Source: a virus
Reading direction: 5' to 3' (one strand)
Virus record (IMG/VR): IMGVR_UViG_3300010158_000051
Coordinates: 13,820-77,819 of that record
DNA length: 64,000 bases
Shown here: in pieces, positions 1-64,000 of the stretch
How positions within the stretch are numbered: the first letter of the stretch is position 1
Layout: the number at the start of each line of letters is the position of its first letter
Translations under genes and position numbers: made by a program
Notes under the pieces: model-generated
Databases searched by the model: none
Seen by the model: the letters and a program-made list of their open reading frames with translations, nothing else
What the model was told of the DNA's origin: nothing

Positions 1-1533
1 TTATTTAATACACCAGTACGAACACACAATATTATTTCTAATACAAATAGCTCTTCAGATCCAAATTCATTGTATTCAAGAATGTCTTATTATTCTGGAC
101 AATATCCTTCTATTATAGATAACAAGGTTGTTATGCCTGCAAATACAGTTGGCACATATACAATTCTTACACCTAATGGCGGAGAGACAAGTTCTGCAAG
201 TCATCCATATTACACATTTTCTACAAAGATGCATATTGGCCCAGCTTCTGATTATCCAATGAATGTTGGTATGGGCGGGGGAATAGTAATGAACCTCGGA
301 AGCAATCCCGTATATGTAGAAATAAGAAAGACATTGGGTACAAGCAAGTCATCATCTGGAAAAACAACTTCAAGTTTTGAATATCGCCTATACGTTTATC
401 AAGGCTCAGAGTCTAATTCTTTGCTTCAAAAAGATGGCACAACTGTTCCATACCGTGTATTAGGAGCTGCTCTACTTGATGATATTGAGGCTTATCCAGC
501 AAATTCTCCTTTTGCAGAATTTGGAAAAACAGTTCATTTAAAGTTTGTTAAAATAGAAAATCCAACAAGTTATCTAAACCTAGACACTGGTAAAGTTATT
601 AAAAATCCATCATTTGAAATACATTTAAATAAAAAAAGATTGGCACTTTCAACAAAAGATATCAACATAGATACAACAGGATCTTACGGTATTTTTTCAC
701 ACACTACTAATCAACAAGTTGGAACTACAGGAAGTATTGTGTTTTCAGAACTTTATGCAACACAGTCGCAGCTAGATCACCCAGCAATTTGGTATCACTG
801 GCAACTCCCAAGCTTTGCAAATGCAATTGCTGGAGGACACAAAGTATTTGAAATTAATTATATGATGCAAACAAAACCTCAAGTTTACGGTGTAAACTAT
901 TATGATGTTCAGTATCAATTAGCACCAGCAATTAATGCTTATGCTGTACCATCGCCTTATGATTGGTATTACTATACAAAGAATCCAGCATACAATCCAA
1001 ACAAAGCTGTACCAGGAGTAAGCCAACTATTGCTTGAAAGCATAAAAGTTTCAAATGATGCACTTTCGTATTCAAATATTTATAATTCTGGATTTAGAGG
1101 AAGGTTTGCAATTATTAACGGTTCCCCTTCAGCTGTTTGGGTTAAGAAGAGCCCAGATGGTAAAAATCCAGTAGATGTTAGTTTTTTGGTAAACACTAAT
1201 GATTTAATTACATTGAGTAGCGAAGTATCTGTAGAAAAAGTTTTTGATCCAGCAAATGTTAATGAAAGTGTAGAAATAAGATCTAATTGGGTTCAATCAA
1301 AGAATGCAGCACTTGGAATTTTAAAAAACATCTTCAGAGCAATTGACGGGTTCAGTAGAGATACACAAGTCTCAATATATGGAAACCCATTATTTGAAAT
1401 TGGAGATGTTGTTAAAGTTAATTATTCATTAAAGAATATATCTAATCAAACATATTTTGTTCAAGGTGTTCATCAAACATTTGATCAAGGCTTAAAAACA
1501 GTATTGGTGCTAAATCAGATAGCAACAAGCTAA
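1..1533 (+). CDS. Minor tail/baseplate hub-type protein, 5' truncated
   Basis: Frame is open from base 1. C-terminal 'GNPLFEIGDVVKVNY...YFVQGVHQTF' is typical of tail hub proteins. Lies in the tail gene context. Confidence 0.6.
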   Translation, partial: LFNTPVRTHNIISNTNSSSDPNSLYSRMSYYSGQYPSIIDNKVVMPANTVGTYTILTPNGGETSSASHPYYTFSTKMHIGPASDYPMNVGMGGGIVMNLGSNPVYVEIRKTLGTSKSSSGKTTSSFEYRLYVYQGSESNSLLQKDGTTVPYRVLGAALLDDIEAYPANSPFAEFGKTVHLKFVKIENPTSYLNLDTGKVIKNPSFEIHLNKKRLALSTKDINIDTTGSYGIFSHTTNQQVGTTGSIVFSELYATQSQLDHPAIWYHWQLPSFANAIAGGHKVFEINYMMQTKPQVYGVNYYDVQYQLAPAINAYAVPSPYDWYYYTKNPAYNPNKAVPGVSQLLLESIKVSNDALSYSNIYNSGFRGRFAIINGSPSAVWVKKSPDGKNPVDVSFLVNTNDLITLSSEVSVEKVFDPANVNESVEIRSNWVQSKNAALGILKNIFRAIDGFSRDTQVSIYGNPLFEIGDVVKVNYSLKNISNQTYFVQGVHQTFDQGLKTVLVLNQIATS

Positions 1534-1558
1534 ATGGTATAATTGAAAAGGAGGACAA

Positions 1559-2383
1559 ATGACACACGTATATATGAGTAATAGAACCCCTACAAGCGTA
1601 GCGGGTAGTGTACAGAAGCGTAAGACGCTTATTATCTCAGCCACAGACCCTAGAAATAACCCTAGATACATAGCCAACTATGTTGGAGAAGTCGTTGTCC
1701 TTTCAGAGCTTAAGTATAGAGAGTACCTTACTAGTCAAAACTTTACGATAGGGGATGATTCTGGATCAGGTACAGATAGCTCAAATGAAGTTGTTGTTTC
1801 TACATTGCATCCGCCAACAAACGTATATTGGGATCCAACATCAACATCAGACACAGAGTATATTAATTCTGGTTCAGCACCCATAGTCAATATTATTGTT
1901 ACATTTGATGCTGCCACAGATGATATTACTACAGATGGATCAATATCATATGAAGCAGAAGTTGCAGTTTCTAATCATCAGGTAACTTCGGGCATAGTTG
2001 GATCTGGTGGAGGCACCAGCACAAATGCATCTGCAACAAAAACAGTTTCTACAAATGCTTCTCTTGCAAAAGTTGTTGCGTCTACAATCAAGGCACCTAT
2101 TAAGACTGCAAGTCACATACAGCTTACATGGAAGCCAGCTGCAGCTTCAGGGGTTATTGGTTATGAAGTCACAGTAGTTGGAGCCAATCAAGCAGGAGCT
2201 AATGGTAAAAATACTAAAGTTTGGCATAATGGTGCAACTGTTAATGCTACAACAAAGCTTCACTATTTTAATTTATATCCAGAAACTGGTACTGTGTTTA
2301 GTGGACATTATTCTTTTACAATTGCAGCAAAATATAGCAAGGGACAATCGGGGGCGGTGACATACAGTGGATTTAACATTTAA
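1559..2383 (+). CDS. Virion structural protein with FN3-like C-terminal domain
   Basis: GAGGA RBS and TGGTATAAT upstream. S/T-rich beta protein with 'IQLTWKP...GYEVTV'. Confidence 0.5.
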   Translation: MTHVYMSNRTPTSVAGSVQKRKTLIISATDPRNNPRYIANYVGEVVVLSELKYREYLTSQNFTIGDDSGSGTDSSNEVVVSTLHPPTNVYWDPTSTSDTEYINSGSAPIVNIIVTFDAATDDITTDGSISYEAEVAVSNHQVTSGIVGSGGGTSTNASATKTVSTNASLAKVVASTIKAPIKTASHIQLTWKPAAASGVIGYEVTVVGANQAGANGKNTKVWHNGATVNATTKLHYFNLYPETGTVFSGHYSFTIAAKYSKGQSGAVTYSGFNI

Positions 2384-3296
2384 AGGAACCTACGTATTTA
2401 AACAAGATGGCGTAGAAATAGGAAGATCTGAAAACTTAATTACCACAAATGGTAGAAAAGTTCTTCTACAATATTTGTCGGGAGTGAGATCTAATTGGGC
2501 ATCAGATATGGCACTGGGTGCAATAAATACAGCACCAACGGTTTCTGATATGGAATTAAACTTTGAAACAATGAGAGTTCCAGTATCTTTAAAAACTTAT
2601 AAATCTGCGACTAATAGCAGTCCAGATTTAATTATTGTAAGAGGAACTTTGCCAGCAAGCTTGTATGCAAATATTTATGAAATTGGATTATATCCAGATT
2701 CAAGAATAACAGATGTTGCAAATCGCAATGATAGAATTATTACTGAATTTTCTGATCTTTCAAATTGGGCTGCAAGTGTTAATGATCCAGCTCAAACTAT
2801 AGCAAATCAAGGAACTGTATACCTTACAGGATTTTCACCACAATCTGAAGCATCTCCAAGAATTGGTGGTTTTTCAGTAGACCTTGCTCAAAATACAAGA
2901 TATGAAAATAATACTTTTGGATTTAGTTTATTGGGATATTCAGATGTAGATACATTAAAAATTCTTGCATATAATACAGTGGCGGGAGTTCTTACAGTAA
3001 CACTGGTAGATACATACGATAATGCATTTACATTTACATACACGCTGGAAGATAACTCTGGCTATCAAATTTTAAATGCTTCATTTCCAGCAAACGTTGT
3101 ATTTAACAATACAATTAAAACAGTTAGAATTGCTACAGACAATACAGCTTCTGTTACAGTTGATGCTATTAAAGCTTCAACAACTCAAGAATTAACAAGC
3201 GAAGATTATTTAATTAGTAAGTCAGTACTTTCAACACCAATTGCCAAAGAATACGGTACTCCATTGGATGTTGAGTATTACGTACAAATACTATAA
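2367..3296 (+). CDS. Minor tail/baseplate protein
   Basis: N-terminal 'ENLITTNG...MALG' and 'IYEIGLY' resemble fibre-collar/baseplate proteins. Confidence 0.5.
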   Translation: MDLTFKGTYVFKQDGVEIGRSENLITTNGRKVLLQYLSGVRSNWASDMALGAINTAPTVSDMELNFETMRVPVSLKTYKSATNSSPDLIIVRGTLPASLYANIYEIGLYPDSRITDVANRNDRIITEFSDLSNWAASVNDPAQTIANQGTVYLTGFSPQSEASPRIGGFSVDLAQNTRYENNTFGFSLLGYSDVDTLKILAYNTVAGVLTVTLVDTYDNAFTFTYTLEDNSGYQILNASFPANVVFNNTIKTVRIATDNTASVTVDAIKASTTQELTSEDYLISKSVLSTPIAKEYGTPLDVEYYVQIL

Positions 3297-3312
3297 AAAA
3301 GGGGTAAGGTAA

Positions 3313-5418
3313 ATGGCAGTTGGCACATTAGCTGGAATGCATTGTTCTGCAGGTACTACTTATGTAGATATTACCTTTACCCGTCCATCCAATTGTACTA
3401 AAATTATTTTTATAATGACTGCAACAGATGGTGTCAGTGCAGCAATTCAAAAATCATATACAATACCATTGCCATATGCAGTTGGGGCAACTATCACTTA
3501 TAGATTTACGGGCCTATCATCAACTAAAAAGTATTATTTAACTGGAAGACCATATAACGGATCAACAGCTGGTACATTAAAAACTTATTCCAATTCAACA
3601 TCAACTCCAATAAATTGCATTGTTATGCCATCAGCAAAAACAACAGCAACTTCAGGAACCACTACAACTACAACAAAATCACCAACAACCGCATCTGCTG
3701 GTTCAGGGCCAGTAACTACATCCTCATCAACTGGAACAACAATCAATGGTGGAACAGTTTCTACATCAAGTGCTGCAGGATCTAACACCCCAACACCTGG
3801 TGCAACAGACGCAACCATTCCATCTGACTTAAACTCTCCGAGTAGATTAAGTTTAAAAATTCCAAATCTTGAACCAAATCAAACATATAGCATTAAAGTT
3901 CGTGCATTTACAACAGATGTAAATGGAGAAACTGTATATTCTCAATACTCAGAACCAATCTATATTACAACCCCAGGTTTTTCAGCATCTGGAACAAACC
4001 ATTTAACAACAAATGTTAATGGGGATATTTTATTAAGTGGCGGATCAATTTTTGCAGGAGATTTTGGAACTGATGCTGGTTTGCTTGATGTTGTAAATGG
4101 TACAACAGACGGTACTGGTGTTATATTAAACCAAACTGGTCTTGCTGGATTTAATGCTGGAACAAGAGAGTTTTACATAGATGCTTCAACTGGTAACGCA
4201 TATTTTGCAGGAACTATTGGTGCAACAGTAATTCAAAGCACAAACTATTCAGCATCAATAGCCACATCAGAACCTAAGTACACAGTTGCTGGAATGCAAA
4301 TAGATTTAAATAATGGATCAATTTCTTCAAAAACTTTTAGAATTACGGAAGCTGGCAATGCATATTTTGCTGGAACAATTGGTCAAGAAGCTTTAATTGG
4401 TTCTACTCTTGCATCAACAGTTGTTTCAAATGCTGCACAGGGTTTGTTAAAAATTAAAACATTCCAGCAAGATGAACCTCCAACAGCTACTCAAGTAGGT
4501 GATCTTTGGTATGATACAAATGATGGATATAAGATGTATCGTTGGAATGGATCATCGTGGATAAGCGTCCAAGATGGTGCTATTGTTACCGCAGCAAATG
4601 CAGCAGCAGCTGCACAATCAAGTGCTAATGGAAAAAATAGGATTATTTATGGTGCAGCGGGAACAACAACGGATGAAGGACAAGCACCAAATTTACAATA
4701 CTATACGGTTAATGCAACTACAGATACATTTTCTGCAACATACTCAAATTCTACAGGCAACATAGAAGGAGACACTTGGTTTGTTAGAAACAGCGTAGGA
4801 AGCATTATTGCTCAATATACAATTGTAAGCGGAACATGGACAAGAACTACTGTGGCAAGTCAAGTAATTGGTAATCTAGATGCTGGAAAAATTTCAGCAG
4901 GAACAATTAGCGTAGCACTTGGGATAACCAACCCTTCTGGAAATTTTACCGTAGACGCAGCAACTGGAAAACTTACCGCAGTTAATGCAGATATTAGGGG
5001 AGGGTTAACAGTAGCATCAGGTACAAACTATTGGACCTCTACAGGTTTATATGCTAACACAACATCTAACGGAACTATTGAATTATATGCTTCTAATGGA
5101 ATTGAAAATGGATCTACAGATGGATTAACAACATCTTATTCAACAAAGATCTCTAAGATTAAAATGACAGCTAGTGGAGGTACTCAAATTTTTGGTATAC
5201 CCGTACAAAAAGGTGTAACAAGTATTGGAAACTATGTAACAGATGCCTATACTGGAAACAGTGCTTGGGGACTTGGTTCGGCAGGAAGAACAAGAGTTTT
5301 AATTGAAGATATATATGATGGACAAGTTAGATTAGGTCTTGGCATTTATTATGGACAAAGAACTTCTCCCCCAGGTGCAAGCACGGGGTATGTAGGAGAT
5401 CTTTGGGTTAGCTGGTAA
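3313..5418 (+). CDS. Tail fibre/minor tail protein (FN3 domains, Thr-rich linker)
   Basis: FN3-like 'IPNLEPNQTYSIKVRA', 'GDLWYDT' and 'GDLWVSW' fibre motifs, 'IGNLDAGKISAGTI' repeat. Confidence 0.65.
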   Translation: MAVGTLAGMHCSAGTTYVDITFTRPSNCTKIIFIMTATDGVSAAIQKSYTIPLPYAVGATITYRFTGLSSTKKYYLTGRPYNGSTAGTLKTYSNSTSTPINCIVMPSAKTTATSGTTTTTTKSPTTASAGSGPVTTSSSTGTTINGGTVSTSSAAGSNTPTPGATDATIPSDLNSPSRLSLKIPNLEPNQTYSIKVRAFTTDVNGETVYSQYSEPIYITTPGFSASGTNHLTTNVNGDILLSGGSIFAGDFGTDAGLLDVVNGTTDGTGVILNQTGLAGFNAGTREFYIDASTGNAYFAGTIGATVIQSTNYSASIATSEPKYTVAGMQIDLNNGSISSKTFRITEAGNAYFAGTIGQEALIGSTLASTVVSNAAQGLLKIKTFQQDEPPTATQVGDLWYDTNDGYKMYRWNGSSWISVQDGAIVTAANAAAAAQSSANGKNRIIYGAAGTTTDEGQAPNLQYYTVNATTDTFSATYSNSTGNIEGDTWFVRNSVGSIIAQYTIVSGTWTRTTVASQVIGNLDAGKISAGTISVALGITNPSGNFTVDAATGKLTAVNADIRGGLTVASGTNYWTSTGLYANTTSNGTIELYASNGIENGSTDGLTTSYSTKISKIKMTASGGTQIFGIPVQKGVTSIGNYVTDAYTGNSAWGLGSAGRTRVLIEDIYDGQVRLGLGIYYGQRTSPPGASTGYVGDLWVSW

Positions 5419-5421
5419 TAA

Positions 5422-8400
5422 ATGGCAGCACATTTGTATGTTAAAAATGCAACAAGCACTTGGTCTGAAGGAACTTTGTATATTAAAGTTGGAGCAAGCA
5501 ATTGGCAACCCGCAAGTGATGCGTGGGTTAAAACAAGCCCCTCAACGTGGGAATCAATTTATTCTTCAACATTTACAATAGATAATACACCCCTTGTAAA
5601 TTTTGATCTAACTTCTGGAAGTGCAACTTATTCTAATAATGATTTATATCAATTTTATGGAACAAATTATCATTTTACTCCAACACCAACCAGCATATCT
5701 GCAAATTTTAAAATGTTTAATCCTCAAAGTGGTAACACAACAACGCTTAAAACATATACTGGCTTAACAAACCCATCATCTAACTCATCAACAAGAGTCC
5801 CATCAAGCGGATATGCATACAAACTATTACAATCCGATGCTTATAATCGTGGAGCAGATACGTATATTACCTTTGGAGTTACAGCGTCAAATGCAAATGG
5901 AGTAACATATACATCTACTGGGTCTTATACATTAAGAACTCCTGCAGCACCAACAGTTACAATTGATACAACATATCAAGTTTCAAATCAAATTAGAATA
6001 AATTGGACTGCAGCAAGTAATGATGATTGGTATGCAACAAATAGATACATTGTTTATTATTATGATATTACAGCTGGAACCTACACTTACGGTTCTTCTG
6101 GAAGTACAAACGGAACTGGCGGATACGGTGCAACAACTATTTCTGGTACTGCCACATTTACTGGATTAAATAATTCTCACACGTACATTTTTTATATTTT
6201 GCCAACTACTGGTACACAAGGGTATACACCAACAAACTATAGCGGATATTTGGGTGCAGTAGGAACAGTAACAACTGGAACGTCTCTTGCACCAGTTGCA
6301 AATTCATCACCATCAATTACAGGAAATGCTTATCCAAACGGTGTTGTAACAGTAAGTAATGCTACATGGTCATTAACGCCAACATCATATACATATTCTT
6401 GGTATAAATCTACAGATTTTCAAACATATGTTTCTATGGGGCTTACAACACAATCAATAACAATACCATCAGATTTTATTTCAACTGGTTATCGTGCAGT
6501 AAAATGTTATGTAACTGCATATTACGGAACCATACCAAGTGATCCAAATGGTTCTTATCCGCTTGAAATTACTTCAAATCAATTAGCTACTCCAACTTTA
6601 TCAACAACTACAATAGGATATTCAGTGTATCCTGCAGGATATGCAAACGTTCAAATTGGAAATTACTATACAGCTTATACAAGTAATGAAACTTGGTCTG
6701 CATCAATTTCTCCAACAGGGCCAACAATTACAAAAAATCAAGAATTTCCAGAAGAATGGAATTTTTCAAATCTAACTGCTGGAGCAACTTATACAGTAAC
6801 AATATATGTTTCAAGAACGGGATTCACTGGAGCATCACAAACAATTCAATTTACTGCATTGCCCCTTAGAGCAAGCAAACCAGTATTTATTACAAATCAA
6901 GGAACAAGTAATTCTACTAAAGGTTATATTGGAGTTTATTCCGCAAACGCTTCTTCAGTAAGCTGGCAAGTATGGAGAAGCGCAAATGGCACAGGAACAA
7001 GTGGTTATGGGAATGCATATTCTTATACACTTTATGATAGTGGTTCTTTTAGTGGAACAGGTTATCAATTTTATGATTTGCCAAGAAATGGTTATTACTA
7101 TATGTCTGCAATCGGATACAACAGTCAAGGAACTGCTTCTGATACAGGTTATTCAAATGGTAGCGGAGATGCGGGTACTGCTGCAAACTGGTTTTATACT
7201 GGAACAGTAGATACACCTTCGGCGGGTGGAGGATATGCATCAGGGTCAGATGCCTATCTTTATTGGTCAGCTCCAGTGGATTCTTATAATCAACAAATTG
7301 GTGCTTCAATATTAAACAACGTTGTTTCATATGAAATTTATTGGTCTTACTTAAATAGTACTCCATCAAGCGGTGCAACTGCAGACTACACTGGAATTAC
7401 TGCAACAAACTATACCGCAACAATTGGTTTAGCAACAACAAGATATTATTGGGTAAGATCATATACAACAAGTGGAAACATTGTTGGTAGAAGTGCTTGG
7501 GTAGCACTTGGTTCCGTAACTATTACTGGAGTAGCACCTTCTGGTATGACAGTATCTTTAGCACCTTCTGGTACACAAATGGCGGGAACAACAATAACAG
7601 CAACGGTATCTGCAGCAACTGCAGGTGCTTCTCCAATTACATATAGTGTGCAAATATTTAAAGCAACAGGAGTTGATCCAACTAATGCTAATACTGGACT
7701 TGAAAGTGGAACAACTTCTGCAAGTCACGCAATTACAACATCTGAAGCATCAGGAACGCCAGATCGTTTTATTGCATATGCAACTGCAACAAATTCATAT
7801 GGTACGCAAACAGCATATTCAAATGTTGTTACATCTACCCCATATGTTGCACCAAATGCTGCACCAACAGGAGGAACTGCAACAGTAACACCTTCTTCAG
7901 GTACCGCTGGCTCTACATCATATACAGCATCAACTTCGGGATGGAGTGGAAATCCTTCTACATTTACATATACATATTCTTGGCAATATTTTAGTAGCAG
8001 TTCGTTTTCATGGGTACAATATACAACTGGTTCTACATTTTCACCAGCATCAAACATAAATACTTTATATCCAAACTACGGTTGGCAATTATATGTAACA
8101 GCTTCTAATGGTATATCTCCAAATGGTACAGCAAGCACAAGTTTTACTGTAAGCACTCCCGCCGCTACCACTACAACGACTACTACAACAACAGCTTGTA
8201 CTTGTGTTTATTCAGACTATGGAACATATTATTATTCTCCACAATGTTGCGGATCTGGTGCACCTTATACAGGACTACCATCTGGTCTTTCTCCTTCAGG
8301 TTCATGTTGTCCCAATGTTAGTAAGCCAGCTACAACTACCACAACAGCTGCTTCCAGACCAACAGTTTATTGGAAATGCAATTCTGCAGACGTTGCAAAT

Positions 8401-8487
8401 GCCTCAAATCCTTGTACTTATGTTGGTCAATGTCGTTATGCTGGAAATACTTATTACTCTCCAGGTTGCGTATCGTGTTGCGACTAG
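5422..8487 (+). CDS. Large Ig/FN3-repeat fibre or adhesin with Cys-rich C-terminal modules
   Basis: 1021 aa, S/T/G/Y-rich tandem beta-sandwich repeats. Poly-Thr linkers are followed by two Cys-rich units. Confidence 0.6.
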   Translation: MAAHLYVKNATSTWSEGTLYIKVGASNWQPASDAWVKTSPSTWESIYSSTFTIDNTPLVNFDLTSGSATYSNNDLYQFYGTNYHFTPTPTSISANFKMFNPQSGNTTTLKTYTGLTNPSSNSSTRVPSSGYAYKLLQSDAYNRGADTYITFGVTASNANGVTYTSTGSYTLRTPAAPTVTIDTTYQVSNQIRINWTAASNDDWYATNRYIVYYYDITAGTYTYGSSGSTNGTGGYGATTISGTATFTGLNNSHTYIFYILPTTGTQGYTPTNYSGYLGAVGTVTTGTSLAPVANSSPSITGNAYPNGVVTVSNATWSLTPTSYTYSWYKSTDFQTYVSMGLTTQSITIPSDFISTGYRAVKCYVTAYYGTIPSDPNGSYPLEITSNQLATPTLSTTTIGYSVYPAGYANVQIGNYYTAYTSNETWSASISPTGPTITKNQEFPEEWNFSNLTAGATYTVTIYVSRTGFTGASQTIQFTALPLRASKPVFITNQGTSNSTKGYIGVYSANASSVSWQVWRSANGTGTSGYGNAYSYTLYDSGSFSGTGYQFYDLPRNGYYYMSAIGYNSQGTASDTGYSNGSGDAGTAANWFYTGTVDTPSAGGGYASGSDAYLYWSAPVDSYNQQIGASILNNVVSYEIYWSYLNSTPSSGATADYTGITATNYTATIGLATTRYYWVRSYTTSGNIVGRSAWVALGSVTITGVAPSGMTVSLAPSGTQMAGTTITATVSAATAGASPITYSVQIFKATGVDPTNANTGLESGTTSASHAITTSEASGTPDRFIAYATATNSYGTQTAYSNVVTSTPYVAPNAAPTGGTATVTPSSGTAGSTSYTASTSGWSGNPSTFTYTYSWQYFSSSSFSWVQYTTGSTFSPASNINTLYPNYGWQLYVTASNGISPNGTASTSFTVSTPAATTTTTTTTTACTCVYSDYGTYYYSPQCCGSGAPYTGLPSGLSPSGSCCPNVSKPATTTTTAASRPTVYWKCNSADVANASNPCTYVGQCRYAGNTYYSPGCVSCCD

Positions 8488-8490
8488 CTA

Positions 8491-8519
8491 TTGACAGAAA
8501 TTTGACGGGATGGTAGAAT
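8491..8519 (+). promoter_or_regulatory. Housekeeping-sigma promoter TTGACA-N17-TAGAAT
   Basis: Near-consensus with extended -10 TG. Similar TTGACA promoters occur near 11487, 26443, 29000, 32052, 35519, 42242 and 42898. Confidence 0.75.
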
Positions 8520-8525
8520 AAACAA

Positions 8526-8885
8526 ATGCTATTAAGTAAAAACGTAATACACATAATCCCTCATGGGCAAGAATATAATTTTGATCCAAATGTTCATATG
8601 TTAGCTTGTTTTATTATTGATGATTTAGTTGTTGAAAATGGAATGTATTCAGAAGAACTAGTTAACTTATTTAATAATTCATATGCTGAGGAAAAAGAAC
8701 AATATGAAAATGGTGAAATTCTTTTTACATTAACTCATAAGTCTGATGGTTCAGAACAGTGGATGCGTTTAGATGAAAGGTTGGGATCTATCATGCTAAG
8801 CAACCCAAAGTTGGTAGAAGTAACAGAAGGATTTCAATGGGTTACAATTGGTTGCAAATATATAGACGGGGTGTTTTATCCATGA
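8526..8885 (+). CDS. Hypothetical protein (fibre-associated)
   Basis: ORF directly after the promoter and overlapping the next gene. Confidence 0.6.
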   Translation: MLLSKNVIHIIPHGQEYNFDPNVHMLACFIIDDLVVENGMYSEELVNLFNNSYAEEKEQYENGEILFTLTHKSDGSEQWMRLDERLGSIMLSNPKLVEVTEGFQWVTIGCKYIDGVFYP

Positions 8886-9136
8886 CAGAAAAAACAAAAT
8901 GGGAACAGTATTTAGATAAGCAAAAAGAAAAAAGCGGGAAAAAGGATGTAAAGCCTTGGGACCTTTTAAACCCTAATACAGAATATATTGATAGAGAAGT
9001 ATCAGAGCAAAGGCTTGAAATTTGTAAAGCTTGCCCAGAATTTTTTGATTTAACAAAGCAGTGTAAAAAATGCGGTTGTTTTATGGCATTAAAAACAAAA
9101 ATGAAAGAGGCTTCTTGCCCTATTGGTAAATGGTAA
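8882..9136 (+). CDS. Small Cys-rich protein (DUF6171-like)
   Basis: 'RLEICKAC...CKKCGCFM..KT......CPIGKW' pattern. Start moved to the ATG at 8882. Confidence 0.65.
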   Translation: MTEKTKWEQYLDKQKEKSGKKDVKPWDLLNPNTEYIDREVSEQRLEICKACPEFFDLTKQCKKCGCFMALKTKMKEASCPIGKW

Positions 9137-10038
9137 TGGCAAGCATATTTGTTCAAATCCCCGCATATCATGATTTTGAGTTAGCTAGAACAATTAAAGA
9201 TTGTTTAAGAAAAAGTTCTGGAAAACACATTATAAATTTTGGTGTACATATAACATATTTTAATGAATTAAACATTGATATTCCTCAAATGGATAATGTT
9301 AAATATAGCACAAGTCTTGCCCCAGAGAACTTAGGGGTTGGTAATGGAAGATACCTTGCAAATGAATTTTATAATGATGAAGATTATTATTTGCAAATAG
9401 ATTCTCATATGAGATTTGAGCCATTTTGGGATGATATATTAATAAATAATTATTTAAAATATTCTTCTATGGGTACAAATCCAGCAATTTCAGCTTATCC
9501 TGGAGCATACGAATATGACGGAGTTGATGTAAAAATATTAAACACTAAAGCACACGTATCATATACCGACTTTATTCAAGAGTTAAGCTTCCTAGATAAT
9601 TATGTGCCACATCAAAGAGCTGTAGGAAATTTTTCAAATAACGTTTTTTCAAGATCTGTTTCTGCCGCTTCAATATTTGCAAGCGGAGAAATAGCTTCTA
9701 TCAAGCCAAATAAAAAAATGTTTTTTTGGGGAGAAGAAGCTTTAACTGCTTTAAGATTATATACTCATGGATTTGATATTATGCTTCCAGAATCTCAAAA
9801 CTTTTATCATTTATATTATGACAATCAAAAAGGTTATAAAAATTTAAGAAGGCAGGCAATTGAAGATTTCCCACAAGAGTCTTCAACTTTAGAAATAGCT
9901 TCGCAAGAAGAGCTTAAAAGAATAATCATTGATAAACCAATTGATGATCAAGGTTTAGGCAGCGTAAGAACGCTAGAAGAATATCAATCTTTTGCGGGAG
10001 TAAATTTTATTGCCAAAAAGATAGTACCAGTGCTATAA
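9136..10038 (+). CDS. GT60/PF11397-like polypeptide GlcNAc transferase
   Basis: 'IFVQIPAYHD.EL..TI', 'YLQIDSHMRF...WD' and 'GEE...LRLYTHGFD' motifs. Confidence 0.75.
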   Translation: MASIFVQIPAYHDFELARTIKDCLRKSSGKHIINFGVHITYFNELNIDIPQMDNVKYSTSLAPENLGVGNGRYLANEFYNDEDYYLQIDSHMRFEPFWDDILINNYLKYSSMGTNPAISAYPGAYEYDGVDVKILNTKAHVSYTDFIQELSFLDNYVPHQRAVGNFSNNVFSRSVSAASIFASGEIASIKPNKKMFFWGEEALTALRLYTHGFDIMLPESQNFYHLYYDNQKGYKNLRRQAIEDFPQESSTLEIASQEELKRIIIDKPIDDQGLGSVRTLEEYQSFAGVNFIAKKIVPVL

Positions 10039-10054
10039 TAGGAGAGGAGGAAAT

Positions 10055-10267
10055 ATGACAACACTATCAAATGAAGAAAAGGTTGGGATTGCACAGCAAC
10101 ACCTAAGAAACCTGCAGATTAACAGATATAACATTGAATTGTCTCTTAAAGAAGAGCAGGCAGTATCAGAGCCAAGCGACAAGGTAATTCAAGATCTTAC
10201 TGATCAAGCTGTTACTTTTGATTTAAGAATTGCTGCAATTCAGGCAGAAATTTCTTCCCTATCGTAA
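10055..10267 (+). CDS. Small coiled-coil protein
   Basis: Strong RBS (GGAGAGGAGG) and TGCTATAAT upstream. Confidence 0.7.
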   Translation: MTTLSNEEKVGIAQQHLRNLQINRYNIELSLKEEQAVSEPSDKVIQDLTDQAVTFDLRIAAIQAEISSLS

Positions 10268-10280
10268 AAGGAAAATATAA

Positions 10281-10460
10281 ATGGCAGAAAAAGCGGAATT
10301 AGTAATTACCGCTCTTCAGCAACGCATCGGAGAACTTGTATCACATTACGAAACTCAAATTGCGGTACTTAGAGCAGACATTACACAACTAATGGATAAG
10401 CAGGAAGCTATAAATGAATATTCTAAAAGCCTTTCAGAAAAAACAGATCAAGCAAATTAA
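10281..10460 (+). CDS. Small coiled-coil protein, 59 aa (not in ORF track)
   Basis: MAEKAELVITALQQRIGELVSHYETQIAVLRADITQL..., with AAGGA RBS. Confidence 0.65.
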   Translation: MAEKAELVITALQQRIGELVSHYETQIAVLRADITQLMDKQEAINEYSKSLSEKTDQAN

Positions 10461-10815
10461 AGATGCACCTTTTGTACCCAGCGGTTTAATCGGATTAAAC
10501 GCTGGTTCTTTTTACTATGTAAAGGGTAATAAGAGGTTTAAATTTGTTTCTGAAAGAGCCATGAAGTCTTGGTACCTTCCCGTCCTTAAAATTGATGCAA
10601 CGTTTTTAAACAAACTATTATCTGGCGGAACTTTAGGCTTTAGAGATGGTTCTTTGGTTAAGGACATTTCTGATGGTAAAATATATCTTATAAGCGATTC
10701 AAAACGTAGGCATGTGGTTGATCCAGATGTGTTACAATGGATTGATACAGATATTATAGAGGCGGGACAAAAAGAAGTCCTAGTCCATCAAGAGGGAGAA
10801 CCAATTGGCGAGTAA
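10414..10815 (+). CDS. Hypothetical protein with an internal two-fold repeat
   Basis: 'YYVKGNKRFKFVS' and 'YLISDSKRRHVVD' repeats. Confidence 0.6.
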   Translation: MNILKAFQKKQIKQIKDAPFVPSGLIGLNAGSFYYVKGNKRFKFVSERAMKSWYLPVLKIDATFLNKLLSGGTLGFRDGSLVKDISDGKIYLISDSKRRHVVDPDVLQWIDTDIIEAGQKEVLVHQEGEPIGE

Positions 10816-11230
10816 TAAGATTATCCAATCAGACAATGCAGTAATTGACTATACAACTATTTCAGTAATGATTGATACTTTAAATAATCAGCAAAAGTCT
10901 ATTGAAGATTTGCAAGCAGCAATTACACATTCACAAATCAATGTAGACCCTACAAGTGGATCAACAACTACTGTACAAGGAACTCAAAAGGTTGCTGCAG
11001 GAATTGTTCCAATAAAAGGGACAACGGTTGACGTTACATACTCGTTTAGCTCAAAGCCATCATCAGTTGTAGGCACAGTTCTTTCAAATACTAAGACTCA
11101 AAATGGATATGCTTACATTAGCAAGACCATTACAAATACGGGTGCAACATTTACTTATGTTGGTAAAACAGCCCCTACAGCCCAAACAACAGGCTTGTAC
11201 CTATACTGGATAGCAGTAGGTCTACAGTAG
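10805..11230 (+). CDS. Putative virion/fibre-tip protein (H-type lectin-like)
   Basis: 'VTYSFSSKPSSVV...YWIAVG' C-terminus. Confidence 0.45.
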   Translation: MASNKIIQSDNAVIDYTTISVMIDTLNNQQKSIEDLQAAITHSQINVDPTSGSTTTVQGTQKVAAGIVPIKGTTVDVTYSFSSKPSSVVGTVLSNTKTQNGYAYISKTITNTGATFTYVGKTAPTAQTTGLYLYWIAVGLQ

Positions 11231-11490
11231 TGTATTCTCCTATCAATGCTTGGACTAAGCGTGATAGGAAAATAAGTCGTGAAGGCTACATTTTAATTAA
11301 AGTACCTGAACATCCTAAAAACTTTAAAGGCTGGTATTATGAACACCGCCTTATGATTGAAAAACAATTAAATAGAATTATAGAAGATTGGGAAACTATC
11401 CATCATATCAATCAAGATAAAAAGGATAACAGATTAATCAATCTTTTTCTTTGTTCAAGAAAAGAACATAATAAAGCACACGCTGCTTGA
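11230..11490 (+). CDS. HNH endonuclease
   Basis: 'YEHRLM...IHHINQDKKDNRLINL...EHNKAH'. Confidence 0.85.
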   Translation: MYSPINAWTKRDRKISREGYILIKVPEHPKNFKGWYYEHRLMIEKQLNRIIEDWETIHHINQDKKDNRLINLFLCSRKEHNKAHAA

Positions 11491-11542
11491 CAGAAAACAA
11501 TAAGATACGCTACAATTAACTAAACCCTCAGAAAGGGATTAC

Positions 11543-12346
11543 ATGAGTAATGATTTAAAATGGATGCTTTCATCCGACCAGCAATTTCCATATCAGGATG
11601 ACAAGGCCATTGAACTATGGTTTAAGGTCATGAAATGGTTCAAACCAGATGTTGTAGATTATCTTGGAGATACAGACGATCAAGCATGCTATAGTAAATA
11701 TACAGAGGGCAGATCTGCAGAATTTATGCAGTTGCACAAAGATGATAGCAAAGATCTTATTGTCCCTATGATGAGACATGAAGCAAAAGGTGCAAGAGAT
11801 TTTTATGCTAAGACCAGAGATATGCTTCCAGATGCTCAATTATTTTCCGCATTAGGAAATCACGATGTTAGAGTTTTTGATTATATTGACAAAAAGCTTC
11901 CAGACTATGCTAAAGATGTTACTCCAGAATCTTTGTGGTCGCTAGATTCACTTGGCTATGAATATATTTATTATAACGAATTGCCTAAGCATCGCTTTGG
12001 TGATATTCACGTACATCATGGTCTTTCAATTGCTGACACAGGTGCAGCAAGAAAAGATATTGATGACCTTCAAATTTCTTTAATTAGAGGACACTCACAC
12101 AGAATTGCCTCACACTTTCAAACATACGAGCTCCCGCTAGCAACTGGTGGTAGAGCAATTCGTGGTTACGAGATTGGTCACATGTGTGATGAAAAAAGCT
12201 CTGGTATGAACTATACACAGAACCACAATTGGCAAAAAGGTTTTGCTATCGCACACATTGAGAATGGTGAACATCCTCATGTGCAGATAGTAGAAATTTC
12301 CCCTAACTACACTTGTTTTGTAGATGGGAAACTGTTCTCTTTGTAG
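11543..12346 (+). CDS. Calcineurin-like metallophosphoesterase
   Basis: SD-Q, GD..D, GNHD, HHG and GHSH motifs. Confidence 0.85.
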   Translation: MSNDLKWMLSSDQQFPYQDDKAIELWFKVMKWFKPDVVDYLGDTDDQACYSKYTEGRSAEFMQLHKDDSKDLIVPMMRHEAKGARDFYAKTRDMLPDAQLFSALGNHDVRVFDYIDKKLPDYAKDVTPESLWSLDSLGYEYIYYNELPKHRFGDIHVHHGLSIADTGAARKDIDDLQISLIRGHSHRIASHFQTYELPLATGGRAIRGYEIGHMCDEKSSGMNYTQNHNWQKGFAIAHIENGEHPHVQIVEISPNYTCFVDGKLFSL

Positions 12347-12441
12347 AGAGCAAATACGTAGATGGAAAAATTTTATATAAAAAGGTTTCAAATCCTGCTT
12401 GCAAAAGCAACATCTATACTAACAAATAAGGAGAAATAAAA

Positions 12442-12744
12442 ATGAAGATTAATCAAGCAATGATTGAATCTTATATCCGTAACTTGGTAGGTCAAATTAT
12501 TGGAGCGGCAACAATTGTTGCAGCATCAACACATGTGGCTATTTCAAGTTTCGGTGGACATGAGTGGTTGCTAGTAACAAACTCTCTATGGGCATCACTT
12601 GTTCCAGTAGCACTACGCTATGTTAACAAGAAGGATCCTGCATTTGGCATGGTTGCACAATTTGCAACATCTGCTGTAACCAAGAAGCTAGATGAGGCTG
12701 CGAAGCCTAAGAAGGCTCCTGCTAAGAAGTCAGCTTCTAAGTAG
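12442..12744 (+). CDS. Putative holin
   Basis: Two hydrophobic segments, 'LRYVNKKDPAFG' and a basic C-terminal tail. Confidence 0.55.
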   Translation: MKINQAMIESYIRNLVGQIIGAATIVAASTHVAISSFGGHEWLLVTNSLWASLVPVALRYVNKKDPAFGMVAQFATSAVTKKLDEAAKPKKAPAKKSASK

Positions 12745-12763
12745 TCTATAGAAAAACTAAATA

Positions 12764-12946
12764 ATGTATTGTAAAAGATGTAATGGCAGAGTTTTTGTAG
12801 ACAGGGTTTATTCTCAAAAAATCCGTGTTGAACTGTATTGCATTATGTGTGGGAACAGATGGATGATCAAGAGAGATTCAAGGTTCGGTATATGGCTGTC
12901 AAAAAGCGAGGAAAGGCTTCACAAAAGCTACGGTATTTCTACTTAA
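12764..12946 (+). CDS. Zinc-ribbon protein
   Basis: CxxC...CxxC. Confidence 0.65.
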   Translation: MYCKRCNGRVFVDRVYSQKIRVELYCIMCGNRWMIKRDSRFGIWLSKSEERLHKSYGIST

Positions 12947-13407
12947 ATACCAAGCTTTATAAAGTCTTAAGACAATCAAGAGCAGAAGATCTTATGGTCG
13001 CCTGGGATTACGAGATGGGTAAGCGTGTAGCGTTTGTATTAACTGACGTTAAAAACAATATGCAAAACGCTTACCCTCTTTCCAAAGTTTGTAAACTTAT
13101 CGGAAGACATGAAGACACGATCAAAAGACATTTATATGCGGGTAATATTAGAAAGCCACAACAGGTTTATTCTTTAAACGGAAAGAAAACTCCAGGTAAG
13201 TATTATTGGAGTGAAGATGATATTAGAGAAATGCATGAATTTTTTAAAACTGTACACAGAGGTAGACCAAGAAATGATGGCGAGATCCATCCAGGCAATA
13301 TGCCAAGTAGAGCAGAGGTGGAAGCAATGATGAGACAAGAAAATATTTTATATGTTAAAAATAACGATGGGACATTTAGTCCAGTTTGGAAGCAACCAGA
13401 ATGGTAG
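12892..13407 (+). CDS. HTH (MerR/excisionase-like) DNA-binding protein
   Basis: 'YPLSKVCKLIGRHEDTIKRHL...YYWSEDDI'. Start moved to 12892. Confidence 0.6.
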   Translation: MAVKKRGKASQKLRYFYLNTKLYKVLRQSRAEDLMVAWDYEMGKRVAFVLTDVKNNMQNAYPLSKVCKLIGRHEDTIKRHLYAGNIRKPQQVYSLNGKKTPGKYYWSEDDIREMHEFFKTVHRGRPRNDGEIHPGNMPSRAEVEAMMRQENILYVKNNDGTFSPVWKQPEW

Positions 13408-13643
13408 AGAATAATAAATTAAGTAAAGAGGCAAAGCAAACTCTTGATGCTGCCATTAGAGTTCTTGAATACGCTATGGAGATAGCTGGACAAAAAGAGG
13501 ATCTTGATGCTATGATAGCAATATCAGACCGCCTTATGATGCTTTACCAGCATTTGGCAGACAAAGGTCACAAGAAGTTTAAGCCAGGCTTTGCATTAAT
13601 GGAAAAGGAAGATATAAAAGATGACAACTCAGACGAACGTTAA
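13386..13643 (+). CDS. Hypothetical protein
   Basis: Tightly packed operon ORF. Confidence 0.55.
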   Translation: MEATRMVENNKLSKEAKQTLDAAIRVLEYAMEIAGQKEDLDAMIAISDRLMMLYQHLADKGHKKFKPGFALMEKEDIKDDNSDER

Positions 13644-13833
13644 GGTTGATTTACAATTTACTCGTAACCTAGGAAACTTTGAAAGTTTAAAAGTCGGGAT
13701 TGGAATTGAAGATTTTCAACGCAATGGTGAGACTATTGACGAAGCCACAAATAGAGTGTATACTTTTGTAGAGAAAAAGCTAATGGAAAAAGTTGGCGAG
13801 ATAGAGGAAGAGCTAAAGGCCAAGAAAAAATGA
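13621..13833 (+). CDS. Conserved phage hypothetical protein ('TRNLGNFESLKV')
   Basis: Operon packing and a common phage motif. Confidence 0.6.
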   Translation: MTTQTNVKVDLQFTRNLGNFESLKVGIGIEDFQRNGETIDEATNRVYTFVEKKLMEKVGEIEEELKAKKK

Positions 13834-14189
13834 CCAAAGATGAAGCAAAGTTAGCCTACGGTTTAGTTGGGTTTTATTGTGCTTTATACAAACAGGTCTA
13901 CGGTAAATCCCCAGTTGTAAATCGTTATCGTGAAAAATGGGCGATGCAAGATGTTATTGATAGTATTGGATATGACAGAGCAAAAGAATTACTTGAGTAT
14001 TATTTTAAATCAAGTCGTCCAGGTCATCCTATACAATGGTTTTTTTATAACTTTGAGAAGATAGATTTAACTCTTACTCAAATTGAGCAAGACAAAGTGC
14101 GTCGTGAACTAATAAGAGCCAAGACAAAGACTATGGTTGAAGAAAGAGACAATGAATACAGAGTCAGCAGTAATCACAGCGATATGTGA
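13830..14189 (+). CDS. Hypothetical protein (possible helicase-associated factor)
   Basis: Overlaps the helicase start. Confidence 0.5.
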   Translation: MTKDEAKLAYGLVGFYCALYKQVYGKSPVVNRYREKWAMQDVIDSIGYDRAKELLEYYFKSSRPGHPIQWFFYNFEKIDLTLTQIEQDKVRRELIRAKTKTMVEERDNEYRVSSNHSDM

Positions 14190-15378
14190 AAATAAAGATA
14201 TTTCAGTTGTTATGTCTGGAAATATTGATGAAGTCTTTACTTCACACAGAGATGTGTGGGAAGGTCTTAAGTCTTATTATTTAAAGTTTAAAGCTGTACC
14301 TGATGTTTCTGTGCTTACTGAAAGATTTAAAGATTTTGAGCCTACAAAAACTAAAGGTGAAACAGCATACTACCTAGATCAACTTAAGAATGAATATCTT
14401 GCTTCCCGTCTACGCAACTTACTTTTATCCTCTGGTGCAAGTTTAAAGACAGAAGCTTCAGGAAGAGTTGTTGCACAAATGCAAGCAGAACTTGCAACAC
14501 TTAGCAGACTAACTTCTAATGTTAGAGATGTTGACTTAACTGATTATAAAGAAGCAAAAAAACATTTTCAAGCAATTAAAGACCGCTCTGATGCAATGGG
14601 TGGTAGTCCAGGAATTATGACTGGCTTTAAAGCAATTGATTATGCATATCCTACAGGAATGGCTCCAGGACACCTTATCGTTATGATTGGTTGGCCAGGT
14701 AAGGGTAAGACTTGGTTCTCGTCTTATTTGGCCTGCAAAGCCTGGGAACAGGGCTTTAAACCCATGATTGTGTCACTTGAAATGACACCAGAGAATATGC
14801 GTGACCGTATCTATACTATGATGGGGTCGGGATTGTTTAAGGCTTCAGACTTTGCTAGAGGAGATATTAACATTGATCAATTTGATGATTGGGGTTCAAA
14901 GAAATTTGCTGATAAGAACCAATTTATCCTAGTATCAAATGAAGGTGTGGGAGAAGTAACTCCAAATGTTATTCAAGCAAAAATTGACCAGTATAAACCT
15001 GATATTGTTATTTTAGATTATCACCAGCTGTTTTCTGATAACCAGAATTCAAAGGGTCCTACAGAACGAAATATGAATATTTCTAAATCTTTCAAGAAGT
15101 TGGCAATGTCTAATAACATTCCAATTATTGATATTACTGCTGCAACTGCAGAAGAAGTAGCAGATCACGATTCACCGCCAATGCTAAGCCAAGTTGCTTG
15201 GTCAAAGGCAATTGAATATGATGCTGATATGGCTATGGCAATACACAAAAACCCTGATAGCAATATCATGGAGATTGTCAGTCGCAAGAACCGTCACGGA
15301 ACTGAATTCGGAATGTATCTGGATTGGGATCTTAATCGGGGAATTGTTAAAGAAGTCTACGATATTCCTATTGGATAA
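14152..15378 (+). CDS. dnaB: DnaB-like replicative helicase
   Basis: Walker A GWPGKGKT, SLEM, VILDY, 'IEYDAD' and 'KNRHG'. Confidence 0.92.
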   Translation: MNTESAVITAICENKDISVVMSGNIDEVFTSHRDVWEGLKSYYLKFKAVPDVSVLTERFKDFEPTKTKGETAYYLDQLKNEYLASRLRNLLLSSGASLKTEASGRVVAQMQAELATLSRLTSNVRDVDLTDYKEAKKHFQAIKDRSDAMGGSPGIMTGFKAIDYAYPTGMAPGHLIVMIGWPGKGKTWFSSYLACKAWEQGFKPMIVSLEMTPENMRDRIYTMMGSGLFKASDFARGDINIDQFDDWGSKKFADKNQFILVSNEGVGEVTPNVIQAKIDQYKPDIVILDYHQLFSDNQNSKGPTERNMNISKSFKKLAMSNNIPIIDITAATAEEVADHDSPPMLSQVAWSKAIEYDADMAMAIHKNPDSNIMEIVSRKNRHGTEFGMYLDWDLNRGIVKEVYDIPIG

Positions 15379-15428
15379 TATGTAATGTCTGGCTAACTTG
15401 GTATAATTATCAAGACAGTTAGGCAGCC

Positions 15429-15710
15429 ATGTACCCAAGAAAAATACATGACTTTTGGATTAGCGGAACCATCATGGATGATTCTAAACTCCAAAACTCT
15501 AGAGAGAATTACGAGAGGCTTTTAGTCCAGCAGATGCGGGACAAGGGCTATATACCCGTCCTTGACATACAGCCACAATTTAATATAAAATATAACGAGG
15601 AGAAGGATCACTATACCTTCAACCTAGTTATGTACGGGATTTATCTTGGGAAAGCCAAAGCACTGAAATACGAAGGTTTCTCGGGACAGAGTTTAATACC
15701 TAAAGGATAA
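15429..15710 (+). CDS. Hypothetical protein
   Basis: ORF between helicase and primase with its own promoter. Confidence 0.6.
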   Translation: MYPRKIHDFWISGTIMDDSKLQNSRENYERLLVQQMRDKGYIPVLDIQPQFNIKYNEEKDHYTFNLVMYGIYLGKAKALKYEGFSGQSLIPKG

Positions 15711-15713
15711 TAC

Positions 15714-16673
15714 ATGTTAGATGCATATACTAAAGCGGATCTCCGCTCTATTCTGCGTTCTTGCAATATAGAAATTGTTTCAGAAACAGGCACAGATTTT
15801 TTATGTCTATGTCCATTTCATCACAATGTAGACTCCCCAGCTTTTGCAGTAAGTTATTCAAAAGGCCTTTACATTTGCTACAATCAAAATTGTGATTCAT
15901 CTGGAACTGTATTAGACCTTGTAAAACTACTTACAAATAGAAATGACTTTGAAGCATTAAGATTTATTTCTCAAAACAAACAGACTGCAGAAGATGCATT
16001 TGAAGATGGGCTCAAAGACTTGCTTGATGAAAAACCAGAGTTTGTTCCGTTTCCAGAAGAGACATTAGAAAAATTGTACAAAGAACTTGCAGTAACACCA
16101 GAAGCTGTGAGCTATTTTGATTCACGTCAAATAGGTTTGTCTGCAATTGCACATTTTAAACTTGGCTACTCTTCTAATATGGGAATGGTAACTGTACCAT
16201 TGCATTCACCAGATGGGTTACCTGTAGGCATTATTGGCAGATCAATTACTGATAAAAAGTTTAAGAATAGTGTTAACTTACCACGTAATAAGACTATGTT
16301 TAATTTGCATCGTGCTAAGCGTGAGGGTGGAACTATTATTGTTGTTGAGTCTAGCTTTGATGCTATTCGTTTATGGCAGGCGGGATATCCAAATGCAGTA
16401 GCCACTCTAGGTGGAAGCATTTCAGAGATTAATATACAAAACTTAAACAAATACGCATCTACAATTATTTTAATGATAGATAATGATTCTGCTGGACGTG
16501 CACTTGGTAATACAATTGCTAATAAATTAAAGAGTAAAAATGTTTTGTGGGCTAAATATGACCACAACAATATCTATCCTCATTCTGCTAAAGATGTGGG
16601 AGATATGACAGATGAAGAAATAAAACAATGTATTAAGAATGCAATTCCGCATTTTGAGTACGCTGTTATGTGA
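15714..16673 (+). CDS. dnaG: DNA primase (CHC2 zinc finger plus TOPRIM)
   Basis: CPFH...C...C, VVESSFD and DNDSAG. Confidence 0.92.
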   Translation: MLDAYTKADLRSILRSCNIEIVSETGTDFLCLCPFHHNVDSPAFAVSYSKGLYICYNQNCDSSGTVLDLVKLLTNRNDFEALRFISQNKQTAEDAFEDGLKDLLDEKPEFVPFPEETLEKLYKELAVTPEAVSYFDSRQIGLSAIAHFKLGYSSNMGMVTVPLHSPDGLPVGIIGRSITDKKFKNSVNLPRNKTMFNLHRAKREGGTIIVVESSFDAIRLWQAGYPNAVATLGGSISEINIQNLNKYASTIILMIDNDSAGRALGNTIANKLKSKNVLWAKYDHNNIYPHSAKDVGDMTDEEIKQCIKNAIPHFEYAVM

Positions 16674-16724
16674 TATAATGGTAATAACAGGACACATTAC
16701 AGTCCACTACACAAGGAGAAATAA

Positions 16725-17402
16725 ATGGGAATAGTAACAGGGTTGAAGGCAATGAACCTTCAAATGGAACAAAAATCACATTCAGGTGATTCACAAAAAG
16801 GAAGATGGCTACAACTTAAAGATGGTCAATCACTAAAAATCAGATTCATGCAAGAAATTGATCCAGACTCACCAACATATGTTGAAAAAGCTGGTCTAGC
16901 ATTTATTGCAATTGAACACACAAATCCAGCAGACTACAAGCGTAAAGCACTTTGCACAATTGAAGACCAAGGTCGTTGTTACGGATGCGAAATGCATCGT
17001 CGTGATCCAAAGGCAGGTTGGAAAGGTCGTCAACGTTTCTACGCAAACGTTTTAGTTGATGACGGTACAGAAGAGCCATACGTTGCAATCTTTTCACAAG
17101 GCGTTGGTCCAAAATCAGCAACTCAAGAAGTTGTTTCTTATGCGGGAGAAACTGGAAGCATCACAAACCTTAACTGGAAACTAAAGCGTACAGGCGAGAA
17201 GACTGATACAAATTACTCAATCATTCCACTTCCTACTGCATCTGCAGAAGCAATTGATTTTGACAAGTATGAACTTCATGATCTTTCAAAGACAGCAGTT
17301 CGTGATGTTCAATATCCAGACCAGGAAAATTTCTATTTTGGAATTACTTCAGAATCATCAGATTCAAAAGCATCAACCACCTCATCAGCTGTTGAGTGGT
17401 AA
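16725..17402 (+). CDS. Single-stranded DNA-binding protein (gp32-like)
   Basis: Zinc-binding C..CxxC, 'KLKRTGEKTDTNY', acidic/Ser tail ending in W. Lies between primase and polymerase. Confidence 0.65.
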   Translation: MGIVTGLKAMNLQMEQKSHSGDSQKGRWLQLKDGQSLKIRFMQEIDPDSPTYVEKAGLAFIAIEHTNPADYKRKALCTIEDQGRCYGCEMHRRDPKAGWKGRQRFYANVLVDDGTEEPYVAIFSQGVGPKSATQEVVSYAGETGSITNLNWKLKRTGEKTDTNYSIIPLPTASAEAIDFDKYELHDLSKTAVRDVQYPDQENFYFGITSESSDSKASTTSSAVEW

Positions 17403-17426
17403 TAACTAACAAGTAGAAAGCTAAAC

Positions 17427-20400
17427 ATGTCTGACTTTGTTCACCTGCATGTCCATTCGCACTATTCGCTTATGGATGGTTTAAATACACCAAACGAGTT
17501 GCTCGTTGCTGCAAAAAATCAAGGTCAGGCATGTTTGGCTATTACTGATCATGGCTCTCTTGCATCTCACAGAGATATGCAAATTGCTGCAAAAGAACTT
17601 GGTATGAAACCGATTCTTGGGCTTGAAGCCTATCTTTCAGAAACAGATCGTTTTGACAAAAGAGCAGTAGCAAAAAGAGATGACAATACTTCTTTATATT
17701 CTCACATTATCCTATTGGCAAAGAATGATTTAGGTTTAAAAAATCTTCAAAAGCTTTCCCAGATTGCTTGGACAGAAGGTTACTACCATAAACCACGCAT
17801 TGACATGGAAGTTCTTTTTGAGTTTGGTGACGGTATAATTGTATTGTCTGGTTGCATGGGTGGAATTATTTCTAAAGCTATAGAGCGTGGGGATAATGAA
17901 AAAGCAAGAGAATATACTAAGATGCTAAAAGATCGTTTTGGTAAAGATTTTTATATTGAAGTTCAAGCACATAACCCAGATAGTTTAAATACTGCTTTAC
18001 TTGCATTGGCAGATGAGTTTAAAGTACAGCCAGTAGCAACGGGGGATTGTCATTTTGCAGTTAAAGAAGAACGGGATTTGGAAGAGCTTTTGCTTATTCT
18101 ATCTACCAAGCCAACACAAAACAAAGAAGCAGATTATACAAGTGGTCGTTTACGATCTAACATTATTGATAGGTTTGACCATCTTTATCCCAATCGCCCT
18201 ATTAGTTTCGCTGACATTAACGTTTTTATTCAATCCCGCATTGAGATTGAAGAAGACTTTATCAAAGCGGGCATTACACGCAAAGACATTTATGAATCAT
18301 CAGTAGAGATTGCTGATAAGATTGAAGCATATGATTTTCACGAAAATCTAGATTTGCTTCCAGTACCAAAAAAGAATGCACTAAAAACAGTAAAAGATTT
18401 ATGTGAAAAGTCTCTAGTAGAAATGGGTTTAGATAATGAGACATATAAAGAAAGACTTAAAGAAGAACTTCAAGTTATTTCCGATAAAAACTTTGCTAGC
18501 TATTTCCTTGTTGTTGGGGATATGGTTGGCTGGGCGAAAGAAAATGAAATCCTTGTTGGACCAGGAAGAGGATCTGCAGCAGGATCGTTAGTATGTTATT
18601 TAATGGGTATTACAGAAGTAGACCCAATTAAATATGATTTACTTTTCTTTAGATTTATTAACCCAGAGCGTAATGACTTTCCAGATATTGATACAGATTT
18701 TATGGATCGTCGTCGTGGTGAGGTTAAAGAATATCTAAGAAAAAAGTTTAAACATGTTGCTTCTATTTCTACATTTCAATATTTTAAAGATAAGGGCGTA
18801 ATTAAAGACGTTGCACGTACTTTTTTAGTTCCGCTTAAAGAGGTTGAAAGAACACTCAAGCATGTTGAAACTTTTGAAGAATATGAATCAAGCCCAAACA
18901 CAGAAGAATTTAGAAAGAAGTATCCTGAAGTAACAAAATATGCATCAATGTTGCGTGGAAAAATTCGTGGTAATGGAATGCATGCAGCGGGAGTTGTAGT
19001 TGCAAAAGATGATATTAGCAAGTACGTTCCAATTGAAACACGCAAAGACCCAAACGATTCAGTATCTGGGCGTATTCCAGTTGTTGCATATGACATGGAG
19101 CAAACAGCAGACTTAGGTTTGATTAAACTTGATGTGCTTGGACTTAAAACTTTATCAGTTATTGATGACACATTAAAAACTATTCAAAAGATTAGCAAGA
19201 AAAAGATTGACCTTAAATCTTTAACGCTTGACGATCCTAAAGTATTTGAGATGCTTTCAAATGGATTTACTAAGGGTGTTTTTCAAGCTGAAGCAACACC
19301 TTACACAAACCTTCTTATGAAGATGGGCGTTAGCACATTTGAAGACCTAGCAGCATCTAATGCTTTGGTTCGTCCAGGTGCAATGAATACTGTAGGTGGA
19401 TCTTATGTTCGTCGTAAAAAGGGTGATGAAATGATTACATATGCCCATCCAATTATGCATGAATTTACAGAACGTACATACGGTGTTATTATTTATCAGG
19501 AACAAGTCATGCAAGCTTGCGTTCACTTAGGCGGAATGACTTGGATGGAAGCTGATAAGGTTAGAAAAATTATTGGAAAGAAGAAAGATGCTAAAGAGTT
19601 TGATATATTTAAAGATCAGTTTATTGCGGGAGCAAGCAAACATATTACTCCAGAAGATGCCGCCAAACTTTGGCATGACTTTGAAGCTCATGCTGGTTAT
19701 TCTTTCAACCGTTCCCATGCTATTGCTTACTCTATGCTTAGTTATTATACTGCTTGGCTTAAGTGTTATTATCCGCTTGAGTTTATGTTTGCCATTCTTA
19801 AAAATGAAAAAGACAAAGATGCAAGAACAGACTACCTCCTTGAGGCTAAGCGATTGGGAATTAAGGTCTTATTACCCCATGTAAATGAATCAGAGTTGGA
19901 TTTTAGTATTCAAGGCAACTCAATTCGATTTGGTTTATCCAATATTAAATATATTTCAGATAACATTGGTAGTAAGATTACAACACTAAGGCCTTTTAAA
20001 ACATATGCAGAATTTATTGATAAAGCTAAAGAAAAGGGTAGCGGTATTAATTCAAGAGCATTAGAATCTTTAAATATGATTGGTGCTTCTGCTTTTCCAG
20101 ATAATCCACGTAAGGGTAACGAAAATGAAAACCTTTATGAGTATCTAGGAATTCCAAAGTTTGATACTGGAAAGCTAAGTCCAGCAATTAAAGCACAAGT
20201 CAACCCACTTCAAGAGTTTCTTGAGGAAGGATGCTTTGTTCTTTTAGCAATGGTTAAGTCTATTAAGAAAGGGACGGGATGGAGCCGTGTAGAGCTTGTA
20301 GATGATACAGGATCAGTAGGTATATTCCATAGCGAGAATACGCAGATTGAGACGGGCATGATGTACTTTTTCCTAGTCGGAGATAACCGTATTCATAAGT

Positions 20401-20702
20401 ATGTAACTATTGATGATGTTGTAAATAAAACAGATGATGCATTTGTACAATGGCTTTATAGAGACAAGTTAAAGATTGATTCTGGCAAAAGGTTAGTTCT
20501 TGATTTTACACACTATAAAACAAAAGCTAATAAGATGATGGCACATATTATCTTGTCTGATGCAGATAAAAATTTAGAGCGTGTTATTGCTTTTCCAAAG
20601 TTGTACACAAAAGCTCTTGGCAAAATGCAGGCGGGAAGTATTTGTGACCCTGCTATTGCTGAAATGGATGATGGAACGCTATACGTAAAGGAGGTAAATT
20701 AA
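17427..20702 (+). CDS. dnaE: DNA polymerase III alpha subunit
   Basis: PHP 'HLHVHSHYSLMDG', 'GPGRGSAAGS', 'PDIDTDF', 'KLDVLGL' and 'YSFNRSHA'. Confidence 0.97.
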   Translation: MSDFVHLHVHSHYSLMDGLNTPNELLVAAKNQGQACLAITDHGSLASHRDMQIAAKELGMKPILGLEAYLSETDRFDKRAVAKRDDNTSLYSHIILLAKNDLGLKNLQKLSQIAWTEGYYHKPRIDMEVLFEFGDGIIVLSGCMGGIISKAIERGDNEKAREYTKMLKDRFGKDFYIEVQAHNPDSLNTALLALADEFKVQPVATGDCHFAVKEERDLEELLLILSTKPTQNKEADYTSGRLRSNIIDRFDHLYPNRPISFADINVFIQSRIEIEEDFIKAGITRKDIYESSVEIADKIEAYDFHENLDLLPVPKKNALKTVKDLCEKSLVEMGLDNETYKERLKEELQVISDKNFASYFLVVGDMVGWAKENEILVGPGRGSAAGSLVCYLMGITEVDPIKYDLLFFRFINPERNDFPDIDTDFMDRRRGEVKEYLRKKFKHVASISTFQYFKDKGVIKDVARTFLVPLKEVERTLKHVETFEEYESSPNTEEFRKKYPEVTKYASMLRGKIRGNGMHAAGVVVAKDDISKYVPIETRKDPNDSVSGRIPVVAYDMEQTADLGLIKLDVLGLKTLSVIDDTLKTIQKISKKKIDLKSLTLDDPKVFEMLSNGFTKGVFQAEATPYTNLLMKMGVSTFEDLAASNALVRPGAMNTVGGSYVRRKKGDEMITYAHPIMHEFTERTYGVIIYQEQVMQACVHLGGMTWMEADKVRKIIGKKKDAKEFDIFKDQFIAGASKHITPEDAAKLWHDFEAHAGYSFNRSHAIAYSMLSYYTAWLKCYYPLEFMFAILKNEKDKDARTDYLLEAKRLGIKVLLPHVNESELDFSIQGNSIRFGLSNIKYISDNIGSKITTLRPFKTYAEFIDKAKEKGSGINSRALESLNMIGASAFPDNPRKGNENENLYEYLGIPKFDTGKLSPAIKAQVNPLQEFLEEGCFVLLAMVKSIKKGTGWSRVELVDDTGSVGIFHSENTQIETGMMYFFLVGDNRIHKYVTIDDVVNKTDDAFVQWLYRDKLKIDSGKRLVLDFTHYKTKANKMMAHIILSDADKNLERVIAFPKLYTKALGKMQAGSICDPAIAEMDDGTLYVKEVN

Positions 20703-20920
20703 TGACTGAAGAAACAAAGCAAGATATTAACAATATTAATATCTCTATTGAACAAATTATTGCAGCAATTCTTAACAAGGTTGGGAAAATGGAACTTACT
20801 TTGCAAGAATTATTAACTGATTATTCATCTAAGAGTATTGCGGTTAATCAAGATCCAGATACTCAAATGGTAACATTTGAAATGGCAGATGTGCCAGAAA
20901 CAGAAAACGAAGAAGTTTGA
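20702..20920 (+). CDS. Hypothetical protein
   Basis: GGAGG RBS and stop/start overlap. Confidence 0.65.
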   Translation: MTEETKQDINNINISIEQIIAAILNKVGKMELTLQELLTDYSSKSIAVNQDPDTQMVTFEMADVPETENEEV

Positions 20921-20934
20921 TATAATAGGTATAT

Positions 20935-21189
20935 ATGTCTAAAGCTTACATACTAAAAGGTACGCAAGAAGAATACCTTTTAGTTATTAGAACGGAAGAT
21001 GAAAAAGCAGTCTATAAAATAATAGACTTTTTAGCAACAAGTAAAAATGAACAGGTACAACAACTGGCTATCGAATTAGAGAAGAGTATGAATGATAACG
21101 GAAGAGATTCTAGCAAAGCTAGACCCGAAGACAAGAGCAAGAGTACAGCTAGCAACAAAAATAAGCGTAGAAAAACAAAAGACTCCTAG
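20935..21189 (+). CDS. Hypothetical protein
   Basis: Follows TGATATAAT. The 3' end overlaps recA. Confidence 0.5.
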   Translation: MSKAYILKGTQEEYLLVIRTEDEKAVYKIIDFLATSKNEQVQQLAIELEKSMNDNGRDSSKARPEDKSKSTASNKNKRRKTKDS

Positions 21190-22090
21190 TATTGGTTTAA
21201 ACTTAGCACTCAAAGGTGGACTAGGTTTTGGTCGCCAAGTAATGATTTGGGGTAACAAGTCTGCGGGTAAGTCATCTTTTTGTTTGCAAATGATTGCTGA
21301 TGCACAAAAAAATGGAAAGACGTGTGCTTGGATTGATGCGGAAGCATCATATGATGTAGCTTGGGCTAAAACTTTGGGTGTTGATTCAGATTCACTTATT
21401 TATTCGCAAGCTAAATCAATTAATGACATGGTAGATGTTGCAACTCAGCTTATGGATGCTGGTGTTGATATAATTGTAGTTGACTCTATTTCAGCACTAC
21501 TTCCCGCAATTTATTTTGAAAAGGACAGTACAGAGTTAAAGAAGCTTGAAGATACTAAGCAGATTGGTGCGGAAGCAAAGGATATGACCCATGCGGTCAA
21601 AATGTTAAACTATGCCAATAAAAACACGCTACTGGTTCTCATTTCACAACAACGTAATCAGTTTGGTAGCATGCATGCCTCCCACATCCCCACAGGTGGA
21701 ATGGCGGTCAAATTCTTTTCATCTACGATCATTAAGCTTTGGTCGTCAGAAGCTGAGGCGAATGCTATTAAATCTGGCATTCAAGTTGGTGATAAGATTA
21801 TTGAACAAAAAGTCGGACGACCAGTCAATTGGATTGTTGATTACAATAAACTCGGACCGCCAAATCTCTCAGGACAATATGACTTTTACTACCAAGGTGA
21901 TTCACTGGGAGTAGATTCTATAGGTGAAGTTTGCGACGTTGCAGAAATGATGGGAATCATTCAAAAAGGCGGAGCATGGTATACAGTTGGAGAAGAACGT
22001 TTTCAAGGACGTGCTAAAGTTGTAGACTATTTAAAAAATAATCCTAAGATAGTTGAAGAATTAAGAGGCAAGATTTATGACAAGTCTTGA
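21092..22090 (+). CDS. recA: RecA recombinase
   Basis: GNKSAGKS, IDAE, VVDSI, TGGMAVKF and KGGAWY. Confidence 0.95.
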   Translation: MITEEILAKLDPKTRARVQLATKISVEKQKTPSIGLNLALKGGLGFGRQVMIWGNKSAGKSSFCLQMIADAQKNGKTCAWIDAEASYDVAWAKTLGVDSDSLIYSQAKSINDMVDVATQLMDAGVDIIVVDSISALLPAIYFEKDSTELKKLEDTKQIGAEAKDMTHAVKMLNYANKNTLLVLISQQRNQFGSMHASHIPTGGMAVKFFSSTIIKLWSSEAEANAIKSGIQVGDKIIEQKVGRPVNWIVDYNKLGPPNLSGQYDFYYQGDSLGVDSIGEVCDVAEMMGIIQKGGAWYTVGEERFQGRAKVVDYLKNNPKIVEELRGKIYDKS

Positions 22091-22274
22091 AGATTTTTTA
22101 AAAAGTAATAAAGTAGAAACAGGTTCTTCTATACAAAAAGAACCAGCAAATGGATCTTTTTCTTGTCAACATGAAGATTGTGATGAAGTAATTTACGAAG
22201 GTACAATTGACAGAAGCAATCATCGCCTAACCTGGACTTGTTCTAGGGGCCACCATTCAAGCGTGGTCGTTTAA
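22077..22274 (+). CDS. Small Cys/His (zinc-binding) protein
   Basis: C....C ... C..GH. Confidence 0.55.
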   Translation: MTSLEDFLKSNKVETGSSIQKEPANGSFSCQHEDCDEVIYEGTIDRSNHRLTWTCSRGHHSSVVV

Positions 22275-22579
22275 TGTCAGAGCGTGGGGAGATAAAAAGA
22301 GATGGTGCAAAAGGGCAAAAAAATAGTGGTCGTGGTGACTATCAAAAAGGGGACGCTCAATGGCGTAATTTTTTGGTTGATTACAAAGAGTATTCAAAAT
22401 CAATCTCGATATCAAAAGACATTTGGGCAAAAATTTGTACTGACACTTTTAAGGTGGACAGAAATAAATATCCAGTCCTTAAGCTCATACTTGGCGAGAG
22501 CACTAAAACGAGACTTGCGGTAATAGAATGGGCGTTACTAGAACAACTGATAGACTGTTGGGAGCAGCATAATGAGTAA
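22274..22579 (+). CDS. PD-(D/E)xK Holliday-junction resolvase-like nuclease
   Basis: 'NSG....KGD......VDYK' pattern. Confidence 0.65.
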   Translation: MSERGEIKRDGAKGQKNSGRGDYQKGDAQWRNFLVDYKEYSKSISISKDIWAKICTDTFKVDRNKYPVLKLILGESTKTRLAVIEWALLEQLIDCWEQHNE

Positions 22580-22754
22580 GTATGAAATAACTGATTTTCA
22601 AGAATGGTTAGAGTTTGGTCATTCTAAAGGTTGGGTAAGCGATGTGTTTTGCAATACACATGACGGTGGACCAATGACTGATGAAGAATCACAGGAATGG
22701 GAAGAAGGCGGAGATCCTTGCATGTTCTGCGTTAGGGTGAATGAACTTGACTGA
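22572..22754 (+). CDS. Small conserved phage protein
   Basis: 'CNTHDGGP...GGDPC' with operon overlap. Confidence 0.6.
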   Translation: MSKYEITDFQEWLEFGHSKGWVSDVFCNTHDGGPMTDEESQEWEEGGDPCMFCVRVNELD

Positions 22755-23073
22755 GAAACCTTTAATTGAATTGATTAGTGAAGTAACTGAATTCAATGAT
22801 ATAAAAGAGTATATGAATGATCCAGATTTAGATTATGCTCTTGATTTAATTATTAAACTTATTACTAAGCCTGATGTTCCATCTTCAAAAGCTCCCGACC
22901 TTATTATTAAGATGCAAGCGTTGGGTGCAAAGTTTGCCATGCTTTCCAGATTCTACACCACCTTTGAAAAAGGCGGGGAGAATTCAAAGAAGAAGAACGT
23001 ATATTACACAGCAGAAGAAGCAATTAATAGACTAGTGGATGCTCTTAAGTATTCAGCAAGGTATGGAGCATAA
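22741..23073 (+). CDS. Hypothetical helical protein (possible recombination mediator)
   Basis: Context between recA and the Cas4-like nuclease. Confidence 0.5.
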   Translation: MNLTEKPLIELISEVTEFNDIKEYMNDPDLDYALDLIIKLITKPDVPSSKAPDLIIKMQALGAKFAMLSRFYTTFEKGGENSKKKNVYYTAEEAINRLVDALKYSARYGA

Positions 23074-23855
23074 TGGCTAGAGAGATTATAAGTAATTTAA
23101 AATTCCAGAAAAACCATGAGCCTGGAAGTTTTGATGTAAACGAGTTTGCACTCATGGTAGAAAAGGCATATACAGATGGAGAACAAAGAGATCCCTTCAC
23201 TCAAAAGAAGACGTTTAGCCCCAGTACTATTGGTTATGGTCACGGTAACTGTGCTAGATATTGGTTCATTGCTTTTACTGGTGCGGAGTTTGAAGACCAG
23301 TTCGATGCTATGGCTAGGGCTAACATGGATAACGGTACGGCTGCTCATGACCGCATTCAGAAAGTCATGGCTAAAACTGGAGTACTCAAGGCAACAGAAA
23401 TTGAAATTACCCATGATGATCCTCCGATTCGAGGCTTTGCAGACGCTATTATCGAATGGAACGGAAAAGAAGTAGTAGGAGAAATCAAGACTGCTAAAGA
23501 TGAAGTTTTTTCAATGCGAAGAGCAGAAATGAAACCATCAGGCAATCACTTGCTTCAAATTCTTACATACATGAAAATTAGAAAAGCTGCACAAGGATTT
23601 TTGTATTATGAAAATAAAAATGATCAATCAATTTTAATCATTCCAGTTAATGTAAATGAAAGAAATAAAGCAATCATTGAAGAAGTTTTTGAATGGTTGA
23701 GAACAACTTACAAAGCATATACTGATAATACCTTGCCAGAAAGACCTTTTACTAAATCGCAATCGGCTTGTAAGTATTGCCCAGTTAAAAAGGTTTGTTG
23801 GAAAGAAATGGATGAGGGCGAAATTTTTATACCAGCAATGGTGCCACCAAAATGA
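23073..23855 (+). CDS. Cas4/RecB-family exonuclease
   Basis: 'SPS...C.R', 'GTAAH', 'G.AD...EIKT', 'QILTY' and C-terminal CxxC.....C (Fe-S). Confidence 0.85.
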   Translation: MAREIISNLKFQKNHEPGSFDVNEFALMVEKAYTDGEQRDPFTQKKTFSPSTIGYGHGNCARYWFIAFTGAEFEDQFDAMARANMDNGTAAHDRIQKVMAKTGVLKATEIEITHDDPPIRGFADAIIEWNGKEVVGEIKTAKDEVFSMRRAEMKPSGNHLLQILTYMKIRKAAQGFLYYENKNDQSILIIPVNVNERNKAIIEEVFEWLRTTYKAYTDNTLPERPFTKSQSACKYCPVKKVCWKEMDEGEIFIPAMVPPK

Positions 23856-24148
23856 TATGTGCTTACGATAAATGCAACAATGAATTTGAGCCAAAAACAC
23901 ACAATCAAAAGTATTGTTCAGATGAGTGTTGCAGAACTGCTACAAATCAAAAGCTTAAAGACGCATATTATGAAAAAAAAGCAAGGCTTGCTGGAAAGCC
24001 AAGAATTTGTAAAACTCAAGGATGCAACGTAGTGCTTAGTAGATATAACGAAGGTCGTATTTGCGATAAGTGCGAGAGTGCAAAGAGAGAAGAAGAGCGT
24101 AAAGCTTTGGTTGAAATGGTGAGAAGTGTCTCTGGCAAAACTCGTTAA
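23852..24148 (+). CDS. Zinc-finger protein
   Basis: Multiple Cys pairs and 'QKYCSDEC'. Confidence 0.65.
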   Translation: MICAYDKCNNEFEPKTHNQKYCSDECCRTATNQKLKDAYYEKKARLAGKPRICKTQGCNVVLSRYNEGRICDKCESAKREEERKALVEMVRSVSGKTR

Positions 24149-24683
24149 ACCAAGATCTAATAGGGTTTTGGGTATAGATGCTAGCACCAACAACATTGCT
24201 TTTTGCCTTATGGAGGATAAAAAAGCAATTAAATGGGGAGAAATAACGTTTGAAGGATCAGATGTTTATCAAAGAATACTTGATGCAAAAAGAAAAATCA
24301 AGGCTTTTAAAAACGAGTTGGATACAGATTTTGTTGCAATAGAAGCAGCCATATCTGTCAAGTCAGTACACACGGGAATTAAGATGGCATACGTATTTGG
24401 TGCTATAATGGGAGAGTTACTTAGTGATAATATGCAAGTGGTTGAAGTTCACCCTATAACCTGGCAATCATATATTGGTAATAAAAACTTTAACAAAATA
24501 GAAAAGCAGGCAATAAAAGATGAGTTTCCAGACAAATCCGACACATGGATTAAAGGAAAAATCAGAGAGCGTAGAAAACAACGCACTATTGATTTTAGTA
24601 GAACGTTGGGCGTTGAAACTCAGTCCGATAATGTTGCTGATGCGACGGGAGTAGCTTGGTATGCCATCAATGAAATTATATGA
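24126..24683 (+). CDS. ruvC: RuvC-like resolvase
   Basis: 'VLGIDAS', 'VAIE' and 'DNVADA'. Confidence 0.8.
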   Translation: MSLAKLVKPRSNRVLGIDASTNNIAFCLMEDKKAIKWGEITFEGSDVYQRILDAKRKIKAFKNELDTDFVAIEAAISVKSVHTGIKMAYVFGAIMGELLSDNMQVVEVHPITWQSYIGNKNFNKIEKQAIKDEFPDKSDTWIKGKIRERRKQRTIDFSRTLGVETQSDNVADATGVAWYAINEII

Positions 24684-24831
24684 CAGTAAAGACTGGTGTT
24701 ACAAACGTTATGTCGTAGAAAAGAAAACAATATTAGATATGGCTATGGAAGCTAAATGTAGCCACATGACTATTCAAAGATCCTTGCAAAGATGGGGTCT
24801 GATTAAGCAGCAAAGAAAATGGACTAAGTGA
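24670..24831 (+). CDS. Small HTH protein, 53 aa (not in ORF track)
   Basis: MKLYDSKDWCYKRYVVEKKTILDMAMEAKCSHMTIQRSLQRWGL. Fills the gap with overlaps at both ends. Confidence 0.7.
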   Translation: MKLYDSKDWCYKRYVVEKKTILDMAMEAKCSHMTIQRSLQRWGLIKQQRKWTK

Positions 24832-25481
24832 TACCAGTATTAGCTATACCAGTTTTAAATAGATATGATCTGTTAGATCAAAACTTAGAAACAATTGATT
24901 ATCCAGTTAAAGAAATATTAATATTAAATAATGGCAAAGAGCCATATGAGCCTAAGCGTAAAGATTTAAATGTAAGAGTACTTAATCTGCCGTCAAATCT
25001 TGGCATGTCTGGTTCTTGGAACCTAACCATAAAACTTTACCCACATGAAGAATACTGGATGTTTTCATCAGCAGATACACATTGGGTTCCAGGATCTCTT
25101 GAAGAATTAAATCGTGCAAGTGGAAAAGAAAAACTTGTTATGACAGTAGAGGGTTGGAGCTGTTTTTCAATTGGAGAAAATATTGTAAGAGAAGTTGGTT
25201 TATTTGATGAATTCTTTTATCCAATTTACTTTGAAGACAATGACTACTATGAAAGAGTTATGCGCTCAAGTGTAAAAGACGGCTATGTAAATGGTACTAT
25301 AAAAGTTAATGTGCCAGATGGTGCGTCTCAAACTATTAATAGTGATGAAAAGTTAAAGAATAGAAACAATGAAACATTTGTTGTAAATGAAGCATACTTT
25401 AATCAAAAGAAAGAACAAGACTTTAAGATTAATGGTGTTTGGAATATTGATCGTAGAAAGGCTCAAGAATGGCTGCGGTAA
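24828..25481 (+). CDS. Glycosyltransferase family 2
   Basis: 'IPVLNR', 'NLGMSGSWN' and 'GLFDEFFYPIYFEDNDY'. Confidence 0.85.
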   Translation: MIPVLAIPVLNRYDLLDQNLETIDYPVKEILILNNGKEPYEPKRKDLNVRVLNLPSNLGMSGSWNLTIKLYPHEEYWMFSSADTHWVPGSLEELNRASGKEKLVMTVEGWSCFSIGENIVREVGLFDEFFYPIYFEDNDYYERVMRSSVKDGYVNGTIKVNVPDGASQTINSDEKLKNRNNETFVVNEAYFNQKKEQDFKINGVWNIDRRKAQEWLR

Positions 25482-26131
25482 TTGGTTTACTACCTGCTTC
25501 TGGAAGTGCATCAAGATTGGGCGGAATCCCAAAGTTTTGTTTACCATTAACTGATCAACAGAATATATTACAATGGCATGTAGAGCAAATGCTTAAGGTT
25601 TGCGACATAGTAAAGATATCAACTAGAAAATCATGGCTTCCTATTGTAAATCAAATGGATTTGCCACCGACAGCAGTTGTATATGAAATTGAACCTTCAA
25701 CAATGTCAGATGCATTAGTTAAAATGATGGTTAACCCAAACTCTAAATACATTATTGGTATGCCAGATACTTATATGCCAGGTTCTGACGGAGATTTTTA
25801 CAGACAACTTGCTTGGTCTGATGCAGACGTAACATTAGCAGCATTCGAATGTCATGAAGATATCAAAGGCAGAGTTGGGCAGATTAAGTTTGATGAGTTT
25901 GGCAGAGTTATTGATGCTCTTGACAAGACCCCAGGTTGTGATTATAATTATATGTGGGGAGCGATGGCTGTACAAAATATTTATATTGATGAAGAGCTTC
26001 CAAATCCAGGCGTTCAAATTATGGATTGGGTTAATGAAGGTAAGGATGTAAAAGCGTTAGTTGCACAAGGCAAGTACCTAGATATTGGAACAGTAAATGG
26101 TCTTAAAATGTTGTATAGAGAGGAATTATAA
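25469..26131 (+). CDS. Sugar-phosphate nucleotidyltransferase
   Basis: 'LPASGSASRLGGIPKFCLP' and 'YLDIGT'. Confidence 0.8.
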   Translation: MAAVIGLLPASGSASRLGGIPKFCLPLTDQQNILQWHVEQMLKVCDIVKISTRKSWLPIVNQMDLPPTAVVYEIEPSTMSDALVKMMVNPNSKYIIGMPDTYMPGSDGDFYRQLAWSDADVTLAAFECHEDIKGRVGQIKFDEFGRVIDALDKTPGCDYNYMWGAMAVQNIYIDEELPNPGVQIMDWVNEGKDVKALVAQGKYLDIGTVNGLKMLYREEL

Positions 26132-26472
26132 TGTCGGATTATCCAGATAAAAGCGGATATCAATCTTGGATTACAGATCTTCAATTAATGGCTACTGGAG
26201 CACCTTCAGGTAGCAAGATTATTGTATCCTGTTTAGAAATCATGGAGATGCTTATTAAAAAGAATGTTTCATACGGAGATTCCGCACTTAGCCCAGTTAG
26301 AATATTTGCACAATCTGACAGCATTGAACAAATTAAAATTAGAATTGACGATAAAATCAACCGTGTAAAGAACAATCAAGGTTTTGCTGGAGACAACGAT
26401 ATTGATGATTTGATTGGTTATTTAATTTTACTTAAAATTGCTATTGACAAAGACAGGTCTAAAGGAGTATAA
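26131..26472 (+). CDS. DUF1599/Nmad1-like (nucleotide-modification-associated) protein
   Basis: 'KKNVSYGDS...IRIDDKINR...DLIGYLIL'. Confidence 0.7.
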   Translation: MSDYPDKSGYQSWITDLQLMATGAPSGSKIIVSCLEIMEMLIKKNVSYGDSALSPVRIFAQSDSIEQIKIRIDDKINRVKNNQGFAGDNDIDDLIGYLILLKIAIDKDRSKGV

Positions 26473-26478
26473 TAGATT

Positions 26479-26658
26479 ATGCCTACATATGAGTATGCTT
26501 GTATTACATGTGAGACAAGCGAAGAAATAACAAGAGGGCTTAGTGATCCAGAATCATTACCCGCCTGCCCTTCATGCGGATATAGTATGGCAAGGGTTTA
26601 CAATGCTCCAGGAATTACGTTTAAAGGGTCAGGGTTTTATAAAACAGACAATGGATAA
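26479..26658 (+). CDS. FmdB-family zinc-ribbon protein (not in ORF track)
   Basis: MPTYEYACITC...CPSCG...PGITFKGSGFYKTD, with its own TTGACA/TATAAT promoter. Confidence 0.85.
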   Translation: MPTYEYACITCETSEEITRGLSDPESLPACPSCGYSMARVYNAPGITFKGSGFYKTDNG

Positions 26659-27175
26659 TTCAGTAGAACTTGCAAGTCAGTTTGATCAAATGAATAAGGT
26701 CGTAGAGGAATTGCTTAAAGGCAACTCCCCTGCAAAGATTGCCACAAGCTTAGGGCTGACTAGAGTTCAAGTAGAAAACCATGTAAAAAGTTGGAAAAAT
26801 TTTGTGCAAGATAGCAAAGTTATTCGTGAACGTGCAAAAGAAGCACTTGCTGGAGCAGACGAACATTACAACATGCTTATTAAAGAAGCGTGGGACGTTG
26901 TTCACGAAGCTGGAGTTGCATCAGAACTTAACACAAAAAACGCAGCATTAAAACTTATTGCTGACATTGAGGCTAAACGTATTGATATGCTTAACAAGGC
27001 GGGAGTCCTTGAAAGCGATTCTATGGCTGATCAGATACTAGAATCAGAAAGAAAGCAAGACTTATTGGTTGGAATATTAAAGGATGTTACTGCAAAATGT
27101 GAACACTGTAAGTGGGAAGTGTCCAAAAGATTATCTCAGGTTACAGGACAAGTTGAAGCAGTAATAGTAGACTAA
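26651..27175 (+). CDS. Putative terminase small subunit (HTH)
   Basis: N-terminal HTH, immediately upstream of and overlapping terL. Start moved to 26651. Confidence 0.6.
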   Translation: MDNSVELASQFDQMNKVVEELLKGNSPAKIATSLGLTRVQVENHVKSWKNFVQDSKVIRERAKEALAGADEHYNMLIKEAWDVVHEAGVASELNTKNAALKLIADIEAKRIDMLNKAGVLESDSMADQILESERKQDLLVGILKDVTAKCEHCKWEVSKRLSQVTGQVEAVIVD

Positions 27176-29022
27176 TGTCAGAATTTAATATCTTTTTAGA
27201 TGCACTTGAAGGCGATGAATTTGTAGAAAAACCAGCACCTCTTGAAGAGTTTGTAACAAGCAAAGATTATTTAGGGTTGCCCCCTTTATCAGAACATCAA
27301 TACACAATGATTAAAGCATCAACACAAATTTACAAGCAAGAAACATTGATTAAAATTTACGGGGAAGATGAAGGTCGCAAGATCTTTAAACAAACATGTA
27401 ATGAAGTAATCCTACAACTGGGCAAAGGTTCTGGTAAAGATTATACTTCTACTATTGCTTGTGCATATATGGTGCACTTGCTTCTTTGTCTTACAGATCC
27501 TGCCAGATATTATGGCAAACCTCCAGGCGATGCAATTGATATTATTAACATTGCTATTAACGCTGTTCAGGCAAACCGAGTATTTTTTAAAGGCTTTAAT
27601 CAACGTATTGAAAAGTCACCTTGGTTTCAAGGCAAGTACATATCAAAAGCTAATATGGTTGAATTTGATAAAGGAGTTACAGTTCACTCAGGTCACTCTG
27701 AAAGAGAAGCTTGGGAAGGATATAACGTTCTTGTTGTTATTCTTGATGAAATTTCAGGTTTTGACTTGGAATCAACATCTGGAAATGAACAAGCTAAAAC
27801 AGCATCATCTATTTATAAGATGTATCGTGCATCTGTAAATTCTCGTTTCCCAGACTTTGGTAAAGTTATTTTGCTTTCATTCCCACGCTTTAAGAACGAT
27901 TATATTCAACAAAGATACAATGAAGTTATTGCTGAAAAAGAAGTTGTTCTACGTCATCATAGGTTTAAGGTAGATCCAGAATTGCCAGACGGGGTGGAGG
28001 GAAATGAATTTGAAATGGAATGGGAAGAAGACCATATTGTTTCTTACAAAATTCCTAGAGTATACGCACTCAAAAGACCAACATGGGAAGTAAACCCTAC
28101 ACGTCAGATAACTGATTTTACTATTGACTTTTATACAGATCCTACGGATGCTTTATCTCGTTTTGCATGTATGCCACCAGACGCAACAGATGCATTCTTT
28201 AAAAACCGTGCAGTAATTGAAAAAGCATTTTCAAATCCTAATTTAAATGTAGACTCATATGGTCGTTTTGCTGATACATTTAAACCAGATCCAGATAAAT
28301 GGTATTACATTCACGTTGACCTTGCACAAAAGCATGACCATTGTGCCGTAGCATTAGCACATGTTCACAACTGGGTAACGATGAAAATCGGGGATAAGAT
28401 GAAAGAAGCTGCCCCACGCATCATAGTAGACGCAGTTAGATTTTGGACACCTACAGCATCAAAGTCTGTAGATTTTACAGACGTAAAAGAATATATAATT
28501 AGTTTAAGAGAACGTGGTTTCAATATTAAGATGGTTACATTTGACCGTTGGAATTCACACGATATGATGCAGCAATTAAAAGCTCATGGAATGAATTGTG
28601 AAACTTTATCTGTTGCTAAAAAGCACTACGAAGATATGTCTCTTTGTATTACAGAAGAACGAGTAGATGGTCCTAGAATCCAGCTGTTGGTTGATGAGCT
28701 GCTTCAGCTTCGCATTGTAAAGGATAAGGTAGACCACCCTAGAAAAGGCTCTAAGGACCTCTCTGATGCCGTTTGCGGGGCTATTTACAACTCTGTAGCC
28801 CTAACACCTAGGGATTTAGACCCTGAAGTAGAACTTTATACTTACGCTGGTGTATTTTCAGATGAATTAGATCAATTAAGAAAAGAATCAGATGCCAGAC
28901 TAATTAGAAATAAAACAATTAAACTTCCAGATAGGGAAGAGATGCCATCAAATTTGCGGGACTACTTAGGGATAGAAGAAGATGAAGATGAATTCCCTAT
29001 TGACAGCATGCGTGTGCTCTGA
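27175..29022 (+). CDS. terL: Terminase large subunit
   Basis: GKGSGKD, VILDE, nuclease 'HVDLA', 'TFDRWNS' and 'DHP..GSKDLSDA'. Confidence 0.92.
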   Translation: MSEFNIFLDALEGDEFVEKPAPLEEFVTSKDYLGLPPLSEHQYTMIKASTQIYKQETLIKIYGEDEGRKIFKQTCNEVILQLGKGSGKDYTSTIACAYMVHLLLCLTDPARYYGKPPGDAIDIINIAINAVQANRVFFKGFNQRIEKSPWFQGKYISKANMVEFDKGVTVHSGHSEREAWEGYNVLVVILDEISGFDLESTSGNEQAKTASSIYKMYRASVNSRFPDFGKVILLSFPRFKNDYIQQRYNEVIAEKEVVLRHHRFKVDPELPDGVEGNEFEMEWEEDHIVSYKIPRVYALKRPTWEVNPTRQITDFTIDFYTDPTDALSRFACMPPDATDAFFKNRAVIEKAFSNPNLNVDSYGRFADTFKPDPDKWYYIHVDLAQKHDHCAVALAHVHNWVTMKIGDKMKEAAPRIIVDAVRFWTPTASKSVDFTDVKEYIISLRERGFNIKMVTFDRWNSHDMMQQLKAHGMNCETLSVAKKHYEDMSLCITEERVDGPRIQLLVDELLQLRIVKDKVDHPRKGSKDLSDAVCGAIYNSVALTPRDLDPEVELYTYAGVFSDELDQLRKESDARLIRNKTIKLPDREEMPSNLRDYLGIEEDEDEFPIDSMRVL

Positions 29023-29058
29023 TAGACTAACACCTATAACTACTAACAAAGGAATAAA

Positions 29059-29346
29059 ATGCTAGGTAATGGCACAATGAGAACAATTGAAGATGAAAAA
29101 GATATTTATATTTCTCTTACACAACTTTGCGAATACTTTACACAATCTGTTGTAAACATGCAAAAAGAAATTGAAGAAGCTGATCCAAAAAGTAAGCGAT
29201 ATGCAGCAGGATTGCTTGATATGATGCACACAATTGCTGATGAAATGGTTCAACTTGGTAAGTTTGAAGCACAGAGACGTTTGATTAATAGTCCAGAAGA
29301 TTTGCTGAAGATGATTGACAACAATCCATTCGGTAAGGTAGAATAA
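29059..29346 (+). CDS. Hypothetical protein
   Basis: Own promoter and AAGGA RBS. Confidence 0.65.
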   Translation: MLGNGTMRTIEDEKDIYISLTQLCEYFTQSVVNMQKEIEEADPKSKRYAAGLLDMMHTIADEMVQLGKFEAQRRLINSPEDLLKMIDNNPFGKVE

Positions 29347-29356
29347 ATTCTACTGA

Positions 29357-29429
29357 TGCCCCATAGCTCAATTGGCAGAGCACCGCACTGTTAATGCGGG
29401 TGTTCCTGGTTCGAGTCCAGGTGGGGCAG
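29357..29429 (+). tRNA. tRNA-Asn(GTT)
   Basis: Acceptor TGCCCCA/TGGGGCA, anticodon arm CCGCA-ctGTTaa-TGCGG, TTCGA T-loop. Confidence 0.93.
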
Positions 29430-29464
29430 CAAATTATCAACCTTCAACTAGAGAGAGTATAATT

Positions 29465-29704
29465 ATGAATATGACAGCAGAATCAGTTGTAGAAGAAATA
29501 GAGTATGTATTAAGTCCACTTGATCGTTGCGATCAATGTTCTGCAGAAGCCTTAGTTTTAGTAAAAGGCGTAACGGGTCAGCTTATGTTTTGCGGTCATC
29601 ACTACGCAAAAAATGAAGAAGCATTATCAAAGTTTGCATATGAAACTATTGATGAGCGAGATAAACTAAAAGAAAATAAATCAAAAGAACCCCCACACGC
29701 ATAA
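29465..29704 (+). CDS. Small zinc-binding protein of actinobacterial type
   Basis: 'DRCDQCSAEA...LMFCGHH'. Start moved out of the tRNA. Confidence 0.7.
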   Translation: MNMTAESVVEEIEYVLSPLDRCDQCSAEALVLVKGVTGQLMFCGHHYAKNEEALSKFAYETIDERDKLKENKSKEPPHA

Positions 29705-29712
29705 TTAAACAA

Positions 29713-29786
29713 AGAGCAATAGCTTAGTTGGTTAAAGCCCCGAACTCATAATTCGGTAATCGTAGGTTCGAGTCCTACTTGCTCTA
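29713..29786 (+). tRNA. tRNA with CAT anticodon (elongator Met or Ile2)
   Basis: AGAGCAA/TTGCTCT acceptor, CCGAA-ctCATaa-TTCGG. Confidence 0.9.
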
Positions 29787-29789
29787 CAA

Positions 29790-29913
29790 GGCTATAAACG
29801 ACACAACTTAGGATGTTATAGTTACATATACACCCAAAACTCGGAAGAGTGGCGTGTGAGACAGATACAGCATGTACGTCATGTGCAACTGGAAGTCGCC
29901 ATCGTTTATAGCC
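29790..29913 (+). ncRNA. Candidate structured ncRNA (~124 nt) between tRNAs
   Basis: Perfect 12-bp terminal stem GGCTATAAACGA/TCGTTTATAGCC and internal GNRA hairpins. Abuts tRNAs on both sides. Confidence 0.6.
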
Positions 29914-29916
29914 CCT

Positions 29917-29987
29917 GCGAATATTGCATAGTGGTAGTGCGTAACCTTGCCAAGGTTAATGTGCGAGTTCGATTCTCGCTATTCGCT
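29917..29987 (+). tRNA. tRNA-Gly(GCC)
   Basis: GCGAATA/TATTCGC acceptor, AACC-ttGCCaa-GGTT. Confidence 0.9.
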
Positions 29988-29992
29988 CATAT

Positions 29993-30063
29993 TCCCAGAT
30001 CGTCTAACGGTAGGACACCGCCCTTTGGAGGCGGGTATCTTGGTTCGAATCCAGGTCAGGGAG
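29993..30063 (+). tRNA. tRNA-Gln(TTG)
   Basis: CCGCC-ctTTGga-GGCGG and GGTTCGAATCC. One mismatch in the acceptor stem. Confidence 0.85.
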
Positions 30064-30082
30064 CTGATATAATAGGAGGACT

Positions 30083-31120
30083 ATGCCATATAAAATTGTT
30101 CAACACGGAGATAAGTTTTCAGTAGTAGCACAAAATACTGGACACGTAGCTGGGACACACCCAAGCAAACAAAAAGCACAAGCACAAATGGCGGCTTTGT
30201 ACGCCAACGAACCAGAAGCAAGCGTAAAAAAATGTATGACTTGCGGATGCGATGATTTAGGAAATGATCATCATTATGTTTCTGATACAGAAAAATGCAC
30301 ATATTGTATTGATAAAGGTCAAGGCCCATGTTGGGATGGCTACGAGTATGCTGGGACTAAAGACAAAGATGGTAAGACAGTTCCTAATTGCATTCCCGTT
30401 AAAAAATCTGATGGTGGATATCAACCAAACGCAGGCATGAAAGCAGCAGCACGTCGTGCATTAAAATGGCGAGATGCAGGATTAGCAACTGGAGCGGGAA
30501 CACCCGTTGGTTGGGGTCGTGCAAGCGATATAGTTGCAGGTAGATCAATGTCTCTTGATACAGTTAAAAGAATGTATTCTTTCTTTTCAAGACATGAAGT
30601 TGATAAAAAAGGCAAAAATTGGAACGATCCTTCTAACGGAAAAATTATGTGGAATGCTTGGGGCGGAGATGCAGGATTTGCATGGTCTCGTGCTATTGTA
30701 AACAGAGAAAACAAGATTGAAAAAGAATCAGCTGGTGCTGGAAGATTAGGCGGCGGAAATGGATTTAAACTTGAATACAATGTTCCAGATTGCCAAGGTG
30801 GATATGCTATTACTAAAGTAGGAACAGGACAGGTAATTGGTTGCTATACAACTAAAGCACATGCAGAAGAAGCTATGAAAGCAATAGCAGTAAATGAACC
30901 AATTGTAAAAGGTGGAGATCCAGTTCCAACAAAAGATTCAACTTCTATTTGGGATGGCGTATTTGAGCCAACAGGAGACATAACCTCTGGAACTAATTTT
31001 GGTGACCGTATGGGAGATGTTGGTTGGAGATCAACTTACAACAGCCCACCGCAAAATGACGGAAAACCAAGTGCGGGATACGGAAATCGTTCCGATCAAC
31101 ACGGTAGATCTAATTCATAG
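30083..31120 (+). CDS. Mosaic multi-module protein, probable internal head protein
   Basis: Short modules ('PCWDGYEYAGTK...VPNCIPV', 'TVKRMYSFFSRHE...AWGGDAG') are joined by xxK[S/G/C] linkers. Confidence 0.5.
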   Translation: MPYKIVQHGDKFSVVAQNTGHVAGTHPSKQKAQAQMAALYANEPEASVKKCMTCGCDDLGNDHHYVSDTEKCTYCIDKGQGPCWDGYEYAGTKDKDGKTVPNCIPVKKSDGGYQPNAGMKAAARRALKWRDAGLATGAGTPVGWGRASDIVAGRSMSLDTVKRMYSFFSRHEVDKKGKNWNDPSNGKIMWNAWGGDAGFAWSRAIVNRENKIEKESAGAGRLGGGNGFKLEYNVPDCQGGYAITKVGTGQVIGCYTTKAHAEEAMKAIAVNEPIVKGGDPVPTKDSTSIWDGVFEPTGDITSGTNFGDRMGDVGWRSTYNSPPQNDGKPSAGYGNRSDQHGRSNS

Positions 31121-31140
31121 TTTGTGATATAATATATATA

Positions 31141-31193
31141 CAGAATGCCGTAAGGGTTCTGAATTTAACTAACTTGCTGAAAAGGAGCTAAGT
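31141..31193 (+). promoter_or_regulatory. Structured hsp20 5' leader, ROSE-like thermometer candidate
   Basis: Hairpin CAGAAT-GCCGTAAGG-GTTCTG, then CTTGCT-GAAA-AGGAG pairing over the SD. Confidence 0.55.
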
Positions 31194-31628
31194 ATGACAA
31201 ACCTAACATATACAAATCCATTTACACAAATTCAAACCATTTTTAATGACCCATTTTTCTTGGGTTTTGGTGATCAATTTGTGAGATGGGAAACAAATAA
31301 GAAGACAACCTCTTCATTCCCACCATACAATGTAAAACAAATTGATGAAGATAACTACACGATTGAACTTGCAGTTGCAGGGTATACTCGTGAAGATCTT
31401 GATATCAAGGTGGAAAAAGATACTCTAACAATTAAAAGCGATAAAGATAATGACGATAAGTCTGATTTCTTGCATCGTGGGATTGCTGGACGTAACTTTA
31501 CACAACATTTTACATTAGGTGAATATATGAGTGTTAAGTCAGCTTTACTTGAGAATGGAATGCTTATCATTAAGATTGAGCGTGAACTTCCAGAGGAAGC
31601 TAAGCCTAAGACCATTAAAATCAAATAA
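31194..31628 (+). CDS. hsp20: Small heat-shock protein Hsp20 (IbpA-like)
   Basis: 'FPPYNV', 'IELAVAG', 'LHRGIA.RNF' and 'LENGMLII'. Confidence 0.95.
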   Translation: MTNLTYTNPFTQIQTIFNDPFFLGFGDQFVRWETNKKTTSSFPPYNVKQIDEDNYTIELAVAGYTREDLDIKVEKDTLTIKSDKDNDDKSDFLHRGIAGRNFTQHFTLGEYMSVKSALLENGMLIIKIERELPEEAKPKTIKIK

Positions 31629-31675
31629 GGTATATAATATAAATCTGCACCCCTTCATCGGGGAGTCGCAGATTA

Positions 31676-31708
31676 GGGGCCTGAGCAAGCCCCAAACAAA
31701 AACTGCTC
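31676..31708 (+). ncRNA. H-type pseudoknot motif, copy 1
   Basis: GGGGC-CTGAGCAA-GCCCC-AAACAAAAAC-TGCTC. Confidence 0.65.
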
Positions 31709-31709
31709 T

Positions 31710-32009
31710 TTATTTTTTATCTTTTGTTACGGCTTTTTCAATTCTATCAATTGAATCACGCAATGATGATCCGCCGTTATTAAATAATTCAGCTTTGACT
31801 ATGCTGATTTCTTTTTCAATATTATCAAATCTTGCATTACCGTGTGCTAATCTTTCTACCACACCTGGATACTCTTCTGTTCCGTACCAGTCATCCATAA
31901 ACCTAGTCATAGATTGTACAAAGTTGTATAATTTATGTAAAATAAATCCAATAGATGCAAGTGCAGTTGTTGCTCCACCAATAATAAACAATATGTTAAC
32001 GGATGACAT
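31710..32009 (-). CDS. Membrane-anchored protein
   Basis: N-terminal TM segment and 'NGGSSLRDSIDRIE', a motif common near actinophage lysis genes. Confidence 0.7.
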   Translation of the reverse strand: MSSVNILFIIGGATTALASIGFILHKLYNFVQSMTRFMDDWYGTEEYPGVVERLAHGNARFDNIEKEISIVKAELFNNGGSSLRDSIDRIEKAVTKDKK

Positions 32010-32105
32010 GATAGGTTAATTATACATTGTGATTTATATCACGCAAAATTATTGACAAAAATATAGTAAATAGACTATAATGAAAATAACAAACAAGGGA
32101 GAATC

Positions 32106-32252
32106 ATGGGAAGCAAAAAGAATCAAATGAAGATCAAGGCCGCACTTGAAGTGCGTATAGCCAAGACTCCAAATAAACCAGGATTTAAAAAGCCAGGCTC
32201 AATGAACAAGAAAAAAACGGGATTTGTTAAAATTGCCCCTCTTAACAAATAG
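32106..32252 (+). CDS. Small very basic protein, 48 aa (not in ORF track)
   Basis: TTGACA/TATAAT promoter, GGGAG RBS, MGSKKNQMKIK...GFKKPGSMNKKKTG. Confidence 0.6.
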   Translation: MGSKKNQMKIKAALEVRIAKTPNKPGFKKPGSMNKKKTGFVKIAPLNK

Positions 32253-32266
32253 GGTATAATAAATAC

Positions 32267-32716
32267 ATGGAAGCATTAATTAAAGTACTAAAAGAACTGC
32301 AAGCAGATTCAATGAATATGTATGCACAATCACACGGATACCACTGGAATGTGGAAGGTCGTATGTTTAAGCAAGATCACGCATTTTTCCTAGAAATTTA
32401 CGAGGATCTATTTGATTCAATTGACGATTATGCAGAAAATATTCGTAAGTTAAATGCAAAAGCACCATTTGGATTATCTCAGCTACAAGCAAACAGCGAT
32501 TTAAAAATTAATGATTCGCTTGAATTAAGTGCCACACAAATGTATCTTGAATTAATTACTACAAATAATCATATTATTGAAAAACTAAAAAGTGCTTGCG
32601 ATGTTGCAGATGCTTCTCGTGAACAATCAATTCTTAATTTTTTTGCAGATAGATTAGCACAGCATGAATTTTGGAACTGGCAATTGACAGCATCAATTAA
32701 AACAACTATAATGTAA
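32267..32716 (+). CDS. dps: Dps/ferritin-like protein
   Basis: 'HGYHWNVEG..F...H..F...YE......D..AE.IR'. Confidence 0.9.
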   Translation: MEALIKVLKELQADSMNMYAQSHGYHWNVEGRMFKQDHAFFLEIYEDLFDSIDDYAENIRKLNAKAPFGLSQLQANSDLKINDSLELSATQMYLELITTNNHIIEKLKSACDVADASREQSILNFFADRLAQHEFWNWQLTASIKTTIM

Positions 32717-32743
32717 TTAACAGATCAACGTTCTGATTTATAT

Positions 32744-32770
32744 AAGGGGTACTAGAAATAGTACCTTTTA
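32744..32770 (+). terminator. Intrinsic terminator-like hairpin
   Basis: AAGGGGTACTA-GAAA-TAGTACCTTTT. Confidence 0.6.
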
Positions 32771-32775
32771 TGTTT

Positions 32776-32848
32776 GCCCCCATAGCTCAGAGGATAGAGC
32801 GTTGGACTTCTAAGCCAAGCGTCGTAGGTTCGAGTCCTACTGGAGGCA
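32776..32848 (+). tRNA. tRNA-Arg(TCT)
   Basis: Cloverleaf with ctTCTaa loop and GGTTCGAGTCC. Confidence 0.88.
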
Positions 32849-32849
32849 C

Positions 32850-33371
32850 ATGAAAAGAGATTATTTTAAAAAGTTATGGTCATCTATTTTGTCTAACGGT
32901 GTTAGGCAAGACGGTGATGGTAATTGGAATGTCATAAATTCTTCAACAAATAAAAGAAGAATGGAAGGCAAAGGTTCTTCAGTTGGCGGTCCTGCGGGAG
33001 AAAACCAAAGGCTTTGGATACCAGCAAAAATTATAGTTACACCAGCAGAGTTACAAGAAATCTGGGAAAAACAAGATGGGCGTTGTTATTGGTTTGGTGT
33101 ACAATTAGATTTAGGATTGCTATATAAGGATCACCCTGATTGGATGCCAAAACATCCATTAGCCCCATCTATTGATAAGATAGATGTAAATGGTGATTAT
33201 ACAAAGGAAAATATAGTAATCACCTCAAGGTTCGCAAATTTTGGAAGAAATGTGTGTGACTTTGACAAATTTTATGAAATAGTAAAAACTTTAAAAGGAG
33301 AAGATATATGTCAGCAAAACCAGTACCAGCAGTTACAACCGCTCAACCAGGAACAGCCGCAAGACTATTAG
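32850..33371 (+). CDS. HNH-like endonuclease (degenerate)
   Basis: 'QDGRCYW...PSIDKID...YTKENI......N..RN'. Confidence 0.55.
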   Translation: MKRDYFKKLWSSILSNGVRQDGDGNWNVINSSTNKRRMEGKGSSVGGPAGENQRLWIPAKIIVTPAELQEIWEKQDGRCYWFGVQLDLGLLYKDHPDWMPKHPLAPSIDKIDVNGDYTKENIVITSRFANFGRNVCDFDKFYEIVKTLKGEDICQQNQYQQLQPLNQEQPQDY

Positions 33372-33841
33372 AAATTGCAAAGTCACAAATTGGCGTTGTA
33401 GAAGGTCCAAAAGATAATGAAACAGATTACGGCAAGTTTACAAAGCATGATTTTCAACCTTGGTGCGGAAGTTTCTGCATGTGGGTTGCTAATCAAGCAA
33501 AGGTAACAATTCCTAATACAGTTTATACTCCATCAGGAGCAGATGCTTTTAAGAAAAACAAAAAGTGGTCAGATGCCGCAACAGCAACTCCAAAGCCTGG
33601 AGACATTGTTTATTTTGACTTTGTTAAAGGCGGGAATGCAGTAGAGCATGTAGGCATTGTTGTAAAAGACAATGGTGATGGAACTGTAACAACTTATGAA
33701 GGAAATACAAGTCCAGAACATAAAGCTACTGGAAGTCAAGCAAATGGCGGAGAAGCAGCAGAAAGAATTCGTGCTTACAAAACAAATAAGCGAGGACTAC
33801 TACAATTTATTGTAGGCTTCGGTCATCCAGATTATAAGTAA
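33308..33841 (+). CDS. CHAP-domain endolysin/amidase
   Basis: 'PWCGSF', 'PGDIVYFD', 'HVGIV' and 'EGNTS'. Confidence 0.9.
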   Translation: MSAKPVPAVTTAQPGTAARLLEIAKSQIGVVEGPKDNETDYGKFTKHDFQPWCGSFCMWVANQAKVTIPNTVYTPSGADAFKKNKKWSDAATATPKPGDIVYFDFVKGGNAVEHVGIVVKDNGDGTVTTYEGNTSPEHKATGSQANGGEAAERIRAYKTNKRGLLQFIVGFGHPDYK

Positions 33842-33851
33842 AAGGATAAAA

Positions 33852-34178
33852 ATGGAATACGATCCATCAAATGAAGAGCATCGTGAAGCAATGGAGCACC
33901 TTATAGAAGAAGGTGCTGCAATTCTTGACGGGATTGATGAAGATGGGGAACCAGTCTATAAGTTTGACATGAACGTACTAGAAGAAGTAATGCCAGAACT
34001 ACATCAGGCTATGATGGATGATATGGACAAAGTTCTTATTGATTTATATCAAAAAGGGCTTATTGAGATAAGTTATGATGAAAACCTTAACGCTCAAATG
34101 TCCGTATCTTTAGAAGGCAGGCAGGCTTTGGAAGATGCAGGATTTGACATGGATGGTTCTGAAGAAGAAGAATATTAA
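33852..34178 (+). CDS. Acidic hypothetical protein
   Basis: AAGGA RBS. Confidence 0.65.
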   Translation: MEYDPSNEEHREAMEHLIEEGAAILDGIDEDGEPVYKFDMNVLEEVMPELHQAMMDDMDKVLIDLYQKGLIEISYDENLNAQMSVSLEGRQALEDAGFDMDGSEEEEY

Positions 34179-34208
34179 GGTATAATTAACCATAAGGCGG
34201 TGATTTAA

Positions 34209-34448
34209 ATGGATAACAACCAACAAGTAGCTGGTGCAGGAACAGAACAACCAGCAACAGCAACTCCAGTAACAGAACAAGCAGGCTCAGGTAATACACT
34301 TGCAGCTCCAGCAGTTTCTAACCTAGGAGTGCATAACCCAAGCACAATGAATACAGGAAGCCCATTCACAGGGAAAGATGTTTCAATGACAACACCACAG
34401 TATGCAGGTGGACCAATTGCAACAACTGAAGCAGGCTCACACGCATAA
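34209..34448 (+). CDS. Low-complexity small protein (possible virion internal protein)
   Basis: GGTATAAT promoter and TAATG coupling to the next gene. Confidence 0.55.
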   Translation: MDNNQQVAGAGTEQPATATPVTEQAGSGNTLAAPAVSNLGVHNPSTMNTGSPFTGKDVSMTTPQYAGGPIATTEAGSHA

Positions 34449-35077
34449 TGAATAGCAAACAATTTTTTAATGAAGTTGTTAGCATGATCAAAGCTATTGG
34501 TACTTCATCTTCGGCTAACGAGGAACGAGATGAAAGATCAGTTGAAAACTATGTTAGAGGAAATGCTAACACAAATACAAATTCAAGTATAGGAGGTAGT
34601 ATAGTGTCAAACACAACAGAACCAGATCCACAAGGAGATATTGCGGTAACAAAGTCTTTTTCAAACGCAACAGGTGGTCCACTGATTAATCAGGAAACTC
34701 GTCCAACAGACGGAGTTGCAGTGGCATCAGCACCAAATAATGATGGAGTTGTTCCAAACAACGCAACATTTGATAGCTCAGCAACTTCAGCTATTGCTCC
34801 AACATCTGCACAGATGGCAGAAGCAACAGAAGAAACAATTTCAAAGGCTGCAACTTGCAAGGAATGCGGACAAGCACTTCCAGTAGCAAAAGCAGATGAA
34901 ATTGCAAAAGCAGCAACATGCCAAGATTGCGGAAAGTCAATGGATTTGTGCGATTGCATGGGCAAAGCAGTAGATGAAAAAGAATCTGCAGCGGAAGCAG
35001 CAAAAGAAACTCCAGAAGATGAAAAGGCGGAAATGAAGAAGTCCCTATGGGGCGGAGCATTTGCACCACGTAAGTAA
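34448..35077 (+). CDS. Probable internal head/scaffold-like protein
   Basis: Repeated xxK[A/S] sites, two CxxC motifs and C-terminal KSLWGGAF. Confidence 0.5.
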   Translation: MNSKQFFNEVVSMIKAIGTSSSANEERDERSVENYVRGNANTNTNSSIGGSIVSNTTEPDPQGDIAVTKSFSNATGGPLINQETRPTDGVAVASAPNNDGVVPNNATFDSSATSAIAPTSAQMAEATEETISKAATCKECGQALPVAKADEIAKAATCQDCGKSMDLCDCMGKAVDEKESAAEAAKETPEDEKAEMKKSLWGGAFAPRK

Positions 35078-35099
35078 TTAATTATATATACGTATATAT

Positions 35100-35134
35100 A
35101 TGAACAAGGACGGTAACCCCGTCCTTGTTCATTT
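35100..35134 (+). terminator. Strong hairpin/terminator
   Basis: ATGAACAAGGACGG-TAACC-CCGTCCTTGTTCAT-TT. Confidence 0.7.
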
Positions 35135-35147
35135 CAGAAAGGAAAAA

Positions 35148-35516
35148 ATGAGAGTAATAGTTTTTGGAAGCAAAGATTGGTCAGATTACAATGATCTAAT
35201 CCGTCAACTTACAGTATTGATTGATGACCGTAAACATTTCTATCCTGAAGATACAGAGTACACTTTTGTTCACACAGGTATGCGGGGTGCAGAAAATATG
35301 GTTACAGAATACATTGGTAAGACAGAAAAGTTTCTCAGACAAAAAGGTTATAAGATCAAAGAAGAAATAATCAAAGATAAATCTGGTTTAGCAGATCATT
35401 CTTTAATTGAAGCTATGCCTGATTTTGCCCTTGTTTTTGGAGACTCACCTAGAAATAGGTCATGTGTAAAATTGTTAGAAGCATATGCAGTTCCACACAG
35501 ATATATTAAAAAATAA
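35148..35516 (+). CDS. SLOG/YspA-like (DUF2493-like) protein
   Basis: 'MRVIVFGSKDWSD...VHTGMRGAE'. Confidence 0.6.
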   Translation: MRVIVFGSKDWSDYNDLIRQLTVLIDDRKHFYPEDTEYTFVHTGMRGAENMVTEYIGKTEKFLRQKGYKIKEEIIKDKSGLADHSLIEAMPDFALVFGDSPRNRSCVKLLEAYAVPHRYIKK

Positions 35517-35582
35517 GCTTGACACAAGCGTGTATAAACTGATACAATAGATTAACACTATACTTACTATTAAAGGAATAAA

Positions 35583-35888
35583 ATGACAGATATTGAACCA
35601 TTTGGAAGCTTGCTTTTGATTGAAGAAATTGAGCAGGCAGATAGAAAGACAGCCTCTGGACTTGTATTATCCGCATCAGTTCTTGATAGCGAATTAAAGC
35701 GTGGAAAAGTAATTGCTGTTGGTACAGGTGATTACGATAACGCAGGGAACAAACACGAAATACCCTTGACATTCGGGGATGTAGTAATATATAATGAAGG
35801 TAACGCCACTGAAGTAACAGATGCTTCAGGAAGTAAATACTACTTTATTAACTGGCGACATTTATTTGGAAAAGAAGGTAATATCTAA
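35583..35888 (+). CDS. groES: Co-chaperonin GroES-like protein
   Basis: 'IEPFG...KTASGLVL...GKVIAVGTG...GDVVIY'. Confidence 0.9.
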   Translation: MTDIEPFGSLLLIEEIEQADRKTASGLVLSASVLDSELKRGKVIAVGTGDYDNAGNKHEIPLTFGDVVIYNEGNATEVTDASGSKYYFINWRHLFGKEGNI

Positions 35889-36118
35889 TGACAAAGATTG
35901 TATTAAATTATGATAAAGCACATAGTTTTGTAAACAAGAATAAGAAGAATGGCTTCTTCTGGGATGGTTACACCATTGTAAAATGGACACCAGGCTCCAA
36001 CGGTTACATGCAAAAAAATGGCATGTTTCGAAATAATCAATGGGGTTATTCCTCACGATATGAAGTCACTTCCTCTGGCACATGGGAATTAAACGACAAA
36101 TATGCCAGATTTATTTAG
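35888..36118 (+). CDS. Hypothetical protein
   Basis: Operon coupling. Confidence 0.6.
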   Translation: MTKIVLNYDKAHSFVNKNKKNGFFWDGYTIVKWTPGSNGYMQKNGMFRNNQWGYSSRYEVTSSGTWELNDKYARFI

Positions 36119-36428
36119 TCAATTAGGTTTAGATGAGCAAGATGTTAAGTGGTATCACTTAGCAGCATGCAAAGGTATGCCAATTGATTGGTTCTACGAT
36201 AATTATGAAGCAGATAAAGAATTAGCTAAACAAGCTGATCAAGTATGTTTACATTGTCCTGTAATTAAAATGTGTCACGCACAAGGCGTGATTAACAAAG
36301 AAAAAGGAGTTTGGGGCGGGGTCTACATGGACCTTGGAAGACCAGACAAACAACATAATTCACATAAAGATCCTGAGATATGGAAGCAGTTAAAAAAGGC
36401 ACATGGTAAAAATATCGTACACGGTTGA
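36102..36428 (+). CDS. whiB: WhiB-family Fe-S transcription regulator
   Basis: W...AAC...CxxC.....C...GVWGG. Confidence 0.9.
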   Translation: MPDLFSQLGLDEQDVKWYHLAACKGMPIDWFYDNYEADKELAKQADQVCLHCPVIKMCHAQGVINKEKGVWGGVYMDLGRPDKQHNSHKDPEIWKQLKKAHGKNIVHG

Positions 36429-36681
36429 TATGGCAAAAAAAATAAGGGATGTTAAAGTTCCTGTCAAAGGCCTTATCCTAGATGTTAGAGCAAGACCAAA
36501 CTATCTTGCTTTAACTGTGTATGAAAGCAATATCATGGAATATAACGAAAGTCAACGAATGCAACTGATGGAGTATTTGTTAATGATTAGAAATCTTATC
36601 ATGTCTTATGGAACACCATGTGAAATAGAGGGGATGAAATATACTGATGAGCAAGCAAGAAAACAACGAAGAGCTACCTGA
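36403..36681 (+). CDS. Hypothetical protein
   Basis: Operon packing. Confidence 0.55.
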   Translation: MVKISYTVDMAKKIRDVKVPVKGLILDVRARPNYLALTVYESNIMEYNESQRMQLMEYLLMIRNLIMSYGTPCEIEGMKYTDEQARKQRRAT

Positions 36682-36898
36682 TTTAACTGTTACATATGTC
36701 TACATTCCAGATGAGGACATATATGGAACTCTTATCGCCCAAAATAGTTACTATTCTATAGTAGAATATTTTGATAATGGTGTAGGTTATCGAATTGAAG
36801 TTGACAATGAAGATTTTTTTGTTGTTGATGAATTTGGAATAAGTTACATTGAAGAAACTGAAGACTACGAAGATGAAGAAATGGAAGAAGATTTATAA
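36647..36898 (+). CDS. Acidic hypothetical protein
   Basis: Operon packing. Confidence 0.55.
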   Translation: MSKQENNEELPDLTVTYVYIPDEDIYGTLIAQNSYYSIVEYFDNGVGYRIEVDNEDFFVVDEFGISYIEETEDYEDEEMEEDL

Positions 36899-37128
36899 TG
36901 CAATGTTTTAGTTGCGGAAAGCCAAAAAACGAGCTTCACCCTAAAAAGTCCGATATAATTAATGGAGTGACACTATTAATGTGTCAAACCTGCATAGATG
37001 CTAAATTTGAGCCTAGATGGGTTATTATTCTGAGTGGTAGGCAGAATGGCGTAGATTCAGTAAAAGATTATATTGTTAAGCGACGTTATATAGGCAGAAT
37101 TATTGATGCCGAAGAATTGATCGCTTAG
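36898..37128 (+). CDS. Zinc-finger protein
   Basis: CxxC...CxxC. Confidence 0.6.
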   Translation: MQCFSCGKPKNELHPKKSDIINGVTLLMCQTCIDAKFEPRWVIILSGRQNGVDSVKDYIVKRRYIGRIIDAEELIA

Positions 37129-37141
37129 AAAAGAGGGTAGT

Positions 37142-37450
37142 ATGCTAAAAATTAGCAATGACATGGAAGAAATTATTAATCAGGACAACGCTGTTGTTTA
37201 TTTTAGTGCTGAATGGTGCGGACCATGTAAGCAATTAAAACCACAATATGCTAAAGCTGCGGTAATTGATGCAGACACTATGTATTATGTAGTAGATGTA
37301 GATAAGGTAGGATCAGAGTATTTAAATCAGTATGGTATTCAAAGTATTCCCCAAATTTTTGAAATGAATAAGGGATTAATTAACAAAAAAATTATAGGAA
37401 AAACGTCAGATGCTATTCTGGCAGAAATGGGTAAAACAAATGCAGCGTAA
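37142..37450 (+). CDS. trxA: Thioredoxin
   Basis: WCGPC and 'YGIQSIP'. Confidence 0.93.
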   Translation: MLKISNDMEEIINQDNAVVYFSAEWCGPCKQLKPQYAKAAVIDADTMYYVVDVDKVGSEYLNQYGIQSIPQIFEMNKGLINKKIIGKTSDAILAEMGKTNAA

Positions 37451-37985
37451 TAAGTTAATGATTGCTATTGCTTTAGGACTTACTATGGTAAGTACATCAG
37501 CGATTGCAGCAACTACAGCAAAGAAACCAGATTGGGTTGTTCAGGATAAGAAGGTAACTCCAGGAGCATTGAATCCTTCAGTTACACAATCAAATATTGC
37601 TACAACAGTTTGTAAGTCTGGATGGACAGCAACAATTCGTCCAACAGTAACGTACACAAACAAGCTTAAAGATACACAACTTAAGACAACCTATAAGTCT
37701 TATGTTGCTATTTGGGGTGCAACTTCAGGAGGATATGAAGAAGATCATTTAATCTCACTTCAACTTGGCGGAGATCCATCAAGCGAAAAGAACCTTTGGC
37801 CTCAACCATATGCTGACAATGGTGCACGTAAAAAAGACGTTGTAGAGACTGCTCTAAAGCGTTTGGTATGTGCAGGTACACTTAAGTTGGCTGATGCTCA
37901 AAAGGCTATCTTAGATTGGCCTACAGCCTATAAAAAGTATGTTACAGCAGCAGATGCTGCAAAACCAGACACATCAGATAACTAA
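37440..37985 (+). CDS. Secreted HNH-type nuclease-like protein
   Basis: Signal peptide MQRNKLMIAIALGLTMVSTSAIAA and 'YEEDHLISLQLGG.....NLWPQ'. Confidence 0.7.
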   Translation: MQRNKLMIAIALGLTMVSTSAIAATTAKKPDWVVQDKKVTPGALNPSVTQSNIATTVCKSGWTATIRPTVTYTNKLKDTQLKTTYKSYVAIWGATSGGYEEDHLISLQLGGDPSSEKNLWPQPYADNGARKKDVVETALKRLVCAGTLKLADAQKAILDWPTAYKKYVTAADAAKPDTSDN

Positions 37986-37999
37986 TTAAAGGGATAGAA

Positions 38000-38545
38000 A
38001 TGACAACTATTGTTGGATTGTGTAAAAATGGAACCGTAACACTTGGGGCAGACTCACAAGTTACAGATGATGACAGACGACATAATAGTTTAATCATGGA
38101 AAAAATTACTAAAAATAATGGATATTTAATTGCAGGTAGTGGAGATTCTACTCCTTGCGATATTCTTCAACACATATTTAAACCTCCAGTTCCTACTGTT
38201 GCTGAAAGAAAGAATATGTACAAATTTATGATTACTAAATTTGTACCAGCAATGCGAGAAGCTTTGGAAGAAAATGGTTGGAAACCAACACCTAATGACG
38301 ATTCAGGATTTAGTATGCTTATAGCCTTTGATGGAGAGCTATTTGACATAGGTGATGACTTTAGTGTATTATTGAATGATACGGGCATATATGGGGTCGG
38401 GAACGGCTCAAAATATGCCATAGGAGCATTATCAGTAGGGGCATCTGTAGAAAAAGCTTTAGAGGTTGCCGCAGATAATGATATTTATACATCTGGACCA
38501 TTTCAGATTGTAAAGCAAACCAAGAAGATAAATAAGAATTCGTAA
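38000..38545 (+). CDS. Ntn-hydrolase, HslV/proteasome-beta-like peptidase
   Basis: N-terminal MTTIVG, 'GADSQ', 'KI' and 'GVGNGS.YA.GAL'. Confidence 0.85.
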   Translation: MTTIVGLCKNGTVTLGADSQVTDDDRRHNSLIMEKITKNNGYLIAGSGDSTPCDILQHIFKPPVPTVAERKNMYKFMITKFVPAMREALEENGWKPTPNDDSGFSMLIAFDGELFDIGDDFSVLLNDTGIYGVGNGSKYAIGALSVGASVEKALEVAADNDIYTSGPFQIVKQTKKINKNS

Positions 38546-38600
38546 CACCCGTTACGATAATCCTGATCAGGGATAAAATAAACTAAACTATAGGAGAAAA

Positions 38601-39614
38601 ATGAACACGTTCAAGAAGATCAGTGCAGTCGTTGCTACAGTAGTAGCATTCGGTGCACTTTCAACACTTCCAGCAAACGCAGCAGTATCAACAACACTAA
38701 CAGTTGGCGGATCAGCAGCAGCGACAACTGGAGCAACTTCAGCAACAGCAATTGCACTACCAGTTCCAGCAGATAATTCTGTTGATTCAGCAGATGCACT
38801 TAAAATTGCAGTTACAGGACTTGATACAGGTACAACAGTATCTGCAGTCGCATCAAACGCAACAATCGTACCAGCACTTGCAACAGTAGCAACACCTGTT
38901 ACTGCAGCATCAGGTTCGGCATCACTTTCTGTTTCAACAGGAACAGGAACAACAGCAGAATTTTTTGTTTACACAAAGACTTCAGCAGTTGGCTCAGTGT
39001 CAGTGACTATCGCTGGAAACACAACAGTATATTATGTACAAGGTACCGCAGGTGCTTTGAACTCTATTACTCTTACAGCTCCTGCAACAGCAGCAGCAGG
39101 TACAACACAGAAGATCACAGTTGCAGGATACGATGTATTCGGTAACGCAAAGTCTGGTGCAACAATCAATACTTTGGTTACAAAGGATGGAGCAGCAACT
39201 GCTACAGCCCTTACAACTGATACAGCAACAGCAACAATTGGAACAAAGACACAAGATATCGTTCTTCCAGCATCAGGTTCAGTAAGCATTACTGCTTATG
39301 CAACAGTTGCTGCAGCGGTTACAGGTCTTTCAACACCAGTTGGCTCAGTAGTTACAACAATTTCAGTTCGTGACCTTGCTGGAGAATTGGCATCAATTAC
39401 AGCACAGCTTGCAGCAGAAAAGGCTGGACGTGCAGCAGATAAGGTAGCAGCAGATAAGGCACTTGCAGATGCAAAGGCAACTGCAGCAACTGCAGCAACA
39501 ACTGCATCAGCAGCAGCAGATCTTGCAACAGCAACATATAAGGCAGAGTACAATGCTCTTGCTACAAAGTGGAACAAGGCTCATCCAAAGGCTAAGGTTG
39601 CACTAAAGAAGTAA
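38601..39614 (+). CDS. Secreted Ig-like/S-layer-like surface protein with C-terminal coiled coil
   Basis: Signal peptide ending ANA-A, Ala/Thr-rich, strongly biased GCA/ACA codons. Confidence 0.7.
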   Translation: MNTFKKISAVVATVVAFGALSTLPANAAVSTTLTVGGSAAATTGATSATAIALPVPADNSVDSADALKIAVTGLDTGTTVSAVASNATIVPALATVATPVTAASGSASLSVSTGTGTTAEFFVYTKTSAVGSVSVTIAGNTTVYYVQGTAGALNSITLTAPATAAAGTTQKITVAGYDVFGNAKSGATINTLVTKDGAATATALTTDTATATIGTKTQDIVLPASGSVSITAYATVAAAVTGLSTPVGSVVTTISVRDLAGELASITAQLAAEKAGRAADKVAADKALADAKATAATAATTASAAADLATATYKAEYNALATKWNKAHPKAKVALKK

Positions 39615-39627
39615 TCAAGCTCACCTT

Positions 39628-39660
39628 GGGGGACGGGAATTTAATTGTCCCGTCCTCTTT
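39628..39660 (+). terminator. Intrinsic terminator
   Basis: GGGGACGGGA...TCCCGTCCTC-TTT. Confidence 0.7.
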
Positions 39661-39680
39661 GGTTTAATAAAGGAGATATT

Positions 39681-39917
39681 ATGGCTGACATTCCATTGTC
39701 AATGAATGAACTAGAAGATATTGCAACAGAAGTAGCAAGAGAATTGTTAGAACAATGGGCAATTGATGATAGATTTACAGAAGAGCAAGAACTTGAAGCA
39801 GCACAAAATGCAGCAAGTGATGCCATATTTGTTATTAACAGATTTATGGAAGCTTTTAATGATCATATGATGATTAAAGCAGAGCAAGTACCAACAAAGT
39901 TAGTACTACCAGAATAA
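39681..39917 (+). CDS. Hypothetical protein
   Basis: AAGGAG RBS before ATG 39681. Confidence 0.65.
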   Translation: MADIPLSMNELEDIATEVARELLEQWAIDDRFTEEQELEAAQNAASDAIFVINRFMEAFNDHMMIKAEQVPTKLVLPE

Positions 39918-39931
39918 TTATTTAACAATAG

Positions 39932-39970
39932 AAAAGAGCTATAGCATAAACGCTATAGCCCTTCTTTATT
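39932..39970. terminator. Bidirectional terminator between convergent genes
   Basis: AAAAGAGCTATAGC-ATAAAC-GCTATAGCCCTTCTTT. Confidence 0.6.
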
Positions 39971-39975
39971 TCTAT

Positions 39976-40272
39976 TTACTTCTTTGCTTTTGCTCTGCGT
40001 GTTTCAACTTCAACATCTGCAACAGATGGTTCTGCTGCATCAATTGTTGAGAATGCAGAATTAATTTCATCTGCAGTTAGCTTTCCGTCGTCCATAAATG
40101 CACGAGCTAGCTTTTCAATTACCGCTGCTACTGCTGTAAGTCCAGCTACAGTGATTGCTTTTGCTGTAGAGATACCTGCAATTGCTCCAGCACCAATAAC
40201 AGCAAGGCCATTTGCAGCAAATACTGCAACAATACGCATTAGTATATTTTTAATATTTTTTACGCCGTTCAT
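39976..40272 (-). CDS. Membrane protein
   Basis: Two hydrophobic helices and a 'DDGKLTADEIN' EF-hand-like segment. Confidence 0.7.
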   Translation of the reverse strand: MNGVKNIKNILMRIVAVFAANGLAVIGAGAIAGISTAKAITVAGLTAVAAVIEKLARAFMDDGKLTADEINSAFSTIDAAEPSVADVEVETRRAKAKK

Positions 40273-40273
40273 G

Positions 40274-40459
40274 TTATTCTCCTTCCTTTGGGTTACGTAA
40301 TCTTAGTGTGATGATCCATAGAACAAAAGACACTAAAGTTACTTTTCCAATTACTGTTTTAGCAGATCCAGTGAGAACCAACCATGCTGAAAATAATCCA
40401 ACAAATGTCCAAATCTCACTGAAAAAATCTGCAGATATATCTTTAAAGAATTGCTTCAT
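40274..40459 (-). CDS. Small membrane protein
   Basis: Two TM segments, coupled to the upstream gene. Confidence 0.65.
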   Translation of the reverse strand: MKQFFKDISADFFSEIWTFVGLFSAWLVLTGSAKTVIGKVTLVSFVLWIITLRLRNPKEGE

Positions 40460-42192
40460 TATCCGAACCTCCTTCTAACGGCAGCGACCACTACAGTCAA
40501 TACCAGTATTTTTTTAGCTTTTTTTCTTGTTATAGGCGACATATCGTTTCCAATATTAGCCATTGCTGTGTAGGCTGCACCTACTGCTTGCACTGCTTGC
40601 CCAGCTCCTGGGATAGCATTAAGTGCTGCAGGTAAGAACGTACATTGTGAAATCGGATGTTCTTCTCCGTTTACATCTAAATGTATTTCTTTGCCATCTT
40701 TTGTGATTGTTTCGCAGACATACGTCATTAATACAGGCACAGCAATATCAGGGGCATTAAATGTTGTACCGCCAGGTTGACCAATAAATGTAGCAGTGGT
40801 TGTAATTGCATCTGCAGGAATAGGAAGACCTGATCCTGGAGGTGGGGCGGGAGGAGTAAGTTTGCCATTTTCTCCTACTACTTGAGGTGCAGACTTAGTA
40901 CCAAAAAATTCAATACCACCATTTTCTACACCTGCTTTATCTACTTGTATATGTGCTACCAATACTTCTTTAGGTGCTTCTTTAACTACAGTATCTAAAA
41001 GTTGATCTGGATTATTAGGTTTTAAACCAGTTTGCTCTTCAATTTTTTTATCTTCTTCTGCTTGAATTGCTTTTTCTTCTGCAATCTTTGCATCTTGTTC
41101 TGCCTTAGCATCTATTACTTGTTGTTCTTTATCTGCTTTTTCTTGAGCAATTCTATCTTCTTCAGCTTGTTGTTTATCAACTTCTGCTTGAGCATTTGCT
41201 TCTTCTTGTGCAATACGATCAGCTTCATCTTGTGCCATTTGTTCTTCTAAAATTTTATTAGCTTCTTCTTGTGCAGCCGCTTTAGCTTCTGCAGCAATCT
41301 TATCGGTTTCAGCTTTTGCATTTATCTCTGCTTGTATTCTTGCTTCTTCTGCCGCAATTGCTGCAGCATTTTCTGCTTCTTTTGCAGCAAGCTCCGCTGC
41401 TATTTTATCCGCTTCCGCTTTTGCTGCTGCCGCTTCTGCAATTTTATTTGCTTCGGCTTGCGCTGCTGCTGCTTGTTGTGCAATTAATGCTGCTGCTTCT
41501 GCTTGTATTCTTGCCGCTTCTGCTTGTTGAGCAGATAACTGGGCTGCTACTTGTGCCGCAATTTCAGCTGCCGTTGGTCCAGATGGCTCTATTGCAACTG
41601 GTGTAGGTGGTGGTGTTTGAGTTGCAACTGGTGTGGGTGTAGGCGTTGGTGTAGGTGTAGGCGTTGGTGTGGGTGTAGGCGTTGGTGTGGGTGTAGGCGT
41701 TGGTGTGGGCGTTGGTGTGGGTGTTGTTACGGTTGCAGTCTCACTTGGAGTAGGTGTTGGAGAGGGTGTAGGTGTAGGAGCAACGGTAGAAATATTTGCA
41801 ATATTTGATGCTGAAGAATAAGCATGAAGTGTATCATTGTCAGATCTAATACTAAATGACCATACTGTTCCTGCAGGACAAATGCTATCTAAAAAAGATT
41901 TAGGAAGTGTCATTGTTGTTTTTAGGGCAGATGCGTCTCCACCATTTCCTGTTGCAATTCCGTAACCACCGCCACCTCCGCTAAACATAATAGCGTATCT
42001 TTCTGGTTGAACTGTTGCTGTGCCAGATTCTGGTGCATTCCATGTAAGAGTAAATGAAGTATTAGTTTCTGTAATAGTTAAATTAGTTGGTGCTCCGATA
42101 GATTGACCATCAGCTTGGGCGGGAGCCATAAACATCCATCCCATTGATAATAGACTAACTAAGAATATATGAAATTTAATCTTTCTGGTCAT
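40459..42192 (-). CDS. Exported FN3 / (PT)n / TolA-like coiled-coil surface protein
   Basis: Signal peptide (AQA), FN3 domain, long PT repeat, A/E/K/Q helix, hydrophobic-basic C-terminus. Confidence 0.75.
   Translation of the reverse strand: MTRKIKFHIFLVSLLSMGWMFMAPAQADGQSIGAPTNLTITETNTSFTLTWNAPESGTATVQPERYAIMFSGGGGGYGIATGNGGDASALKTTMTLPKSFLDSICPAGTVWSFSIRSDNDTLHAYSSASNIANISTVAPTPTPSPTPTPSETATVTTPTPTPTPTPTPTPTPTPTPTPTPTPTPTPTPVATQTPPPTPVAIEPSGPTAAEIAAQVAAQLSAQQAEAARIQAEAAALIAQQAAAAQAEANKIAEAAAAKAEADKIAAELAAKEAENAAAIAAEEARIQAEINAKAETDKIAAEAKAAAQEEANKILEEQMAQDEADRIAQEEANAQAEVDKQQAEEDRIAQEKADKEQQVIDAKAEQDAKIAEEKAIQAEEDKKIEEQTGLKPNNPDQLLDTVVKEAPKEVLVAHIQVDKAGVENGGIEFFGTKSAPQVVGENGKLTPPAPPPGSGLPIPADAITTTATFIGQPGGTTFNAPDIAVPVLMTYVCETITKDGKEIHLDVNGEEHPISQCTFLPAALNAIPGAGQAVQAVGAAYTAMANIGNDMSPITRKKAKKILVLTVVVAAVRRRFG
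41629..41724 (-). repeat. Hexamer tandem repeat encoding (Pro-Thr)n
   Basis: GGTGTR/GGCGTT units. Confidence 0.9.
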
Positions 42193-42276
42193 TTTGACCC
42201 CCAAATAAAGCATATTTAACTATTTAATTATAACATTTGTGTTGACAAAAACATAAGTTGGATGGTACACTTAAGC

Positions 42277-42588
42277 GTGGACATTAAAGCAGCCGAAGAA
42301 TATATTATAGAAACAACAGATGTTGATCTTAAAATTGAAAACAAAACAGAAAATAAACCCCCATGTCCTTGTAGCACTTGTGCTAAATCAAGACAATGGG
42401 AGCGGGATCAAATTATAGATGCACTCTTAACGCACAAACGTGAGTATCTTGTATACAGAGGCTCATCATTTGATGCAGATGGAAACTTGTATTTTGCTAA
42501 AGATGATGCCTTAGCTTATTCAGAAGGTATTGATGCCGTAATAAAATTTATTGAAGATAGGAAACCTAAAGTTGCCAAAAGAAAATAA
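42277..42588 (+). CDS. Hypothetical protein
   Basis: Follows a TTGACA/TACACT promoter. Likely GTG start. Confidence 0.5.
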   Translation: MDIKAAEEYIIETTDVDLKIENKTENKPPCPCSTCAKSRQWERDQIIDALLTHKREYLVYRGSSFDADGNLYFAKDDALAYSEGIDAVIKFIEDRKPKVAKRK

Positions 42589-42933
42589 CGATATTGATTG
42601 GATCAAACACGAACATCCTAATTGGTTTAAACGTACATATAGCAACATTATGGGAAAAATTTCACATATATTTCTTATTCAATATTTAAAATGGGGAACT
42701 ACATTTGAGTGGAGCATGGAAGAGGACATAGATAAAGATGAGTACTGAATCTGGTTTTGATGCATACATCAAACGAATTATGGACGAGAATAAAGAAATT
42801 CTTGAAGCCCTTGGATCAGATTTTGATGAAGAAGGAATTCCTTATTGGGAAAAATGGGGCAAGGGTAAAGAAACTAGATTTGATGCTGAATACCCTATTG
42901 ACAAGACACAATAGTAAATGGTAGACTAAGGTC

Positions 42934-43419
42934 ATGCAAACATTCCTTCCTTATGGTGATTATGAAGCCTCAGCTCAAACACTAGATAATAAAAGATTAA
43001 ATAAACAAATACTTGAAGGATATCAAATTCTTAAAGTATTATCTAACGCTTCGCCTTCAGGTGCTTGGCGTAATCATCCTGCAGTACTAATGTGGAAAGG
43101 CTCAGAGAAAGAACTTCTTGCCTACCTTGATCACATGATTTATGAAGCTAATTGGCGGGGTATCAAGACAGATAAAAATGCAGCTAACATTAAAGAACTT
43201 AAAAGACAATATGGTAATCAATGGGGTGAAAACATTCCATCTTGGATGGAGGATGTAGAAAAACTTAGACGTGTAACTACTACTCATCAAGTTAATCTAT
43301 TTAATAAAGATTCAATAGCGTATGCTGGATTTAAACAATCTTTGAACAGTTCATATAATCAACCATGTTGCCCAAAATGTCTATACTTTTGGCCTACTCA
43401 TCCATTAAAGAAAAAATAA
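42934..43419 (+). CDS. Pyrimidine-dimer DNA glycosylase-like protein (MSMEG_6728 family)
   Basis: 'MQTFLPY...LDNKRLNKQILE..QI...WRNHPAVLMW'. Confidence 0.85.
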   Translation: MQTFLPYGDYEASAQTLDNKRLNKQILEGYQILKVLSNASPSGAWRNHPAVLMWKGSEKELLAYLDHMIYEANWRGIKTDKNAANIKELKRQYGNQWGENIPSWMEDVEKLRRVTTTHQVNLFNKDSIAYAGFKQSLNSSYNQPCCPKCLYFWPTHPLKKK

Positions 43420-45664
43420 TGGGTGCATACAATCGTTGTCCCGATTGTGGGAGTTTAAAGAAGCGTCACATGCCATTAGGGGATAAAAAGGTGTGCATTG
43501 ATTGTTATAATGAATATGCAGCATTTGCATGGTTAAAGGAGCAAAAAGAAAAAGATGGATAAAAAAAAGTTAAGAATGGGAATAAAAAAGGCACAAACAA
43601 TGAAAAAATGCGATCACACTTGGTATATGAAAGAGCCAGAAATCCAATGTACGAAATGTCTAGAAGTCTGGGAAAGTGATGACAAATGACCCACGATTGC
43701 ATATTTAATTTAGATTTAGATGGGCAGGTAACTTGTTCTATATGTGGCGCGATGGATGATGATATGGATAATAGTATGTTTGAAACACAGGTGGATTTTG
43801 AATGAATGAACGAGAGTTGAGAGAAGAATTAGTTAAGCAGCTTGAAGTCCTTAAATACAAGGTGGATGGCACCCCAATGGAGTCCATAATGGCTCATTTA
43901 TGGGTAAATAAGTGTATAGAGATTGTAAGACCGAAAGATTGAGCAAAAAGCAGGAAGGATATTTGCCTTGTCAGGATTACCCAAATACGGTATAATTAAT
44001 ACGGTATGGTAAGGTGGTTGAATTTATGGGTTGGTTATTTTTGCCGTTGGCAATAAATTTCTTTTTTCTTTGGAAACTAGAAAAACACGATCATGATATG
44101 GCTAAAAAGCACTTTGGCGAATTATATAAACAATACGAGAAGTTAGGCAAAAAATATGAAAAAGAACAACGTAAAAACATCGCAGCGGGGATTAAAGAGA
44201 GATTCAAAAAACAAAGCCCGAATAATCAGGGCTAATAAAAAACGGGATTGGCACCACATGGTAGCCCAAGTAAAGTTTATGCAAGATTATATGAAGAAGG
44301 TACAAGACGGCGGGTCTGGAAGTAAAGATGCCTAAAGAATCAAGTATAATGAAGATGGATTGGAAAGCTTTAGGCTATTGGCCTGTATATAAAGATGGTA
44401 AATTAGTTTGGGAGAAACAAAAATGAACTGGATACAAGCAGCAGTAATATTTGGTCCAATTATATTCCTATTAGTTGCCTTTTGGGATGACATTAAATGA
44501 GCGAAAATAATGGAACAGTATTGTTTGTTTGTCCCTCATGTGGCAAGTCAAACAGAATAAAATATAATGATAAGATAGTCTGTAATAGTTGCATATACGG
44601 GGAGAAGAAATGAGCGAAAAAGTGGAAAACAACATAATCAATTTACCCATAGAAAATAAGGTCACAGATGAGGAATTTAACCTATTTATGGAAGCTTTGT
44701 TAGGACCATATAAGGGTGGAGGATATAACCCAGAATGAGTTACATGCACACATATGAGTACGAATGCACATGCGGATACAAGGTAAAGATGGAGATCCAT
44801 AAGGTCCTTGATAAGCATCATAATCAGTGCGTTTGCGGGAATACAATGGATTTAAACTTCTATATGAGAAGTCCAGATACGAGAGCGGAATAAAATGGAA
44901 ACCAAAGAAAAGACAGTTTGTTATACATATAAGGTAGAGATGATTGTCCAAGTATTGGCTGATAGTGAAGAGAAAGCTAAGGCTATGCTAGATGATAAGG
45001 GTGGATATGTAACCCGTCGTAAAGTCTCAATTATAGACTCAGTAGCCCTGCACAGCGGGGATACTCTAAAAGTAGCAAAGGGCGGGAATGATAAGTAATA
45101 CTGAATGGCTTATACTAGGCATAATGCTCCCTTATACTATAGTAATAGTACTAGGTATACATAGATATGAAGCTAAGCTTAAGAGAATAAAAAATGATCT
45201 AGATATTCTAGAAACAGATTTTTTTGACTTATATAATGAATACTGCAATAAGAGCTCAAATGCACAACATTACACTCAAATTCAGCTAGATAATATAGAC
45301 CTACGTAAGACCATATCCGACCTAGATGTTGCCAATAAGTTGCTTCAACAGCAAAATAGGCAATTAAAGGAATCTCTAGCCCAATCCCGCCTTCCCCAAT
45401 ATGAGTCTAGTGTCTATCAGAATAATCTATGGGCTAATCAACAAGAGTTAGAATTAGAACACAAATACATTAAGGATAAACCATGAGCTTCGTAATACTT
45501 GCAGTGATTATATTGATTTTAATTGCAGTTGTTCCGTTAGATAATGATAAGTAAAGGAAATATGGATTATTTAAAAAAGATTCCCACCGAATGTAAGCAC
45601 AAGATAACAGTTGTAGATCAAAAACTTATCTGTGCTTATTGTGGTGAAGCAATTAAACTATAAT
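43399..45664 (+). other. Cluster of very small hypothetical ORFs (e.g. 44014-44235, 44895-45098, 45088-45486 and several under 60 aa)
   Basis: Back-to-back short ORFs with overlapping ATGA junctions. No recognisable family. Confidence 0.5.
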
Positions 45665-45696
45665 AAGATAAATATACATTATATAAGCTATATTCT

Positions 45697-45732
45697 ATGG
45701 TTTAAAGTGGAGTAAAGTGGAGTATTGTGGAG
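45697..45732 (+). promoter_or_regulatory. MraZ-type direct repeats (GTGGAG x3, 10-bp period)
   Basis: ATGGTTTAAA-GTGGAGTAAA-GTGGAGTATT-GTGGAG. Confidence 0.65.
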
Positions 45733-45773
45733 AATAAATACAGTAGTTATTATTTATTTAACAATTCATTATA

Positions 45774-45789
45774 TGTTTCACGTGAAACC
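45774..45789. promoter_or_regulatory. parS (ParB-loading) site
   Basis: TGTTTCACGTGAAACC, a 15/16 match to TGTTTCACGTGAAACA. Confidence 0.8.
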
Positions 45790-45848
45790 ATGTTATAGAA
45801 CGATACATGATGGCGTTCGTAATGTCAAGTCCATATACGCATAAAATA

Positions 45849-45864
45849 TGTGATTAATATCACA
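45849..45864. promoter_or_regulatory. CRP/GlxR box (first of 9 perfect copies)
   Basis: TGTGA-N6-TCACA at 45849, 45948, 52398, 53798, 54940, 55214, 57415, 58022 and 58137. Confidence 0.75.
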
Positions 45865-46202
45865 CATAATATGCCTATAAAATTGGACAAAATAGGACAA
45901 AATGTACACAAAATAGGGTTATTTTGTCCATATATTGAGATATATTGTGTGAATTTGATCACATTTAATGTATCTCTATTTTTGTATACATTATATGATC
46001 AACATCACACTTTATATGCTTGACTTCCAGCGAAATTTATGCATCTTCGTAATGTCTGCATATTTGAATATACATTTATATAGACATATGTTTCTCCAGG
46101 TATTATTTGGTATGTTCGTAATGTCTGGAAAGTTCCAGCGAAATTCCCGCCCCTTCGTAATGTCTGGATCTGAGCTACGCCTGCTCCTGCGTTTGGAAAT
46201 GC

Positions 46203-46237
46203 GAGAGACCCCCACACCCAACATGTGGAGGTCTCTC
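46203..46237. terminator. Hairpin ending the leftward gene block
   Basis: GAGAGACC-CCCACA...TGTGGA-GGTCTCTC. Confidence 0.5.
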
Positions 46238-46267
46238 TTGGACTTGGCGGAAAAGCCTGAACGCCCG

Positions 46268-46561
46268 TTATGTCAGCATGAACTCATTCATTGGTTCATC
46301 TTTTCTGACCATTCCCGTAAGGCCCAACTCCTCTAAGGAATACTTTAATTGCTTACACATCTGGTGAATTTCTACCAGTGGCATTGGTACCATTTCTTGG
46401 TCAGCCATTAGGATTACATAGTTAACTAAATAACCTAACATGGCCTCATTTACGTAGCGGTTTTCTCTTGTCATTTTAAGTGCAAGAATAGCGGGACTAA
46501 CTCTTTGGTCCGCCAACCCTGCAGTAATCTTGTCATGTAGTTTTTGGTCAACGCTTGCCAT
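46268..46561 (-). CDS. Hypothetical early protein
   Basis: GAGGAG RBS and TAATG coupling. Confidence 0.65.
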   Translation of the reverse strand: MASVDQKLHDKITAGLADQRVSPAILALKMTRENRYVNEAMLGYLVNYVILMADQEMVPMPLVEIHQMCKQLKYSLEELGLTGMVRKDEPMNEFMLT

Positions 46562-46743
46562 TATGGATACTCCTCTTCGAAAGACAATGGTATCATATCA
46601 TCTTCTAACTCGTCAACTCCTAAATCAATAAGTAACTTGGCTATGATGTTATGAGCTGCGATATTCTCAGTCTCGGACCCACCCCATAAAAGCTTTTGGG
46701 CAAGTGCCAACTGACGATTTAGATGCTGATCACTGATCTTCAT
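46561..46743 (-). CDS. Hypothetical early protein
   Basis: Operon coupling. Confidence 0.55.
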   Translation of the reverse strand: MKISDQHLNRQLALAQKLLWGGSETENIAAHNIIAKLLIDLGVDELEDDMIPLSFEEEYP

Positions 46744-47095
46744 CTTCTTCCTCCTCAAGGTCTTCTACGGGGATAACGATATCTCTATCAATCATCCAGT
46801 CCCATATGTGCTCGTCTAGGTCTTCTGTTCCATACTCCAGTGTGAAGCCATTCTTGTCTGCATCTTCCCAGAACATTTTAAATATATCATGCATCTCAAG
46901 GCCAGGCTTGATAACATATTCATCATCAACGTTTTCCAAATGATTCTTGTACTTGTCAACAACTATATCCCAGGTCCATACCCAAACCAGGGACGGGAAT
47001 ACAGGAAGGTCTGTAATCAATGCTGATATAGTCTGTAACTTATCATAGATATCCCACATACGTGTTTCATCTTGTAGATCTAATTCATTATCCAT
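46730..47095 (-). CDS. Acidic hypothetical early protein
   Basis: GAGGAG RBS. Confidence 0.65.
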   Translation of the reverse strand: MDNELDLQDETRMWDIYDKLQTISALITDLPVFPSLVWVWTWDIVVDKYKNHLENVDDEYVIKPGLEMHDIFKMFWEDADKNGFTLEYGTEDLDEHIWDWMIDRDIVIPVEDLEEEEDEDQ

Positions 47096-47175
47096 TTAGC
47101 ACTCCTCACATAGTACATCGCCATAGGGAATAGATTTCCCACATTCACAACACCAGTCTTCATCATACATTCCCA

Positions 47176-47451
47176 TTATCCTTTTGCCTCCCTATCAGCA
47201 ATTGCAAAACTTAGGTCATATGTCATTTTATATAGTGCAGTTAAAGCGTCAAGGAAGCCTTCTGCATATTTTCTTTCAAACCCGTCCATTGCGTCAGAGT
47301 AGTCATTCTCTTCCTCAACTTCAACAGCATTTGAGTACTCTTGCTCCCAGATAAGCATTAGGTTCTTAAGTTCACCGTGCATTATATCTAGTGGGTTAAT
47401 CTTGTAATTAACCAAACGTTGTAAATGTGGTGCCAACTCTTGCTTTTCCAT
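47176..47451 (-). CDS. Hypothetical early protein
   Basis: TAATG coupling. Confidence 0.65.
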   Translation of the reverse strand: MEKQELAPHLQRLVNYKINPLDIMHGELKNLMLIWEQEYSNAVEVEEENDYSDAMDGFERKYAEGFLDALTALYKMTYDLSFAIADREAKG

Positions 47452-48236
47452 TATGATTCTACCTTTCGATATTCAGGGACTTTGGTTTCCAAGTATACAC
47501 TGTGGGTCTGACATTCTGCTACAGCCTCAAGGTCTGCCTCGCCAAGCCAATTGCAGTTACTACAGATTTCACCACATTCATTTTCGCAATAATCTAATGT
47601 ATTATATGAATCACAATCTCTGCATTGATTATCATATTCAACTAGTTCTTTTACATTACCACGAACAATCTCATACTCCCCACCCCAACCTGTCTCTTCC
47701 TCAAATTCTAAAGTAAGCAGGCAGTTAGGAACAAGATTAGATAGTTTAGTTAAGATAGTTACAGCAGGTGACCATGCTGTTTCATATTTGTAGACAAGCC
47801 AGTTATCTTCGCCTTCTGATTTATATTCAAGTAACTCCGTATTTGGATACTCATCTTCATCACGAACGGCTACATCCCATTTGGTTCCCCAATTTGAGTT
47901 GTTCCATGAATACCAGTCTTTTTGAGTTTTTGCATGTGCAACTTCTTGTGCAAACCAATTAGGGTCTTTCATATCTGCCCCAGACCGTGTAGGTTGGCAA
48001 GCATATTCCTCATCTGTAATACCGTCGTCTTTATACGAATGGATATTAAAGAAAGAGAATACAGGATTAGAGTAACTAACCTGTGTAACTTTGGTCGGGA
48101 ATCCAGAAGATGAAATATCACCCATACCATATGTCTCTTGTGCTAATGTAAAAGGTTTATTCAATCTATCCTTAATCATATCAACTTCTGATTTAGGACC
48201 TTGTATAGTTAATGTGTTATATACCCAGTTTGGCAT
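47451..48236 (-). CDS. DUF1281/YubB-like ferredoxin-fold protein with C-terminal Cys cluster
   Basis: 'MPNWVYNTL', 'WYSWNNSNWGTKWD' and 'YETAWSP'. Confidence 0.75.
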   Translation of the reverse strand: MPNWVYNTLTIQGPKSEVDMIKDRLNKPFTLAQETYGMGDISSSGFPTKVTQVSYSNPVFSFFNIHSYKDDGITDEEYACQPTRSGADMKDPNWFAQEVAHAKTQKDWYSWNNSNWGTKWDVAVRDEDEYPNTELLEYKSEGEDNWLVYKYETAWSPAVTILTKLSNLVPNCLLTLEFEEETGWGGEYEIVRGNVKELVEYDNQCRDCDSYNTLDYCENECGEICSNCNWLGEADLEAVAECQTHSVYLETKVPEYRKVES

Positions 48237-48261
48237 TGTTCTTACTTTCTCTTAGTTGGGG

Positions 48262-48450
48262 TTAGTTATCTGAATCTAATTCAGCGATGATTTCATTACA
48301 AGCATAAGCGATTTCGTTGAATACTAAGTCGCCTTCTGCATTTACTGATGATAGGGCTTCAATGTCCATTTGAGTTTGGATAATACCTGCCTCATCTGTG
48401 AGTTCGGGTAGTTCAATGTAGTATTTAGCAGATACATAAAATCCAGCCAT
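48262..48450 (-). CDS. Hypothetical early protein
   Basis: GAAAGGA RBS downstream of a TGTCAG promoter. Confidence 0.65.
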   Translation of the reverse strand: MAGFYVSAKYYIELPELTDEAGIIQTQMDIEALSSVNAEGDLVFNEIAYACNEIIAELDSDN

Positions 48451-48485
48451 TTTGTTTCCTTTCGTTGGTTTATTGTCCTATTGTA

Positions 48486-48728
48486 TCAGAGGGCACTGAC
48501 ATTTTCAATAGCATCTTGCTTAAAGTACCAGCCAAGTGACCTGATTGATAGGTTAATCTCTGATTCAGGATACCTCTTGATCATCCAGTTCAAAGCTTGG
48601 GCGGGATTCCGAAATTCAGCATAGGAACTATGATATAGAGAATCCCTTATATCTAAACCCCACATGTTTATTCCACCTGGGGAACATGAATAATCAATTT
48701 CGTAAAGTTCTGCATTCATAGGGTTCAT
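48486..48728 (-). CDS. Hypothetical early protein (possibly leaderless)
   Basis: TAGACA...TATTAT promoter directly upstream. Confidence 0.55.
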   Translation of the reverse strand: MNPMNAELYEIDYSCSPGGINMWGLDIRDSLYHSSYAEFRNPAQALNWMIKRYPESEINLSIRSLGWYFKQDAIENVSAL

Positions 48729-48906
48729 AATACCATATCGTAAAGGTTACTGTCTAGTAGCATCTCATTATATGAGATATATTTCATGTGATAAATATCA
48801 CGTCTTCATAATCCCGTGATTAAATATACATATCCGTAATGTCCGATTTGTATGCTTTTGTCGGCACGGCTGTGCCCACTTTGTCAAGTGGGACACGCCT
48901 GGCTAT

Positions 48907-49062
48907 TTAATCAAAATATCCTTCTGCCCAAAGCCCATCCAAAAAGCTTTTCACCATGTTTAATCCAATAGTGATTCCTTCTTGTGCAGGTGGAATATAA
49001 AGCTTTGATTGTTCTACCATGTCAGACATGATGTTTAGATCTTCTAAATCATACCCCAACAT
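48907..49062 (-). CDS. Hypothetical early protein
   Basis: AAGGA RBS before ATG 49062. Confidence 0.55.
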   Translation of the reverse strand: MLGYDLEDLNIMSDMVEQSKLYIPPAQEGITIGLNMVKSFLDGLWAEGYFD

Positions 49063-49417
49063 GGTATTCCTTGACTTCCTGTTGGTATTCAATGAATGAA
49101 TCAAACGAGTGCCAATTACCATCATCACAAACTTCTTGTGTGATTAGATTTACTTCTACTGTTGTGTCAAAGTAATCTTGGTCTGCTTTTGCTAAATAGA
49201 TTCCGAAACCAGTTTCCTCGTCCCGTCCCTCTTTAGTTAGTTGGTCTATGATGTTGCGAAGTGCGTATGATGTATCACCAATGTTTAGCCGCTTGCTTGC
49301 GAATAACAAAGCGTGTGCCAAATCTTCACGCCAAGAAGTTTCGCCCCAATGTGAATACAGCACAATGTTTGGAAGTTCCTCATCTGTCTTGAATACGAAA
49401 TTGACTCGTGCTCCCAT
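49049..49417 (-). CDS. Conserved phage hypothetical protein ('MGAR...LYSHWG')
   Basis: Recognisable phage motif. TAATG coupling. Confidence 0.65.
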   Translation of the reverse strand: MGARVNFVFKTDEELPNIVLYSHWGETSWREDLAHALLFASKRLNIGDTSYALRNIIDQLTKEGRDEETGFGIYLAKADQDYFDTTVEVNLITQEVCDDGNWHSFDSFIEYQQEVKEYHVGV

Positions 49418-49485
49418 TACATTACACCCCCGATTGCGATTAGAATTGCGATTGCGATTACGCCTAGAATTATGAAGTTTGTCAT
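49417..49485 (-). CDS. 22-aa hydrophobic peptide MTNFIILGVIAIAILIAIGGVM
   Basis: Directly after a TTGACT-N17-TAGGAT promoter. Its stop overlaps the next ATG (TAATG). Confidence 0.55.
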   Translation of the reverse strand: MTNFIILGVIAIAILIAIGGVM

Positions 49486-49504
49486 TTGCCTATCCTATCA
49501 GATT

Positions 49505-49535
49505 GGGGGTGGGGAGTCAATGACCCCCCACCCAA
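49505..49535 (-). terminator. GC-rich hairpin overlapping the next promoter
   Basis: TGGGGGTGGGGAGTCA-A-TGACCCCCCACCCA. Confidence 0.55.
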
Positions 49536-49549
49536 GAGAAGTTATCTAA

Positions 49550-49966
49550 TTAGAGATACTTAGCAATCTGCTTCATAGTGGAAGCATTTACTGTTTCCTC
49601 ATCTGTCATACGCAAGATAGAGAGGGCATTGTTAATTTCCTCTACAATTTCATTGTATGTGTGTTGGTGCATTGTTGTAAAATCACGCTGTGGCTCTGCT
49701 GGGAACTCAGTTTCTTTTACAATCAAATCAAAATCAACATTAAGAGTGTTGTTCCAAGAACGATAGTTTGTGCGGAAGTTTTCAGCCTTCTTGATGTTAG
49801 CGATAGCAAACTCGCCAACTTCCTTACGCCATTTTTCCCGTGACTTTTCATACTTGGCTTCATTTGCTGATTGTTCAGCATAGTCCTTTTTGATTGTTAC
49901 CAACTTTGTTTCCAAAGCCTTGATTACCTTTGGTGTTGCTACCTTTACTGTGATTGCTCTACTCAT
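49550..49966 (-). CDS. Hypothetical early protein
   Basis: AAAGGA RBS and own TGTCAG promoter. Confidence 0.7.
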   Translation of the reverse strand: MSRAITVKVATPKVIKALETKLVTIKKDYAEQSANEAKYEKSREKWRKEVGEFAIANIKKAENFRTNYRSWNNTLNVDFDLIVKETEFPAEPQRDFTTMHQHTYNEIVEEINNALSILRMTDEETVNASTMKQIAKYL

Positions 49967-50117
49967 TTTTTTCCTTTGTTAGTTGGGTTGGAGGTTTTAT
50001 TATACCAGAGGGGTCTGACATAAACTTAGGTGCTAGTTCTTACTTACGACATTGGGCTAGAACTCTAGCAAACTGCCCCTGTTTCGTTATCCCCTATTAT
50101 AGCGTAGGGGTCTGACA

Positions 50118-50345
50118 TTATGCCTCGTATTTGGGCATACCTACCCTGACTTCTTTGTGATTTACAGCACTTAGGATTTTACCCCCAAAGGCTGCAATAA
50201 TCTTTGCCAGTTTTATTTCATCTGCACAGGTGATCTCAACCTGCATATTTTCTAGCATCTCATATTCAATGCCATAGTTCAAGCATTTGCTCAAACCATT
50301 AGACATACGAGCTTTTGACGGGACTTCAACTATTGCAACAGCCAT
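50118..50345 (-). CDS. Hypothetical early protein
   Basis: TAATG coupling. Confidence 0.6.
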   Translation of the reverse strand: MAVAIVEVPSKARMSNGLSKCLNYGIEYEMLENMQVEITCADEIKLAKIIAAFGGKILSAVNHKEVRVGMPKYEA

Positions 50346-50947
50346 TAGTATGCACCTTCTTCTACTCTATCAACATCATAGTCATTGACGCTAATCTCTG
50401 AACCAAAAGAGTCAATAGTTAGGTTATTGCGAACCATATCTTCAATGTCATAGTCGCCGTCTGCCATATCAACTTCAATAGTCATATCAACACGAACCCA
50501 AGCGGTTACTTCAATTTCCTTAGTTAGTGGAACATCAAAGATTTCTGCAATTTGTGAAAGTGTATCTTGCTCTGATGAGTCTGCATAAACTTCTTCAAGC
50601 AAAGTGCGTAGTTGGCTTTCTTTACGATAGTATTCGTTCATTTTTGTTTGATAAGATTTATCACGATAAACCAAAGCACGAACATCTGACTCTGTATAAG
50701 TTTCTGTTCGCTCAACATCATTTTCAGTCCAGTTGAGAGTCATTGTTTGAGGTGCGGTTGTTGTTTCCATAATTTGTTCTTCTTTCTTTTCGGTTGGGTA
50801 TATTGTAGCATCTAGGACTGACAAAAGTGTTAGGTCGCCCTGACACTCAAAACAGTTTTTATCTCTAAGTGTATTTGATTTAGTTGTAATTTCAATTAGT
50901 GCATCACAAATTGAACACACATAATCTTTTTTATACCAGTTAGTCAT
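50345..50947 (-). CDS. Hypothetical protein with N-terminal CxxC..CxxC and a probable internal start at 50770
   Basis: Leaderless ATG after the 50954 promoter. Internal promoter at 50802 and a purine-rich RBS before METTT. Confidence 0.6.
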   Translation of the reverse strand: MTNWYKKDYVCSICDALIEITTKSNTLRDKNCFECQGDLTLLSVLDATIYPTEKKEEQIMETTTAPQTMTLNWTENDVERTETYTESDVRALVYRDKSYQTKMNEYYRKESQLRTLLEEVYADSSEQDTLSQIAEIFDVPLTKEIEVTAWVRVDMTIEVDMADGDYDIEDMVRNNLTIDSFGSEISVNDYDVDRVEEGAY

Positions 50948-51047
50948 ATCGCAATTATAGCGTATAGGACTGACATAGTTCTACTTACCCGTCAGTAGTT
51001 CCAGTATTTGAGACGCTCCCGTAATGTGATAATGGTCACGTAATGGG

Positions 51048-51069
51048 CGACACGCCCGACTGCGTCGGC
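51048..51069. repeat. Dispersed 21-22 bp GC-rich element CGACACGCCCGACTGCGTCGGC
   Basis: Copies at 51048, 52441, 53821, 55247 and 56013. GACACGCC-only copies at 48892, 53760, 57396 and 57714 (reverse). Confidence 0.9.
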
Positions 51070-51073
51070 CCGC

Positions 51074-51107
51074 TGCATATTTATGCATTGCAATGCATAT
51101 TTATAAA
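51074..51107. promoter_or_regulatory. Tandem ARG (ArgR) boxes
   Basis: TGCATATTTATGCA-N6-TGCATATTTATAAA with 20-bp period. Second pair at 56055-56088. Confidence 0.6.
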
Positions 51108-51119
51108 TTAGAAGCTTTG

Positions 51120-51193
51120 CGATTCCAACGGGACTTGAACCCGCAACCTCTACCGTGACAGGGTAGCGATCTAACCAATTGATCTATGGAATC
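51120..51193 (-). tRNA. tRNA-Asp(GTC)
   Basis: GATTCCA/TGGAATC acceptor, CTACC-ctGTCac-GGTAG, GGTTCAAGTCC. Confidence 0.92.
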
Positions 51194-51197
51194 TTGC

Positions 51198-51224
51198 GAG
51201 CAGTTTTAATTCTTGCTCAGGAAT
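51198..51224 (-). ncRNA. Pseudoknot motif, copy 2
   Basis: ATTC-CTGAGCAA-GAAT-TAAAAC-TGCTC. Confidence 0.65.
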
Positions 51225-51230
51225 ATTTTT

Positions 51231-52280
51231 TTAATTTGTAAGAGCGAGAACTTGCTTTACAATTTTATTTTTTTCTGCTGTAACAACTGGGTCAAATCCA
51301 CTTGCACCAGCCATTAGTGAATCGCCATTACCCTTGCGAGCAGTGCGATAGTAATCAAGGCGTTCTGTGAGTGCATTTACAACACCCCACGCTGTGCCCT
51401 TGATATTTGCATTGGTAGGTGAGTTATGATACAACTCATCAACAAGGAGAACTTTATTCTCCCATTTCTTGATTGAACCCTTAGCGTCCTTTTCAGGCTT
51501 AGCATAAATTGAGTTTACAATCTTTGAGAACTGAGCGTTAGTTACCTCACGAGAGAATAATTCTTTCGCCTGTAACTCAAACTCGTCCATGTAAGCAAAA
51601 GTAAGACCAAGAGCCTCACGAGCAGCAGCAATTTTTCCATCTACTGTTTGCGTGTGGCGAATCTTGAAAGATTGCTTAGCCTTTTTCATTGCAAGGTTGA
51701 GAGTGTTTTGGCACATAACACGAACTGGAGTGATTGCAGATTGAACCGCAACTGAACCATCGTGTGAAGTCCAAACGATGAGATAAAGTTTTGTCTCATC
51801 TGCTGCACCATTAGGGTCAAGAATCATAGTGCGGGGAATTGACATTGAGCCATAGACCACACGACCACTCTTTAGAGAACCCGCAGATTCCCAAACTACA
51901 TCAGGATTTCCATCATGAATATTATCTGCAAACGCAAACAAATCTTCATTCTGAACTGTTTTGTAGCGTGAGCCTACAACTGAGAGAACATCTTTTTGTC
52001 CTGCTGTTGTTGGATTATCACGAACTACAAGATAGTTATCTGAAACTGTTGTGTAGTTAGGTTGTAGCAAATCTGAAACAGATTCTAATTGCACATTCCA
52101 ATTAGAGAGATTAGCACCCTGCAACATTTGTGCTGTTGTAACAGCCTCATCTTGCGTGAATACTTTATTGGCGAAAGAGTGCCAAGCGGGATTAGTGCGA
52201 AGATTTACTGCAAGCGTTGCAGAACCATCGTTGATTTCGGATTGGTGAGCAAGATTGCCCACAGGTGATTGAACTGACAT
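51231..52280 (-). CDS. DUF932 (TIGR03299-like phage/plasmid) protein
   Basis: 'PAWH', 'YKTVQNED.F', 'SHDGS....ITPVRVMCQNTL' and 'GTAWG..NA.TE..D'. Confidence 0.88.
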   Translation of the reverse strand: MSVQSPVGNLAHQSEINDGSATLAVNLRTNPAWHSFANKVFTQDEAVTTAQMLQGANLSNWNVQLESVSDLLQPNYTTVSDNYLVVRDNPTTAGQKDVLSVVGSRYKTVQNEDLFAFADNIHDGNPDVVWESAGSLKSGRVVYGSMSIPRTMILDPNGAADETKLYLIVWTSHDGSVAVQSAITPVRVMCQNTLNLAMKKAKQSFKIRHTQTVDGKIAAAREALGLTFAYMDEFELQAKELFSREVTNAQFSKIVNSIYAKPEKDAKGSIKKWENKVLLVDELYHNSPTNANIKGTAWGVVNALTERLDYYRTARKGNGDSLMAGASGFDPVVTAEKNKIVKQVLALTN

Positions 52281-52421
52281 AGGTTTTTCCTTCTTTCTAT
52301 TTGATTGTTAGACTTATTATAACAGGGGGCACTGACATTTGTCCATTTTGAATCGTAAGATAACTAAACATTTGTCCATAATGTCCAAATTTGACAGTGT
52401 GAGAAATCTCACACGTAATAG

Positions 52422-52430
52422 TTATCCACA
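52422..52430 (+). promoter_or_regulatory. DnaA box TTATCCACA (second copy TGTGGATAA at 55966-55974)
   Basis: Perfect 9-mers, both inside intergenic hubs. Confidence 0.55.
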
Positions 52431-52734
52431 CGTAATACACAGACACGCCCGACTGCGTCGGCATTTTTTTGCGGAAATGTCAAGGCAACACGCCGTATTT
52501 ATTTATGAAATACAAAATAAAAAATAGATAGCACTACAGCGATGGCCCCATACACCAATACATACGCTGCAATGCTATCCATTTTATTTTACCCCTCTTT
52601 AAATAAACTCCGTTAGATCTCGATCAGAAATTTCATTTACGTCAACACCTTCAGATTCAGCTATAGCTTCCCATAGGTCCTCTTCAGTAAAGTCACCGTC
52701 AGGATGCCATTCGGCCAATACTTCAAATAAACCT

Positions 52735-53028
52735 TTACTCATAGTCTTCACCTGCAAAGTCATCTTGACACCATGCATCTAAGTGATGCGATTCAATTAA
52801 TGCCCATGCTGGAGCACTATTTTTTCCACGCCAAGATACGCCTTCAGGCAATTCAATTAAACGCTCCTGGCTATCTTCCCAATATGCGTCAATTGCATCT
52901 ATGCAAGGTTGCACCATAGAGTACGGGACGGGTGGGTAATGGTTACCTCGCAAGTGCATTGCAATTGCAGATTCCATATCTAGGCCCAAGGTACCATCCG
53001 CTAATTCATTTGCTAGGTTGCTTCCCAT
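52735..53028 (-). CDS. Conserved actinophage-type hypothetical protein ('HLRGNHYPPVP')
   Basis: Operon packing. Confidence 0.7.
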   Translation of the reverse strand: MGSNLANELADGTLGLDMESAIAMHLRGNHYPPVPYSMVQPCIDAIDAYWEDSQERLIELPEGVSWRGKNSAPAWALIESHHLDAWCQDDFAGEDYE

Positions 53029-53030
53029 TA

Positions 53031-53294
53031 TTAATTACCTGCCAATTCAATAACGGCGTGAGAGCCATCTGCGTTGATACGATATAGTTCTTGTGCAATT
53101 TCCTCACGAGATAAGCCTTTACCTATCAAGTCAAGCACTGCGGATTTATTCATTGCAATAAACGCACCTTCGGGGAGCATTGCAATTCTTGGCATGAAGG
53201 GAGAAGTTGGAGAAACTTTAGAAATAAACTTTACGCCATCCACTTCAAATGGAAAAGAATTCCAGCCAGTTGTGTTTAGTTCATGCATTTTCAT
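53031..53294 (-). CDS. Hypothetical early protein
   Basis: TAATG coupling. Confidence 0.6.
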   Translation of the reverse strand: MKMHELNTTGWNSFPFEVDGVKFISKVSPTSPFMPRIAMLPEGAFIAMNKSAVLDLIGKGLSREEIAQELYRINADGSHAVIELAGN

Positions 53295-53581
53295 TAGTTA
53301 TTTTCACTTTCTACTTGTTGGGTAATTGTATCAAATTCACGGATTTCGTCTGCAATATTAGACATAAGTTGCTCACCTAGGCAAGCATATGCAACGGTTG
53401 TAGCGGTCATAGCGGAGAGAGTTGCAGAATACCGAAACATTAGTTCTGCAATATGATTTAGTTTGCTGAAGTCACCTTCACACAATTCCATTGCCATATC
53501 ACGGGCTGACGACATTACTTCATCTGAAGTAAGGGCTTCGGCTGAAGCCTGCTGGATTTTCATTGCAGTTGCAATAGACAT
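53294..53581 (-). CDS. Hypothetical early protein
   Basis: GAGG RBS and TAATG coupling. Confidence 0.65.
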   Translation of the reverse strand: MSIATAMKIQQASAEALTSDEVMSSARDMAMELCEGDFSKLNHIAELMFRYSATLSAMTATTVAYACLGEQLMSNIADEIREFDTITQQVESENN

Positions 53582-53697
53582 TAGTTTGCCTCTTTCTTGT
53601 TGGGAGTTGTAATTGTAGCAGATAGCACTGACATTGCTTCCACTGTTGATTGCTTGCGTGTCTCTTCGACATGCTTCTTGAATTCATCTAAGTTCAT
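53581..53697 (-). CDS. 38-aa early peptide containing an internal promoter
   Basis: GAAAGG RBS before ATG 53697. Confidence 0.55.
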   Translation of the reverse strand: MNLDEFKKHVEETRKQSTVEAMSVLSATITTPNKKEAN

Positions 53698-54106
53698 GAG
53701 TTTACCTTTCTTGTTGTTGATAATGGAAGTATAGCAGGTTAGACTGACATATTCAACACGACACGCCGTAATTCTCACGTAATGAGACACGTAATCATGT
53801 GACAAATCTCACACGTAATGCGACACGCCCGACTGCGTCGGCCCGTGTCCGTTATGTCCAAATTATTTACGCATAAAAACGCAAATTTTAGATCAGCTAT
53901 TCAAATTTATTTTTATATTTGCGTTTGCGATTATATTTTTTCTTTGACGGAATTGCAGTCGCAGCATTACTGCGACGCAACTCTTGAATTCGCTTTACTT
54001 TTTCCATAATTTTATTCCTCACACTTGCCACAGTAGCAATTTCCTAATTCTTTATTATTGCACTCCTCTTTAGTTAGTGCAGGTTCCCATTTACGCATTA
54101 CATCGC

Positions 54107-54316
54107 TCATCGCTCTACGACCCTTCTGCCTTCACGATAAAAAATTTTGGTATAGCATTTACCTGACGGGGTGTAGAGATTTACAGTAGAATACTTATCT
54201 GCAAATCCCCAGTCAATAAACTTTGCAAACTCTTTGTGTGCTTGCAATTCATCTGAGTATTGTCCTGACCAATAAGGTGAGGTCTGCTCATCATAGGTTA
54301 CTGTAATTTTATACAT
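54107..54316 (-). CDS. Hypothetical early protein
   Basis: GAGG RBS. Confidence 0.6.
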   Translation of the reverse strand: MYKITVTYDEQTSPYWSGQYSDELQAHKEFAKFIDWGFADKYSTVNLYTPSGKCYTKIFYREGRRVVER

Positions 54317-54318
54317 TG

Positions 54319-54504
54319 TTAAGCCTCGCTTCCTGAAAATAATTGGTGGTATTCCGCAACCTCATCAGCGGGAATGTTGTAAGGGTTGCAATCGCAATAA
54401 TCAAAATCATAGTCGCCGTCTGGAGATACCCAGCCAGTTACGCCTTGACCATAGCAATCTGAGCAATTTACGATTTGCTCTAACGCATTTTTTATATTTG
54501 ACAT
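54319..54504 (-). CDS. Small Cys-containing early protein
   Basis: CxxCxGxG...CxC with GAAAGGA RBS. Confidence 0.6.
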   Translation of the reverse strand: MSNIKNALEQIVNCSDCYGQGVTGWVSPDGDYDFDYCDCNPYNIPADEVAEYHQLFSGSEA

Positions 54505-54612
54505 TTAGTTGTCCTTTCTTGTCTGACATTTACATTTTGTTATTTCTATTGTATCACCTGCCACTGACACAGTGGCAAGCGTATCACAATTAGAACAGAT
54601 AAAGATTTCCAT
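54505..54612 (-). CDS. 35-aa Cys peptide (not in ORF track)
   Basis: MEIFICSNCDTLATVSVAGDTIEITKCKCQTRKDN, TAATG-coupled. Confidence 0.5.
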   Translation of the reverse strand: MEIFICSNCDTLATVSVAGDTIEITKCKCQTRKDN

Positions 54613-54845
54613 TAGTTATCTTCAATCTGAACGCAAATTGTTGCGTAAAAATCTGAACCCCAAGTAGAAACTTTTTCGGGATTATAAGTTGGTCGGACTC
54701 TTACAGTATAAGCCTGAAAGTTTGAGCCATACCATACATTATCACGCTTTTCTGCGGATTGGATTATTCCATCTCTATGTCGCCCTAGTGAGCGATAGTA
54801 TTTACCTTCTAATAAGGTTTCTATGTCGTATTTATAAGTTGCCAT
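54612..54845 (-). CDS. Hypothetical early protein (small beta-barrel-like)
   Basis: AAAGGAAG RBS and own TGTCAG promoter. Confidence 0.65.
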   Translation of the reverse strand: MATYKYDIETLLEGKYYRSLGRHRDGIIQSAEKRDNVWYGSNFQAYTVRVRPTYNPEKVSTWGSDFYATICVQIEDN

Positions 54846-56037
54846 TTTAGCACTTCCTTTTCTTTTTTGTTATGCGATTATTGTATCAGAGGGGTCTGAC
54901 ATTTTGGGGGATTTAGAGGGTGTGTCTAAATTATTTATTTGTGATTTATCTCACATTAGAGGCAATTTATGCAATTGCACCCTTTAGATGAGAATAGATA
55001 CTTTAGCAATTCCTTGCGAGTATAAGCGTCTAATCCATAAGACGATTTAACACCACCATTGTGGTATTCGTGGACTATTGTTGAGAATAGTGTTTCATTT
55101 AGTGTAGTCATTTTGACCACCTTTCTTTATTTTCTAATACTGGAAGTATAACAGATAAAACCGCTACTGTCTAGTATACTGGGTAGTAGTCTCACTATTT
55201 GGAGCGTGAACTTTGTGAGAAAAATCACATCTTACGTAAGCGTGTGCGACACGCCCGAGTGCGTCGGCATTTTTTTGCAGCTGTTACACTGCAAAAATTT
55301 TATTTGAAATCTTTAAAAATTTCTTCAACAATTTTTAATTGCTCATCATTAAGATGATCCAATTGAATTGCATCTGCAAAACCAAAAATATCTTTTTCCA
55401 TTATTCAACCTCTTTCCATTCAAAACAATAAGAATCTGAAACAAAATTATTTTTTATTACATTGTCAAAAATTGATAACGCTTGGTCATCATTTTCTGCA
55501 TCAATGTCTAACCAAACACCAAATGTGTATTTTTTCATTAGAGGGCTCCCTCTTGAAATAAACCAATTTCAATGTCTAGCATTTCAGCGGGAGTGGCTTC
55601 GGATAAATCTACCCAACCAGCACCCTCTTCATTTATACGAAAAATTTCAATGTAACCCATTATTTTACCCACTCACTTATTTCATAGTAGGACATAAATT
55701 CTGCAAGAGTCATTAGACCCTTGTATTCATTACAGGATACGCAGAAATTTTCATTAGCGTATTGTGAACAGAAACAGCAAACAATTTTATTTGCATACTC
55801 TACAGGGAGAGTGTTTAGTGTAAATGTAGTCATTTTAGACCACCTTTCTTTAGAGGATTTCTTTACCTCTTGTTTTTCTTTATACTGTAATTATAGCAGG
55901 GGGGTCTGACATTTACTGACGGGTAACTATGACAAATCGGACATTTCAAAATGTGACTTACATCATGTGGATAACTTGAGCGTAAAATTTAATGTGACTT
56001 AAGTCATGTGGACGACACGCCGTCAGCGTCGGCACTT

Positions 56038-56053
56038 TCGAACAAACGTTCGA
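56038..56053. promoter_or_regulatory. Actinobacterial LexA (SOS) box
   Basis: TCGAAC-AAAC-GTTCGA, a perfect match to TCGAAC-N4-GTTCGA. Confidence 0.8.
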
Positions 56054-56090
56054 ATGCATATTTATTCATGATCGTGAATAAAAAAGCTGC

Positions 56091-56118
56091 GAGCAGTTTT
56101 ATAACTTACTCAGGTTAT
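56091..56118 (-). ncRNA. Pseudoknot motif, copy 3
   Basis: ATAAC-CTGAGTAA-GTTAT-AAAAC-TGCTC. Confidence 0.65.
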
Positions 56119-56123
56119 TTTTT

Positions 56124-56306
56124 TTATTCGTGTTTTAGATTTTTGTAGACTTCTTCGTGAAATCTATCGCTATCAAATTTCTCGTTATCATCTGCGAACA
56201 TCTGAGAAAAATCATAGACTAAATCTTCGAATACTTGTTGCGGAATTTCATCACCATAAGAGTTTAGAATTTCTGCTGTTGCTACATAGTCTTTGCGTGT
56301 CATCAT
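56124..56306 (-). CDS. Conserved small phage protein ('MTRKDY...A......F..DN..FD..RF')
   Basis: AAAGGA RBS and a widespread phage motif. Confidence 0.75.
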   Translation of the reverse strand: MMTRKDYVATAEILNSYGDEIPQQVFEDLVYDFSQMFADDNEKFDSDRFHEEVYKNLKHE

Positions 56307-56332
56307 TTTTTTATGTGTCCTTTTCTTTTTAG

Positions 56333-56503
56333 TTACTTGCTTGTTTTTACCATAGCAAAACGGCGAGAGCCATTTGCTAAAACTAAACTAACGCGAGTTA
56401 CCTTATTAGAAATCGGGGAGAAAGAAGCGATACGACCTGTAACGCCTGTCTTGCTAGTAGTGAAGAGGTCTCCGATTTGGTATGTGTATCCTGATAGTGT
56501 CAT
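56333..56503 (-). CDS. Small SH3/KOW-like protein, paralog B (not in ORF track)
   Basis: MTLSGYTYQIGDLFTTSKTGVTGRIASF..., with AAAGGA RBS. Confidence 0.7.
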   Translation of the reverse strand: MTLSGYTYQIGDLFTTSKTGVTGRIASFSPISNKVTRVSLVLANGSRRFAMVKTSK

Positions 56504-56540
56504 TCTGTTATGTCCTTTTCTTTTTGTTGGGTTTTGTGTT

Positions 56541-56569
56541 GAGCAGTTTTAATAGACTTGCTCAGGTCT
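56541..56569 (-). ncRNA. Pseudoknot motif, copy 4
   Basis: AGAC-CTGAGCAA-GTCT-ATTAAAAC-TGCTC. Confidence 0.65.
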
Positions 56570-56589
56570 TTTAGCGTATTTCGCTAAGG

Positions 56590-56751
56590 TTAGATTGTTA
56601 CTGTGGTGAAACGCTCTTCGCCATCAACATCAAGAAGCACTACTGTGCGGTTTGCGTCTTTTGGCTCGATTGCTTTGATGACTCCAGTAATTCCGCTCTT
56701 CTGTGTTGTGAAGAGGTCGCCTACTTGGTATGTCTTATTTGCTACTGTCAT
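56590..56751 (-). CDS. Small SH3/KOW-like protein, paralog A (not in ORF track)
   Basis: MTVANKTYQVGDLFTTQKSGITGVIKAIE..., with AAAGGA RBS and own promoter. Confidence 0.7.
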   Translation of the reverse strand: MTVANKTYQVGDLFTTQKSGITGVIKAIEPKDANRTVVLLDVDGEERFTTVTI

Positions 56752-56819
56752 TTTTTTGTCCTTTTCTTTTAGGTGGTGATTTTCCTAGTATAGCACTAGG
56801 GTCTGACATTTTGTCAAAT

Positions 56820-56966
56820 TTAGAGGATTTCGTCTGGGTCGAAATCGGGGGTCGCTATGAATGAGAATTCATCTGAGTTCTCTTCTTCCCAAATGTCGTT
56901 CTGTTCTGAAATGAAATCGAGGGGGGATAGAGTAGAGGTTCTTTCCCAAGAGTAAGTGTATGACAT
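56820..56966 (-). CDS. Small acidic early peptide
   Basis: TAATG-coupled to an upstream 35-aa TM peptide (56966-57073). Confidence 0.5.
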   Translation of the reverse strand: MSYTYSWERTSTLSPLDFISEQNDIWEEENSDEFSFIATPDFDPDEIL

Positions 56967-57065
56967 TAGTTTAGTCCATTCTTTTTGAGGTCTTGATAGA
57001 TAGCATAGCATAGGGGTATGACAACACCCAAGAGGGCTAGTTGCACTAGGGTAGTAATTATTCTA

Positions 57066-57227
57066 TTAGTCATTTATTTCTACCTTTCGCAAGTGTGCCA
57101 CTACATTTTTAGAAACCTTTTGTAGTTCGGCTACTGTCTTATTCATCTCATCAGCACTAGACGCTATGAATCCTACACCTAGTAGTGTAGCACCATCCCA
57201 TAGTGAGTATTCTATTTTCATTTTCAT
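57066..57227 (-). CDS. 53-aa early protein (not in ORF track)
   Basis: MKMKIEYSLWDGATLLGVGF..., downstream of the 57364 promoter. Confidence 0.55.
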   Translation of the reverse strand: MKMKIEYSLWDGATLLGVGFIASSADEMNKTVAELQKVSKNVVAHLRKVEIND

Positions 57228-57420
57228 TCTTTATCTTCTTTCTGTTAGATTCTTTTTTGTTGCTTAGGATTATTTGCCCTATTGCTAGGGGCTCACCTAA
57301 GATTTTTCTACTGGCAGGGATTTTGCCTATTTACTTTTTCTACCCTTATTTAGTTATGTCGCTAGTATAGCAGGGGGGTCTGACAAATAGGGGGCGACAC
57401 GCCCTATGTGTCTATGTGAT

Positions 57421-57624
57421 TTAGCTCACACGATTAGCGAATACCCATTGGGACTCGCTAGGGGTTAGATAGCGGTGAGAGATAAGACCCTCAGAGGCTA
57501 CTAGATGGACATACGCCATACGGCTAATGTAGTTACCATTAGCAAGGCGGAAGATGGAATTAGACTTAGTATTACTACTAGCCATAGGATGAGTAGGTTC
57601 TACTACTACTGTTAGTGAGTTCAT
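57421..57624 (-). CDS. Hypothetical protein, first gene of the leftward block
   Basis: GAAAGGAG RBS before ATG 57624. Confidence 0.65.
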   Translation of the reverse strand: MNSLTVVVEPTHPMASSNTKSNSIFRLANGNYISRMAYVHLVASEGLISHRYLTPSESQWVFANRVS

Positions 57625-58175
57625 TAGAACTCCTTTCTTTATCAAGAACCTTTCTTGATTTTCTTTATAGTAGAATACTAGCACACTAAATTGGAAAAAT
57701 CAAGTCTAAACACGGCGTGTCGCAAAAAATTTATGTGATCTACCCCACATATGGGTGCAAAATGTTCGATTTGACCGTTATGTGCGGACTATTTTTTTTC
57801 AAAAAAGGTTTTTGAAAATGGAATCATACAAATTAAAATTCCATTAACATTTTGATCAAAAGTAAAATACTCATTAGTAACATAGCTATGGACAAAAATG
57901 GCGGGAACTGCTAGAATTGAGCTATGAGAATAGTTATATGTGATATTTGTAAGAAAGAAATCGAGTCTAGATCTAAATTTGCTCACATGACACTCTTAAA
58001 TCACTTAAAAGAGCATAAAAATGTGACTTAGATCACATATATGTTAAACTAGTTTATTATGAATACTTTTATAGCAGCAGTTGGAGTTGTAATTATTATC
58101 CTTATGACATTTTCTAACTTTATAGATCACTAAATATGTGATTTATGTCACACTTATAAACTCTAAACCTAAACT

Positions 58176-58421
58176 TTACTCTTCAGATTTGGTATTTTGC
58201 TCATCTTCAAATATAAAAGAAGGCGGGGGAGCAAGGACTTGTCCTTGTTGGTGCTTAAATAACATAGAATCAACATCAGCACCTAGCTTCTCACCAATCA
58301 AAGCTAACATATCATAATTTCGCTGGGATTGAATAAACATTGCACCAGATAACTCTCTTAAATTCTCTAGAATTTCTAAGATAGCGTCAGTATTGCCTAA
58401 TTCTTCGCCTAAATTACCCAT
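58176..58421 (-). CDS. Hypothetical protein
   Basis: AGGAG RBS. Confidence 0.65.
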   Translation of the reverse strand: MGNLGEELGNTDAILEILENLRELSGAMFIQSQRNYDMLALIGEKLGADVDSMLFKHQQGQVLAPPPSFIFEDEQNTKSEE

Positions 58422-58656
58422 TATCTATTTCTCCTATGATCTCTTTGGTTATATGGTCCCATTTATTGCCTTCCATTCCCGCCGAATGGTTTATTACTAA
58501 ATCTCCGTCATCGTTGGTCATTGTATAAAGCCATTTTGCGGGGCTTACAGGGCTCTTTGCGACGATTATATCATTACAGCTAAGCTCTATACTAAAATTA
58601 TCTACATCGTCGTCGTGAGCCTCTATGTAGGCTCTTTCTATACTAATTTTTGCCAT
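58414..58656 (-). CDS. Hypothetical protein
   Basis: Operon packing. Confidence 0.6.
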   Translation of the reverse strand: MAKISIERAYIEAHDDDVDNFSIELSCNDIIVAKSPVSPAKWLYTMTNDDGDLVINHSAGMEGNKWDHITKEIIGEIDNG

Positions 58657-58659
58657 ATG

Positions 58660-58902
58660 CTAATCCATTTTTTCGGGCTCACTCATTTCCGCCCTTATAA
58701 TTTCAATTAAATTATTATATAAAGTGGAGCCAGCGGTATTTTTATACCCGCATGCAAAACAGTGTAGCACGATTTTTTCTTCTTCCTGCTGATGGCTCAA
58801 TGGGAAGATCGCTTCTTCATTTTGGTGCATAGGACAGGCGAGGAAGTTTACCCTCCCCGCCTGTGCTAATTGTAAGTATTCTGAAAAGACTTGTATTCGC
58901 AT
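58660..58902 (-). CDS. Small zinc-binding protein
   Basis: CPMH...CFAC with TAATG coupling. Confidence 0.6.
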   Translation of the reverse strand: MRIQVFSEYLQLAQAGRVNFLACPMHQNEEAIFPLSHQQEEEKIVLHCFACGYKNTAGSTLYNNLIEIIRAEMSEPEKMD

Positions 58903-59591
58903 TATGCGGTCACTAAGTTAGCCCTATTTAAAACAGAATTTACATATTGCCGAACAGTAGGATTTCCTGGAACTGGTTTGTTCCAAGTGCTCTTATTTCC
59001 TGCTCGGGAGGGCAATAGGTGTGCTGCAATTGCTTTTTCCCAGTCATGGTACTTATTGTAAGTAGCGTTCAATTCCAAAATTATCTTTTGATCTTGAACC
59101 CATTCTGGGGCATGGCAAGCATCCTTGTAGCCTTTATAGTTATTCCATGTTGAAGGCATGTATTGGTACGCACCACATGCTGAACTGGATCTGGACTTGC
59201 GATAATACGCTCCCGCTCCACCTGTTTCAGTGGATTTAAGTGCATTTGCTAGTCTTGAGATTATTACCCGCTTGTCTACTCTTGTTGTTTTTAGATTTAG
59301 CTCGTGGCTATAATCGGGCATTAAAAAAGTGCTTCTAGAAGATAAATCATTAATTAAATAAAGAGTTTTATGCATTCTTTTATTTAATATATTATTATAA
59401 TCTATATTAATTATATCTTTTATATTAACTAAATTATTATATTTATTAATATATAATATATTTTTATTATACACTATTGCTTCCTTCATTGCAGCGTGTG
59501 CTTGTTGATCCACACCAAAAATTAGTGTGAGAATCATCACACATATCATTGTCCACGCTGTCCTTATCCTTGCTTTGTTCTCATTGTTCAT
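58902..59591 (-). CDS. Exported lytic transglycosylase (SLT-like)
   Basis: Signal peptide (AHA-A) and 'ETGG....Y...SSACGAYQYMPSTW'. Confidence 0.8.
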   Translation of the reverse strand: MNNENKARIRTAWTMICVMILTLIFGVDQQAHAAMKEAIVYNKNILYINKYNNLVNIKDIINIDYNNILNKRMHKTLYLINDLSSRSTFLMPDYSHELNLKTTRVDKRVIISRLANALKSTETGGAGAYYRKSRSSSACGAYQYMPSTWNNYKGYKDACHAPEWVQDQKIILELNATYNKYHDWEKAIAAHLLPSRAGNKSTWNKPVPGNPTVRQYVNSVLNRANLVTA

Positions 59592-59668
59592 TTTGAACCT
59601 CCTGGGGTAAGAGTAGTAATATCCAGTCTATCATGATATACTAAGAAAAACAACCCGAAAAGAGTGTT

Positions 59669-60670
59669 ATGCAAGTCTCATTTACTGGTGCTCCAGAATT
59701 TATGGATCGTAGCGTAGGTTACGGAGAAGCATCTAATCATATATTTAATTCATTTAACAAGCTGGGCATAGAATGTGTTGTTAAATCAAGAGAACCAAAT
59801 ATTGGTATTTCTTTTATTCAACCAACTAGTTATACATTTGCTAAAGATCAATACAAAATTGGTTATACACCTTGGGAGTCTACAGAATTACTTTGGGGAT
59901 GGGCAACTCCATTGAACCAAGTAATTGATGAACTCTGGGTAACATCCGAATGGAATGCAGAAATTTTTTCTAAGCACACTAACAAACCAATATTTATTTA
60001 TGAACACGGTATTGATGATAGTTGGATTCCTAAGAAACGTGAACTCAATAAATCCCGCCCTTTTAGATTTTTGCATGTAGGCGAACCCTCATTTAGAAAA
60101 GACGGGCAGATGGTTGTAGATGCTTTTATTGCAACGTATGGAGACAATCCAGATTACGAGCTAATTTTAAAATGCAGTAGATTAAACACTACAAGAGTTT
60201 ATGACCCTATTACTGGAGAAATTTCTGGAAGCCCAAGTGCTTTTTATAAAAATATTAAAATTATTGAATCAGAATTAAGTGTAGAGCAGATGAACGGTCT
60301 TTATGACATGTGCGATGTTTTTCTTTATCCATCTTGGGGTGAAGGTTTTGGTTTTAATCCATTACAAGCAATGGCATCTGGCATTCCAACAATATGCACA
60401 GCAGGTTGGGCAACATATTCAAGATACATAACAATGCCGTTAGATTCTAAATGGTGGGACTCACCTTGGCAATCTACGCATCCAGGATTAATGTTAAAAC
60501 CAGATTATGCACAATTAAAAGATTGCATGCAACAAATTACAAAAGATTACAAAAGATACGCAGATTTAGCTTACAAAAATGCTTTCTTAATTCATAAAGA
60601 TTACAACTGGGAAAAAGTGTCTAAACCTGCAGTTGAGAGATTGAAAAAAATACAAAAAGACCATTTTTAA
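59669..60670 (+). CDS. Glycosyltransferase family 4 (GT-B)
   Basis: 'YTPWEST', 'RKDG' and 'PSWGEGFGFNPLQAMASGIPTI'. Confidence 0.88.
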   Translation: MQVSFTGAPEFMDRSVGYGEASNHIFNSFNKLGIECVVKSREPNIGISFIQPTSYTFAKDQYKIGYTPWESTELLWGWATPLNQVIDELWVTSEWNAEIFSKHTNKPIFIYEHGIDDSWIPKKRELNKSRPFRFLHVGEPSFRKDGQMVVDAFIATYGDNPDYELILKCSRLNTTRVYDPITGEISGSPSAFYKNIKIIESELSVEQMNGLYDMCDVFLYPSWGEGFGFNPLQAMASGIPTICTAGWATYSRYITMPLDSKWWDSPWQSTHPGLMLKPDYAQLKDCMQQITKDYKRYADLAYKNAFLIHKDYNWEKVSKPAVERLKKIQKDHF

Positions 60671-60727
60671 AATTTTAGTGTGATACACTAGGAGTCTATC
60701 TAAAAAATCCGAGGAGAACTATATTAA

Positions 60728-62659
60728 ATGTCTAGAACTATTGAAAACCCATATGAAAACTTTATCGCACTATCTCGCTATGCAAGATGGTTAGAAAACG
60801 AAAATCGTCGTGAGACATGGGGTGAAACAGTAGACCGCTACTTTAATTTTATGCAAGGTCATCTTCGTGATAATCATGGTTATGTAGCAGATGAGGCACT
60901 TGTAACAGAACTTAAAGATGCAGTATTTAATCGCAATGTTATGCCGTCTATGCGTTCTGTAATGACTTCAGGACCAGCACTAGAAAGAGAAAATGTTGCA
61001 GGTTATAATTGCTCATTTATTCCAGTAGATAATCCTAGATCATTTGATGAAGCAATGTATATTCTTATGTGTGGTACTGGTGTTGGATTCTCTGTTGAGT
61101 ATAAGTATGTTAATAAACTTCCCGCCCTTCCAGAAATATTAGAAAAGTCAAACACATTGATTTCTGTTGGGGATTCTAAAGAAGGTTGGGCTAAAGCGTA
61201 CCGTGAACTTCTTTCACTTCTTTGGGCAGGACAAATTCCACAAATTGATATTAGCAAAATTCGTCCTTCAGGTGCTCGTCTTAAAACTATGGGCGGAAGA
61301 TCATCTGGACCACAACCGCTAGTTAATCTTTTTGATTTTACAATTAAAATTTTTAAGGGAGCTCTTGGTCGTCAACTTAAGCCAATTGAAGCTCACGACA
61401 TTATGTGTAAGATTGGAGAAGTTGTAGTTGTTGGAGGCGTACGTCGTTCAGCATTAATTTCTCTTTCTAATATTAATGATATTGAGATGGCAGCAGCAAA
61501 AGCTGGTAATTGGTGGGAATCAAATGCACAACGTGCCCTAGCAAATAATTCTGTTGCATATTCACGTAAACCAGAAATGGCACAATTTATAGCAGAATGG
61601 AAATCGCTTTATGATTCAAAATCGGGTGAAAGAGGTATCTACAATGTGGCAGCAGCCCAAAAGCAAGCAGCCAAATATGGTCGTCGTTCTGAAGAAATTC
61701 ATTACGGAACAAATCCTTGCTCAGAAATTATTCTACGTCCTTATCAGTTTTGTAATCTTTCAGAAGTCGTATTACGTGAAGAAGATACACCTGAAACTGT
61801 TGCAAATAAAGTTCGCCTTGCAACGATCCTAGGTACATGGCAATCAACACTTACAGACTTCAAGTATATTCGTAAAATTTGGAAAGATAATACAGAAGAA
61901 GAACGCCTACTAGGAGTTTCACTTACTGGACAATTTGGTAATAAGTTTTTTTCAGGTCAAGACGGCATGGCAAAACTTGGTGAAGTCTTAGATAGACTTC
62001 GTGAATATTCTGTTGCTACAAACATTGAAGAAGCTGGAAAAATTGGGATTTCCGCTTCTGCCGCAATCACTTGCGTTAAGCCATCAGGCACAGTATCTCA
62101 ATTGGTCGGGGTAAGCTCAGGAATGCATCCTTGGCATTCAGAATACTATATTAGAACAGTTCGTGGAGATAAGAAAGATCCAATTACACAATTCTTAAAA
62201 GATTCAGGTATTCCTGCAGAAGATGATGTAATGAAACCAAATGACACAACTGTATTTTCATTTCCAGTAAAAGCACCTTCAAATGCTATTACTAGAAATA
62301 AAGTTAATGCAATTCAACAACTTGAAATTTGGCTTACATATCAACGCCATTGGTGTGAGCATAAGCCTTCTGTAACTATTACTGTTAAAGAAGATGAATG
62401 GATGGAAGTTGGAGCATGGGTTTATAAGCATTTTGACGAATGCTCTGGAATCTCTTTTCTTCCATATTCTGATCATACATATGCTCAAGCTCCATATCAA
62501 GAAGTTGAAAAAGAAGCTTATGATGAACTTGTTGCAAAAATGCCAAAAGCCATAAATTGGGAAGCATTATCACTATATGAGCTAGAAGACTCAACTACTG
62601 GATCTCAAGCATTGGCTTGTGTATCTGGGGAATGTGAAATTGTAGATATTAACCAATAA
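60728..62659 (+). CDS. nrdJ: Class II (B12-dependent) ribonucleotide reductase
   Basis: 'RRETWGETVDR', 'YNCSF', 'GGVRRSA', 'TNPCSEI', 'CVKPSGT' and C-terminal 'ACVSGECE'. Confidence 0.95.
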   Translation: MSRTIENPYENFIALSRYARWLENENRRETWGETVDRYFNFMQGHLRDNHGYVADEALVTELKDAVFNRNVMPSMRSVMTSGPALERENVAGYNCSFIPVDNPRSFDEAMYILMCGTGVGFSVEYKYVNKLPALPEILEKSNTLISVGDSKEGWAKAYRELLSLLWAGQIPQIDISKIRPSGARLKTMGGRSSGPQPLVNLFDFTIKIFKGALGRQLKPIEAHDIMCKIGEVVVVGGVRRSALISLSNINDIEMAAAKAGNWWESNAQRALANNSVAYSRKPEMAQFIAEWKSLYDSKSGERGIYNVAAAQKQAAKYGRRSEEIHYGTNPCSEIILRPYQFCNLSEVVLREEDTPETVANKVRLATILGTWQSTLTDFKYIRKIWKDNTEEERLLGVSLTGQFGNKFFSGQDGMAKLGEVLDRLREYSVATNIEEAGKIGISASAAITCVKPSGTVSQLVGVSSGMHPWHSEYYIRTVRGDKKDPITQFLKDSGIPAEDDVMKPNDTTVFSFPVKAPSNAITRNKVNAIQQLEIWLTYQRHWCEHKPSVTITVKEDEWMEVGAWVYKHFDECSGISFLPYSDHTYAQAPYQEVEKEAYDELVAKMPKAINWEALSLYELEDSTTGSQALACVSGECEIVDINQ

Positions 62660-62689
62660 ATGGTAAAATATAACCTATAGGGGTGTGAT

Positions 62690-63034
62690 ATGGCTATTAA
62701 AGAAATTAATTATGATATTATCCAAAACGATACTTGGTCTGTTGATATAACTGTTAAAGATTCAGTAGGAACATTAATAAATTTTAACGGATATAATTTT
62801 TTAATGGAAGTAAGAGATAAAGAAGGCGGAAACATTTTATGTGCTACCGCAAGCTTGGGTAGCGGAATTACAGTCACTGGAACAGGCGTTATTCATGTTG
62901 AGTTAACCCCAGCTCAAACAAATAAATTTAATTTACCAAAATCCAAATATCAAATCATATCTATAGATGGAAGTTTAAGGCGTAAAACTCTTGTACAAGG
63001 ATGGTTTCAAGTTAGGCCTAACACCATACTATAA
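62690..63034 (+). CDS. Virion structural protein (BppU-like Ig fold)
   Basis: 'IIQNDTW...G.I.VELTPAQT...Y......LVQG.F.V'. Confidence 0.55.
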   Translation: MAIKEINYDIIQNDTWSVDITVKDSVGTLINFNGYNFLMEVRDKEGGNILCATASLGSGITVTGTGVIHVELTPAQTNKFNLPKSKYQIISIDGSLRRKTLVQGWFQVRPNTIL

Positions 63035-64000
63035 TGACAGATAATATTTATGTACAACAAATAAATAATGAAGTAACCATATCTTCTGCGGGATATCAAG
63101 GTCCTACAGGTATTCAAGGTCCTTTGGGTTTTCAGGGCACACAAGGTATTCAAGTACAAGGTATACAAGGCACACAGGGTGTGCAAGGTACACAGGGCGT
63201 GCAAGGCACGCAAGGTATTCAAGTTCAAGGCACACAAGGTGTGCAAGGTACACAAGGTATACAGGGGTTACAAGGCACACAGGGTGTGCAAGGTACAACT
63301 GGTTCTCAAGGCACACAAGGTGTGCAAGGCACAACAGGTTCTCAGGGCACACAAGGTGTGCAAGGTACAACTGGTTCTCAAGGCACACAAGGAACTCAAG
63401 GTGTTCAAGGTACGCAAGGCGTACAAGGAACTCAAGGTGTAGTAGGACGAGACGGTAACTTTGGCGGGGCATCATTTGATTATACTTTTACAACTGCTAC
63501 AACTAATGCTGATCCAGGCATAGGAAAATTAAACCTTAATAATATAGTTGTTGCAAGTGCTACACAAATCTACTTAGATAACAGTGATGATAATTCTACA
63601 AACTTAACTTCATTTTTAAATACAATTGGTAATTCAACATCAACAATTAAAGGTCACTTTAGAATTTCTAAGAAATTTGATTCAAGTGCATTTATGTTGT
63701 TTACAATATCTTCTACAGTAGATAACACTGGATGGTTTACTGTTGGTTGTTCTTATGTTTCTGGTAATGGAACTTTTGCCAACAATGAAGATATAATTAT
63801 TACTTTTGCAAAAACGGGTGATAAAGGTGATACTGGTTTACAAGGTACACAAGGTTTACAGGGGTTTGGATACGCTCAACTCCAAGGCACACAAGGTGTG
63901 CAAGGTCTACAAGGTTTACAAGGCACACAAGGTGTGCAAGGCACACAGGGTGTGCAAGGTACTCAAGGCGTGCAAGGCACGCAAGGTCTACAAGGTTTAC
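63034..64000 (+). CDS. Collagen-like (G-X-Q repeat) fibre protein, 3' truncated
   Basis: ATG overlaps the previous stop. (GTQ/GVQ)n repeats at 63090-63460 and 63815-64000 flank a globular domain. Confidence 0.85.
   Translation, partial: MTDNIYVQQINNEVTISSAGYQGPTGIQGPLGFQGTQGIQVQGIQGTQGVQGTQGVQGTQGIQVQGTQGVQGTQGIQGLQGTQGVQGTTGSQGTQGVQGTTGSQGTQGVQGTTGSQGTQGTQGVQGTQGVQGTQGVVGRDGNFGGASFDYTFTTATTNADPGIGKLNLNNIVVASATQIYLDNSDDNSTNLTSFLNTIGNSTSTIKGHFRISKKFDSSAFMLFTISSTVDNTGWFTVGCSYVSGNGTFANNEDIIITFAKTGDKGDTGLQGTQGLQGFGYAQLQGTQGVQGLQGLQGTQGVQGTQGVQGTQGVQGTQGLQGL

Follow-up and report, generated by a model that had tools for sequence, protein, structure and literature searches.

Short structured RNAs that recur within one phage genome raise the question of what they are and what they do for the transcripts that carry them. 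Such an element occurs four times in the stretch of viral DNA analyzed here (64,000 nucleotides, referred to as the window), where a sequence-only reading had placed it at 31676-31708 on the plus strand and at 51198-51224, 56091-56118 and 56541-56569 on the minus strand. All four copies are present, and their coordinates and strands are right. The pattern CTGAGYAA-N(3-21)-AACTGCTC has exactly these four matches in the window and was matched in none of 100 dinucleotide shuffles of the window (0 expected by chance); the whole 77.8-kb record contains no copy beyond the four. A covariance model trained on 120 copies and run on the window scores the sites at 43.1 (copy 2), 42.4 (copy 3), 34.8 (copy 4) and 12.4 bits (copy 1), the last score being lowered by a linker insertion. 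There is no fifth credible match in the window, the next one reaching 9.1 bits with an E value of 1.6.

Table 1. Pseudoknot copies and adjoining features in the window
Feature	Position	Strand	Details
hsp20 gene, upstream of copy 1	31194-31628	+	PF00011, E 3.9e-18
Stable hairpin between hsp20 stop and copy 1	31645-31675	+	AUCUGC..GCAGAU, inner CCCC/GGGG; sequence reading
Pseudoknot copy 1	31676-31709	+	Pattern, covariance model, folding
Copy 1 P1	31676-31680 with 31689-31693	+	GGGGC/GCCCC
Copy 1 loop	31681-31688	+	CUGAGCAA
Copy 1 A-rich linker	31694-31703	+	Exceeds usual length by 5 nt
Copy 1 P2 3' strand	31704-31708, paired to 31683-31687	+	UGCUC; U-run next
tRNA-Asp(GUC), directly downstream of copy 2	51119-51193	-	
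Pseudoknot copy 2	51197-51224	-	Pattern, covariance model, folding
Copy 2 P1	51224-51221 with 51212-51209	-	AUUC/GAAU
Copy 2 loop	51220-51213	-	
Copy 2 linker	51208-51203	-	UAAAAC
Copy 2 P2 3' strand	51202-51198	-	UGCUC
DUF932 gene, upstream of copy 2	51231-52280	-	phrog_1221; PF06067, E 3.7e-54
Pseudoknot copy 3	56090-56118	-	Pattern, covariance model, folding
Copy 3 P1	56118-56114 with 56105-56101	-	AUAAC/GUUAU
Copy 3 loop	56113-56106	-	CUGAGUAA
Copy 3 linker	56100-56096	-	AAAAC
Copy 3 P2 3' strand	56095-56091	-	UGCUC
60-aa ORF, upstream of copy 3	56124-56306	-	Stop 56126-56124, 5 nt before copy 3
Pseudoknot copy 4	56540-56569	-	Pattern, covariance model, folding
Copy 4 P1	56569-56566 with 56557-56554	-	AGAC/GUCU
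Copy 4 loop	56565-56558	-	
Copy 4 linker	56553-56546	-	AUUAAAAC
Copy 4 P2 3' strand	56545-56540	-	UGCUCA; 6-bp P2
6-bp hairpin between 53-aa ORF stop and copy 4	56587-56571	-	
53-aa ORF, upstream of copy 4	56590-56751	-	Copy 4 starts 20 nt past its end

Fold and covariation

The motif is almost certainly a compact RNA pseudoknot of the H type, 27-34 nt long, in agreement with the earlier proposal, and both of its helices covary in several hundred copies from outside the window. The first helix, P1, comprises 4-5 bp of free sequence that are always paired, with a C-G pair closing the loop and A-U or U-A as the second pair. Next come an 8-nt loop, C-UGAGYA-N, and the return strand of P1; a short linker with AAA plus C at its end then leads to UGCUC(A), which forms the 5-6 bp of the second helix, P2, with the loop. 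Pairs 3-16 and 4-15 of P1 are formed in 120 of 120 sequences, with four and three pair types, and in other contigs four of the six pairs of P2 (UGAGYA/UGCUCA) show compensatory changes. The compensated variants (GGGCA/UGCCC, UAAGCA/UGCUUA, GAGUA/UACUC, GGGUA/UACCC and GGACA/UGUCC) include matches from a model that held no P2 pairing information. Furthermore, the AAA of the linker is invariant, though the search pattern had fixed just two of its three A's.

The window copies conform to this description: their P1 stems differ in sequence and yet pair, and the complementarity claimed between loop and tail, GAGCA against UGCUC, is found, with a U-G wobble retained by GAGUA in copy 3. Nested folding selects P1 in copy 1 (minimum-energy fold) and P2 in copies 2-4; P1 and P2 can coexist solely as a pseudoknot. 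As judged from mini-pseudoknots of the coremin and luteovirus types, the minor groove of P1 probably holds the AAA, and the single loop C probably spans P2.

Distribution and genomic context

The motif is not peculiar to a single phage with four copies; it forms a very widespread family, present in very many unrelated phages, in prophages and in some bacteria. Carriers number more than 117 among viral contigs and about 100 among bacterial genomes, the latter spread over many phyla, and cultured phages have it as well (Roseophage SIO1, Arthrobacter phage Amigo, Synechococcus S-H35 and Lactobacillus phig1e). The sequence-only reading could assign it to no known family, and in an Rfam search it reaches the threshold of none; one Lactobacillus prophage copy gives a sub-threshold match to GP20-b. 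Among described elements, those nearest to it are the coremin-type xrRNA pseudoknots found in eukaryotic RNA viruses, together with the 5' half of Rfam GP20-b.

Placement in sense orientation downstream of a gene, as noted earlier, holds for all four window copies (hsp20, DUF932 before tRNA-Asp, and two small ORFs), and the upstream neighbor is on the strand of the motif in 151 of 175 cases. The distance from stop codon to loop has a hard minimum of 9 nt, which places the beginning of P1 at least 5 nt past the stop; 9 nt is also the mode (32 of 120), and 78 of 120 copies fall within 9-13 nt. The distance to the next start is broadly spread (median 65 nt), and the upstream genes are mutually unrelated, 100 proteins forming 67 clusters. 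Many copies end gene groups and are followed by gaps of 60-220 nt, and 18 lie between convergent genes.

That the motif is itself a processing signal, as the sequence-only reading suggested among other roles, is conjectural; instead, processing devices separate from it often come after it. A tRNA is found within 20 nt downstream in 19 of 213 copies, starting 3-13 nt off in most of them, while no copy in the viral set has a tRNA just ahead of it. Six type III hammerheads have their cleavage site 6-12 nt past the motif, DUF2800 RNA is also among the downstream neighbors, and a U-run occurs 0-4 nt past UGCUC in 25% of copies versus 10% of controls.

Within the window, hsp20 ends 47 nt ahead of copy 1, which has a perfect sigma-70 promoter for the next unit further on (32052-32081), and copy 2 lies 6 nt past the DUF932 stop and 4 nt ahead of tRNA-Asp. 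The ORF upstream of copy 3 matched no Pfam family, and roughly 240 nt of non-coding sequence follow this copy; the next ATG after copy 4 (56503) is 38 nt downstream. The promoter after copy 1 and the long non-coding stretch after copy 3 are consistent with an end-of-unit context.

Candidate functions

Among the functions raised by the sequence-only reading, a 3' exonuclease block or end-marking element seems to fit this context best, and our tentative preference is that the motif serves transcripts as a mechanical barrier or a 3' end-cap. It would be a gene-end module in transcripts of phages, prophages and other mobile elements, with the knot sitting just out of reach of the ribosome terminating on the upstream ORF, so that translation would never melt it. 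A 3' end would be formed a few bases past the knot, through a stop at a U-run, RNase P action on an adjoining tRNA or the cut of an adjoining hammerhead, and the knot would be the last folded structure left on the upstream mRNA, where it would limit 3' exonuclease attack and separate the translated message from the downstream RNA. After cleavage by RNase P or a hammerhead, the knot would remain attached to the upstream piece, and the few bases behind it would be too little for most 3' exonucleases to grip, as expected from established enzymology. Arguing against an end-cap, P1 is often weak (AUUC/GAAU, for example), whereas the stems of classical 3' exonuclease blocks are longer and rich in G+C; 75 of 213 copies have none of the listed downstream features, and in 73, which lie inside operons, the next start codon is no more than 60 nt away. 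The conservation of P2 across phyla, unexplained by a simple cap, points to a specific partner or strict tertiary contacts.

Moreover, coremin-type knots are documented as barriers to 5'-to-3' movers and not to 3' exonucleases. A coremin-like roadblock to such movers (RNase J-type exonucleases, 5'-end-tracking RNase E, and readthrough or sliding ribosomes) that shields downstream RNA appears unlikely, even with a sequence and architecture near those of the Watson-Crick-type coremin, a staller of Xrn1 and ribosomes. The shielded RNAs would be the tRNA, the ribozyme, the DUF2800 RNA or the next cistron. Structured RNAs are indeed often directly downstream, but cleavage by RNase P or a hammerhead would separate the knot from the RNA to be protected, and the 18 copies facing a convergent gene have nothing downstream to protect. 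When the stop codon occupies the A site, a P1 that begins 5 nt past it is at +12 from the first P-site base, which is the geometry of frameshift stimulators, and the stiffness of such knots against 5'-side unwinding comes from the A-rich linker on P1, as established for frameshifting knots. On the other hand, coremin needs a second hairpin, hp2, to resist Xrn1, and such a hairpin is no commoner at the motif than in controls (15% of motif copies versus 18% of controls); furthermore, the motif is present in bins of beta- and gamma-proteobacteria, which are generally without RNase J.

The nearly constant P2 next to a free P1 is the pattern of a recognition element, and GP20-b, with the same layout and another P2 sequence, hints at specificity classes. 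Nevertheless, we regard it as quite unlikely that the motif offers a universal host machine a specific binding site or a mimic, or that it is a site for a phage-encoded RNA-binding protein: the top protein family occurs in at most 14% of 172 loci (about 4-7 kb on each side), and a phage-specific protein fits poorly with carriers in very distant phyla. As a mimic, the motif would be a miniature tRNA acceptor arm, a coaxial helix of 10-11 bp followed by A and often CC(A), recognized by RNase P, RNase Z or the CCA-adding enzyme. UGCUC is followed by A in 65% of copies, then by C in 46%, then by C or U, with G avoided, and the TYMV acceptor pseudoknot has the loop-plus-3'-strand topology of the motif, which speaks for such mimicry. 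However, ACCA, read from listings, follows in roughly 14 copies, a small minority, and aminoacylation identity elements are not evident.

A pseudoknot-type intrinsic terminator, with P2 stacked on P1 in the place of the hairpin before a U-tract, is a very doubtful candidate. Copy 1 (UGCUCUUUAUUUUUU) and copy 3 would fit, as would the enriched U-runs and the many copies at gene-group ends; however, three quarters of copies have no U-run, and co-oriented tRNAs, ribozymes and RBS-plus-ATG within a few bases need read-through.

That the motif is a new, very small self-cleaving ribozyme is highly improbable. Its approximately 16 near-invariant bases across phyla, its phage and mobile-element setting with several copies per genome, and its direct contact with hammerheads would suit one, and other ribozyme classes often adjoin hammerheads (twister-sister, pistol and hatchet were found so), but 27-30 nt with about six unpaired bases is below any natural self-cleaving class in size, and a hammerhead or RNase P site next to it would be redundant.

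A preQ1-I-like riboswitch, a recoding signal (frameshift or readthrough) and a DNA-level promoter or operator are all disfavored and together have hardly any probability: against the preQ1-I-like topology and the fact that the commonest downstream tRNA is tRNA-Asp, a queuosine tRNA, the preQ1 model has no match at E<=10, the base between P2 and P1, at the ligand-pairing position, is variable, and the flanking genes have no common function or metabolic theme, which makes the ligand binding suggested earlier unlikely; stop-codon spacing is that of recoding signals, but stop-to-loop distances of 9, 10, 11, 12 and 13 nt all occur, so that the conserved bases are in no fixed reading frame, and tRNAs or convergent genes lie downstream; and TGAGCA with TGCTCA is an inverted repeat, but strand-specific covariation of two helices and a variable linker length suit folded RNA, not duplex DNA, and a promoter would fire into convergent genes.

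Comparison with known pseudoknots

Judged by sequence and layout, the closest described element is the Watson-Crick-type coremin xrRNA. The coremin motif (xrRNA_C) is known from RNA viruses of plants and fungi; its Watson-Crick type (xrRNA_WCC, e.g., in Sanxia picorna-like virus 5) stalls Xrn1 and scanning ribosomes and causes -1 frameshifting, including in an E. coli screen (PMC6546385, PMC10520033, PMC10321173). Shared features are a first hairpin of 3-4 bp with a pyrimidine-purine (C-G) loop-closing pair and A-U/U-A second pair, a GUC/GAC stem common in both, AAA in the linker (essential in coremin; several motif copies have a literal GUUAAAC), a loop antiparallel to the post-AAA bases with a GAG/CUC(A) core, a single-base first loop, and the usual place right after the last ORF. 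The motif differs in its 8-nt loop (C-U-G-A-G-Y-A-N), with G at position 3 where the YGAD/YGNNAD rule wants position 2, in a P2 of 5-6 bp instead of 3, with an extra C-U-G between AAA and CUC, and in the second hairpin, obligatory in coremin and not general here. Canonical coremin forms with 4- to 7-nt loops are not enriched in motif loci. The hosts of the motif are DNA phages and bacteria, which are without Xrn1, and its own barrier role is putative.

GP20-b RNA (RF03003) has been proposed as a cis-regulatory motif and is located upstream of scaffold genes in phages (Weinberg et al. 2017, PMC5737381). The Lactobacillus prophage copy, itself upstream of a GP20/PF06810 scaffold gene, scores 25.4 bits (gathering score 36.2) and aligns with CCGCA/UGCGG as P2, GuC..GgC as P1 and UAAAA as linker, which indicates that the 5' half of GP20-b shares the layout of the motif. 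GP20-b differs in P2 sequence, in a second hairpin with an A-rich tail and in its restriction to one gene context in Firmicutes prophages, and its model matched none of the four window copies.

The likeness to preQ1-I (RF00522) noted earlier stands as far as both are small H-type pseudoknots of similar size with an A-rich 3' linker followed by C-U, and is topological only. The motif has no conserved ligand-pairing C, the matching segment being one variable base, and lies after genes, whereas preQ1-I is found in leaders of queuosine genes. The -1 frameshifting pseudoknots of luteoviruses and enamoviruses (e.g., BWYV, 28 nt) are comparable in size, likewise have a first loop of one or two bases and a last loop rich in A, and stand 5-8 nt from the decoding site as the motif does; however, the motif follows a stop codon and not a slippery heptamer, has no overlapping -1 ORF, and is not fixed in frame relative to the stop. 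At the 3' end of MALAT1, a compact A-rich ENE triple helix lies immediately upstream of the tRNA-like mascRNA, and an RNase P cut makes the 3' end. Fold and size differ and MALAT1 is a eukaryotic nuclear RNA; the analogy to the motif is one of shared logic only.

Fold of the motif and search for a catalogued family

The sequence-only reading had placed four dispersed copies of an H-type RNA pseudoknot in the window, and at all four sites the sequence reads exactly as it described, with hsp20 (PF00011), a DUF932 gene (PF06067) and two small ORFs upstream, each on the same strand as the motif. In a pattern search of the window, CTGAGYAA-gap-AACTGCTC gave four matches, compared with none in 100 dinucleotide-preserving shuffles, and a covariance model built from 120 copies recovered the same four and nothing else credible (43.1, 42.4, 34.8 and 12.4 bits; best non-copy match, E 1.6), the low score of copy 1 being due to a linker that is 5 nt longer. 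The window spans bases 13820-77819 of a 77.8-kb IMG/VR virus record, in which no copy besides these four was detected.

The consensus is NNWC-CUGAGYAN-GWNN-(N)N-AAAC-UGCUC-A, where the first helix (P1) has free sequence and the second (P2) forms between loop and 3′ tail. Both inner variable P1 pairs are formed in 120/120 aligned sequences, with three to four pair types each, and the loop-closing pair is always C-G; a few G-C flips of this pair appear among weaker covariance-model matches. Changes in P2 are rare and compensated (G-C to A-U, A-U to G-C, C-G to U-A or U-G), and a sixth P2 pair, between the loop U and the base following UGCUC, is present in 80 of the 120. The linker AAA is invariant, though only two of the three A's were set by the search pattern, and the P1 return strand plus linker measure 10 nt in 89/110 viral copies among the matches listed. 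In a tail sub-class, AAAA(A)-GGCUCA replaces AAAC-UGCUCA; five pairs are kept, with P2 now UGAGC/GCUCA, and the C preceding P2 is missing.

Because the first scans had demanded loop-tail complementarity, a model of P1 only was built and run on 0.94 Mb. Each match with an altered loop had a matching tail, including GGGCA/UGCCC, GGGUA/UACCC and GGACA/UGUCC, the last of which alters the G-C pair of P2 that is invariant elsewhere. Nested folding of copy 1 yields P1, and that of copies 2–4 yields P2; both helices can therefore coexist only as a pseudoknot. The proposed H-type fold is thus borne out by covariation of both helices, also with the P1-only model, and is established as far as comparative analysis allows. 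When any loop-tail pair was admitted in the same layout (structure-only scan), about 165 of the 244 matches carried GAGCA, GAGUA or close variants, and the remainder lay near the shuffle level (39). Tertiary contacts within so small a knot may account for the constancy of P2; alternatively, P2 may be recognised by a universal partner, for example RNase P, the CCA-adding enzyme or the ribosome.

The motif, which the sequence-only reading could not assign to a known family, stays below the threshold of every Rfam family: at gathering threshold (Rfam 15) the window yields six tRNAs only, and a permissive search (E<=10) of 541 nt around copies 3 and 4 gave nothing at the motif, preQ1 families included. 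The suggested likeness to preQ1-I aptamers is one of topology only. The preQ1-I model (RF00522) has no match in either search; preQ1-I has a conserved ligand-pairing cytidine in the P2-P1 loop, where the motif has a single variable base, and lies in the leader of queuosine-related genes, whereas the motif follows unrelated genes. A riboswitch is disfavoured on these grounds.

The nearest catalogued candidate is GP20-b (RF03003), itself a candidate motif, as yet uncharacterised, that lies 5′ of phage scaffold genes (PMC10690425; PMC5737381). It scores 25.4 and 17.7 bits on Lactobacillus prophage copies, below its gathering threshold of 36.2, and has no match at window copies in the E<=10 search around copies 3 and 4. 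Its stem aligns on P2 of one Lactobacillus prophage copy, and the layout of hairpin, UAAAA and tail is shared, but its P2 sequence differs from that of the motif. No description of the motif was found in the literature by literal sequence or keyword searches. With its excellent comparative support, the motif stands as a genuine and widespread RNA family that is still uncatalogued.

Coordinates of features at and near motif copies. L-numbers are loci elsewhere that carry motif copies.
Feature	Location	Strand	Remark
Copy 1	window 31676-31709	+	
Copy 2	window 51197-51224	-	
Copy 3	window 56090-56118	-	
Copy 4	window 56540-56569	-	
Extra stable hairpin	window 31645-31675		between stop codon and copy 1
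Extra stable hairpin	window 56571-56587		between stop codon and copy 4
Sigma-70-type promoter	window 32052-32081	+	perfect TTGACA-18-TATAAT, ~340 nt past copy 1
Ferritin-like gene (PF00210)	window 32267-32716	+	downstream of this promoter
Six tRNA genes	window 29357-30064, 32776-32849, 51119-51193		Asn, Met, Gly, Gln, Arg, Asp
Type III hammerheads	L142:7541-7595, 7270-7323	-	
Type III hammerheads	L007, L009, L137, L222		
DUF2800 RNA	L023:285-445	+	Rfam RF02960
DUF2800 RNA	L161:5432-5592	+	Rfam RF02960
DUF2800 RNA	L183:5051-5208	-	Rfam RF02960
DUF2800 RNA	L232:1598-1754	-	Rfam RF02960
GGCUCA sub-class	L029:3325-3345, 3675-3695		
GGCUCA sub-class	L048:2947-2967		
GGCUCA sub-class	L060:4529-4549		
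GGCUCA sub-class	L075:147-167		
Arthrobacter phage Amigo locus	L245, NC_041949.1 39834-39952		

Distribution in phages and bacteria

A search of phage metagenomes, proposed together with the motif, revealed a large family well beyond a local repeat. The same pattern occurs at at least 117 loci in viral contigs, of which 110 distinct copies were kept after a stem filter among the matches listed, and a stricter pattern, applied to one prokaryotic genome per species, gave at least 118 loci, with the stem present in about 100 among the matches listed. Bacterial carriers comprise Saccharibacteria and other CPR lineages; Lactobacillus, Ligilactobacillus and Lacticaseibacillus isolates; Calothrix and other cyanobacteria; and Aminicenantes, Clostridia, Coriobacteriia, Alistipes, Brucella daejeonensis and Polynucleobacter. 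Where annotated, the prokaryotic neighbours are prophage head modules (terminase, SPP1 portal, Mu-F, PF06810 scaffold), early or anti-defence-type genes (ArdA, DUF3768, KilAC antirepressor, DUF932) and a plasmid-like relaxase context. Near-identical copies in Aminicenantes and Eubacteriales bins (L155, L187, L189 and L231) adjoin a cytidylyltransferase-like gene (PF01467), with a convergent gene opposite, and look chromosomal rather than prophage-borne.

Among cultured phages, the sequences of Roseophage SIO1 (3′ of the ribonucleotide reductase gene), Synechococcus phage S-H35 and Arthrobacter phage Amigo carry the motif. In Amigo the SSB stop codon is followed by the pseudoknot, 2 nt, tRNA-Gly and tRNA-Val, and this phage would be convenient for experiments. 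BLAST matches were obtained in Lactobacillus phig1e, Staphylococcus StB12, two crAss-like phages, Lentibacter ICBM1-3 and Clostridium phiCT19406B. A BLAST query that carries one stem variant has little power to detect the motif; one 35-nt copy gave no match in the E. coli genome collection and five weak matches in the plasmid collection.

The window phage derives from freshwater lake metagenomes and has a G+C content of about 40%. Among cultured phages, those of the Streptomyces BE cluster are its nearest relatives (DnaE-type polymerase 56% and DUF932 protein 51% identical), which suggests a low-G+C freshwater actinobacterium as host; these relatives are without the motif, and Jay2Jay has no copy. 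In phages related to the window phage, a knot comes after one gene or after a group of two or three, and a gap of 60–220 nt often comes next.

Position at gene ends and proposed function

Among the matches listed (217 copies considered), the motif and its nearest upstream gene share a strand in 151 of 175 cases. Spacings between stop codon and first loop base show a sharp minimum of 9 nt, which is also the mode (32/120), and 78 of 120 copies lie at 9–13 nt; the minimum means that P1 starts at least 5 nt past the stop. Computed from this minimal spacing, the first P1 base lies at +12 from the first P-site base when the stop codon occupies the A site, and about +12 is where the ribosome ceases to unwind mRNA. 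Any nearer to the gene, the knot would be melted by the ribosome. Copies 1 and 4, with an additional hairpin between stop codon and knot, are the two window copies away from the minimal stop distance. Spacing to the next start codon varies widely (median 65 nt).

Downstream features were tallied over 213 distinct copies among the matches listed. A same-strand tRNA begins within 20 nt in 19 of them, and is tRNA-Asp in 14; in the viral set most linked tRNAs begin 3–13 nt past the knot, and no tRNA immediately precedes one. Copy 2 is 4 nt from the start of tRNA-Asp, the only one of the phage's six tRNAs with a pseudoknot in front. Six copies are followed by a type III hammerhead with stem III starting at the base following UGCUC and cleavage 6–12 nt downstream, one of which exceeds the Rfam threshold (RF00008, 50.5 bits, L142). 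In at least four copies the DUF2800 RNA (158 nt, 140–160 bits), an uncharacterised Rfam motif, begins 1–2 nt past the knot, and the latter may be its unrecognised 5′ part or partner. Eighteen of the 213 knots abut the stop of a convergent gene. The hallmark of an intrinsic terminator is a stable G+C-rich hairpin with a U-tract directly 3′ of it; a U-run lies within 16 nt of 25% of copies vs 10% of control gene ends (2.5-fold), and a terminator scan gave no call at the window copies. Downstream of copy 1 are a U-run and a possible convergent ORF, then the promoter of the next plus-strand gene.

A gene-end barrier or cap is a plausible function in view of the fold, the ribosome-sized exclusion zone, the adjoining 3′-end-making devices and the position at unit ends. 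The knot would survive translation of the upstream ORF, end at or near the RNA 3′ terminus, and protect or insulate there. The function is assigned to the upstream message mainly since, on cleavage by RNase P or a hammerhead, the upstream RNA would keep the knot and a short tail behind it. Lake metatranscriptomes contain short contigs on the window stretch in four runs. Two span copy 4; a 151-nt piece starts at the base following UGCUC of copy 4 and another stops within copy 2. Assembled contigs cannot show RNA ends.

A stimulator of −1 frameshifting or readthrough, which calls for a slippery site or leaky stop at one set spacing and an extended ORF beyond it, is disfavoured: the spacing would fit, but all distances of 9–13 nt occur, and tRNAs, convergent genes or a separate RBS-plus-ATG come next. 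A nut/boxA reading is disfavoured too: UGCUCUUUA in copy 1 is identical to the rrn boxA core, but in most copies the bases that come next are A-C-C or others, and P2 pairing takes up the segment. In a search for a shared partner protein, no family occurred in more than 14% of loci (2,393 ORFs clustered, 172 loci, about 4–7 kb on each side); the 100 upstream proteins alone fall into 67 clusters. A hairpin or sigma-70 promoter is disfavoured, with no phage RNA polymerase evident, a spacing wrong for −35/−10 and copies oriented toward convergent genes.

New here are the stop-codon exclusion distance, the counts of adjacent hammerheads, DUF2800 RNAs and tRNAs, the GP20-b link and the cultured carriers. 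If confirmed, the motif would be among the most widespread small structured phage RNAs (hundreds of unrelated viral contigs, about 100 bacterial genomes listed, cultured phages), and a portable part of ~30 nt to stabilise or insulate transcripts in many bacteria. In uncultured phages it can serve as a marker of where genes and transcription units end, and it offers a testable reason for the placement of phage hammerheads and tRNAs, namely as makers of mRNA ends.

Comparison with coremin RNAs

The closest described parallel is coremin (xrRNA_C), the Xrn1-stalling RNA of plant and fungal RNA viruses. Rather doubtfully, the motif might be its bacterial counterpart: a sequence-defined mechanical knot of ~30 nt exactly at the leading edge of the terminating ribosome, in phages, prophages and mobile elements of many phyla, which would stop ribosomes, RNase J/RNase E and 3′ exonucleases and give stable mRNA ends with abutting tRNAs or hammerheads. 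If so, phages would have a general system of transcript punctuation, and many of their hammerheads would be given a first proposed biological role; confirmation would tie the coremin-type roadblocks of eukaryotic RNA viruses to bacterial gene expression.

Coremin elements are 20–40 nt long, stall Xrn1 and scanning ribosomes, and cause −1 frameshifting at ~20–30%; a frameshift screen in E. coli also selected them (PMC6546385, PMC10520033, PMC10321173). They consist of a 3–4 bp hairpin with a C-G (or U-A) closing pair and a YGAD or YGNNAD loop, and a second hairpin (PMC10520033, PMC10321173, PMC6546385). The spacer of 8–10 nt contains an essential AAA, then CUAC, or CUC in the Watson-Crick type (xrRNA_WCC), where loop GAG pairs with CUC(A) after GUUAAA (PMC10321173). 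Common to coremin and the motif are the C-G closing pair (5′ pyrimidine, 3′ purine; 120/120 aligned copies of the motif), an A-U pair in second position, a GAG/CUC(A) core and the AAA, which is invariant in the motif together with the C behind it; several phage copies literally contain GAC-GUUAAAC.

The motif differs in a spacer with three extra bases and in a longer P2 of 5–6 bp, and canonical coremin forms (4–7-nt loops) are not enriched. The coremin loop has G at position 2 and a last base that is not C (PMC10520033), whereas the motif loop, C-U-G-A-G-Y-A-N, has G at position 3 and a last base A>U>C>G. Coremin needs its second hairpin directly 3′ of the spacer for Xrn1 resistance (PMC6546385, PMC10520033, PMC10321173); a second hairpin within 6 nt of the motif is found in 15% of copies vs 18% of controls, and a 3′ helix of any kind (tRNA, hammerhead stem, small hairpin) in a subset only. 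Since these two defining features, the loop rule and the second hairpin, fail, the motif is best filed as a related variant of coremin and not as a member, which by analogy may work as coremin does.

Follow-up and report, generated by a model that had tools for sequence, protein, structure and literature searches.

The window, a 64,000-nt stretch of the genome of an uncultured phage (IMG/VR record IMGVR_UViG_3300010158_000051, positions 13,820 to 77,819), raises the question of why non-coding spacers between small phage genes should hold sites resembling those of many different host regulators. The original prediction described about ten such spacers between 45660 and 58160, built from a shared motif vocabulary, and proposed that the phage titrates host regulators, coats its DNA with host proteins or integrates host signals into early transcription. 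All ten spacers are indeed where they had been placed and carry the motifs named. The source phage has a genome of ~110 kb with a GC content of 37%; its DnaE is 56% identical to that of Streptomyces phage BillNye, with which the genome shows synteny. The window encodes a WhiB-family protein (36102-36428, plus strand), found in 10/10 related records, and the host is therefore probably an actinobacterium. The spacers belong to a leftward block of small genes (46.2-59.6 kb), whose early timing is an assumption. About 35 small ORFs of the block have no family assignment, and any of these ORFans could be DNA-binding.

The spacers are conserved control regions upstream of phage promoters. The block is predicted to be driven by 14 near-identical promoters (vs. 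0.17 in dinucleotide shuffles), in which TGTCAG at -28 to -23 is followed by 10 nt and a TG-extended -10 element. Across 697 unique copies in relatives, the consensus reads aAATGTCAGTgcc..tcTGcTAtAAT. The DNA-damage activator PafBC has the motif tGTCgg(N10)tA(N3)T, whose -26 element spans -28 to -23 (PMC8635444); the phage consensus equals this motif and its -26/-10 geometry. The actual host may lack PafBC or CRP, or have forms of other specificity. The 14 promoters fit the host PafBC architecture of a -26 element, a 10-nt gap and a -10 hexamer. Promoters of this geometry would be read by host RNA polymerase with sigma-A only in the presence of PafBC; since a TG-extended -10 is present, they may also fire without it. 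This single promoter class had not figured in the description of the hubs. Copies on the minus strand, like all promoters and hubs listed below, lie at 47492-47513 (without a hub), 48480-48501, 49999-50020, 50096-50117, 50802-50823, 53612-53633, 54548-54569 and 56787-56808. Three ordinary sigma-A promoters occur besides them, and eight of the spacers form the upstream regions of PafBC-type promoters or of these three. Family-wide, 977 promoters sit ahead of 108 downstream gene families. Generic sigma-70 scans revealed no excess.

Enrichment was judged against the mean of 200 dinucleotide shuffles of the block 45660-58160, and conservation in relatives against a backwards-pattern control. The CRP box TGTGA-N6-TCACA, which is the published CRP consensus (PMC2844151), occurs 9 times vs. 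0.04 expected, or 17 vs. 3.05 times if one mismatch is allowed. In 1.34 Mb of relatives there are 352 boxes vs. 1 for the control, and the box is the dominant palindrome, with 279 unique contexts; the next unrelated one, GAGCA-N11-TGCTC, has 56. Box centres relative to the promoter peak family-wide at -64.5, -74.5, -84.5/-85.5 and -96.5, a 10.5-bp ladder (Rayleigh R = 0.72, p about 1e-18, 80 dereplicated spacer groups), with one out-of-phase group at -69.5. Those in the window lie at -65.5, -73.5, -74.5, -74.5, -83.5, -84.5, -85.5 and -96.5. The ladder is displaced by about 3 bp from the class I positions of E. coli CRP, -61.5/-71.5/-81.5/-91.5 (PMC2844151). CRP positions shift by 10 bp within one gene family, and the promoters with a box precede 32 different gene families; in this the boxes are independent of the flanking genes. 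About ten perfect-consensus CRP sites per genome is unusually strong, and would also suit a sponge.

Around this box the hubs vary. That at 48727-48900 has a sigma-A-type promoter (48727-48756), TCTCA-N5-TGAGA (48763-48777), a one-mismatch CRP box (48787-48802, centre about -74.5), ACATTACG, TGTCCGATT and GGCGTGTC (48892-48899). The hub at 50954-51110 combines a PafBC-type promoter (50954-50975), ACATTACG and a one-mismatch CRP box centred at -85.5 (51025-51040) with GGCGTGTC, which here has a 5-bp hairpin (51049-51069), and with a tandem pair of ARG-type sites from 51074; a minus-strand tRNA-Asp gene inside the block (51119-51193) lies directly upstream of the pair. Upstream of a DUF932 gene, at 52316-52530, the PafBC-type promoter (52316-52337) is joined by a CRP box centred at -96.5 (52398-52413), by a DnaA site at 52422-52430 and by GGCGTGTC with its hairpin (52442-52462). 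When the orthologous hubs of 20 relatives were aligned (mean identity 39%), conservation was confined to four features: promoter, CRP half-sites, TTACG and a GC element. At 53728-53990, a PafBC-type promoter (53728-53749) is followed by GGCGTGTC at -42.5 (53760-53767), TCTCA-N5-TGAGA (53773-53787), a CRP box centred at -84.5 (53798-53813) and a second GGCGTGTC, this one with a hairpin (53822-53842), and ATTACG is repeated four times. The short hubs at 54880-54960 and 57364-57430 each have a PafBC-type promoter (54880-54901; 57364-57385) and a CRP box (54940-54955, centre -74.5; 57415-57430, centre -65.5), the latter hub also having GGCGTGTC at 57396-57403, centred near -42.5. At 55145-55300 the promoter is again of sigma-A type (55145-55173); the CRP box of this hub is centred at -83.5 (55214-55229), and beyond it come GGCGTGTC with its hairpin (55248-55268) and a hairpin resembling a terminator (55272-55297). 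The densest hub, 55890-56120, has a promoter of PafBC type (55890-55911) and, besides TTAC-N6-GTAA, TGTCCGATT and two degenerate sites resembling the CRP box, boxes of the DnaA (55966-55974), LexA (56038-56053) and ARG (56055-56068) types, together with GGCGTGTC (56014-56021). Finally, the hub at 57675-58160 has a promoter of sigma-A type whose -10 is extended (about 57675-57712), a reverse-oriented GACACGCC at -49.5 (57714-57721) and a one-mismatch CRP box centred at -73.5 (57734-57749); two further CRP boxes, both perfect, lie at 58022-58037 and 58137-58152. Another perfect box (59526-59541) lies just beyond 45660-58160, within the 5' end of the block's first ORF.

About half of the promoters have an upstream module of fixed slots. 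The proximal slot (-42 to -56) is taken by GGCGTGTC in either orientation (-42.5, or -49.5 when reversed), TTAC-N6-GTAA (-44), TCTCA-N5-TGAGA (-50) or TGTCCGATT. The CRP slot follows, its positions of about -64.5, -74.5, -84.5 or -96.5 sharing one face of the helix, and the distal slot holds TTACG and DnaA-type boxes (-93 to -128). The module is bounded by GGCGTGTC with a small hairpin, beyond which ARG-type and LexA-type boxes are sometimes present. A 21-bp GC element with a hairpin is found four times. In about six of the eight promoter-linked hubs, the promoter is followed in order by the proximal element, the CRP box and GACACGCC. To say that most hubs contain TAC-N6-GTA (four hubs) and TCTCA-N5-TGAGA (two hubs) was an overstatement. 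Most hubs in the window have just the CRP box and GACACGCC in common, the other motifs being found in one or two each.

Against the shuffles, strong enrichment was also obtained for GACACGCC (9 vs. 0.14). The counts were 6 vs. 0.35 for ACATTACG, which had been missing from the motif list, 2 vs. 0.03 for TCTCA-N5-TGAGA, 2 vs. 0.01 for ARG-type and 2 vs. 0.10 for DnaA boxes; TAC-N6-GTA gave 8 vs. 2.6, and the parS, LexA and GTGG-triple (MraZ-type) sites 1 each vs. about 0. TGTCC, proposed as a shared motif, is not enriched (22 vs. 18.4). In 80 related loci, CRP, GGCGTGTC, DnaA, MraZ-type, ARG-type and parS sites lie far above the control. The motifs are kept in more than 100 relatives, ahead of many different genes, and they have constant densities in lineages between which the marker protein is only 63-98% identical. 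The single LexA box, about 130 bp upstream of its promoter, has its full 16 bases in only three close relatives and its 14-base core in three more; for these reasons an ordinary LexA operator is not supported.

The long region at 45660-46200 had been counted as one more hub, but it is of a distinct type, lying on the ORF map between convergent rightward and leftward gene blocks rather than upstream of a promoter of the block. It contains three GTGG boxes six nt apart (45707-45730, plus strand), the third overlapping a one-mismatch DnaA box (45726-45734). The triple has the architecture of the MraZ pattern, three GTG(G/T) boxes six nt apart (PMC12957436), and recurs in relatives in 58 unique contexts vs. 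0 for the control, always on the same strand and in the same syntenic place. In the equivalent region of the complete relative G002, three DnaA boxes adjoin the GTGG repeats. A perfect 14-bp parS-type palindrome (45775-45788) was found in 0/200 shuffles, and in seven related loci with about three sequence contexts vs. 0 in the control. Three CRP-type boxes (perfect at 45849-45864 and 45948-45963, one mismatch at 45994-46009) and four iteron-like ACATTACG repeats on the minus strand (45818-46163, starting at 45818, 46048, 46117 and 46156) complete the region. It is possibly a separate element linked to replication or segregation.

We judge it somewhat more probable than its alternatives taken together that the spacers are modular promoter-upstream control regions feeding host state into transcription, not decoys. 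We observe the identity, enrichment, conservation and phasing of the motifs and the lack of phage-encoded cognates; we infer which proteins bind, whether they activate or repress, and when the block is expressed. Searches in six frames, covering this record and 4-9 near-complete relatives, revealed no Crp HTH, cNMP-binding, WYL (PafBC-like), HTH_11, sigma-70 r2, DnaA, ParB, MraZ, WhiA, LexA or ArgR domain; ParB_N is likewise not encoded by the phage, and about 30 small ORFs of the block yielded no regulator domain. The claim that the cognate proteins are missing from the window is therefore right as far as these domains go, but the window does hold WhiB, a possible partner for the GACAC-type boxes. 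In published WhiA sites, GACAC stands on either strand, upstream of -35 (PMC10243135). Matches to published consensus sequences are exact for CRP, the MraZ pattern and WhiA GACAC, as had been proposed, and for the PafBC geometry.

The parS, DnaA, LexA and ARG matches were judged against textbook consensus sequences. It is rather unlikely that the sites are operators for phage regulators hidden among the ORFans, their host likeness being coincidental or convergent. The many unassigned block ORFs leave room for such proteins, and several abundant motifs, namely GGCGTGTCG (longer than GACAC), TTACG, TGTCCGATT, TCTCA-N5-TGAGA and TTAC-N6-GTAA, have no secure host match. Moreover, ACATTACG and CACAGGnTTACG differ in abundance among lineages, as expected for co-evolving phage factors, TTACG variants have a lineage-specific abundance, and phages do possess many-copy operators of their own, such as the L5 stoperators and the phiC31 conserved inverted repeats. 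However, the canonical sites are matched exactly (CRP 10/10 bases, DnaA 9/9, parS 14/14, with MraZ spacing and PafBC geometry), they stay invariant where the marker protein falls to 63% identity, and the six-frame searches found no HTH or regulator domain.

A replicating genome that titrates host regulators, or is coated by them, would derepress or disturb host regulons. The many perfect-consensus, presumably high-affinity sites would suit such a sponge, as would the sites at 45660-46200 with no link to a block promoter and a copy number that would climb with replication. Titration needs no fixed position, though, whereas these sites keep to slots that are in helical phase with respect to promoters, which favours host-state input; moreover, in nine near-complete relatives all 47 CRP boxes fall inside one span of ≤8 kb per genome rather than genome-wide, with just 2-8 perfect boxes each. 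Of the three original readings, integration of host signals is thus preferred, decoy, titration and coating finding no support, and we regard a sponge as improbable. Similarly doubtful is the idea of mobile promoter cassettes, likened to the promoter-early stem-loop elements of T4-type phages, with duplication and recombination shuffling small genes in place of selection on each site. Near-identical promoters, the fourfold GC element and one promoter type ahead of so many gene families speak for it, yet box-to-promoter spacers are <70% identical while box identity and helical phase are retained, and exact host-consensus matches are left unexplained. As a means by which the hubs spread, cassettes are compatible with host-state input. 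An artefact of chance or of composition in AT-rich intergenic DNA, to which the TGTCC and sigma-70 results alone would point, is refuted for the main motifs, which exceed both controls by one to two orders of magnitude, and is extremely improbable.

The exact copies of host-regulator sites with no phage cognates suggest that the phage reads the physiological state of its host. The closest precedent is phi29, whose genome has Spo0A boxes and parS. Host CRP/GlxR at the phased sites would touch polymerase or PafBC and modulate firing, and individual promoters would be tuned by other host factors. Expression of the block would then be set by the DNA-damage or ssDNA status of the host together with its cAMP status.

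The original prediction described ten non-coding spacers packed with sites resembling those of host regulators, and both the spacers and their motifs are present where it placed them. Compared with 200 dinucleotide-preserving shuffles of positions 45660-58160, the main motifs clearly exceed the background: the CRP box (9 copies against a shuffle mean of 0.04), GACACGCC (9 against 0.14), ACATTACG (6 against 0.35), the ARG-type sequence (2 against 0.01), TCTCA-N5-TGAGA (2 against 0.03), the DnaA box (2 against 0.10) and TAC-N6-GTA (8 against 2.6). parS, the LexA box and the GTGG triple occur once each, with shuffles giving essentially zero. The TGTCC repeats, listed as a further motif, are not enriched (22 copies against 18.4). 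The proposed vocabulary shared among the spacers thus stands for the CRP box and GACACGCC, which are common to the hubs, and not for the rest, which appear once or twice each in the window.

Conservation was assessed in relatives gathered with the block's DUF932 protein as query, which yielded 161 related IMG/VR contigs; 80 loci were analysed. In 1.34 Mb of related sequence, with each pattern read backwards as the control, the main motifs are far above the control: 352 against 1 for the CRP box, 519 against 22 for GGCGTGTC, 258 against 16 for the DnaA 9-mer TTATCCACA, 70 against 0 for GTGGAG-N4-GTGGAG, 60 against 1 for TCTCA-N5-TGAGA, 20 against 0 for the ARG-type sequence and 7 against 0 for parS. 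Motif densities are nearly constant over lineages whose marker protein is 63-98% identical. TAC-N6-GTA shows no apparent enrichment against this control, which is biased by start codons in its case, and was kept as a minor proximal element because of its peak at -44.

The window covers bases 13820-77819 of a virus record that is 77.8 kb long with an estimated completeness of 72% (IMG/VR), and nine near-complete relatives measure 107-120 kb. A near-identity search of phage records returned no match to the window. The DnaE-type polymerase of the phage is most similar (56% identity) to that of Stanwilliamsviridae Streptomyces phages such as BillNye, the closest isolate, with which the phage shares a local gene order of leftward block followed by glycosyltransferase and RNR. 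An actinobacterial host is well supported, since a WhiB-family gene of the rightward block (36102-36428, plus strand) is present in all ten related records examined and, among 14 control genomes, only Corynebacterium gave a match. The low GC content of the window (about 37%) suggests a low-GC freshwater lineage. BillNye has a GC content of 53% and carries neither PafBC-type promoters nor CRP boxes, so it was rejected as a model of the hub architecture, of which it has only a DnaA-box cluster. A scan of genome contigs with the phage WhiB matched only phage contigs sitting in metagenome-assembled genomes (MAGs). Three such contigs, which match the phage WhiB region at 81-82% identity and one of which is 109.9 kb long, lie in MAGs labelled Bacteroidetes, Omnitrophota and cyanobacterium and are probably mis-binned phage genomes.

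A single promoter class appears from its sequence to drive the block, with the geometry of actinobacterial PafBC-dependent promoters. Fourteen leftward copies lie between 47.5 and 57.4 kb, each with TGTCAG, 10 nt and a -10 hexamer, mostly with TG at -15/-14. The consensus of 697 unique copies in relatives is aAATGTCAGTgcc..tcTGcTAtAAT, without a conserved -35. The published PafBC motif is tGTCgg(N10)tA(N3)T, with the -26 element at -28..-23, and is read by RNAP-SigA through 'sigma adaptation' (PMC8635444); the block promoters and the relatives' logo match it in the position of the -26 element, the spacing, the -10 pattern and the missing -35 consensus. The generic sigma-70 scan showed no excess (52 observed and 52 expected); the block promoters are a special class. 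As no WYL or HTH_11 domain was found in the phage records searched, activation of the PafBC kind would need a host factor. Six of the 14 promoters carry a hub and the other eight directly follow the preceding gene; ordinary sigma-A -35/-10 promoters occur at three hubs (48727-48756, 55145-55173 and about 57675-57712). At 48717-48732, the -10 of a sigma-A-type promoter overlaps the annotated ATG of the ORF 48486-48728, with a second ATG 7-9 nt downstream, and the transcript of this ORF may be leaderless. In the complete relative G002, PafBC-type promoters occur only within the span that holds its CRP boxes. In the whole records G000 and G002, genes outside the block use TGnTATAAT extended -10 promoters (29 in G002 and 14 forward in G000); the phage thus has two promoter classes, which suggests two temporal classes.

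The CRP-type boxes upstream of these promoters are 16-bp TGTGA-N6-TCACA palindromes with an AT-rich centre. The window contains ten perfect sites, and 17 with one mismatch allowed against 3.05 expected. The logo of 274 sites reads TGTGA[T/G]-AT-rich-[A/C]TCACA. A Rex operator was rejected, since position 6 is A in only 5% of the sites; as judged from the bases, the match to CRP is exact and the inner positions fit CRP over Rex. In the nine near-complete relatives, all 47 perfect boxes fall within one span of at most 8 kb per genome. With the -10 hexamer taken as -12..-7, the box centres in relatives peak at -64.5, -74.5, -84.5/-85.5 and -96.5, and a further group lies at -69.5. The sites of the window, including those at three sigma-A-type promoters, lie at -65.5, -73.5, -74.5, -74.5, -83.5, -84.5, -85.5 and -96.5. 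For 80 spacer groups obtained after collapsing (<70% identical), the phasing is strong (Rayleigh R = 0.72, p ~1e-18, 10.5-bp period), but the ladder sits about 3 bp further upstream relative to the -10 than the class I positions -61.5/-71.5/-81.5/-91.5 and is accompanied by the -69.5 group. Within one gene family the site can shift by exactly 10 bp. The 977 promoters examined precede 108 downstream gene families, 32 of which lie behind CRP-bearing promoters.

Other motifs also keep fixed slots: GGCGTGTC at -42.5 (-49.5 when reversed), TTAC-N6-GTAA at -44, TCTCA-N5-TGAGA at -50 and TGTCCGATT at -56. DnaA-type boxes fall between -93 and -128, where they adjoin TTACG and are often in tandem or inverted. 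The orthologous hubs preceding the DUF932 gene in 20 relatives align with a mean identity of 39%, and only the promoter, two CRP half-sites, TTACG and a GC element are conserved. This combination of slots, phase and footprint is best read as promoter-coupled protein-binding sites, and not as decoys, RNA hairpins or chance.

Host proteins would be the simplest candidates for binding these sites, since six-frame Pfam searches of this record and four to nine near-complete relatives found no Crp, cNMP-binding, WYL, HTH_11 or sigma-70 region 2 domain and no DnaA, ParB, MraZ, WhiA, LexA or ArgR domain, and none of about 30 small ORFs of the block gave a regulator domain. ORFan phage regulators may instead bind the sites, especially the orphan motifs. 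An 80-aa ORF (58660-58902, minus strand) gives a CHC2 (DnaG-type) zinc-finger match with E = 7e-6, the sole nucleic-acid-binding signature among the small block ORFs. A sigma-70 region 4 match in a 200-aa ORF of a relative was sub-threshold, and this ORF, an orthologue of the window's zinc-ribbon ORF, was not taken as a regulator.

The original prediction had left open whether the hubs titrate host regulators or sense host state. Decoys would act by number, with position free, and are disfavoured by the fixed slots and the helical phase relative to the promoters; the same coupling to promoters favours the sensing of host state. Folding of the palindromes as RNA hairpins was rejected because of their 5-bp stems and their phasing to the downstream promoter, and no known RNA family explains the hubs, as Rfam matched only a tRNA-Asp over 45-60 kb. 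The 21-bp GC element is unconvincing as a terminator, with a stem of only 5 bp and a T-run after it (opposite strand) in two of four copies.

The spacer 45660-46200 lies between convergent gene blocks and not upstream of a block promoter. It contains an MraZ-type triple, an AT-rich stretch, parS, three CRP-type boxes and four ACATTACG repeats, and it may plausibly act in replication or segregation. The triple (45707-45730) agrees with the MraZ pattern, in which three GTG(G/T) boxes are spaced by six nt (PMC12957436). Of the 80 loci, 41 conserve it in synteny, and its last box doubles as a DnaA box with one mismatch. The 40-bp stretch at 45735-45775 is almost pure A+T and lies between the GTGG/DnaA-like repeats and parS, a layout like that of an unwinding element. 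One perfect copy of the parS palindrome GTTTCACGTGAAAC is present in the window; seven relatives have parS, which has arisen in about three different sequence contexts. DnaA boxes are usually clustered; the window has two perfect copies, and in relatives they are often tandem. The G002 equivalent of this spacer has three DnaA boxes beside GTGG repeats. In BillNye (NC_042105.1, 119428-119715), four perfect DnaA boxes fall within 300 bp of a strand-switch non-coding region, which may be an origin.

The remaining regulator-type matches differ in quality. The ARG-type pair from 51074, with 14-mer cores 6 nt apart and 20 bp centre to centre, has the tandem arrangement of ArgR operators (about 20-21 bp), and tandem pairs recur in several contexts in distant relatives. 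At 51074-51193 the block tRNA gene is directly flanked by this pair, as in several relatives. WhiA recognizes GACAC upstream of the -35 on either strand and co-activates with WhiB bound to sigma-A (PMC10243135). The slots of GGCGTGTC just upstream of the -35 in both orientations are compatible with this, and WhiB is available here as a phage-encoded protein, which could act at the GACAC-type boxes together with host WhiA. The conserved motif, however, extends beyond GACAC (9-10 nt, GGCGTGTCG) and is also found far upstream beside a hairpin, so that the WhiA reading is a lead only. It sometimes forms an inverted repeat, which can be perfect (GACACGC, four nt, GCGTGTC, e.g., at about 8760 of the related locus L009), and ACACG-N1-CGTGT occurs 30 times in relatives; these forms suggest a dimeric binder. 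The LexA box is the weakest case. Its single copy (56038-56053) is about 130 bp upstream of a promoter, not overlapping or close to it as an SOS box would be, and therefore does not resemble an ordinary operator; the full TCGAAC-N4-GTTCGA box is found in only three close relatives (control 0), and the core GAAC-N4-GTTC is not enriched (33 against 35).

The promoter-early stem-loop cassettes of T4-type phages, the stoperators of L5 and the conserved inverted repeats of phiC31 are likewise promoter or operator modules that recur throughout a block of small early genes. Phage proteins read them, or they function in recombination, and they are not known to match host-regulator consensus sequences, unlike the hub motifs. 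A host global regulator controls phage promoters in CtrA-box phages of Alphaproteobacteria with 'lytic deferment' (PMC9437464), in the LexA-controlled phage GIL01 (PMC4551915) and in PhoB-regulated cyanophage genes (PMC10976474), but each of these involves one regulator, whereas the phage studied here has several regulator-type sites in ordered modules. The closest precedent is the lytic Bacillus phage phi29, whose early and late promoters and origins bear boxes for host Spo0A and whose genome has five host-type parS sites; these couple phage development and genome segregation to host state (PMC2731898). Both phages have sites for unencoded host regulators at promoters plus chromosomal-type parS. 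The present case involves another host phylum and other regulators, many more promoters and a fixed slot grammar; it has predicted promoters of the PafBC type, CRP boxes in helical phase, and candidate sites of the DnaA, MraZ, ARG and GACAC types.

The block promoters share with RecA-NDp (PafBC-dependent) promoters an identical geometry, namely a GTC-containing -26 element at -28..-23, ten nt and TAnnnT, with the conserved -35 missing in most copies (PMC8635444, PMC11804915). They differ in being phage-borne, with 14 of them within 12 kb, and in having A instead of G at position 5, a TG-extended -10 and, in some, a -35-like TTGA. No report of this phage promoter type was found in the literature searched on PafBC or RecA-NDp together with phage. 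Class I CRP promoters, for which E. coli is the paradigm and the M. tuberculosis whiB1 site at -58.5 an example, likewise have the 16-bp palindrome upstream of the -35 with one-turn spacing (PMC2844151), but the core promoter here is PafBC-type and regulation may be of either sign.

The original observation is largely right. We consider it possible, although on balance doubtful, that a widespread lineage of freshwater actinobacterial phages uses an ordered cis-regulatory grammar to connect one block directly to four or more host circuits. These would be PafBC (DNA damage/ssDNA), CRP (cAMP), DnaA, and the division and segregation factors MraZ, WhiA/WhiB and ParB. Such an arrangement would be an actinobacterial counterpart of the use of Spo0A and Spo0J by phi29, with several inputs, and host physiology would gate the course of infection, or else a deferred or carrier state. 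With its 161 contigs in IMG/VR, the lineage is abundant in lake metagenomes, and it probably infects low-GC freshwater Actinobacteria, which are difficult to study. Since Actinobacteria in general conserve these regulators, the idea can be tested directly in Mycobacterium smegmatis, Corynebacterium or Streptomyces, and the fixed slot grammar provides a natural set of promoter variants for the study of CRP-PafBC cooperation. If host CRP and PafBC do drive these promoters, this would be the first phage case of actinobacterial PafBC 'sigma adaptation' among the literature searched here, and a rare instance of combinatorial host-state sensing by a lytic phage.

Follow-up and report, generated by a model that had tools for sequence, protein, structure and literature searches.

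The window analysed here, a 64,000-nt stretch of a contig from an uncultured lake phage, contains an array of TGTCAG-N10-TAYAMT sites that we read, with a probability of about 0.6, as promoters recognized by host sigma A RNA polymerase together with the host activator PafBC, and by which the phage probably plugs a block of small genes into the DNA-damage switch of its host. The sites exist, are placed as promoters, are conserved across a family of related phages, and match the published PafBC motif as well as recA promoters in the likely hosts, which encode PafBC; we infer the identity of the host, binding by PafBC, dependence on single-stranded DNA (ssDNA), and the timing of expression.

In the proposed mechanism, the TAYAMT hexamer, usually extended by TGN, would be the sigma A -10 element, and TGTCAG at -28 to -23 would be the “-26 element” touched by the PafB helix-turn-helix. 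PafBC would lie between the DNA and sigma region 4 (sigma adaptation) and stand in for the missing -35 contact. Since PafBC is switched on by ssDNA, the block of small ORFans would fire once ssDNA appears in the infected cell; possible sources include processed phage ends, nuclease attack, and the onset of phage replication or recombination.

Fourteen sites and the genes behind them

An initial annotation had reported 14 copies of the motif, all on the minus strand, and a pattern search of the window recovered exactly these 14, from 47492 to 57385 (Table 1), where shuffled sequence gave 0.08 matches on average and never more than 1. The looser pattern TGTCRG-N10-TANNNT adds just two stray matches, at 25704 and 26299, away from the block. 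TGTCAG lies at -28 to -23 relative to the sigma A -10 at all 14 sites; 11 have a TGN-extended -10 and three lack the extension. Twelve of the 14 lead to a ribosome-binding site (RBS) and ATG downstream, at a distance of 29–56 nt, but 136 nt for 57364..57385.

The same annotation had described the sites as lacking a canonical -35 and the rest of the window as using bare extended -10 or TTGACA-N17/18 promoters. The first statement is true of the class: a matrix built from the phage family is flat in information upstream of the TGTCAG element, except for AA at the two adjoining bases, and sigma-70-type -35/-10 matches in 46000–59800 are at chance level (43 vs 44.2 ± 6.9), although three individual sites happen to have a -35-like hexamer (48480, 52316, 53728). 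The second is supported by a survey of promoters elsewhere in the window, and because bare extended -10 or -35/-10 promoters serve the other genes of the phage, the TGTCAG sites form a distinct promoter class. The first gene of the leftward block (57421–57624) sits behind a canonical promoter, a point against the PafBC reading; the genes at 58176–59591 are also without TGTCAG, their promoters being canonical or of the bare extended -10 kind.

The genes served by the array are mostly ORFans. Among the approximately 35 small genes of the block, almost no family matches were found, save for a DUF932 gene (51231–52280), which alone in the block is widely conserved, and a DUF1281_C-like protein encoded at 47451–48236. 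A tRNA-Asp gene is also present (51119–51193). A megablast search with the block as query found no match among 50,697 phage records, and no recognizable DNA-binding protein was found among the block proteins.

Table 1. Predicted promoters of the array and associated features, with positions in the window.
Feature	Position	Strand	Remarks
TGTCAG-N10-TATACT promoter, furthest upstream of array	57364..57385	-	136-nt leader to ORF 57066-57227
GC hairpin adjoining upstream side of promoter 57364..57385	57392-57404
Degenerate 15th copy, TGTCAT-N10-TATGCT	57002..57023	-
TGTCAG promoter	56787..56808	-	35-nt leader to ORF 56590-56751 (53 aa)
TGTCAG promoter	55890..55911	-	56-nt leader to ORF 55660-55833 (57 aa)
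TGTCAG promoter	54880..54901	-	34-nt leader to ORF 54612-54845 (77 aa)
TGTCAG promoter	54548..54569	-	43-nt leader to ORF 54319-54504 (61 aa)
TGTCAG promoter	53728..53749	-	30-nt leader to ~38-aa ORF starting 53697
TGTCAG promoter	53612..53633	-	30-nt leader to ORF 53294-53581 (95 aa)
TGTCAG promoter	52316..52337	-	35-nt leader to DUF932 gene 51231-52280 (349 aa)
TGTCAG promoter	50954..50975	-	ATG 6 nt past -10 hexamer; leaderless geometry onto ORF 50345-50947 (200 aa)
TGTCAG promoter within ORF 50345-50947	50802..50823	-	31-nt leader with RBS to in-frame ATG 50770
TGTCAG promoter, tandem partner	50096..50117	-	97 nt upstream of promoter 49999..50020
TGTCAG promoter	49999..50020	-	32-nt leader to ORF 49550-49966 (138 aa)
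TGTCAG promoter	48480..48501	-	29-nt leader to ORF 48262-48450 (62 aa)
TGTCAG promoter, furthest downstream	47492..47513	-	40-nt leader to ORF 47176-47451 (91 aa)
Block of ~35 small genes served by TGTCAG promoters	46268..57385	-
Canonical-type promoter TTGATT-N17-(TGc)TAGTAT	57675..57703	-	Read by eye; before 57421-57624 (67 aa)
WhiB-family gene	36102..36428	+	Marker of actinobacterial host

Fixed spacing and the published PafBC element

Related lake phages share the arrangement. Across 78 related loci, 970 copies of the motif are on the gene strand vs 6 on the opposite strand; in five near-complete genomes the copies cluster as one single-strand block of 7–10 kb each. There are 14–19 copies per phage genome. 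A spacing test anchored on the extended -10 alone yielded 612 unique same-strand sites in the 78 loci: TGTC(A/G)G is found at exactly N10 in 367 of these (TGTCAG at 337 unique sites), and at N8, N9, N11, or N12 in none. Among the one-mismatch variants, 30 of 34 are TGTCGG, an A/G change at position 5, and the other positions each vary at most once.

These features resemble the published motif, tGTCgg(N10)tA(N3)T, in which GTC is near-invariant and PafB contacts -23 to -28 (PMC8635444). In Mycobacterium and other Actinobacteria, the promoters that depend on PafBC (RecA-NDp or recA P1-type) and are read by sigma adaptation (PMC8635444, PMC11804915, PMC6789036) have TGTCRG in the same place (-28 to -23), 10 nt of fixed spacing before a sigma A -10 (TAnnnT) with no conserved -35, a single asymmetric site, and A/G degeneracy at position 5, and the phage sites also share the spacer preferences of host recA. 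The PafBC architecture proposed in the initial annotation is thus strengthened, with sequence, invariant N10, position, and tolerance profile all matching the published -26 element (PMC8635444). There are differences as well: the phage sites occur as 14–19 copies in approximately 10 kb of phage genome, and precede ORFan genes rather than repair genes; their -10 hexamers are near-consensus and mostly TGN-extended, whereas that of host recA is TACCTT; they have AA just upstream; and their leaders are mostly 30–55 nt and carry an RBS, where many host sites have no leader at all.

The near-consensus, mostly TGN-extended -10s are a point against the PafBC reading, as they might fire without an activator, with TGTCAG then serving another role. 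The promoters could be self-sufficient, and TGTCAG either an operator (for a phage or host repressor, or occluded by inactive PafBC) or a decoy that titrates PafBC: a repressor would shut the early genes off, while decoys would draw the activator away from host promoters. A bare extended -10 is apparently enough elsewhere in the genome, and post-replication titration is arithmetically plausible, the copies in one phage genome exceeding the approximately 10 motif sites per 1.4 Mb of one candidate host genome. However, the three sites without TGN would need help, phasing with the -10 at N10 only befits a component of the initiation complex and exceeds the needs of an operator, and a lone asymmetric site of 6 bp, unusual for a repressor, is just what PafBC binds (PMC8635444). 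We consider an operator or decoy role quite unlikely.

A phage-encoded activator?

The initial annotation had offered as an alternative that the phage encodes its own activator, and had proposed a search for WYL/wHTH activators. In the contig, no WYL, Sigma70_r2, Sigma70_r4, or HTH_PafC domain was found, and five relatives at least 93% complete have no WYL, PafB/C-like, or sigma gene; Sigma70_r2 in particular is absent from all of these, and r4_2 gave only sub-threshold HTH-like matches, in two tiny ORFs of two relatives. Host PafB and PafC used as tblastn queries against 1.4 Mb of family DNA found nothing. The alternative finds no support.

In one form of this alternative, a small factor with no detectable family, perhaps one of the ~35 uncharacterized ORFans, might read TGTCAG at -26 and recruit or remodel sigma A as T4 MotA/AsiA do, the likeness to PafBC being geometric convergence. 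Its gene would be one of those with canonical promoters where the block begins, or would lie elsewhere; the genes at 57421–57624 and 58176–59591, lacking TGTCAG promoters, make such a two-step cascade possible. There are dozens of ORFans without a family to choose from, two tiny ORFs of two relatives have the sub-threshold HTH-like matches, and the motif is restricted to one phage clade, being absent from both Stanwilliamsviridae and the loci L088 and L089. Nevertheless, no conserved or recognizable candidate emerged, and convergence would have to copy the core, the exact N10, the purine at position 5, and the spacer preferences of the host lineage, and an unrelated protein would be unlikely to do so. 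In divergent relatives, moreover, the motif persists although almost all of the genes that follow it have been exchanged. A scan of the viral collection for multi-copy carriers outside the family returned only loci that have proteins in common with it; two of them, L236 (16 copies) and L257 (11 copies), share just 6–7 distant ORF matches each and are divergent relatives. A factor of the phage's own is, on balance, somewhat unlikely.

By sequence comparison, the phage is a distant relative of the Streptomyces phages of the Stanwilliamsviridae (BillNye, Bmoc, and others), with PolIII-alpha 54–57% identical, WhiB approximately 50% identical, and SSB-PolIII-RecA synteny and genome size class in common. 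These relatives differ in lacking the TGTCRG-N10 promoter class and in infecting soil Streptomyces rather than lake bacteria. Inheritance of the motif from them was rejected (BillNye has 0 matches; the 3 in Bmoc are at chance level). As a further point against the PafBC reading, the Stanwilliamsviridae infect PafBC-bearing Streptomyces yet are without the motif, so that the trait is lineage-specific and not a general strategy.

Candidate hosts and their recA promoters

The most plausible hosts are streamlined actinobacteria, as suggested by the phage's WhiB gene, lake origin, and low GC content (37%), and by the promoter match, this last being partly circular. The candidate genomes are streamlined Actinomycetes of 1.3–1.5 Mb, 44–48% GC in the sampled regions, and acI/Nanopelagicales-like. 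The acI/Nanopelagicales are uncultured or barely cultured, and among the most abundant freshwater bacteria. Mycobacterium and Corynebacterium were rejected as natural hosts on GC, habitat, and promoter match. Searches with individual phage proteins did not narrow the host down: an ESM Atlas look-up with the phage WhiB returned viral WhiB clusters only, the phage GroES is 31–35% identical to those of all five representative genomes and does not discriminate among them, and the phage RecA, as bait, yielded only phage contigs mis-binned in metagenome-assembled genomes of unrelated phyla.

TGTC-N12-TAnnnT is present at 57 of 60 sampled Actinomycetes recA loci, and TGTCAG-N10-TAnnnT upstream of recA in 11 of 13 streamlined genomes. 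When the 57 recA promoters were scored with the phage matrix for the 10 free spacer positions, nine of these 11, all with low GC, took ranks 1–9, at 6.5–9.8 bits (phage median 6.6; random 99th percentile ~4). Some phage copies are identical to a host recA promoter across all 16 bases before the -10 hexamer. A TG/AC dichotomy at positions 7–8 of the phage sites, and the commonest phage 4-mers (ACCC and TGGC/TGGT), are seen again at recA in actinobacteria; against the PafBC reading, phage sites and host recA promoters differ in the AA before TGTCAG and in the -10 hexamer. The A at position 5 is not exclusive to lake hosts, as some large high-GC genomes use TGTCAG too: the lineage-specific part of the promoter is the spacer plus TGN.

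A search of candidate hosts for pafBC, also suggested in the initial annotation, was successful. Tandem WYL genes are present in five of five streamlined candidate-host genomes; in one (G095), pafB (WYL+WCX) and pafC (HTH_PafC+WYL) are followed by tatC and a DEAD/DSHCT helicase gene. Its PafB aligns nearly full-length to the PafB chain of 7P5X, with the R-MFE-R-DK arginines kept, and equivalents of R46 and R50, the two guanine-reading arginines, are conserved in candidate-host PafB. The lineage whose recA promoters match the phage sites at the free spacer positions thus also encodes an orthologous PafBC.

Could some other host factor read the -26 element? PafBC dependence of the motif has been demonstrated in mycobacteria only (PMC8635444), and for the candidate hosts it is extrapolated from orthology, so that another HTH regulator or an alternative sigma factor of the streamlined hosts might act there, at the recA and island promoters of the host as well as in the phage; in this lineage such promoters would then not be targets of PafBC. 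This seems highly improbable: candidate-host PafB retains its DNA-reading arginines, the motif is found ahead of recA without a break throughout the class, in mycobacteria-like high-GC genomes as in streamlined ones, the -10 belongs to the sigma A type, and sigma region 4 cannot be brought onto the element by a spacer of 10 nt.

PafBC-type promoters in the candidate hosts also precede methylase and ATPase genes of an island, which allows an unlikely but more elaborate reading that joins activation and titration. PafBC would run both host recA and a variable island of DNA methylases, a HATPase_c_3 protein, and trypsin-like peptidases, taken here as defense-type genes, and the phage would answer with the same alarm: its 14–19 high-quality PafBC promoters would fire ORFan, possibly counter-defense, genes when host nucleases or replication make ssDNA, and once replicated would soak up PafBC, starving the host alarm regulon. 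Whether a site has A or G at position 5 would in that case depend on which PafB variant the host sub-lineage carries.

No published account of phage use of PafBC-type promoters was found in a literature search, but there are partial parallels. The T4 MotA/AsiA middle promoters (sigma appropriation) likewise combine a -10 with an activator box near -30 that replaces the -35, and serve a temporal class of phage genes, as the lake phage sites may; T4 supplies both factors itself and remodels sigma region 4, whereas the lake phage has no detectable factor and its box equals the site of a host activator. Temperate phages with SOS boxes, such as GIL01 (PMC6182141), also read the damage state of the host through a host regulator, LexA, but by derepression of a few promoters controlling a lysis-lysogeny switch; the lake phage, a large one, would instead have an entire block of genes under positive control, and no lysogeny gene was seen among the annotated ORFs of the incomplete, partly annotated contig. 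BrxR and CapW, WYL-domain regulators of defense islands (cited in PMC11804915), similarly tie a nucleic acid-sensing WYL protein to phage-host conflict, but each is dedicated to one system, as its local repressor or regulator, and the phage itself makes no use of them.

Sigma adaptation by PafBC is known solely from mycobacteria, where it serves the host in DNA damage. If the PafBC reading is correct, with a whole family of abundant lake phages building on this promoter type, it would be the first case found in which a virus borrows a WYL-domain ssDNA sensor to activate its own genes, and would open a mechanistic route into the early transcription of acI/Nanopelagicales phages. For hosts without CRISPR (PMC10202952), the promoter match may also offer a host-prediction signal. 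On the host side, it is suggested that the PafBC regulon of the candidate hosts reaches into an apparent defense or mobile island.

Promoters of the leftward gene block

The window contains 14 copies of TGTCAG-N10-TAYAMT, confined to the minus strand of 47492-57385; in shuffles that preserve dinucleotides, the average is 0.08 copies and the most seen in any is one. Under the looser published motif, TGTCRG-N10-TANNNT, just two further sites appear, both isolated and outside the block of small minus-strand genes, and a one-mismatch search adds a likely degenerate fifteenth copy (see table). On inspection of the flanks, a purine-rich ribosome-binding site (RBS) and the ATG of a minus-strand ORF lie 29-56 nt downstream of 12 sites; a TGN-extended -10 is present in 11 of the 14. 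Matches to a canonical -35/-10 pair across 46000-59800 are at chance level (43, with 44.2 +/- 6.9 expected), and the plus-strand replication and structural genes outside the block use bare TGNTATAAT promoters and, here and there, a complete TTGACA-N17/18 one. The initial annotation, made from the sequence alone, had described this same arrangement (14 minus-strand sites with invariant N10 and no canonical -35, the rest of the window using bare extended -10 or TTGACA-N17/18 promoters); given the counts, the placement, the chance-level -35/-10 matches and the other promoter types outside the block, its site-level observations are correct throughout.

Selected features of the promoter block and other phage genes
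Feature	Position	Strand	Remarks
TGTCTG-N10-TATAAT	15386-15407	plus	one-mismatch variant, upstream of primase operon
Operon GroES, 76-aa ORF, WhiB	35510-36428		behind perfect TTGACA-N18-(TGa)TACAAT
GroES gene	35583-35888		
WhiB-family protein gene	36102-36428		
DUF1281_C-like protein	47451-48236		
TGTCAG site	50096-50117	minus	tandem partner, 97 nt upstream of site 49999-50020
TGTCAG site	50802-50823	minus	inside ORF 50345-50947; RBS and in-frame ATG at 50770
TGTCAG site	50954-50975	minus	leaderless geometry: ATG of 200-aa ORF 50345-50947 6 nt on
tRNA-Asp gene	51119-51193	minus	inside block, between two TGTCAG-driven units
DUF932 protein	51231-52280		
Likely degenerate 15th copy	57002-57023		TGTCAT-N10-TATGCT
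TGTCAG site	57364-57385	minus	136-nt leader
Terminator-like hairpin	57392-57404	minus	GGGCG-TGT-CGCCC, directly upstream of promoter 57364-57385
First gene of leftward block	57421-57624		behind TTGATT-N17-(TGc)TAGTAT, read by eye
80-aa protein	58660-58902		upstream of array; DnaG-type CHC2 zinc ribbon
229-aa protein	58902-59591	minus	signal-peptide-like N-terminus

Several other features of this region deserve mention. The leaderless 200-aa ORF and the product of its internal promoter could be two nested protein forms from 50345-50975. The GACACGCC core of the terminator-like hairpin recurs within the block. The window has ten perfect TGTGA-N6-TCACA palindromes (CRP/GlxR type; shuffles predict 0.12), all at 45849-59541 in the leftward block and its flanks, and those at 52398, 53798, 54940 and 57415 precede the inferred starts of TGTCAG promoters by about 65-97 nt; they may represent a second host-regulator input. 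The TGTCTG site upstream of the primase operon, on the opposite strand to the array, is probably a chance occurrence, since the variant is rare in the phage family (1/612).

The block proteins are nearly all without family, with matches only for the DUF932 and DUF1281_C-like proteins. In the 229-aa protein, a low-complexity Asn/Ile/Tyr insert is very AT-rich and the C-terminal part resembles, by eye, lytic transglycosylase motifs; the protein has no match in Pfam or PHROG.

Conservation across the phage family

The source, an IMG/VR viral contig (77.8 kb, GC ~37%) of which the window covers bases 13820-77819, is judged 72% complete, and the phage encodes PolIII-alpha, DnaB, primase, RecA, ribonucleotide reductase, a Cas4-like nuclease and six tRNAs. 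The strongest canonical promoter of the window is that of the GroES-WhiB operon; WhiB is found only in Actinobacteriota and serves as an actinophage marker (PMC10202952). Among cultured phages, the Stanwilliamsviridae of Streptomyces come closest (PolIII-alpha 54-57% identity, WhiB ~50%); they share the SSB-PolIII-RecA order, with SSB annotated just upstream of PolIII-alpha. Contigs of the family in public genome collections (L090-L100) are mis-binned, sitting in MAGs labelled Bacteroidia, cyanobacterium, Beijerinckiaceae, Methylococcus, Flavobacterium, Bifidobacterium and Aquiluna.

A search baited with the DUF932 protein yielded 80 viral loci with identities of 55-98%. The 78 low-GC loci have 970 gene-strand copies of TGTC[AG]G-N10-TAnnnT and 6 on the opposite strand; a matrix of the 749 unique sites gives an extended consensus AA-TGTCAG-T-(G/C)-(C/G)-N4-TG-N-TAyAAT, flat further upstream, and most of these sites have an RBS-like motif and start codon 20-40 nt downstream. 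An unbiased test anchored on the extended -10 alone, with the upstream sequence unconstrained, found TGTC(A/G)G at exactly N10 in 367 of 612 unique same-strand sites and at N8, 9, 11 or 12 in none; among one-mismatch variants in this set, 30 of 34 are A-to-G at position 5.

Five relatives are 93-100% complete, one of them having terminal repeats, and each has its copies gathered in one single-strand block of 7-10 kb. Two divergent contigs keep 16 and 11 copies but have family matches for only 6-7 of ~90 candidate ORFs each (33-58% identity), so the promoters are retained even as the genes downstream of them are replaced. Neither the two remotest relatives (50% GC) nor the Streptomyces phages BillNye and Bmoc have the motif. 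TGTCGG is concentrated in certain phages (9/9 sites in locus L047, 6/6 in L043, 10/16 in L083, 7/11 in L035), and 46 of the 78 family loci have no such copies. Candidate hosts split likewise at recA, with TGTCAG in eleven streamlined genomes and TGTCGG in G118, G069 and G301; judging from these distributions, the choice may reflect adaptation to host sub-lineages.

PafBC and its promoters in candidate hosts

The published in vivo consensus for PafBC, a WYL-domain heterodimer, is tGTCgg(N10)tA(N3)T, its 3' part a SigA -10 with no -35; the PafB HTH contacts -23 to -28, the "-26 element," where R46 and R50 read the two guanines of the near-invariant GTC (PMC8635444). Activation is through ssDNA binding to the WYL domains (PMC11804915). 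The phage sites are like this promoter in layout, position and tolerance profile.

Candidate hosts were drawn from 301 genomes, sampled evenly across the class to which a freshwater "Aquiluna" MAG belongs, with eight unpublished genomes counting in the tally only. Of these, 289 have recA, and 57 of 60 fetched loci have TGTC-N12-TAnnnT upstream of it. Thirteen of the 60 are from streamlined single-contig genomes of 1.3-1.5 Mb, two of which have GC contents of 44-48% in their larger sampled regions; a published Planktophila host, of "Ca. Nanopelagicales" (acI), has 46.5% (PMC10202952), and size and GC suggest that the streamlined genomes belong near this group. Their recA element is TGTCAG in 11 of 13, and in nine the whole promoter reads TGTCAG-(T/A)GGCnCC-TGn-TACCTT, the high-GC genomes being without the TGN extension.

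Only the ten spacer positions, left free in all searches, were used to score the 57 recA promoters against the phage matrix. The nine TGN-bearing streamlined promoters take ranks 1-9, at 6.5-9.8 bits (phage median 6.6, random mean ~-8, random 99th percentile ~4), and certain phage copies share with a host recA promoter every one of the 16 bases that precede the -10 hexamer. Positions 7-8 of the phage sites are not independent, the choice being TG (382 observed, 282 expected) or AC (151 and 62), with AG at 11 versus 90 expected; the commonest phage 4-mers are ACCC, TGGT and TGGC, those of actinobacterial recA promoters TGGC and ACCC.

The initial annotation had proposed looking for pafBC in candidate hosts, and a tandem WYL gene pair (~310-340 aa each) is indeed present in all five streamlined genomes tested. 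In G095 the order is pafB (WYL+WCX), pafC (HTH_PafC+WYL), tatC and a DEAD/DSHCT helicase, which is the order of the M. tuberculosis pafB-pafC-tatA-tatC-helY region. G095 PafB aligns over nearly its full length with the PafB chain of the RNAP-PafBC complex 7P5X (E = 3e-32) and has conserved the R-MFE-R-DK stretch, in which R46 and R50 lie.

Exact sites number only ~10 per 1.4 Mb in a candidate host genome (control 5-8), fewer than in one phage genome. TGTCAG-N10-TAnnnT is clustered in a 10-kb island, with four sites in L135 (G265:C1:418500-432500) and five in L136 (G095:C1:449000-462500), mostly 6-7 nt before an ORF start (leaderless geometry); the genes behind them encode an N6/N4 DNA methylase, a C5 DNA methylase, a HATPase_c_3 protein, trypsin-like peptidases and unknowns, which suggests that a PafBC-type regulon in these hosts includes an apparent defence or mobile island. 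A carD gene lies behind a TGTCAGTG...TGGTAGAAT site in L137 (G095:C1:100200-103200).

Possible readers of the TGTCAG element

A phage-borne activator, the alternative raised in the initial annotation, finds no support in the proteins searched. The phage contig has no match to WYL, Sigma70_r2 or Sigma70_r4, and five near-complete relatives lack WYL, Sigma70_r2 and HTH_PafC, with only sub-threshold r4_2-like matches in two tiny, non-conserved ORFs; host PafB and PafC used as tblastn queries on the contig and ~1.4 Mb of family loci score no better than E = 8, and no transcription-factor or sigma-binding domain is recognisable in any of the 30 block proteins tested. A novel small factor reading TGTCAG is conceivable, as is a cascade, since the first gene of the leftward block has a canonical promoter; however, for an unrelated protein this would require convergence in core, exact spacing and R degeneracy as well as in the spacer preferences of the host lineage.

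The best explanation, to which we give a probability of roughly 60%, is that the phage hijacks host PafBC sigma adaptation. Site anatomy, conservation, the match to the motif and to candidate-host promoters, and the presence of PafBC in those hosts with no obvious phage substitute are directly established; the PafBC wiring first proposed is partly supported, and the host, binding, ssDNA dependence and timing are what we infer. The main weakness of the hijack reading is that the phage -10 elements are much nearer consensus than the TACCTT of host recA, making PafBC-independent basal activity plausible.

Under PafBC hijack, host RNAP-sigma A would bind the -10, usually with its TGN extension, and ssDNA-loaded PafBC would bridge sigma region 4 to the TGTCAG element, opening the block promoters; possible sources of the ssDNA are processed genome ends, attack by host nucleases, and the phage's replication and recombination. 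Phage promoters of this type are not described in the literature searched for PafBC/RecA-NDp with phage, the nearest report, known through a paper citing it, being that PafBC influences mycobacteriophage resistance. On the hijack reading the block would form an alarm-coupled early or delayed-early class, the remaining phage genome running on activator-independent extended -10 promoters, and the array would be a case of a virus adopting a promoter architecture known from hosts.
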